Positions 1 to 24,520 of a stretch of DNA of 24,520 bases are shown in pieces. A program made the position numbers and the translations under genes. How positions within the stretch are numbered: the stretch's first letter is position 1; each line of letters begins with the position of its first letter. Below the pieces are notes generated by a model that was given only the letters and a program-made list of their open reading frames with translations, searched no databases and was not told the DNA's origin. This DNA is from a virus. Its lineage: Duplodnaviria > Caudoviricetes. The stretch is taken from the IMG/VR virus record IMGVR_UViG_3300017714_003003, positions 1 through 24,520 of that record; one strand, 5' to 3'.

Positions 1-1
1 A

Positions 2-526
2 AAAAAATCTCTTGGAAGGAATTTGCTATCTGTATGTTTTGATTATGATTATGATGAAAGTTTCAAACAATTTTTTAAATACTATCACATTGACATTGTA
101 GATGATCCAAAAGATGCAGTTCTTGTGACCGACAAATATATTGACTTTGATAGGGCAAAAGAAATAGTTAGATTAAAACCAGAAATAGTTGTCAGTTTTA
201 ATGATGGATGTATTTGGGAAAGTAATATAAATGATGCTCCAATGGCGTTATTGAGAGAGAACAATATAGATTTAATTCCATCTGGTATTACAAAACTTGG
301 AAACACATTGATTGCTGATAACCAAGTTAATGTATTGCGTTCGGTAGAGCAAACTTTTAAACTCATAGAAACCACTGGACAGCGAGTAGAAGCAATATGG
401 AAAATGGCTTTAGAAAAAAGAATAAATTTTAACGATATCGTTTCTGAAATAACCAGAGCAGAAGTAGGACAAAATAGGTTTAAATTAGAAACCCACGATA
501 TTGGTGTTAATACATACAAAGCTTAA
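2..526 (+). CDS. hypothetical protein, 5'-truncated by the window edge
   Basis: Frame of ORF 23..526 has no stop back to position 2; no motif recognised. Confidence 0.6.
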   Translation, partial: KKSLGRNLLSVCFDYDYDESFKQFFKYYHIDIVDDPKDAVLVTDKYIDFDRAKEIVRLKPEIVVSFNDGCIWESNINDAPMALLRENNIDLIPSGITKLGNTLIADNQVNVLRSVEQTFKLIETTGQRVEAIWKMALEKRINFNDIVSEITRAEVGQNRFKLETHDIGVNTYKA

Positions 527-531
527 AATAA

Positions 532-560
532 TTGACTTTTAACTAACTTTCAAGTATAAT
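532..560 (+). promoter_or_regulatory. sigma70-type promoter, probably leaderless, for primase
   Basis: TTGACT 532-537, 17 bp spacer, TATAAT 555-560; ATG at 567 after 6 nt; no SD. Confidence 0.8.
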
Positions 561-566
561 AATTTA

Positions 567-1565
567 ATGAACTTACAATCTACAATATTAGCATTTCTTG
601 GCGGCAAACATAAAAAAACGCCATCAGGCTGGCATACTATTAATTGTCCAATGTGTGTAACACAAGGACACACCGCTGATAAAAGAAGACGTGGTGGATT
701 TAAGTTTAGTGAAGTTTCTAGTTATCATTGTTTTAATTGTGGATACAAGGCATCCTATACTGCTGGAAGATTAATAGGACGTAAAATGCGTGACTTATTA
801 ATCAACATAGGTGTTCCTGAGGCAACAGTAAAAGAATTACAACTGATTGCAATGAAGGAAAAAGAAGATGATGTAACAATTAATAAGCAAACAACTCACA
901 TAGTTGATTTTGAAGAAAAGCAATTACCAAATAATTCGGTATTATTGAGTGAAATTGTAAAAGGGGCCAACCCACCGGTCAATGCTTTATTTGTTTACAA
1001 ATATTTAATGGATAGAGGATTGGATTTTTATGATAAATTTTATTGGAGTACTGATCCTTATATGAAAATCAATGAAAGAGTAATTGTTCCATTTTATGCT
1101 AATGGAAAGTTAGTAGGATACACAGCTAGAATTATAAAAAATTATGAAAATGTACCAAAGTATTATTCAGTGGTACAACCTGGATACATTTATAATTTTG
1201 ATCACTTGTATAATGATAGAAAATATCTTATAATAGCAGAAGGTGTGTTAGATGCACTTGCAATAGATTCCGTAAGTTCTTTAGGAAATAAACTTACACA
1301 AGGACAAATAGAATTAATTAATAGCACTGACAAGACTGTCATTGTGTGTCCGGACAGAGATAAGTCTGGAGGAAATTTAATTGATGTTGCTGTAGAAAAC
1401 AATTGGCTAGTAAGCTTTCCACAATGGGAAGATAATATTAAAGATTGTGCAGAAGCAGTAAACAAATATGGAAGATTGTATACAGTACAATCAGTAATAA
1501 ATGGTGCTATAGGTAATGTAGCAAAAATTAAAGTTTTAAAAACAATAGGAGCCACAAATGGTTAA
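567..1565 (+). CDS. DNA primase (T4 gp61/DnaG-like)
   Basis: Zn ribbon CPMC...HCFNC; VPFY..GKLVGYTAR; PKYY; TOPRIM motifs AEGVLDA and PDRD; KD near C-terminus. Confidence 0.92.
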   Translation: MNLQSTILAFLGGKHKKTPSGWHTINCPMCVTQGHTADKRRRGGFKFSEVSSYHCFNCGYKASYTAGRLIGRKMRDLLINIGVPEATVKELQLIAMKEKEDDVTINKQTTHIVDFEEKQLPNNSVLLSEIVKGANPPVNALFVYKYLMDRGLDFYDKFYWSTDPYMKINERVIVPFYANGKLVGYTARIIKNYENVPKYYSVVQPGYIYNFDHLYNDRKYLIIAEGVLDALAIDSVSSLGNKLTQGQIELINSTDKTVIVCPDRDKSGGNLIDVAVENNWLVSFPQWEDNIKDCAEAVNKYGRLYTVQSVINGAIGNVAKIKVLKTIGATNG

Positions 1566-2160
1566 AGAAAGTAATAAAGATAAGAACTCACAACCAAAAA
1601 CACAACAACAACCAATGCAACCAGGTATGATGATGTGGGATGCTGGTATAATGTATTTCAGCGATGGTTTCGATAGTCAAACAACAAAGCCTGTAATTCA
1701 AGCAATTATAGAAAAGAATTTAATGCCAAACACACAAAGACCAAAAGAATTAACATTGGTTATTAACTCACCTGGTGGACAAGTGCATTCTGCATTTGCA
1801 TTGATCGACACAATGAAAGGATCAGCCATACCTGTAAAGACAGTAGGAATTGGTATGATTGCAAGTTGTGGCTTATTAACGTTTATGAGTGGAACAAAAG
1901 GCAGAAGAGTTATCACACCAAATACAAGTATCCTATCACACCAATACAGTTGGGGATCAGGTGGTAAGGAACACGAACTATTTGCAAGGGTTAGAGAATT
2001 TGAATTGAGTACAGCAAGAATGTTAGAACATTATAAGAAGTGTACTGGTTTGAGTGAAAAGAAAGTTAGAGATATTTTACTACCACCTGAAGACAGATGG
2101 TTGAGTGCCAAAGAGGCAGTAAAATATGGAATTGCAGATAAGATTGTATCAACTTATTAG
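1558..2160 (+). CDS. clpP: ClpP-family serine peptidase
   Basis: INSPGG, catalytic Ser in IASCG, His in SHQY, Asp in EDRWLSAKEAVKYGIAD; SD AGGAG 1547-1551; overlaps primase stop. Confidence 0.92.
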   Translation: MVKESNKDKNSQPKTQQQPMQPGMMMWDAGIMYFSDGFDSQTTKPVIQAIIEKNLMPNTQRPKELTLVINSPGGQVHSAFALIDTMKGSAIPVKTVGIGMIASCGLLTFMSGTKGRRVITPNTSILSHQYSWGSGGKEHELFARVREFELSTARMLEHYKKCTGLSEKKVRDILLPPEDRWLSAKEAVKYGIADKIVSTY

Positions 2161-2172
2161 GAGTAAAAATAT

Positions 2173-2616
2173 ATGAGTGACAGATTGAATATTTTATGGG
2201 CGTCTATGTGGGGTAATGCCGAAATGGTAGCTAACCAATTAAATGACATAGCAAAAGAAAAAGGTATTGAAGCAGACCTAAAAGAATTAGATGATGTTTC
2301 ATTAAGTGAACTACAAGAGTTAACAAGAGTTGCTATTGTTACGTCAACCACTGGAGAAGGTGATATGCCTGATAACGGACAAGGCTTTTGGGAAGATATT
2401 CGTGATGCCAAAGGAGTTGCATTAAACAAATTAAAATATGGTGTACTTGCATTGGGTGATAGAGCCCACGATAATTTTTGTAATGCAGGTAAAAAAGTAG
2501 ATAATCAACTAGATAAACTTGGAGCCCAAAGAGTTATTGAAAGACAAGAGTGTGACGGAAACACGGATGGATCAATTGAATGGTCAAACAAATTTTTAGA
2601 AATACTTGCAAAATGA
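2173..2616 (+). CDS. short-chain flavodoxin (MioC/CysJ-flavodoxin-domain-like)
   Basis: ILWASMWGNAE, STTGEGDMPDN, YGVLALGD...FCNAGK; SD AGGAG upstream. Confidence 0.88.
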   Translation: MSDRLNILWASMWGNAEMVANQLNDIAKEKGIEADLKELDDVSLSELQELTRVAIVTSTTGEGDMPDNGQGFWEDIRDAKGVALNKLKYGVLALGDRAHDNFCNAGKKVDNQLDKLGAQRVIERQECDGNTDGSIEWSNKFLEILAK

Positions 2617-2634
2617 AACGGATGAGGTTATAAT
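2606..2634 (+). promoter_or_regulatory. sigma70-type promoter, probably leaderless, for helicase
   Basis: TTGCAA 2606-2611, 17 bp, TATAAT 2629-2634; ATG at 2641 after 6 nt. Confidence 0.7.
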
Positions 2635-2640
2635 AAATTA

Positions 2641-4050
2641 ATGTCAGCACCAACAGTATATACAGAAGATCTACAGAAACTATTTTTAGAGTTTATGATA
2701 ACTGATCCTGAGTTATTTGTTAGGGCTAGAAATATCGTTAGTCCGCAATTTTTTAGTAAGAAATATTTTGACACAGTCACAATGTTTATGGAGCATTCTG
2801 AAAAATATCAAACACTACCAACAATACAACAAGTCCACGCCAAATGTGAAATAGAACTAACAATAGTTCCAAACATTGACGAAACACAAAAGCAATGGTT
2901 CTTAGATGAGTTCGAAACGTTTTGTAGACACAAGGCATTAGAACGAGCAATAATTGATTCAGCTGATATGTTGGAACAGGGTGAGTATGGACCTGTTGAA
3001 GAAAAAATTAAAGCGGCAGTGAGAATTGGACTAACAAAAGATTTAGGTACAGATTATTTTGAAGATCCTAAAGCAAGGCTACTAGCACTTAAAGATAATA
3101 ATGGTACAGTGAAAACAGGTTGGTCAGCATTGGATAAAAAACTGTATGGTGGCTTTAACAAAGGTGAACTTTCTATATTTGCAGGCTCATCAGGAGCAGG
3201 TAAAAGTTTATTCTTACAAAATTTGGCATTGAACTGGATTAGTCAAGGATTAAATGTCTTATATTTCACATTTGAATTAAGTGAAGAATTAAGTGCAATG
3301 AGACTTGATGCAATGATTACAGGAACGCCAACAAATGAAATATTTAAAAATATCGATGACGTGGATCTAAAAGTTAGATTGGAAAAAACTAAATCAGGTA
3401 AGTTCCAAGTTAAGTATATGGGATCAGGATCTACAACAAATGACTTAAGAAGTTATGTTAAAGAATATTCTATTCAAAAAGGTGAGCAACCTGACGTAGT
3501 ATTAGTAGACTATTTAGATTTAATGATGCCCACAAACAAAAAAATATCTCCATCAGAGATGTTTGTTAAAGATAAATTTGTATCAGAAGAACTAAGAAAC
3601 TTTGCTGTAGAACAGCAGATAGTATTAGTAACAGCATCTCAGTTAAACAGAGGTGCAATTGAAGAAGTAGAATATGATCAAAGTCATATTGCAGGCGGTA
3701 TTAGTAAAATTAATACAGCAGATAACTTAATAGGTATTTTTACAAGCAGAGCTATGCGTGAACGTGGAAGATATCAAATACAATTAATTAAAACAAGATC
3801 AAGTGGTGGAGTGGGTAGTAAAATTGATTTAGCATTTGATATTGACAGATTAAGAATTACAGACCTTAATGAAGATGATGTTGAAATAATGCCAACTTCA
3901 TCAGATGCATTGGTACAATCAATTAAGAAAAGATCATCCACAGTAACTGATAAATCAGAAGCGTCGGTGGTAGCAGAAAAGACGGAAATTACTAAAGGTT
4001 TACGTGATTTATTGAAGTCACAGCGTCAAACGTTTGATAATAGCCAATAA
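2641..4050 (+). CDS. replicative SF4 DNA helicase (T4 gp41/DnaB-like)
   Basis: Walker A AGSSGAGKS, FTFELSE, Walker B VLVDYLDLM, TASQLNR, KTR. Confidence 0.93.
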   Translation: MSAPTVYTEDLQKLFLEFMITDPELFVRARNIVSPQFFSKKYFDTVTMFMEHSEKYQTLPTIQQVHAKCEIELTIVPNIDETQKQWFLDEFETFCRHKALERAIIDSADMLEQGEYGPVEEKIKAAVRIGLTKDLGTDYFEDPKARLLALKDNNGTVKTGWSALDKKLYGGFNKGELSIFAGSSGAGKSLFLQNLALNWISQGLNVLYFTFELSEELSAMRLDAMITGTPTNEIFKNIDDVDLKVRLEKTKSGKFQVKYMGSGSTTNDLRSYVKEYSIQKGEQPDVVLVDYLDLMMPTNKKISPSEMFVKDKFVSEELRNFAVEQQIVLVTASQLNRGAIEEVEYDQSHIAGGISKINTADNLIGIFTSRAMRERGRYQIQLIKTRSSGGVGSKIDLAFDIDRLRITDLNEDDVEIMPTSSDALVQSIKKRSSTVTDKSEASVVAEKTEITKGLRDLLKSQRQTFDNSQ

Positions 4051-4076
4051 ATGCTGTTAATTTTTTGTAAAAATGT

Positions 4077-4084
4077 TATAAATA
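4077..4084 (+). promoter_or_regulatory. T4-type late promoter
   Basis: Exact TATAAATA in the intergenic gap ahead of the putative virion-protein block. Confidence 0.7.
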
Positions 4085-4109
4085 TTTCATAAGGCGGTAA
4101 TTTAGAGAT

Positions 4110-4370
4110 ATGAAGAAACAAACACGTAGCATATTGCAGGAGATTAGTAGAGTAGTTCCTAGCACTGATATGAATAATTTAGTTGAGACTCGTGCTGGAC
4201 ACGTTATATCATCAGCGATCAATGTAACTAAAATGATATATGAATCATATGATGAAGCAGTTGCTGAAGACTTAATCAAAAGATTTGTGAATAGCATTAA
4301 GACAGCAGATCCAAAGAAATTTGAGCGTGGTATAAAAAAGCTAAATGAGTCTAACGATAATGAAAGCTAA
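4110..4370 (+). CDS. hypothetical late protein (86 aa)
   Basis: ORF directly after late promoter, packed against next gene. Confidence 0.75.
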   Translation: MKKQTRSILQEISRVVPSTDMNNLVETRAGHVISSAINVTKMIYESYDEAVAEDLIKRFVNSIKTADPKKFERGIKKLNESNDNES

Positions 4371-6246
4371 TGATCTATTACAAGAAAATCCAAATCTTCA
4401 TCTTACACACCTTGAAGATCTAGCCCTATTTCAGGGTAAAGCAGGTGCCATTCGAGCAGTTGCATTTTTAAGAAATTTAGCCAACCTTGCAAAAACATCG
4501 AGCACAAAAAAGTTTAATGTGACTTTAAAATGGGACGGATCGCCGGCAGTGGTTTGTGGCACAGATCCAGCAGATGGTAAATTTTTCGTAGCTACAAAAA
4601 GTGCATTTAACAAAGATGCAAAACTTAACAAAAGTTTAGATGACATAGCAGGCAATCATCCTGATGCTGGAGAAACTAGCAAACAAGGATTACGAGATAA
4701 ATTATCACAAGCATTTACCAGTTTACAAAAATTAGGTATAAAAAATGTATTACAGGGTGATTTACTTTGGACCAAAGGAGATTTAAAATCAATACAATAT
4801 CAAGGAGAACCTTATGTTGCATTCAAACCAAATACATTAACTTATGCTGTTCCACAAAATATGCAATTAGCGAAAGAAATACAACAAGCAAATTTAGGTA
4901 TTGTGTTCCATACTAGCTACTCTGGAAAAAGTTTAGACAGTATGACAGCAAGTTTTGATATTGATTTAACAAGTTTAAACAAGACACCAGAAGTTTGGTA
5001 TGATGACGCATACATAAAAGACTTTACTGGCGTTGTAAATTTAACACAAGGTGAATTTGCCAATGTGTCACAAGCCATCAATGATGCTGAAAAATATATC
5101 AATGCTTCAGGTAACATTTTTGAGTTTTTAGAAGCAAATGAATTAGGAAAAGATTTCAAGCAAAATGTTCACGCCAATCATAACAATATGATCAGGGCAG
5201 GAGCAATTACACAGGATCCATTAGCATTTTTTTATAACTTTGCAAAAGATTATGAAGCAAGAGTTGAAAAAGCTATTGCTAATTTAAAAACAGGTAGAGA
5301 AGGACCAGCAGGACAAAGAAGATTATTAGCACTAGAGCAATGGAGAAATTACTATATGGCTAATAAAAAAAATATTCAAAATTGGTATAGTGCCTGGTTA
5401 AAATTAACAGCAATCAAAAATACGTTATATCAGAAGTTAAAAAATATTAAACAGATTGACGCTTTTGAACTGCAAGGCGATGAGTACGTAGTTAGCGATC
5501 AAGAAGGTTTCGTAGCAGTCGATCACGTAGGTAATGCTGTTAAAGTTGTTGACAGATTAGACTTTAGTAAAAAGAATTTTGCTAAAGAAAGTTTAACATT
5601 GGTTAATGATTTGAGTGAAAGCAGAGCCTATAGGTCAAGACAAGATTTAGGAAAAGGATCAGCATCAGAAAATGGTGAATTGGTTTACGCATACTGTTTA
5701 GCCTTATTAGTTTTAACTGGGGAATACAAATATCAAAAAATAGCTAGGAATTATATTATTAGAAGTATGAGTTATGGAAACTATGATTTCTTCAGATCCA
5801 ACGGAACAGATTTATATTTGTTATTACACAGCATAGTTGGATCAGGATCAATTGTACAATATGATGATGAAACTAGCAAAAAATATATTGATAGGTTGCA
5901 AAGACATTATTCAGATATTAATCAGCTATTGAAATATATCTCGAATGATAAATTTTCAAAAAATCAAACGTCATCATTATTATTAAGATTAGAAACTCAG
6001 TTAGCAGTCAAGTCACGTGATTTAAAAAAGATAAGAAGAATTGCATCTGATTGGGATCGTCTAAAAGAAAAAGAAAGATACAATATTACAATTGATATTA
6101 TGCAGTATATAAGAGACCATTCTCCTAGGAGTGAGCTCTACGGAATATTACAAAGTATGGTCAAAGAAAGAAACTTAAAAGATAGGCATAATGTAAAGCA
6201 AAAGTCTTTGCCAAAGAGTGTGGCTGTTGGGGCAGTTAAAAGATAA
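4360..6246 (+). CDS. ligase/nucleotidyltransferase-fold protein (DUF6267-like, from memory) fused to a helical C-terminal domain; probable virion protein
   Basis: KWDGS, QGDLL, EGFV and VKVV motifs in ligase order; start at ATG 4360 (MKANDLLQE) preferred over 4345. Confidence 0.65.
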   Translation: MKANDLLQENPNLHLTHLEDLALFQGKAGAIRAVAFLRNLANLAKTSSTKKFNVTLKWDGSPAVVCGTDPADGKFFVATKSAFNKDAKLNKSLDDIAGNHPDAGETSKQGLRDKLSQAFTSLQKLGIKNVLQGDLLWTKGDLKSIQYQGEPYVAFKPNTLTYAVPQNMQLAKEIQQANLGIVFHTSYSGKSLDSMTASFDIDLTSLNKTPEVWYDDAYIKDFTGVVNLTQGEFANVSQAINDAEKYINASGNIFEFLEANELGKDFKQNVHANHNNMIRAGAITQDPLAFFYNFAKDYEARVEKAIANLKTGREGPAGQRRLLALEQWRNYYMANKKNIQNWYSAWLKLTAIKNTLYQKLKNIKQIDAFELQGDEYVVSDQEGFVAVDHVGNAVKVVDRLDFSKKNFAKESLTLVNDLSESRAYRSRQDLGKGSASENGELVYAYCLALLVLTGEYKYQKIARNYIIRSMSYGNYDFFRSNGTDLYLLLHSIVGSGSIVQYDDETSKKYIDRLQRHYSDINQLLKYISNDKFSKNQTSSLLLRLETQLAVKSRDLKKIRRIASDWDRLKEKERYNITIDIMQYIRDHSPRSELYGILQSMVKERNLKDRHNVKQKSLPKSVAVGAVKR

Positions 6247-6620
6247 TGTATTCTTTAAATTCAAATAAAAATTCATATATGCAAGTAAGCGAAAACCTTG
6301 AAGTATACAGATTAATCACAACATTACCGATTGATTATCAAAATGAAGACTTGGATCTTGATAAACAAAAAGACTTTGATCACCTGCATCAGTTGATTAC
6401 TATGTATGGTAAAGTGTTATTCTTTTCAAAACCACGTAAAGCAATACACAAAGGTAAACAAGTTTATGAGGTTACATTTGGTGTTGATCAGCCAGATTTA
6501 TTTGAGTTAGGATCAAATCCAGTGGGAGTGCTTGAAAATCGTCTAAATAATATTGTTTTGTTTAGTGATACTATATGCACTCAAGGAGTAAATACAAACA
6601 TATGGATTACTAAATTCTAA
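6246..6620 (+). CDS. hypothetical protein
   Basis: 124 aa ORF coupled to previous gene by TAATG. Confidence 0.7.
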   Translation: MYSLNSNKNSYMQVSENLEVYRLITTLPIDYQNEDLDLDKQKDFDHLHQLITMYGKVLFFSKPRKAIHKGKQVYEVTFGVDQPDLFELGSNPVGVLENRLNNIVLFSDTICTQGVNTNIWITKF

Positions 6621-6635
6621 GGAGCAAAGAGAATA

Positions 6636-6896
6636 ATGGATAAGATACCGTCAAATAACCCAGCACCAAAAACACAAGATAGTGTTGAATTTGGTAGTTT
6701 GGAAGTCCACGTGGCATTAAGCCGTGAAAGACACGAAGAAATTAACTCAAGATTTGACAGGGTAGAAGCCCATATGGTCAAAATAGAAGAAGAAGTTGAT
6801 AAAGGTTTTGAAAAGATGCAAAAAATTATACTATGGTCAGCAGGTACAATGTTTTTTACATTAATTTCGATGCTAATAACTTCAATTCTAAAGTAA
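6636..6896 (+). CDS. small coiled-coil protein with one C-terminal transmembrane helix
   Basis: SD AAGGAG; heptad-like EEINSRFDRVEAHMVKIEEEV; hydrophobic IILWSAGTMFFTLISMLITSIL. Confidence 0.75.
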   Translation: MDKIPSNNPAPKTQDSVEFGSLEVHVALSRERHEEINSRFDRVEAHMVKIEEEVDKGFEKMQKIILWSAGTMFFTLISMLITSILK

Positions 6897-6905
6897 GGAA
6901 TTACA

Positions 6906-7238
6906 ATGCTAGTAAAAGACATAGTAGGCGAAGGCACACCACAAATATACGGAAAGTATAAGAATACTCTCAAGAGAAGATATAGATGCCAATCGGGTCC
7001 AAGAAAAGGAAGAATAGTAGCCGACCCAGCCACTTGTACAGCACCAATCAATATTCAAAAGAAACAAACGATGAAGGCCACTAGAGCCAAACGTGGTACA
7101 ATACAAGGTAAACTATCATCATATACTAAAAAATACAATCCAACTTCTAAGATTGCGAAAAAATTAAACAAGCAAGTTAAGAAAAGAAGATCCCCAAAAT
7201 TAAAAGCTTTGAAGCCTATTAAGTTAGGAAAAAGATAA
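6906..7238 (+). CDS. highly basic protein, paralog A
   Basis: K/R-rich; YRCxxGxxKGRIVxxPxxCxAP and TKKYNP shared with next ORF; SD TAAGGA. Confidence 0.8.
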   Translation: MLVKDIVGEGTPQIYGKYKNTLKRRYRCQSGPRKGRIVADPATCTAPINIQKKQTMKATRAKRGTIQGKLSSYTKKYNPTSKIAKKLNKQVKKRRSPKLKALKPIKLGKR

Positions 7239-7239
7239 A

Positions 7240-7533
7240 ATGTTTATTAGCGATATTATAACAGATGGTATACACGAAGCCAAAATGATATTTGGCCGTA
7301 CCGGTAAAAACGTTGTAAAGAAATATCGTTGCACATTTGGTAGAAAAAAAGGCAGAATTGTTAGCAATCCTAGTGTTTGCTCTGCACCATTGGATATCAA
7401 GAAACGTTTTACTATGAAGAAAATGAAAGCGAGAATGGGTGCTAGGTTACAAAGAAAAATCAAGTTTACTAAAAAGTATAATCCTGCTTCACGTAGGGTT
7501 AGGGCATTAAACAAGTCACTGAGACGAAAATAA
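7240..7533 (+). CDS. highly basic protein, paralog B
   Basis: Collinear with 6906..7238. Confidence 0.8.
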   Translation: MFISDIITDGIHEAKMIFGRTGKNVVKKYRCTFGRKKGRIVSNPSVCSAPLDIKKRFTMKKMKARMGARLQRKIKFTKKYNPASRRVRALNKSLRRK

Positions 7534-7536
7534 TAC

Positions 7537-7565
7537 TTGATCTTTGATAATAAATTTAGTATAGT
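7537..7565 (+). promoter_or_regulatory. sigma70-type promoter, probably leaderless
   Basis: TTGATC 7537-7542, 17 bp, TATAGT 7560-7565; ATG at 7572 after 6 nt; no SD. Confidence 0.6.
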
Positions 7566-7571
7566 ATTAAT

Positions 7572-8327
7572 ATGTTCGATAGAGATAGAAATAGACAATT
7601 GCCAGATAGAAGCGGTCCAGCATACAACAGGAACAGAGAATTCTGCGTAGGAGGATTTCCTGACTATCCTTCATTAAACTCAGCTATAGAACATTTTAGA
7701 TTTATCAGAATCTTATCTAAATGGGGACCACCAGGCACAGTCAGGACAGAATTTTTAGACCATATGGAATTGCAATTAAAGAAATTCAAAGGTCAAAAAG
7801 ACGCACACAAAAACAAAGTTGCACACGTCAGAGAGATGTTAGATAAATTTGATCATATAACAGATAAAGTTGTCAAGCAAGTTGTAACAAAAAACAGAAA
7901 TAATCCAACATTTACTGTGGCAGTATCTACAAAAAAACGAGATGATGGAGTGGAAGTAGGAAACTACATTATACAAGTTGTTAAAAACAAGTACAAGAGT
8001 TATGACATTATCAATAAGTTGAATCAGAACAGGCTGTTTAATGAAATTAGACTGTATGAAACAGCATATCTCGTAGTAAAATCTTTAATTAATGGAGCTC
8101 GTGTAGACTCTAAAGAAATTGAAACTTTGTTAGACGAAAACGAAGAATACAACGAAATAGCTAAAAATATATGGCTCGAATCACGAAAATTACGTGATAA
8201 ATCATTGTCAGAAACAGATAAAGATATTGCTAAACAAACTATCGACAGGCTGGAAGACGAGCTGTTCGATATAAAAACCCATATAACAAGCAATTACAAT
8301 AGCGAAATTAATCACGGAGATGTATAA
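7572..8327 (+). CDS. hypothetical protein (251 aa)
   Basis: Long ORF with own promoter; C-terminal coiled-coil character. Confidence 0.75.
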   Translation: MFDRDRNRQLPDRSGPAYNRNREFCVGGFPDYPSLNSAIEHFRFIRILSKWGPPGTVRTEFLDHMELQLKKFKGQKDAHKNKVAHVREMLDKFDHITDKVVKQVVTKNRNNPTFTVAVSTKKRDDGVEVGNYIIQVVKNKYKSYDIINKLNQNRLFNEIRLYETAYLVVKSLINGARVDSKEIETLLDENEEYNEIAKNIWLESRKLRDKSLSETDKDIAKQTIDRLEDELFDIKTHITSNYNSEINHGDV

Positions 8328-8330
8328 ATA
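8323..8330 (+). promoter_or_regulatory. T4-type late promoter
   Basis: Exact TATAAATA, 8 nt before ATG 8339. Confidence 0.65.
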
Positions 8331-8338
8331 ACATTACT

Positions 8339-9190
8339 ATGAAACTAAACGATCTAAAATCCACATATGAAACCAAGATAGCGAGAGTAAATCGTTGGCT
8401 TGAAGAAACATATGGCTTTAAAGTATTTGACAAAGTCGAAGTTGAGAAGTTATATGCAACTAAAGAGCAGTTAGACTTACAACGTGAAGAGCTTAAAAGA
8501 AGCTTACCTTTCAATTCATATCACGAAAATCCTGAATACGCAAAAAACATTCTTTTATCTGAAGCTATTGTTTTAATGATAGGCCAGATAGCTGATATGC
8601 CAGCTTCACCTGAAGACGATAATGAAGATGGCGAAGACAGCCCACTAACAACTGACAACAACAGTGATGAAGTTAGAGAAGAATTAACAGCGGCACAGAA
8701 AAAACTACCAGCTGGCTTACAGAAAGCTATTGCTAAAAAACAAGGTGGTGAATCAGAAGAAGTAAAAGAAAGCGAAGATTTAGAACAAGCTGAAACAGTT
8801 TTAGCTTCTAAAAATTTAGTTGACACTTTACAAGGTATGATTGAAGATTTAGGAAAAATGCAAAACGAAGATTTAGCGGCGATCACAGATCAAATGCAAA
8901 ATCAGTTTGGTGTAGATTCAGCTAGTTCATTTAATACAAACGTAAACGGAATTATTGATAATTTATTGAATGCGGCTAAAGAAGCCAAAGAGAGTGTCAA
9001 CAATGAAGTACTTACACTTCAAGGTGAAACACCAGCTTCAACAATGGCAGATGATCCAGCAATGGATATGCCAGCAGATGACGAAGGCGACTCATTAGAA
9101 ATTGAAGAGCCGGTTGACGCAGAAACAGATGGTGATGATTCAGCATCTGGTCCATTGGACGAGCCTCTTGGTAGAGCCAAGAAGGCGTAA
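8339..9190 (+). CDS. acidic late protein, possible prohead core/scaffold component
   Basis: D/E-rich linkers, helical blocks, VREE/VKES sites resembling prohead-protease cut sites. Confidence 0.55.
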   Translation: MKLNDLKSTYETKIARVNRWLEETYGFKVFDKVEVEKLYATKEQLDLQREELKRSLPFNSYHENPEYAKNILLSEAIVLMIGQIADMPASPEDDNEDGEDSPLTTDNNSDEVREELTAAQKKLPAGLQKAIAKKQGGESEEVKESEDLEQAETVLASKNLVDTLQGMIEDLGKMQNEDLAAITDQMQNQFGVDSASSFNTNVNGIIDNLLNAAKEAKESVNNEVLTLQGETPASTMADDPAMDMPADDEGDSLEIEEPVDAETDGDDSASGPLDEPLGRAKKA

Positions 9191-9513
9191 TGAGACTCAA
9201 AGAAATCCAAGAAAACTATATTGCAAAATTGCGTACTGACGCACTTAATCTTCTTGTGAGATTAGTTGCAAAAGGTGATAATGAAATCAATACTGATTCG
9301 ATGTCCAATGAACTTAACAAAATGGGTCATTCCGTGAATGCTAACTCTTTAGCAGATTTGGTAAAAAATATGCCAATGGTTAGAAGTATTAATCAAGATA
9401 AAATTACATTAAAACCAAATTCGAATTTGACACAGTTCTCAAAAGATGCTACAATGGATAATGAAAAGAAAGTTAATAAACTTGCAAAAAAAACCATTGA
9501 TAGAGATCTTTAA
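9190..9513 (+). CDS. hypothetical late protein
   Basis: TAATG-coupled; starts MRLKEIQE. Confidence 0.75.
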   Translation: MRLKEIQENYIAKLRTDALNLLVRLVAKGDNEINTDSMSNELNKMGHSVNANSLADLVKNMPMVRSINQDKITLKPNSNLTQFSKDATMDNEKKVNKLAKKTIDRDL

Positions 9514-9515
9514 TT

Positions 9516-10193
9516 TTGACATTACTAATAGACAAATTTCAATATAAAAAATTACGTAGAACAACAATAGATGGCAAACGTCATTATGTTGGTGAAGACG
9601 GTAATCCGGTTCCTAGTGTTACAACTATACTTTCACACTCAAAAGATATGACAGGACTAAACGCCTGGAAGAAAAGAGTAGGTAAGGCAGAAGCACAACG
9701 CATAGTTACAGAGTCAGCAAACTTAGGTACAGTCACACACAAACATTTAGAATCATATATAGAAGGCGTAGAACGTCCAGCAGGTACTAATCAAGTTTAT
9801 CAACAAGCAAAAGAATTAAGTGATATCATTATTAATAATGGTATGTCTAAAATTAATGAAGTTTGGGGGATCGAGCAGGGGTTGTGTTTTCCTAACTTAT
9901 ATGCCGGAACGGCTGATATGGTTTGCGTTTATGATGGTATACCTGTTATAGGAGACTTTAAAACTAGTCGTAAAGTTAAAAAGAAAGAGTGGATCGAAGA
10001 TTATTTTGTTCAATGTGCCGCTTATGCCCTAGCACACAACGAAGTATACGGTACAGATATACAAGCAGGACTGATATTAATAGTATCACACAGCGGAGAA
10101 TACCAGCAATTTTTAGTCAAAAACGGCGAATTTAAAAAATATACAGATATGTGGCTTGACAAAGTAGAAGCTTTTTACAAAGCTACTAAATAG
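9516..10193 (+). CDS. PD-(D/E)XK exonuclease (RecB/Cas4-like fold)
   Basis: PSVTTIL, GTVTH, YAGTADMV, IGDFKTS, QCAAYA; TTG start uncertain. Confidence 0.85.
   Translation: MTLLIDKFQYKKLRRTTIDGKRHYVGEDGNPVPSVTTILSHSKDMTGLNAWKKRVGKAEAQRIVTESANLGTVTHKHLESYIEGVERPAGTNQVYQQAKELSDIIINNGMSKINEVWGIEQGLCFPNLYAGTADMVCVYDGIPVIGDFKTSRKVKKKEWIEDYFVQCAAYALAHNEVYGTDIQAGLILIVSHSGEYQQFLVKNGEFKKYTDMWLDKVEAFYKATK
10185..10192 (+). promoter_or_regulatory. possible late promoter variant
   Basis: ACTAAATA overlapping the exonuclease stop, upstream of a structural gene. Confidence 0.4.
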
Positions 10194-10216
10194 TATTATA
10201 TTAAGGTTTTAGCAAG

Positions 10217-11527
10217 ATGACAACAACATTTGTAAGATTAAAAAACAGAAGAGGAAATCGTACCGATCTACCCCAGCCACTAGCTGAAGGTGAATTAGGT
10301 CTAGCACTAGATACACGTGAATTGTATATTGGTGGTGGTGACCAATCATCTAAGAATAGAATGGTGCAAGTAGGTAACTTTTTAAATGCACAATCAAGTG
10401 TACAAAGTTTAATTGATACAAGATTAGTTGTTTTTAAAATGGCTTCAACTCAAAGTTTTGTAGGTAACGGATCAGATACGAGTTCAACTGTATTAAATGG
10501 TGGAACAGCTTTGACATTTCCTACTGGCAAAGACACATCAGGGTTTGGTTCTGACAAACTTAACGTATTCAAATACAACATCAATAAATTACCTTCAAAA
10601 ATTTCAACATCAGGTTATTCAGTTAGTGTATCAGGTTCAAATTTAACTGTTACATTTAACTCATCAGGCAAGCCAGAAAACAATTCAGTAATTTGTGTAA
10701 CAAAATGGCTTGATACAGAAATAATAGATTACGTTAAAAAAGCTTATGCAGATGAAATGTCAATTGCCACATCAGCAGTAACACACGCAGTTTCTAAAAC
10801 AGAAGATGTTATTACCTTTAGTGCCACAGGTAAAACAACATATACATTATACATTGACGTATCAAGTGGTACAGGATTTATTGACATAGGAGATCAAGGT
10901 GCTCAACAAGTTGCTAAACAGAATTCATTTGCTACACAATTGGCCGCAGAAAACGGAATTGGATCAGCAGGTGTCAATACAGCAGTTTTCATACGTGGTA
11001 CAATGGCAGGGCTAGGATACACAGCACAAAAAGTTAGTGTACCTGGATCTTTATTGATTGAAACGGATAGTCCGCAACAAGCAGTACTATTAGCTAAATT
11101 TTTAAACACAGCCGTTGGAACAGCGGAAGTGTCAGTAGCAAACAACATTAAAATTTTTACACAAGACAGCAAACCGGAGTTTGCTAACAACCAATATGTT
11201 GGACCAACTTTCTTAATCAAGAAAACTTTAACCAAAGGTGGTGCAACAGCAGATGTTACAAGTTTTTCAGCAACTGAAACTAATACCTACTTTTTAGATT
11301 ATTCATTGAAGATAGGCTCAGCCTATGCCGTAGGTTGTATCAGAATCATATCAGATGGTACTAACGTACACTATATCGATGACAGAACAGAAACAGCAAG
11401 TACAAGTGATGTAGTATTTTCTACACCAGCAGTTAGTGGTGGTATAATCAAGCTACAATACACTAATTCTAATTCTTCCACTGATGCTACCCTATCCTAT
11501 GTTTTAAAACGTTGGTTAACCAGTTAA
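10217..11527 (+). CDS. virion fibre/structural protein
   Basis: N-terminal RRG...LAEGELGLALDTRELYIG motif typical of phage fibre (Mtd N-terminal-like) anchors; S/T/G-rich beta-type body. Confidence 0.7.
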   Translation: MTTTFVRLKNRRGNRTDLPQPLAEGELGLALDTRELYIGGGDQSSKNRMVQVGNFLNAQSSVQSLIDTRLVVFKMASTQSFVGNGSDTSSTVLNGGTALTFPTGKDTSGFGSDKLNVFKYNINKLPSKISTSGYSVSVSGSNLTVTFNSSGKPENNSVICVTKWLDTEIIDYVKKAYADEMSIATSAVTHAVSKTEDVITFSATGKTTYTLYIDVSSGTGFIDIGDQGAQQVAKQNSFATQLAAENGIGSAGVNTAVFIRGTMAGLGYTAQKVSVPGSLLIETDSPQQAVLLAKFLNTAVGTAEVSVANNIKIFTQDSKPEFANNQYVGPTFLIKKTLTKGGATADVTSFSATETNTYFLDYSLKIGSAYAVGCIRIISDGTNVHYIDDRTETASTSDVVFSTPAVSGGIIKLQYTNSNSSTDATLSYVLKRWLTS

Positions 11528-11572
11528 CAAACCTGATAACTAACATTTGTCCACAATATTATTAAATTGTTA

Positions 11573-11601
11573 TTGACAGAATTCGCATTGTCTTGTAGTA
11601 T
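11573..11601 (+). promoter_or_regulatory. sigma70-type promoter for nrdAB
   Basis: TTGACA 11573-11578, 17 bp, TAGTAT 11596-11601. Confidence 0.7.
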
Positions 11602-11636
11602 TGTATGTATAAAGAAATTAAAGAATAGGCAAAAGA

Positions 11637-13967
11637 ATGAACAAAGAAGCAGACCTACATATCGTAAAGAGAGACGGCAGAAAAGAATTACTCGACATCA
11701 ATAAAGTACACAAAATGACAGAAGCGGCCTGTGAAGGATTGACAGGCGTATCGTCATCATTAGTAGAAATGAATTCAGGATTACAGTTTAGTGACGGAAT
11801 GTCAACACAAGATATTCAAGAAGTATTAATTAAATCAGCAAATGATTTGATTACATTGGAAGCACCGAACTACCAGTACGTAGCTTCAAGGCTACTCCTT
11901 TTCTCACTTCAAAAGCACGTTTTTGGAAAATGGTTACCATCAGATAATCACATTCCTTTAAGATACCTAGTATCAAGAAACATAGAACGTGGTGTATATG
12001 ATAAAGCTATTTTAGATCAGTTTAGTGATGACGAATGGAATAAACTAAATGGATATATGAAGCACGAAAGAGATTGGGATTTTACATACGCAGGTCTACG
12101 ACAAGTGGTGGACAAGTACCTTGTACAAGATAGAAGTTCAGGTGCTGTGTACGAAACACCACAATATATGTATATGATGATTGCGGCAACATTATTTTCA
12201 AATTATCCAAAAGATACACGATTACAATATATTAAAAAATATTATAATGCAGTCTCTACTTTTAAAATTAATATACCTACACCTGTAATGGCAGGCGTAA
12301 GAACACCTATGAAGCAATTTGCTTCTTGTGTACTTGTTGAAGTTGATGATACACTTTCAAGTATTTTTTCCAGCGATATGGCGATTGGAAGATATATTGC
12401 ACAAAGAGCCGGCATAGGAATCAACGCAGGACGTATCAGAGGTATTAATTCTAAAATTAGAGGTGGTGAAGTAGCACACACTGGTGTGGTTCCGTTCCTT
12501 AAAAAGTTCGAAGCTACTGTGAGATGTTGTACACAAAATGGTGTACGTGGTGGTAGTGCAACTGTCCACTTCCCAATATGGCATACAGAAATTGAAGATA
12601 TTCTTGTACTTAAAAATAACAAAGGTACAGAAGACAACAGAGTTCGTAAATTAGATTATTCAATACAGATTAGCAAATTATTTTATGAAAGATTATTAGC
12701 AAGTCAAGATATAACTCTTTTTTCACCGCACGAAGTACCAGGATTGTATGATGCGTTTGGAACAGAAGAATTTGATAGTTTATATTTGAAATATGAAAAG
12801 AACAAAAAAATTAGAAAGAAAACAATTCCTGCACAAGAGCTTTTTAACAATTTATTAAAAGAAAGAGCAGAAACTGGTCGTATCTACATTATGAATATAG
12901 ACCATTGCAATTCTCATTCTAGCTTCAAAGACAAAGTTAATATGAGTAACTTGTGCCAAGAAATAACATTACCAACTGTGCCAATCGAACACATTGATGG
13001 TAATGGAGAAATTGCACTTTGTATTCTTTCTGCAATCAATGTTGGAGTAATCAAAGATTTAGATGAACTAGAAAACTTATGTGATCTATCTGTAAGAGCA
13101 CTTGATGAAATTATTGATTATCAAAAGTATCCTGTTAAAGCGGCTGAGATATCTACTAAAGCAAGGAGAAGTTTAGGTATAGGTTACATTGGATTAGCAC
13201 ACTACCTAGCTAAAAATTATGTAGGTTACAGTGATAAAAAAGCCTTGAAAGTTGTACACGAGTTATCTGAAGCATTTCAATATTATCTAATTCAAGCATC
13301 AATGAATCTTGCACAAGAAAAAGGTAAGTGCGAATATTTTGAAAGAACAAAATACGCAGATGGATTGTTACCAATTGACCATTATAAGGCAGACCTAGAT
13401 GAACTCTGCAATACAAAATTAAAATTAAATTGGGAAAAATTAAGAAAACAAGTCAAACAGTTTGGTATGAGAAACTCAACACTATCAGCACAGATGCCTA
13501 GTGAAAGTAGTTCTGTTGTTAGTAATGCTACTAATGGTATTGAACCACCAAGAGGTTACTTGTCAGTTAAAAAAAGTAAAAAAGGACCATTAAAACAGAT
13601 AGTTCCACAGTACAAAACACTAAAAGATTATTATACTTTACTATGGGATATGCCTAGCAATGACGGTTACATTAATATAGTTTCAGTAATGCAGAAGTTT
13701 TTTGATCAAGCAATTAGTGGTAACTGGAGTTATAATCCAACACAATTTGAAAACAACGAAGTACCAATGAGTGTTATGTTTAAAGATTTATTAACAACGT
13801 ATAAATTAGGTTGGAAAACAAGTTATTATCAGAACACATACGATTTTAAAACAGACGCTTCAGTCGAAGTAGAAGTAGCACCGATTCAACAGGCGGCCCA
13901 AGAGTTTGCAAAAGCAAATCTAGAAGTTCGTGCCGAAGATGAAGACTGCGACGCTTGTAATATATAG
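11637..13967 (+). CDS. nrdA: class Ia ribonucleotide reductase alpha subunit
   Basis: ATP cone IVKRDG, QFASC, SNLCQEI, ALCIL, KTSYYQ, C-terminal CDAC. Confidence 0.98.
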   Translation: MNKEADLHIVKRDGRKELLDINKVHKMTEAACEGLTGVSSSLVEMNSGLQFSDGMSTQDIQEVLIKSANDLITLEAPNYQYVASRLLLFSLQKHVFGKWLPSDNHIPLRYLVSRNIERGVYDKAILDQFSDDEWNKLNGYMKHERDWDFTYAGLRQVVDKYLVQDRSSGAVYETPQYMYMMIAATLFSNYPKDTRLQYIKKYYNAVSTFKINIPTPVMAGVRTPMKQFASCVLVEVDDTLSSIFSSDMAIGRYIAQRAGIGINAGRIRGINSKIRGGEVAHTGVVPFLKKFEATVRCCTQNGVRGGSATVHFPIWHTEIEDILVLKNNKGTEDNRVRKLDYSIQISKLFYERLLASQDITLFSPHEVPGLYDAFGTEEFDSLYLKYEKNKKIRKKTIPAQELFNNLLKERAETGRIYIMNIDHCNSHSSFKDKVNMSNLCQEITLPTVPIEHIDGNGEIALCILSAINVGVIKDLDELENLCDLSVRALDEIIDYQKYPVKAAEISTKARRSLGIGYIGLAHYLAKNYVGYSDKKALKVVHELSEAFQYYLIQASMNLAQEKGKCEYFERTKYADGLLPIDHYKADLDELCNTKLKLNWEKLRKQVKQFGMRNSTLSAQMPSESSSVVSNATNGIEPPRGYLSVKKSKKGPLKQIVPQYKTLKDYYTLLWDMPSNDGYINIVSVMQKFFDQAISGNWSYNPTQFENNEVPMSVMFKDLLTTYKLGWKTSYYQNTYDFKTDASVEVEVAPIQQAAQEFAKANLEVRAEDEDCDACNI

Positions 13968-13980
13968 GTAAATATCAAAA

Positions 13981-15081
13981 ATGGCAAAGACAATTTTTAA
14001 CAGAAACGAAATCGATTTCACTAAAGAACCAATGTTCTTTGGAGCGGATCAGAATGTACAAAGATATGATGTATTCAAATATCCACAGTTGGATAAGTTG
14101 AATCAGACAATGTTGGGTTACTTCTGGAGACCTGAAGAAGTTAGTTTACAAAAAGACAGGGTTGACTATTCTACTTTCAGACCTGAACAGAAACACATAT
14201 TCACATCAAACTTAAAATATCAAACACTACTAGATTCAGTACAAGGCAGAGGACCAAGCTTGGCTTTCTTACCTTATGTTTCAAATCCAGAACTAGAAGG
14301 TTGTATTATTACTTGGGATTTCTTTGAAACAATTCACTCACGTAGCTATACACACATTATGAAAAATGTATATGCTAACCCAAGTGAGGTTTTTGACACA
14401 ATATTAAATGATAAAGAAATTGTAAAACGTGCGATATCAGTCACACAGAACTATGATTCATTTAGTGAAGCGGCACTACAATATACAGTAAATGGTAATG
14501 GTGACCTTTATGAGCTTAAGAAAAAATTATACCTTGCGATGGTAAACGTAAACATCTTAGAAGGATTACGTTTCTATGTTAGTTTTGCTTGTACATTTGC
14601 ATTTGGTGAACTTAAACTTATGGAAGGTTCAGCAAAAATAATTTCATTAATTGCTAGAGATGAATCTCAGCATTTAGCACTTACGACACACGTAATTAAA
14701 AATTGGCAACAAGGTGATGATAAAGACTTTACAAAGATTATCAAAGAATGTGATAGTCAAGTATATGATATGTTTAAAACTTGCGTAGATGAAGAAAAGG
14801 CGTGGGCAAAACATTTGTTTAAAGATGGAAGTATTATTGGTTTAAATGATAGACTACTATACAAGTATGTTGAGTTTATTGCCAATAAGCGATTAAAAGC
14901 AATAGGTATGGAGCCAATCTTTGAACAACCAGTAACACAAAATCCATTACCTTGGACTCAGCACTGGTTATCGTCATCAGGGCTACAAGTGGCACCACAG
15001 GAAACTGAAGTAGAAAGTTATATTGTAGGTGGAGTAAAACAAGACGTAGACAAAGATACATTTAAAGGATTTAAATTATAA
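13981..15081 (+). CDS. nrdB: class Ia ribonucleotide reductase beta subunit
   Basis: FWRPEEV, LDSVQ, ETIHSRSY (radical Tyr), LEGLRF, RDESQH, VAPQETE. Confidence 0.98.
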   Translation: MAKTIFNRNEIDFTKEPMFFGADQNVQRYDVFKYPQLDKLNQTMLGYFWRPEEVSLQKDRVDYSTFRPEQKHIFTSNLKYQTLLDSVQGRGPSLAFLPYVSNPELEGCIITWDFFETIHSRSYTHIMKNVYANPSEVFDTILNDKEIVKRAISVTQNYDSFSEAALQYTVNGNGDLYELKKKLYLAMVNVNILEGLRFYVSFACTFAFGELKLMEGSAKIISLIARDESQHLALTTHVIKNWQQGDDKDFTKIIKECDSQVYDMFKTCVDEEKAWAKHLFKDGSIIGLNDRLLYKYVEFIANKRLKAIGMEPIFEQPVTQNPLPWTQHWLSSSGLQVAPQETEVESYIVGGVKQDVDKDTFKGFKL

Positions 15082-15401
15082 TGTTAAAAGAAACAATAAA
15101 AAAAGATGATATCATAGCATTAAAGCTTGTATCTGGAGAAGAAATTATTGCTAAGGTTGTTGTAAATGATGAAACAACTCTTACTGTACAAAAACCATTA
15201 ACACTAATTCATACGCCAAAAGGACTAGCTATGAGTCAGTATATATTAATGCAAGATATGACTCTTCCAGTACAAATTGCTAAAGAGAAAATTATAGTGA
15301 CTACTAGAGCTAACACAATGGCCAGTGAGCAATATACTTCAACTCTGTCTTCAATTAAGAAACCAACACCAGAAGAAAAATCAAGCATAATCACTAATTA
15401 A
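15081..15401 (+). CDS. small beta-rich (Sm-like fold) phage protein
   Basis: LKLVSGEEIIAKV...KPLTL pattern; TAATG-coupled to nrdB. Confidence 0.6.
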   Translation: MLKETIKKDDIIALKLVSGEEIIAKVVVNDETTLTVQKPLTLIHTPKGLAMSQYILMQDMTLPVQIAKEKIIVTTRANTMASEQYTSTLSSIKKPTPEEKSSIITN

Positions 15402-15412
15402 GTAGGTATAAA

Positions 15413-15432
15413 AACAGTATATAAATACTGTT
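15413..15432 (+). promoter_or_regulatory. late promoter inside a perfect inverted repeat
   Basis: AACAGTAT-ATAA-ATACTGTT contains TATAAATA 15420-15427 and ends at the base before ATG 15433. Confidence 0.7.
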
Positions 15433-15717
15433 ATGCCAGCAGTAACAAGATTAGGAGATGTATGCACAGGACACGGATGTTTTCCGTCTAGAGCCAGTGT
15501 GAGTGGATCTCCAACAGTTTTCGTAAATGGAATTCCTGTACACAGACAAGGTGATGCTTGGGACACCCATTGTTGCGTAATATGTCACGGAGGTATATTA
15601 GCCAGTGGTTCGCCGAGTGTGTTTGCTGAAATGATGCAAGTTGGTAGAATAGGTGATCCGGTTGATTGTGGTAGTTCCGTAGCAAGTGGTTCAGGAAACG
15701 TTTTCATAGGAGGATAG
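15433..15717 (+). CDS. PAAR tail-spike tip protein (T4 gp5.4-like)
   Basis: PAVTRLGD, GH, GSPTVFVNGIPVHRQGD, RIGD, GSGNVFIG; His/Cys metal ligands. Confidence 0.93.
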   Translation: MPAVTRLGDVCTGHGCFPSRASVSGSPTVFVNGIPVHRQGDAWDTHCCVICHGGILASGSPSVFAEMMQVGRIGDPVDCGSSVASGSGNVFIGG

Positions 15718-15719
15718 TG

Positions 15720-16652
15720 ATGTCAAAAAATGTTTGGGGTATAGGAAAAGACATATTAAATTTTCCAACTGATATAGTACCAGTATCGAATTTAATGAGT
15801 GACACACAAAAGAATTTAATTAATAGTGGATTGCTCGATCAAGTAGATTTCACAGATCCTTGGGGAAGAAAATCTAAAGCATATCCTGGTTTACAAAATC
15901 CTCACAATGATACTTTAACACAAATTGCTAACGGTTGGAACTCGAGAATGTCAGTTATGCCAGATGGTTGGAATGACAGCAACTATGCCAACAGAGCAGT
16001 GGTAGATGGTTCAGCATTGGGTAATGGAATGAGTTCTAGGAAACTAACTGATACAGAAATTAAAGATATTGGATTTGCAGAAGGTATATTAAAAGACTTC
16101 ACTCACCTGACTAATAGACAATCTGGAATGGATGTTTTGGAATATTCTAATCCAAATAGTATGTGGTCAGCATTAGGAAATACTGACACGTATGGAGCTA
16201 TAGTTGGATTGCCAACAACAGCAAGTTTTCCAAGTGGTATTGTAGTTCCAGGTGTAACAAATTATCTTGGTGTAGCTAGAACTATGAATGAGCTTGGCCA
16301 AATTTTAAGTAACGTTCCAAAAGGATATTCATCAGGTCCTTGTAAATTCATTGAAGATATAATGAATGCCATAATGAAAGGTGGAGCAATATTAAATGAT
16401 ATATTAGCCAAAATACTTGAAGTGCTTGGTATCATTGGTCTTGTAAACTCAATACTTGGAATGATCAGGATGCTGTTAGATATGATACTTGAAGATCTAA
16501 GAACGTTAGGTAGTGCAATTGAAAGAATGAAGCAGGCGGCATTATCTGGATTGTTGGAAGCATTAATGAAAGATCCTTGTATGAAATATCTAATCACGTC
16601 AGGCCTAGCAATAGCTGGTACAGTAGCAATACTAAAAACCACATCACTGTAA
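15720..16652 (+). CDS. hypothetical late protein with hydrophobic helical C-terminus
   Basis: SD AGGAGG favours ATG 15720 (GTG 15717 possible); follows PAAR. Confidence 0.7.
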   Translation: MSKNVWGIGKDILNFPTDIVPVSNLMSDTQKNLINSGLLDQVDFTDPWGRKSKAYPGLQNPHNDTLTQIANGWNSRMSVMPDGWNDSNYANRAVVDGSALGNGMSSRKLTDTEIKDIGFAEGILKDFTHLTNRQSGMDVLEYSNPNSMWSALGNTDTYGAIVGLPTTASFPSGIVVPGVTNYLGVARTMNELGQILSNVPKGYSSGPCKFIEDIMNAIMKGGAILNDILAKILEVLGIIGLVNSILGMIRMLLDMILEDLRTLGSAIERMKQAALSGLLEALMKDPCMKYLITSGLAIAGTVAILKTTSL

Positions 16653-16658
16653 TTTTTC

Positions 16659-16686
16659 TTGTATTTTTTTAAATTTCGTGTATAAT
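16659..16686 (+). promoter_or_regulatory. sigma70-type promoter for tmRNA
   Basis: TTGTAT 16659-16664, 16 bp, TATAAT 16681-16686. Confidence 0.65.
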
Positions 16687-16691
16687 AACTC

Positions 16692-16946
16692 TACAACGTT
16701 GAAGTTGTCGTAATAAATTATATGGACGTGGGGGCAGTACCCACCACCTCCACCATAAACACATTTACCGAGTGTGCTTTTGATGGGGGTGAACCAGGAT
16801 CGACAGTAATTGAAAGGGCAATGGAGTTGTCCGGATGTAAGCTCGGTTAACGCGAACAAATTATAAATGCAGATGAAAATCTAGCACTTGCGGCCTAATA
16901 CGTTAGGCTAACGGGGTCCGGAGGTACCTGGCAACAGAAACCTCCA
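16692..16946 (+). ncRNA. ssrA: circularly permuted (two-piece) tmRNA, alphaproteobacterial type
   Basis: T arm GTGGG-GGCAGTA-CCCAC 16728-16744; acceptor 3' strand CACCTCC-A-CCA 16745-16755 precedes the 5' strand GGGGGTG 16785-16791 (G3:U70); 29 nt intervening segment; GGATCGAC; resume context ATAAAT-GCA; tag ADENLALAA-stop 16869-16898; outer ends approximate. Confidence 0.95.
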
Positions 16947-16968
16947 CTTATTATAGTTGGAGACATAA

Positions 16969-17247
16969 ATGAAAAAAATTAAAAAATTTATAAAAGACAG
17001 TTACACATTTTCACCACTTGCATTTTGGTGTGAAATGGTTGAAGCTATATTTTTAATTTCAGCAAGTGCCATACTGACGTTTACAGTTTTAGATCCTGCA
17101 ACGAGAATTTTTATACCATTATATTTTATTGGTTCTATCTTGGGTGTAGTCAGTGCAGTAATACGTAAAGCGGCCTTTGTAATTGTGTTATGCAGTTGGT
17201 TCACAATAATGAATGCAATAGCATTGATACAGTTGTTTATAATATAG
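16969..17247 (+). CDS. small membrane protein (about 3 TM helices)
   Basis: SD GGAGA; three hydrophobic stretches. Confidence 0.8.
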   Translation: MKKIKKFIKDSYTFSPLAFWCEMVEAIFLISASAILTFTVLDPATRIFIPLYFIGSILGVVSAVIRKAAFVIVLCSWFTIMNAIALIQLFII

Positions 17248-17259
17248 TTAAATAAAGAT

Positions 17260-17640
17260 ATGGCAGAAGTACACAAACATTTAATAATTAGAGCAGAAAC
17301 TAATAAAACACCCTCTGACCCAGCTTGGGCTCATCAGTGGTTAACAAAGTTAGTAAAAAAAATAGGAATGAAAATTTGTCAAGGTCCTATTACTGCCTAC
17401 GTTAATGTTCCAGGTAACAAAGGATTGACTGGATTGGTAGTGATTGAAACATCTCATATTGCTTTGCATTGTTGGGACGAAGAAACACCAGGCCTGGTAC
17501 AACTTGACGTTTACACTTGCGGACCATTGGATGAACAAATTATTTTTAATGAAATAAAAAAGTTTGATCCTGTGTGTGTAGAATACAAGTATTTAGATAG
17601 AAAAAGAAACTTGAAAGAAATTGATGTCAGTAAAAAATAA
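17260..17640 (+). CDS. speD: S-adenosylmethionine decarboxylase proenzyme family
   Basis: HKHLII, GLTGLVVIETSHIALHCW (pyruvoyl-forming Ser), LDVYTCG. Confidence 0.85.
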   Translation: MAEVHKHLIIRAETNKTPSDPAWAHQWLTKLVKKIGMKICQGPITAYVNVPGNKGLTGLVVIETSHIALHCWDEETPGLVQLDVYTCGPLDEQIIFNEIKKFDPVCVEYKYLDRKRNLKEIDVSKK

Positions 17641-18028
17641 AATAGCCGATTGGGGTAAACAATTATCAATACTTGAGGGTATAGATAGATTACAATATCT
17701 AGTTGATCTAGCAGATAAGAAAACAACGCTACCAGCTGAAAAAAGAATCAATGCAAATATGATTCCTGGTTGTATATCACAAATTTGGGTAGACATTAGG
17801 CTAGAAGATAACAAAGTTATTGCAGAATATGATTCTGATGCAATGATAACAAAAGGAATTACAAGTGTAGTGTGTGATTGCTTTACAGGATCTACTAAAG
17901 AAGAAGTTAGTAATATAGTTGTAGAAGACTTTCAAAATCTTAATATCCAACAATTATTAACAGCACAAAGACAAAATGGTTTAGGAAACCTTATCGCTAC
18001 CATCATAAACAAGTCCCAGCAATTATAG
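17624..18028 (+). CDS. sufE: SufE-family sulfur acceptor
   Basis: IPGCISQIW (acceptor Cys), DSDAMITKG, LTAQRQNG. Confidence 0.88.
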   Translation: MSVKNKIADWGKQLSILEGIDRLQYLVDLADKKTTLPAEKRINANMIPGCISQIWVDIRLEDNKVIAEYDSDAMITKGITSVVCDCFTGSTKEEVSNIVVEDFQNLNIQQLLTAQRQNGLGNLIATIINKSQQL

Positions 18029-18064
18029 TAGTAGTTAAGTTTTGGTTAAACACCGTTTAAATAG

Positions 18065-18529
18065 TTGGTGTCAAAACTTAGGAGAGGCATAAGTGCAATT
18101 TTCGTAACATTGATGTTACTCGTTGCTGTTGTATCTTTGGATTCGCATTCCGAGGCTAAAACAAGTTCTGACAAATTTATAATTGATTTCAGAATTAATG
18201 TTTCATATGGGTTAGGTTGGCGAGTAGATACTCCAGATCCATTACCAATAACACCAGGACAGGAATACACTATCAATTTAATGGCAATCAATGATATGGA
18301 TTCTTCTAAAATATCCGAAGTGATGTATGGATATTTGCCACCTGAATTTGCAAGATATTTTCTATTGATTGAATGTTTTTGTTATGATTCTACTAAATTA
18401 AGAGCAAAAGAAGTTGCAGAGCTACCAATAGTGTTCGTAATCGATCCAGCTATCCTAAAAGATAAAAAATTTAAAAAGAATAAAAATATAACTGTTAGGT
18501 TTAATTTTTACCCGCAGATAAAACGTTGA
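18065..18529 (+). CDS. ctaG: CtaG/Cox11-like copper chaperone, divergent
   Basis: N-terminal TM, ECFCY (Cox11 CFCF), ELPIVFVIDP, terminal ITVRFNFYP; start codon uncertain. Confidence 0.7.
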   Translation: MVSKLRRGISAIFVTLMLLVAVVSLDSHSEAKTSSDKFIIDFRINVSYGLGWRVDTPDPLPITPGQEYTINLMAINDMDSSKISEVMYGYLPPEFARYFLLIECFCYDSTKLRAKEVAELPIVFVIDPAILKDKKFKKNKNITVRFNFYPQIKR

Positions 18530-18554
18530 CTAAATCATAATTATAACATATAAT
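18526..18554 (+). promoter_or_regulatory. sigma70-type promoter for tRNA-Ser and downstream genes
   Basis: TTGACT 18526-18531, 17 bp, TATAAT 18549-18554. Confidence 0.8.
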
Positions 18555-18593
18555 AGTTTTAATGTAATTGAATTTTTGTTACAGCAATAAGTG

Positions 18594-18683
18594 GGAGAGA
18601 TGGCAGAGTGGTTGAATGCACCGGTCTTGAAAACCGGCAAAGGCGCAAGTCTTTCCTGAGTTCGAATCTCAGTCTCTCCGCCA
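18594..18683 (+). tRNA. tRNA-Ser(UGA)
   Basis: Acceptor GGAGAGA/TCTCTCC, G discriminator, encoded CCA; anticodon arm CCGGT-CTTGAAA-ACCGG; long variable arm; TTCGAATC T loop. Confidence 0.97.
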
Positions 18684-18702
18684 GATAAAAGAAAGAAGAA
18701 CT

Positions 18703-18945
18703 ATGGCTAAAGTTGACGATAGAAAATTAAATAAAGCTTATGATATAATTTTTCAGCAGGTAGAAAAATTAACTAAAGATGGAGTAGAACCAATTGTAAT
18801 TGCTGGTACGTTAATGGCACAATCGATGAGACTATATAGAACTGTATTATCAGATGATGACTTTGAAAAATTAATGGATACTGTATTTGGTAAGCTGGAT
18901 GAGATTGAACCATATGAGGCAGATGACAAAACTATGCTTCACTAA
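18703..18945 (+). CDS. hypothetical protein (80 aa)
   Basis: ORF fills the gap between tRNA and ferredoxin. Confidence 0.7.
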   Translation: MAKVDDRKLNKAYDIIFQQVEKLTKDGVEPIVIAGTLMAQSMRLYRTVLSDDDFEKLMDTVFGKLDEIEPYEADDKTMLH

Positions 18946-18970
18946 ATATGTATAAAATAGAAATAAAAAT

Positions 18971-19339
18971 ATGACCTATTATGTAAATCAAGCCTGTGTA
19001 ATGTGTAAACATACTGACTGTGTAGAGGTATGCCCAGTTGACTGTTTCTATGAAGGCGAAAACTTTTTAGCAATCAACCCAGATGAATGTATTGACTGTG
19101 GAGTCTGCGAACCAGAATGTCCTGTTGATGCAATCAAACCAGACTCACACGATGAGCCAGACAAAGATAAATGGATTGAAATTAATAAAAAATATTCAAG
19201 TGGTGATAACAGGTGGCCAGTTTTAACAAAAATGATAGAACAAATGGAAGAAGCAGAAAAATATAATCCAGATACTTACAAAGAAGATAAGATGTCTTTG
19301 TTATCAGAAAAACCAGGACCAGGAGATGAAGGACGATGA
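18971..19339 (+). CDS. fdxA: dicluster ferredoxin, FdxA family
   Basis: [21 protein letters not shown]...[12 protein letters not shown]. Confidence 0.95.
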
Positions 19340-20376
19340 GTAAAAAATTTAGTGAAAAATGGAAAGAAGAAAAAGAAGCTAAAAAAAGAAAGCGAATGGA
19401 AAAAGATGGAGTCAAAATTGATGCTGAAGTCGGTAAAGGATTAGACAAAGTAATACAAAAAGAAGTTAAGATTGATCTTAACACTCTTAAAGATAAACAT
19501 TTGTTTATTGCAACTCCGGCCTACGGTGGATTAGTTGGAGAAGCATATCTAAAAGCTATGGTAAGAGTAGGTATATTGTTCAAGCAATACAATTTAAACT
19601 TTACACTTTGTACAATAGCAAATGAATCTTTAATTACTCGAGGTAGAAATACACTGACAGCGATGTTTATGTCAGATCCAAAATTTACTGATATGATGTT
19701 TATAGATGCTGACATTCATTTTGAAGCAGAGTCAGTTATAAAGATGTGGGCTTCTTTGTATAGACCACAATCAGAAAATGTAGAAGTTGTAGTTGGAGCA
19801 TATCCTAAAAAAACAATCAACTGGGAACAGATTCATAAGGCAGTAAAAGATGGAGCATCGGTTGAAGAGATGCAACAGCAACAAGGTTCGTATGTTTTGA
19901 ATATGAGAACAGATAACAAAGGTAGAATTCCATTACAAGATGGATTGATTCCTGTGTATGATGGCGGAACAGGTTTTATGATGTACAAAAGACAAGTCAT
20001 ACAGAAGATGTTTGACAAATGGCCTGACTTACATTATAAAAATGACTTAAACACCAATCCTAAGCACGATCCTTATATGTATGCTTTGTTTGATACTACG
20101 ATTGATCCAACAACAAGACGTTATCTGTCTGAAGACTATACTTTTTGTAGACGATATCAAGAATTAGGTGGAACAATTTGGATGGATCCTTCTATTAATT
20201 TAGATCATCAAGGAAACTATTTGTTCAAAGGTAACATTTCTAATCAATTTACATATTCTGGTGAAGCAACACACGAAGAAATGAAAAACATTAATAAAGA
20301 AATGGAAAAAAACATAGCACCAACCCCAAACGAAGGAAAGTCTGAAAGCGATTCAGTTGATGACACAGCACTCTAA
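19336..20376 (+). CDS. GT-A fold glycosyltransferase-like protein
   Basis: [22 protein letters not shown] (DxD), GTGFM, SEDYTFC, LDHQG. Confidence 0.78.
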
Positions 20377-20611
20377 AACTATAAAAAAAGAAATTGACGA
20401 ATTAAAAAGAGAAGTCAGACAACAAGCAATAATAACTAGAAGAACAATAGTTAAGACATCTCAAAAGAATGAAGAATATAGTTTAAGAAGTAAAGTGCAA
20501 AGGCAAGAGAAGAAATTAAAACAAGAACAGTACTTGCGTAGAAAATATCCATCTGTTAATAACGCATACAAGCAGTACCTAATGACAATGAGACTAGTAA
20601 AATCTAAATAA
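20357..20611 (+). CDS. hypothetical basic coiled-coil protein
   Basis: Tightly packed ORF; start 20357 or 20360. Confidence 0.65.
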   Translation: MMTQHSKTIKKEIDELKREVRQQAIITRRTIVKTSQKNEEYSLRSKVQRQEKKLKQEQYLRRKYPSVNNAYKQYLMTMRLVKSK

Positions 20612-20971
20612 ATGACAAACTGGCATAATGTTAATGACCTTTACATCGTTTGCAATAAAAAAGTAGCAAACGTACCAAAGAAAAAAGCAACAATAGATTG
20701 GGTTGGAATAGATTGTGTATACAAAATTAAAGTTAATAACAAAATTGTACACGTGGGCAGGTCGGACACTTGCAAAAAACACGGTGGTGCTGAAAAAACA
20801 AGGAAAGCGATAGTACAATTAATGGGTTGGGAAACACGAAATCCAGGAATTACTACAACAAAGCTATGGGAAAACATTAAAAAAACTCATAAACCAAAAA
20901 TTGGCGATATTAAAATTGGAATTATAGCGACAAACAGTATAGAAAAAGTGTATAATAAAGAAGCAATATGA
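20612..20971 (+). CDS. hypothetical protein, degenerate GIY-YIG-like
   Basis: CVYKI-x7-HVGRS resembles the GIY...YIG spacing. Confidence 0.45.
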   Translation: MTNWHNVNDLYIVCNKKVANVPKKKATIDWVGIDCVYKIKVNNKIVHVGRSDTCKKHGGAEKTRKAIVQLMGWETRNPGITTTKLWENIKKTHKPKIGDIKIGIIATNSIEKVYNKEAI

Positions 20972-21372
20972 TATTCAATAGAAACAAAGATCATCTTTTA
21001 CATCAGGTTTTTAAGAGCTTAAATACTTTTGTGGACAACGATATGTTTAAGCAACACAAAAACGATACTGTAAAATCATTAGAATACCTATCCAAAAGAA
21101 CAGGCGAACTACAACTTGAGTATCAAGAATTAATGTCTTGTTGGAAATGGTATAATCTTGATCGTCCTAACAGGCAATCAAAAGTTGATTTAGCACATAG
21201 TATGATGTACTATGAACAAGATACAAAAATGTTAGCAAGAGCAGTTGCACTAAGAAAATTTTCAGCAAAACTTTTTAAAGGAGGAGATTATGAACCAAAC
21301 ATCGGGACTTTTCAAGCGACACGAAAATCTATCACACAAGGTAGAAATGTTGGAAAAGGAAAGAAAACTTAA
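20968..21372 (+). CDS. hypothetical protein
   Basis: ATGA-coupled to previous ORF; last 83 nt overlap the next gene. Confidence 0.6.
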   Translation: MIFNRNKDHLLHQVFKSLNTFVDNDMFKQHKNDTVKSLEYLSKRTGELQLEYQELMSCWKWYNLDRPNRQSKVDLAHSMMYYEQDTKMLARAVALRKFSAKLFKGGDYEPNIGTFQATRKSITQGRNVGKGKKT

Positions 21373-21463
21373 TAGGACTTTTCAGCACAAAGCAGAATTA
21401 TTAAGACTTAAAAAAGAAAAACTGTTAATTAAAGAACAAATAGAAAGAATAAAGAAGAATTAA
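21290..21463 (+). CDS. 57 aa coiled-coil protein, DUF465/YdcH-like (absent from ORF track)
   Basis: SD AGGAGGAG 21279-21286; MNQTSGLFKRHENLSHKVEMLEKERKLNRTFQHKAELLRLKKEKLLIKEQIERIKKN. Confidence 0.7.
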   Translation: MNQTSGLFKRHENLSHKVEMLEKERKLNRTFQHKAELLRLKKEKLLIKEQIERIKKN

Positions 21464-21464
21464 T

Positions 21465-21887
21465 ATGTACGAGTACAGATGTAAAATAGTAAAAATCATC
21501 GATGGTGATACTGTTGATGTTGATATAGATTTAGGATTTGGGGTATGGATGCACAAAGAACGTGTTAGATTATTTGGCATTGATACTCCAGAGTCAAGAA
21601 CTAGAGATAAAGAAGAAAAGAAATATGGACTAATGTCTAAAAAGTTTGTCCAAGAAAGATATCCAGTTGGTTCAGATGCAATATTAATAACGCACAAAGA
21701 CGCAACTGGAAAGTTTGGACGTATATTAGGTGAGCTAAAATACAATAATACCACAATCAATAAAAAAATGATTACTGAAGGTTATGCAGTTGCATACCAC
21801 GGACAATCAAAAGAAGATGTTGAGTCAGAACACTTAAAAAATAGAAAAAAATTGGACAAGTTGATTACTAAAGTTACTAAAATATAA
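21465..21887 (+). CDS. thermonuclease (SNase-like) family nuclease
   Basis: IIDGDTV, RVRLFGIDTPE, GKFGRILG. Confidence 0.9.
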   Translation: MYEYRCKIVKIIDGDTVDVDIDLGFGVWMHKERVRLFGIDTPESRTRDKEEKKYGLMSKKFVQERYPVGSDAILITHKDATGKFGRILGELKYNNTTINKKMITEGYAVAYHGQSKEDVESEHLKNRKKLDKLITKVTKI

Positions 21888-22123
21888 TGAGACTTGATTT
21901 GCACGGTTTTTCAATTCACGATGCTTGGAGGTTTTTCCACCAATGGGTGCAAGAGGCACAAAAAGATAATACAGTAAAGTCGGTAATAGTTGTAACAGGG
22001 CAAGGACAAATTTATAACGAATTGCCAAGATGGTGTGAAAATATGAGTTTTGTTAGAGATGTCCAGCCACATTTTGGAAGCGGTGCTTATCAAATTAATT
22101 TTTATAAAAAAAGACGTGTATAA
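21887..22123 (+). CDS. stand-alone Smr-domain protein
   Basis: LDLHG, VIVVTGQG, LPRW, GSGAY in 78 aa; TAATG-coupled to SNase. Confidence 0.88.
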   Translation: MRLDLHGFSIHDAWRFFHQWVQEAQKDNTVKSVIVVTGQGQIYNELPRWCENMSFVRDVQPHFGSGAYQINFYKKRRV

Positions 22124-22124
22124 C

Positions 22125-22153
22125 TTGACATCACATATAATTTATAGTATAAT
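22125..22153 (+). promoter_or_regulatory. consensus sigma70 promoter for queD
   Basis: TTGACA 22125-22130, 17 bp, TATAAT 22148-22153. Confidence 0.88.
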
Positions 22154-22169
22154 AACTACATTAATCAAC

Positions 22170-22223
22170 AGAGGACTTTATGCGTCGACCCTCTCTAAAT
22201 ACTCCGCCGTTTATAAAAGGAGA
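22170..22223 (+). promoter_or_regulatory. structured queD leader, riboswitch-like
   Basis: AGAGG/CCTCT stem, 15 nt loop, AAAT tail, loop GCG complementary to tail CGC, CTCC complementary to SD GGAG. Confidence 0.45.
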
Positions 22224-22227
22224 AAAT

Positions 22228-22689
22228 ATGGGTAAACATTTAAGTACAAAACATTACGGACACAACATTGGGTTGAGTGCAGTCTTTAGACAGCCCAACG
22301 CAGATCATTCACATTGTCATTTGCTACACGGATACAGTCTAGCATTTACATTTACATTTGGTTGTGATGAATTAGACAACAAGAATTGGGCAGTAGACTT
22401 TGGTGGACTTAAACCATTAAAGAAATGGTTAGAAGATAACTTCGATCATAAACTTGCACTAGACAAAGCAGATCCACATTTAGAAAAGTTTAAAGAATTA
22501 GAAGCATTGGATCTAGCAGAGATTAGAATATTTGATGGTGTAGGCACAGAGAAATTTGCCGAACACGCCTTTAATTTTGCAGATAAACTTATAAGAGAAG
22601 CAACAAATAATAGATGTTATGTTGTAAGAGTTGAATGTGCAGAACACGGAGCCAATTCAGCCATATACGAATCTGTCGAAAAAAACTAA
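22228..22689 (+). CDS. queD: QueD/6-pyruvoyl-tetrahydropterin synthase family (7-deazaguanine pathway)
   Basis: CHLLHGYS, VDFGGLK, FDHK, GTEKFA, VECAEH; SD AAGGAG favours ATG 22228 over 22180. Confidence 0.85.
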   Translation: MGKHLSTKHYGHNIGLSAVFRQPNADHSHCHLLHGYSLAFTFTFGCDELDNKNWAVDFGGLKPLKKWLEDNFDHKLALDKADPHLEKFKELEALDLAEIRIFDGVGTEKFAEHAFNFADKLIREATNNRCYVVRVECAEHGANSAIYESVEKN

Positions 22690-22695
22690 TAAATA
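22688..22695 (+). promoter_or_regulatory. late promoter variant
   Basis: AATAAATA 5 nt before ATG 22701, same spacing as PAAR gene. Confidence 0.55.
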
Positions 22696-22700
22696 GTTAT

Positions 22701-24302
22701 ATGTTATTAACCTTGCTAACATTATTGTCAGCATTATCTATAAGTGCGGTAGCGATCTTCTATTCTATAGCAGGTCTGGCCGCAATATTCGCCGGTGCGG
22801 CAATTCCTATTATGATAATGGGTACTGTTTTAGAAGTAGGTAAATTAGTTACTGCTTCCTGGCTATATCAAAATTGGAAAAGGTCACCGTTCTTTTTAAA
22901 GTTTTATCTCACGATATCGGTAGTAGTTTTAATGTTTATAACCTCTATGGGTATATTTGGTTTCTTATCCAAAGCACACGTAGAACAAACAGCACCGTCA
23001 ACACTTATTGTACAAAAGATAGATCAAATAGATGAAAGACTAGTACGTGAAAATAGCAAAGTACAAAGATTTACAATAGACTTAGAAAGACTTAATACAG
23101 GTACAAATGTTAGAATTGATACTTTAGTTGATAATGAAGAAGAAAAATTAAATTCAATTTACTCACGTATTGACAAAGAAATATCTGATACATCAGCTAT
23201 TGCCAATACAGCCATAGCAACACAGCAAGAAAGAATTATTCAAGCCAAAGACAGAGCTGATAGAGATATTGCTCAACTAAATGAAGCCAGAAAGAAAACG
23301 TTTGGAAAAAAACGAATTGATGACGAAATAACTAAAATAAGAGATAATGAATTAGCAGTGGCTTCCGCGGCACAAAAAGAAATAATAAAAATACAAGAAA
23401 AATTAAATGCTGATATACAAAATATTAAAGACAAATATCAACCTAGTATTGATGCTATTACATCTAACGTAACAAAATTAACAGGCCAGGCAGAAGACAC
23501 AACAGCAGACATTGACGCAAAAGCAACAGAATTAGAAGGAAAACTTGCAGTTGTATTTGCTAACATTGATGATTTAAATGAGGAGAAGTTTCTATTACAG
23601 TCTAAGATTAAAGAAATAGAAGTAGAAGTTGGACCAATAAAATACATAGCAGAATTTGTTTATGGGCAAGAAGCTAATGCTGACTTGCTAGAGAAATCTG
23701 TTAGATGGGTTATTATTATAATCATATTTGTATTTGATCCACTTGCAGTACTATTATTGATTGCGGCCAACTTCTCGTTGAAAAGAAGATTTGGTAGAGA
23801 TATGGAAGAAATGATTGAAGGTAAATTTGGTGGTGGAAAATTAGATGACTATTGGAAAGATAGATATCAAGATATGAAACAGGACCTTTCGAGATTTAAT
23901 CAAAAAAAAGATAATGAAGATGTTGCTGAAAATGTAGAATCTGTAGTTAGTGCCACGTATAACTTGGGAGAAGTTAGTGTTGATGATTACATAGATGAAG
24001 TAAAATACGATTTACCAGAAGATACTACTAATGATTTAGGTCATCCGAACTATGATTTAATTAACGATGAAGATACTGGACAAAAGAAACATTGGGAAGA
24101 TGTTAATAAAGAAAAACAATTAGAAGAATTCAAAGAGCGTGAAGAAAAAGAAAAAGAAGCATTAGAAGAATATTCTCGTAAAGCTAGAGAAGAAGATGTG
24201 GGAGAGTCAGTTAGCATTCCTGATGATGAAGTAACACCAACTATAATTGAGGATGTTAAAATTACAGATCTAACCGACGACGATGCTAAAAAAAAGACTT
24301 AA
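22701..24302 (+). CDS. membrane protein: N-terminal TMs, long coiled coil, distal TM, acidic tail
   Basis: Hydrophobic start MLLTLLTLLSAL, LEVGKLV, GIFGFLSKAH, EVGPIKYIA, IFVFDPLAVLLLIA; ATG 22701 preferred over 22635. Confidence 0.85.
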   Translation: MLLTLLTLLSALSISAVAIFYSIAGLAAIFAGAAIPIMIMGTVLEVGKLVTASWLYQNWKRSPFFLKFYLTISVVVLMFITSMGIFGFLSKAHVEQTAPSTLIVQKIDQIDERLVRENSKVQRFTIDLERLNTGTNVRIDTLVDNEEEKLNSIYSRIDKEISDTSAIANTAIATQQERIIQAKDRADRDIAQLNEARKKTFGKKRIDDEITKIRDNELAVASAAQKEIIKIQEKLNADIQNIKDKYQPSIDAITSNVTKLTGQAEDTTADIDAKATELEGKLAVVFANIDDLNEEKFLLQSKIKEIEVEVGPIKYIAEFVYGQEANADLLEKSVRWVIIIIIFVFDPLAVLLLIAANFSLKRRFGRDMEEMIEGKFGGGKLDDYWKDRYQDMKQDLSRFNQKKDNEDVAENVESVVSATYNLGEVSVDDYIDEVKYDLPEDTTNDLGHPNYDLINDEDTGQKKHWEDVNKEKQLEEFKEREEKEKEALEEYSRKAREEDVGESVSIPDDEVTPTIIEDVKITDLTDDDAKKKT

Positions 24303-24514
24303 AAATCAGAAAAGAACGAATAAAAAGAATTGACATAAGCGATCAAATTAGTATACAATTAAAAGAAGTAAAAAAAACGATTGATATGGAAGGCATTAAT
24401 AAACGTACTCAAAAAACACTAGCTCTTAATCACGGGGCGAAAGGTGAAACAATCGTGTCCAAGGCTAACAAAGAATGGTTAGACCAGAAATCAGATAAAG
24501 ATAATGAGCGATAA
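24290..24514 (+). other. candidate -1 frameshift site and 72-codon extension
   Basis: A_AAA_AAG 24290-24296, one codon before stop; -1 frame open 24296..24514. Confidence 0.55.
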
Positions 24515-24520
24515 AGAAAT

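Follow-up and report, generated by a model that had tools for sequence, protein, structure and literature searches.

Scattered tmRNA, Smr and ClpP-family genes in a marine jumbo phage: probable members of an inherited translation and proteostasis complement

When a tmRNA, an Smr domain and a ClpP-family protease are encoded on the same 24.5-kb stretch of phage DNA (24,520 nucleotides, the whole of which is here called the window), the question arises of whether they form one ribosome-rescue pathway, a cut, tag and degrade set owned by the phage, as an earlier note had proposed, or belong to something broader. The three parts are real, as that note had held: the tmRNA, the Smr domain and the catalytic triad of the ClpP-family protein are recovered by Rfam, ARAGORN, Pfam, Foldseek and alignments. 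The best explanation of the whole, to which a probability of about 0.6 is assigned, is that the phage has inherited a large complement of host-like genes for translation and proteostasis, to which the tmRNA, the bare Smr and the window's own ClpP (labelled ClpP paralog B in this analysis) all belong, each at a place of its own. In this scattered set a tag-and-degrade arm would run through ClpX and a canonical ClpP, and the Smr and ClpP paralog B would stand apart from it or be only loosely tied to it.

The window covers about a tenth of the genome of an uncultured marine jumbo phage that is Atu_ph07-like and possibly infects a SAR11-like alphaproteobacterial host. It matches the 243-kb relative G018 (positions 154,251-180,277) in five collinear blocks at 81-87% nucleotide identity, and at least 14 marine DNA runs, drawn from 11 studies, contain near-identical sequence. 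Among the relatives used were G018, G001 (complete, 328 kb), G011 (a 46-kb fragment) and G022, nearly all metagenomic relatives being fragments, and the cultured phages compared were Phosso, Melnitz, HTVC008M, BUCT-ZZ01 and RsoM2USA. Downstream of the region matching the window, G018 encodes ClpX, IF3, bS21, SufS, bL12, SufBD, Hsp20, DnaK, ClpS and canonical ClpP, and the gene order in G001 is SNase, EF-G, Smr, two CSD proteins, uL11, PTPS, ClpX, IF3, bS21, Hsp20, DnaK, ClpS and canonical ClpP, a ClpA-like protein (881 bits) being also encoded there. The cultured Sinorhizobium phage Phosso (PV764938.1, 469 kb) keeps the same order, with Smr ('Smr/MutS family protein') beside PTPS, then ClpX followed by IF-3, then S21, and shares the canonical ClpP, a divergent ClpP paralog, a ClpA-like protein, a two-piece tmRNA and the lack of SmpB. 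G001, G018, G022 and Phosso each have all of Smr, tmRNA, ClpP paralog B, ClpX and canonical ClpP, and G011 has the same parts except canonical ClpP; this co-occurrence is a lineage trait, and the synteny of Smr with PTPS and of ClpX with IF3 extends to the soil phage Phosso.

Table 1. Features of the window discussed in the text, with positions counted from its first base.
Feature	Position	Strand	Basis and remarks
DNA primase	567..1565	+	phrog_47, 3e-33; Toprim_2; 3' end overlaps the start of ClpP paralog B
ClpP paralog B, divergent ClpP-family serine protease, 200 aa	1558..2160	+	Pfam CLP_protease, 111.9 bits (PF00574, peptidase S14)
DnaB-like replicative helicase	2641..4050	+	phrog_19, 4.6e-73; DnaB_C
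Two-piece (permuted) alphaproteobacterial-type tmRNA	16644..16948	+	RF01849, RF04321, ARAGORN, sequence
tRNA-Ser(TGA)	18594..18683	+	ARAGORN; Rfam tRNA, 60.6 bits
Staphylococcal-nuclease-like (SNase) endonuclease	21465..21887	+	Pfam SNase, 58.2 bits; phrog_452 endonuclease, 1.2e-35
Bare Smr (SMR) domain protein, 78 aa, DLH and GQG motifs	21887..22123	+	Pfam, homologues, AlphaFold, Foldseek
Perfect sigma-70 consensus, TTGACA-17-TATAAT	22125..22153	+	12/12 matches, consensus match only; directly 3' of the Smr stop, 5' of a PTPS/QueD-like gene
clpX start, ATG AGC GAT AAA GAA AT (MSDKE..)	24504..24520	+	First 17 bases; the record ends there

For the tmRNA, the Rfam model alpha_tmRNA (RF01849) is matched over its full length at 162 bits (gathering threshold 50), the model tmRNA_permuted (RF04321) at 120.3 bits against a threshold of 47 over 16693-16898, and ARAGORN places a permuted tmRNA with the tag ADENLALAA at 16660-16989. 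The tag frame (16869-16898, GCA..GCC TAA) codes ADENLALAA followed by a stop, and the CCA at the end of the acceptor piece is encoded in the gene (..CCTCCACCA, about 16747-16755; ..CCACCA, about 16750-16755). The same tag is found in G011, G018 and G001, and among the 11 tmRNA loci of relatives for which a permuted tmRNA and a plausible tag were called, nine have a tag ending in LAA, the remaining two a tag ending in MAA or IAA. In the Rfam scan at gathering thresholds the window yielded the tmRNA and the tRNA only, with no riboswitch family. SmpB is absent from the window, as the earlier note had stated, and equally from all five large relatives and all five cultured phages searched; the phage tmRNA would be charged by the AlaRS and delivered by the SmpB of the host, and with that SmpB it would be likely to tag the products of nonstop mRNAs.

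The statement that clpX is missing as well holds for the family search of the window, which finds none, but not for its last 17 bases, which are the start of clpX: in the collinear relative (L117/G018) ClpX begins MSDKEIKMKCSFC.. behind closely similar upstream DNA. Extended to relatives, the search for the two partners yielded clpX in G018, G001, G011, G022 and Phosso and no SmpB. The ClpX proteins of G018, G011 and G001 score 529.5, 541.9 and 575.1 bits, respectively, against TIGR00382 (cut-off 370.75), and all three retain the zinc finger, the Walker A motif and the GYVG, RKH and IGF loops, the roles of which have been described (PMC9035409). The canonical ClpP of G018 scores 281 bits and lies, in the relatives, about 16 kb beyond clpX and the end of the window, so that this protease and nearly all of clpX are inferred for the window's phage from relatives at 81-87% identity. 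Since relatives encode a tmRNA, ClpX and canonical ClpP, a tag-and-degrade arm is plausible at the level of the lineage; the phage ClpX would read the ALAA-ended tags and the canonical ClpP would degrade the products. Independent action, or at most a loose tie to this arm, is predicted for ClpP paralog B and the Smr.

The Smr assignment combines a marginal Pfam match (PF01713, 27.4 bits, the cut-off being 25.7) with 237 homologues at E<=1e-3 (PF01713 in 119 of the 120 listed) and with an AlphaFold model of mean pLDDT 90, for which the top five Foldseek matches in the PDB are all Smr domains (2zqe, 9a5o_B, 4och, 8qpp_W and 3fau); the best is Thermus thermophilus MutS2 (2zqe, TM 0.78, rmsd 2.0), and the best Smr-domain matches range in TM from 0.73 to 0.79. 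D4-L5-H6 and G38-x-G40 do not vary across nine phage homologues. The DLH motif begins three residues into the protein, which leaves no room for the N-terminal extension of SmrB, in line with what had been noticed earlier; the residues ahead of DLHG number 79-118 in seven of eight sampled alphaproteobacterial homologues, 20 in the eighth and about 46 in Phosso. Sequence comparison accordingly finds the SmrB hook, an acidic-xxx-aromatic helix that contacts uS2, missing from the window Smr, and the alignment shows two shorter loops in it, one following GxG and one preceding the C-terminal strand. In E. coli SmrB this helix hooks uS2 and is required for ribosome binding, and the SMR-only form does not bind ribosomes (Saito et al., 10.1101/2021.08.16.456513). 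The mini-Smr would be an active endonuclease descended from an SmrB-type ancestor, with its ribosome hook lost, and its substrate would be either ribosome-bound mRNA or free nucleic acid attacked together with the adjacent SNase. In the closest relatives no more than about 5 kb separates the Smr from bS21, EF-G, CSD and uL11 adjoin the gene in G001, and CSD and uL11 follow it in five further loci; bacterial operons that join S21 to SMR, and a contact between SMR and bS21, have been reported (Saito et al., 10.1101/2021.08.16.456513). These translation-rich surroundings, the proximity of bS21 and the N-terminal motif of the Phosso protein favour a ribosomal role beyond the cautious reading.

A different use of the Smr, somewhat unlikely but to be taken seriously, is that of a nucleic-acid nickase which, with the overlapping SNase-like nuclease, would serve host DNA or RNA breakdown or DNA metabolism and feed the nearby ribonucleotide reductase, with no role on the ribosome. 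The stop codon of the SNase gene and the ATG of the Smr overlap by one base (TAATG), and exact contigs from two RNA libraries cross this junction, as they would if the two genes were co-transcribed, although carried-over DNA could also account for them. The majority of phage mini-Smr genes adjoin DNA-replication genes, and in other phage clades their neighbours are a 5'-3' exonuclease (22 loci), a family-B DNA polymerase (15) and an HD_4 hydrolase (9). For MutS2 of T. thermophilus, nuclease activity has been described in the isolated Smr domains (PMC1807967). An SNase gene within 4 kb upstream is found in 8 of 80 Smr loci. The pair is, however, not obligate, since EF-G lies between SNase and Smr in G001, and the Smr of Phosso, which retains an SmrB-like N-terminal motif, has no SNase neighbour; the SMR domain of the window can also be aligned over its whole length with SmrB-like proteins of alphaproteobacteria (26-34% identity).

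The ClpP of the window is, by its alignment, not the canonical partner of ClpX but a divergent paralog without gating loops. It aligns with solved ClpPs from about residue 38 to its end, with the triad in register (Ser in IASCG, His in SHQ, Asp in EDRW), and is 28% identical to the canonical ClpP of a relative, with Ser, His and Asp invariant, and 60% identical to the divergent ClpP of Phosso. The Pfam match begins only at profile position 17, and in the alignment the canonical axial-loop stretch (..VV.Q.SRGERSYDI.SRLLKERI..) is not present, a Q/P/M-rich segment standing in its place; the N-terminal axial (gating) loops of ClpP have been described as becoming ordered on binding of the ATPase (PMC9035409). 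The role predicted for paralog B is a different or auxiliary one, as a partner in hetero-oligomers or as an ungated peptidase; it might still dock ClpX. Its gene is set in the replication module between primase and DnaB helicase, and one or both of these occur in the same locus, within flanks of up to 10 kb, in 58 of 80 related loci.

How far these parts can be joined into one route depends on their arrangement and distribution. It is improbable, though conceivable, that the marine jumbo lineage, cosmopolitan as it is, runs its own collision-to-degradation route, with a hook-less mini-Smr that cuts stalled mRNA, the tmRNA (with its shortened tag) working with host SmpB, ClpX and ClpP clearing the products and the ungated paralog as a second proteolytic ring, so as to sustain translation in the face of RNase-based abortive infection by the host or to strip ribosomes from host mRNA. 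Still more doubtful is the proposal of the earlier note, in which the three window genes are a dedicated pathway, the Smr cutting at collided ribosomes, the tmRNA tagging and the window ClpP degrading, with clearance of ribosomes and recycling of the amino acids. Its parts are all intact, the DxH motif essential for SmrB cleavage (Saito et al., 10.1101/2021.08.16.456513) is invariant in the Smr, the surroundings of the Smr in the clade are rich in translation genes, and the five parts are co-present in G001, G018, G022 and Phosso. The genes are nevertheless dispersed and not operonic, as was already recognized, lying across 20 kb at 1.6 (ClpP), 16.6 (tmRNA) and 21.9 kb (Smr) amid unrelated metabolic genes; a perfect promoter consensus sits between the Smr and the downstream unit, and in G001 the tmRNA has moved to 94.9 kb, far from ClpP paralog B (244.7 kb) and Smr (268.1 kb). 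The window ClpP, moreover, lacks axial loops, and the Smr corresponds to the form of SmrB that does not bind ribosomes. Nor do the three genes appear to travel together: among six complete genomes all parts occur in G001 and Phosso, Melnitz and HTVC008M have the tmRNA and no ClpP, ClpX or Smr, and BUCT-ZZ01 and RsoM2USA have ClpP paralog B with a weak or threshold-level tmRNA and no Smr or ClpX. In 17 fragments picked by ClpP paralog B, Smr and tmRNA are both present in five, Smr only in three, tmRNA only in four and neither in five (Fisher p = 0.64), and a second fragment table gives p = 1.0. What stands of the cut, tag and degrade set is its lineage-level part, that is, tags ending in ALAA, MAA or IAA, intact ClpX motifs and a canonical ClpP in the relatives; what is not supported is the window ClpP as its protease, and the Smr is at most a candidate for its cutting step. 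That this ClpP is instead a prohead (head-maturation) protease, as its best PHROG match (phrog_94 'head maturation protease', 2.2e-27) and the annotation of ClpP-like proteins in some jumbo phages suggest, is hardly credible, since G001 (93 bits) and G018 (91 bits) each have a prohead protease of the T4 gp21 type (PF03420), so that head maturation does not require the ClpP paralogs, and the gene does not lie among head genes.

Cultured giant phages with an annotated gene set of this kind were known before, and the window adds a further member; named kin in the Clp, IF3, S21 and tmRNA complement are the Sinorhizobium phages Phosso and AP-J-162, the latter with a tmRNA, six Clp proteins and clpX adjoining IF-3 (PMC11242549), and the Agrobacterium phage Atu_ph07. 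Compared with Phosso, the window is marine and of 32-35% G+C, its Smr lacks the N-terminal part of about 46 residues, its tag is the short ADENLALAA, and the gene content between the anchors differs (SNase, a tetraspanin-like protein and Fe-S assembly genes). The Methylophilales phage Melnitz and the Pelagibacter phage HTVC008M, both marine T4-like myophages, share the permuted alphaproteobacterial-type tmRNA with a tag ending in ALAA but not ClpP, ClpX and Smr, and Melnitz has a glutamine riboswitch beside ssrA; tagging and degradation of proteins for the recycling of amino acids has been proposed for it (PMC9004378). The SmrB, tmRNA/SmpB and ClpXP route of E. coli (10.1101/2021.08.16.456513) has in common with the phage lineage DxH and GxG, an LAA-ended tag and the ClpX loops RKH, GYVG and IGF, whereas the phage Smr has no hook and shortened loops, SmpB is encoded neither in the window nor in the relatives searched, and the genes are scattered. 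LBVG_1, a metagenomic jumbo phage from Lake Biwa with LD12 as predicted host, is also Atu_ph07-like and carries Pelagibacterales-like genes including bS21 (10.1101/655167), but it is a freshwater phage, and the text of that source contains no occurrence of tmRNA or Clp.

The practical value of the window is that it ties a marine clade to cultured phages, with clpX starting at the very end of the record and with a visible ClpP that is not the canonical one. If phages of so wide a distribution adjust ribosome rescue and the turnover of proteins by means of a tmRNA, ClpX, ClpP and perhaps Smr of their own, this would be a layer of host takeover beyond the known ribosomal-protein and tRNA genes, and their natural minimal SMR domains would offer a tool with which to ask what the SMR core does without a ribosome hook.

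A tmRNA gene lies where the earlier note had placed it, matched over the full length of the Rfam alpha_tmRNA model (RF01849; 162 bits, gathering threshold 50) and again by tmRNA_permuted (120 bits); ARAGORN calls it a permuted tmRNA with the tag ADENLALAA, and CCA is encoded at the end of the acceptor piece. The same tag occurs in G001, a relative of 328,149 bp that is complete with terminal repeats, but there the gene lies at 94.9 kb, about 150 kb off the other genes discussed here. Of the 16 loci searched in relatives, 11 yielded an ARAGORN call of a permuted tmRNA whose tag is plausible, nine of these tags ending in LAA (ADENLALAA three times, ANDNYAPEMALAA, ANDNYSPEMALAA, ANDNRAPEMALAA, ANDNFASEDFALAA, ANDNYVPVDYALAA in the Methylophilales phage Melnitz, and ANFNEYALAA in the Pelagibacter phage HTVC008M) and two in MAA or IAA; the remaining loci gave a doubtful GTPTLVLIG (two), a tag ending in LEAA (one) or no call (two). 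At three loci (L096, L097 and L098, the tmRNA loci of G014, G013 and G008), with either no call or the implausible GTPTLVLIG, the Rfam match extends over about 630-650 bases against the usual 300 or so, and in these genes a long insertion may separate the two pieces. Around the window tmRNA, promoter-like sites number 6 against 3.4 ± 1.9 in shuffles, and the scan found neither a promoter directly upstream nor a terminator. The depth of RNA contigs was rejected as a sign of tmRNA expression, the bin depth of 392 in run X17 coming together with loose ends within the gene, a pattern consistent with tmRNAs of other organisms; the contigs of the four RNA-library runs give neither level nor strand and were therefore not used as expression evidence.

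The absence of clpX reported in the earlier note holds for the window up to its final 17 bases (ATGAGCGATAAAGAAAT), which are the start of the gene as judged from the 242,646-bp collinear relative G018, where matching upstream DNA runs into ATGAGCGATAAAGAGATTAAAATGAAATGCTCG.., that is, MSDKEIKMKCSFC... The full ClpX is known from that relative, where the ORF clears the cut-off of the ClpX equivalog model (370.75) with 529.5 bits, and the zinc finger, Walker A, GYVG, RKH and IGF motifs are all kept in the ClpX of G018, G001 and the 46-kb fragment G011. SmpB was found in none of five large relatives and none of five cultured phages. Because the tags mostly end in LAA and the ClpX motifs are kept, it is plausible, from sequence, that in this lineage products tagged by the phage tmRNA with host SmpB would pass to ClpX and from there to a canonical ClpP. 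Tagging by a phage tmRNA for protein degradation and amino-acid recycling has already been proposed for Melnitz (PMC9004378), and huge phages with both tmRNA and SmpB have been described (PMC7162821).

Window features and scores of the ClpP paralogs
Feature	Window position	Score or size	Remark
ClpP with Ser-His-Asp triad	1558-2160	CLP_protease 111.9 bits	triad in register with solved ClpPs
Mtd_N-like protein	10217-11527	436 aa	match to Mtd_N (major tropism determinant N-terminal), narrowly under threshold
PAAR spike protein	15433-15717		
tmRNA, alpha_tmRNA match	16644-16948		
tmRNA, tmRNA_permuted match	16693-16898		
tmRNA tag frame	16869-16898		GCA GAT GAA AAT CTA GCA CTT GCG GCC TAA
Smr ORF	21887-22123	78 aa; 27.4 bits (Pfam Smr threshold 25.7)	narrowly passed
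Sigma-70 consensus TTGACA-17-TATAAT	22125-22153	12/12	perfect; directly after Smr stop, before PTPS/QueD-like gene; consensus match only
Tetraspanin-like protein	22635-24302	555 aa; 24 bits	weak N-terminal match, below cut-off
clpX start	24504-24520		basis: collinear relative G018
ClpP A (canonical)		G001 271 bits; G018 281 bits	
ClpP B (window type)		G001 115 bits; G018 110 bits	
ClpP C (third)		G001 95 bits; G018 101 bits	

The window does encode a ClpP with an intact triad, as the note had described; the best candidate for breaking down tagged proteins together with ClpX is the canonical paralog, which lies outside the window. Three ClpP-family genes, here labelled A, B and C, are present in G001 (L103/L108/L110) and in G018 (L204/L202/L205), all with the catalytic triad kept, and hetero-oligomeric Clp rings are a possibility. 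ClpP B is just 28% identical to ClpP A, and a Q/P/M-rich segment, conserved between the window and G001, replaces its canonical N-terminal stretch; in ClpP, loops at the N terminus act as the gate of the axial pore and are ordered once ClpX docks by its IGF loops (PMC9035409). An estimated 920 or so stretches stored in IMG/VR carry ClpP B, with 595 confirmed and 80 retained; a primase, a DnaB helicase or both were detected within the same locus (flank ≤10 kb) in 58 of the 80, and ClpP alone in the other 22. In the window, ClpP B starts before the primase gene ends. ClpP B is unneeded as a prohead protease, a reading that was rejected, since G001 and G018 each have a T4 gp21-type protease (PF03420; 93 and 91 bits), these being two of the four records searched and the other two fragments. 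The ClpP C gene of G001 adjoins a gp25-like baseplate gene.

The Smr gene was likewise located correctly, and its product is, as had been remarked, a bare SMR domain without an N-terminal extension, starting three residues before DLH. A profile of this protein and eight phage homologues retrieved 237 proteins at E<=1e-3, with PF01713 on 119 of the 120 matches listed; the AlphaFold model has a mean pLDDT of 90, and its best five Foldseek matches in the PDB are Smr domains (Thermus thermophilus MutS2 2zqe, TM 0.78, rmsd 2.0; 9a5o_B; 4och; 8qpp_W; human N4BP2 3fau). D4, L5, H6, G38 and G40 are invariant in the nine aligned sequences; SmrB requires DxH, but not the middle residue of GxG (Saito et al., 10.1101/2021.08.16.456513). 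An Smr-type homologue is present in 360 of 401 sampled alphaproteobacterial genomes (358 of 399 without G070 and G270, flagged as unpublished), eight of which were taken for comparison: seven of the homologues have 79-118 residues ahead of DLHG, mostly opening with acidic-xxx-W..V.PL, and the remaining short one has 20. End to end, the SMR domains of these homologues align with the window protein at 26-34% identity; the latter has two loop deletions, after GxG and before the C-terminal G.GA.Y strand, and the Smr of the Sinorhizobium jumbo phage Phosso (119 aa, annotated 'Smr/MutS family protein') retains a short N-terminal part, TDTERKLWDDFTKGVKLN, resembling the acidic-xxx-W..V.PL motif. Given the domain alignment, the loop deletions and the Phosso remnant, the phage gene looks like one for a trimmed SmrB-type protein. 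A tblastn search with the window Smr against 50,697 phage records returned nothing at E<=1e-5, which reflects a sensitivity limit, since the Phosso Smr was later picked up when whole records were searched with Pfam. Some of the mini-Smr proteins of phages, 100-108 aa long and from five Smr loci of relatives (L085, L086, L087, L089 and L082), carry a basic C-terminal tail with the conserved end ..LLKK(W/F)G.KG, absent from the window Smr; this tail might stand in for the missing N-terminal hook.

A link between this Smr and the rescue route is hypothetical, and its gene contexts give mixed evidence. The SMR domain contacts uS11 and bS21, and S21-SMR operons occur in bacteria (Saito et al., 10.1101/2021.08.16.456513); in this clade the gene sits in a translation-rich stretch, the order in G001 being SNase, EF-G, Smr, two cold-shock proteins, uL11, PTPS, tetraspanin-like protein, radical-SAM protein and ClpX, then IF3 and bS21, and later Hsp20, DnaK, ClpS and canonical ClpP. 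In G018, ClpX is followed by IF3, bS21, SufS, bL12, SufBD, aldehyde dehydrogenase and a porin-like protein, and further downstream by Hsp20, DnaK, ClpS, SbmA/BacA, NifU and canonical ClpP. The EF-G of G001 is full-length (689 aa, five EF-G domains; L111:4008-6077), its ClpA-like protein scores 881 bits, below the equivalog cut-off of 993, and in G018, G001 and further relatives the tetraspanin-like protein has kept its place between PTPS and clpX. Across IMG/VR, where a single protein recovered one Smr locus and an alignment-based scan 105, neighbours were clustered in the 80 loci kept and one representative each scanned for 23 of the 24 most frequent clusters; the majority of the mini-Smr genes at these loci lie in contexts other than the translation-rich one, namely next to a 5'-3' exonuclease (22 loci), accompanied by a MoxR-like ATPase (24 loci) and DUF2201 (16 loci), immediately behind a family-B DNA polymerase (15) or following an HD_4 hydrolase (9), and the SNase-Smr pair occurs in just 8 of the 80. 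The stop codon of SNase and the start codon of Smr share a base in the window (TAATG), and exact contigs of two RNA libraries span the junction (X15: 20983-22004; X16: 21769-21999), DNA carry-over being possible. A ribosomal role and one on free nucleic acid are about equally likely for this Smr.

The window, an entire IMG/VR record with a completeness rating of about 10% and a G+C content of 32-35%, has all its sizeable ORFs on the + strand, among them primase, DnaB helicase, class Ia ribonucleotide reductase, a PAAR protein and virion proteins, as well as many host-like metabolic genes (flavodoxin, ferredoxin, SufE, CtaG/Cox11, AdoMet decarboxylase, QueD-like PTPS). CtaG/Cox11 is a copper-assembly protein of cytochrome c oxidase. 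AdoMet decarboxylase, SufE, CtaG/Cox11, tRNA-Ser and a ferredoxin with DUF3470 form a host-like run at 17260-19339; SufS, SufBD and NifU are found in relatives as well, suggesting that these phages bring their own set for Fe-S assembly. The Mtd_N-like and PAAR spike proteins sit amid replication and nucleotide-metabolism genes. Five collinear blocks, with nucleotide identities of 81-87%, match the window to G018 (154,251-180,277), and about 1.2 kb of G018 (169,772-170,968, from the RNR small subunit region to the PAAR gene) has no counterpart at window position ~15400. Near-identical sequence occurs in at least 14 marine DNA runs from 11 studies. The top cultured matches are Melnitz, HTVC008M and cyanomyophages for the DUF6267 protein (33-37% identity) and Phosso for ClpP (60%). 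Regarding the host, the low G+C and a tmRNA of alphaproteobacterial type are no more than leads; a freshwater Atu_ph07-like jumbo phage with LD12 as predicted host has been described (preprint 10.1101/655167). A search of genome contigs with a relative's ClpX pointed to no particular donor or host, the best identities being no higher than 44-55% and spread over many phyla.

The complement of Clp, IF3, S21 and tmRNA is already known in cultured jumbo phages, being described for AP-J-162 (PMC11242549) and annotated in Phosso, and ClpP, ClpS, ClpA and ClpX have been noted in jumbo phages (PMC7824862); among titles and the openings of abstracts, no paper proposing a cut-tag-degrade route of Smr, tmRNA and ClpP in a phage was found. 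Of the six complete genomes compared, G001 and Phosso lack nothing but SmpB, in Melnitz and HTVC008M the tmRNA is the one part present, and BUCT-ZZ01 and RsoM2USA have ClpP B with a threshold-level (50.2 bits) and a sub-threshold (36.9 bits) tmRNA match, respectively. The 17 contigs picked by ClpP B include Smr in 8, tmRNA in 9 and ClpX in 4, and the 12 picked by Smr include any ClpP in 5, ClpX in 3 and tmRNA in 4; Fisher tests (p = 0.64 and 1.0) are uninformative here, as 28 of the 29 metagenomic contigs are incomplete and each was picked by one gene. The soil phage Phosso has the Smr|PTPS and ClpX-IF3..S21 orders in common with the marine clade, and this shared order points to inheritance of the genes as a block rather than to repeated assembly of a pathway.
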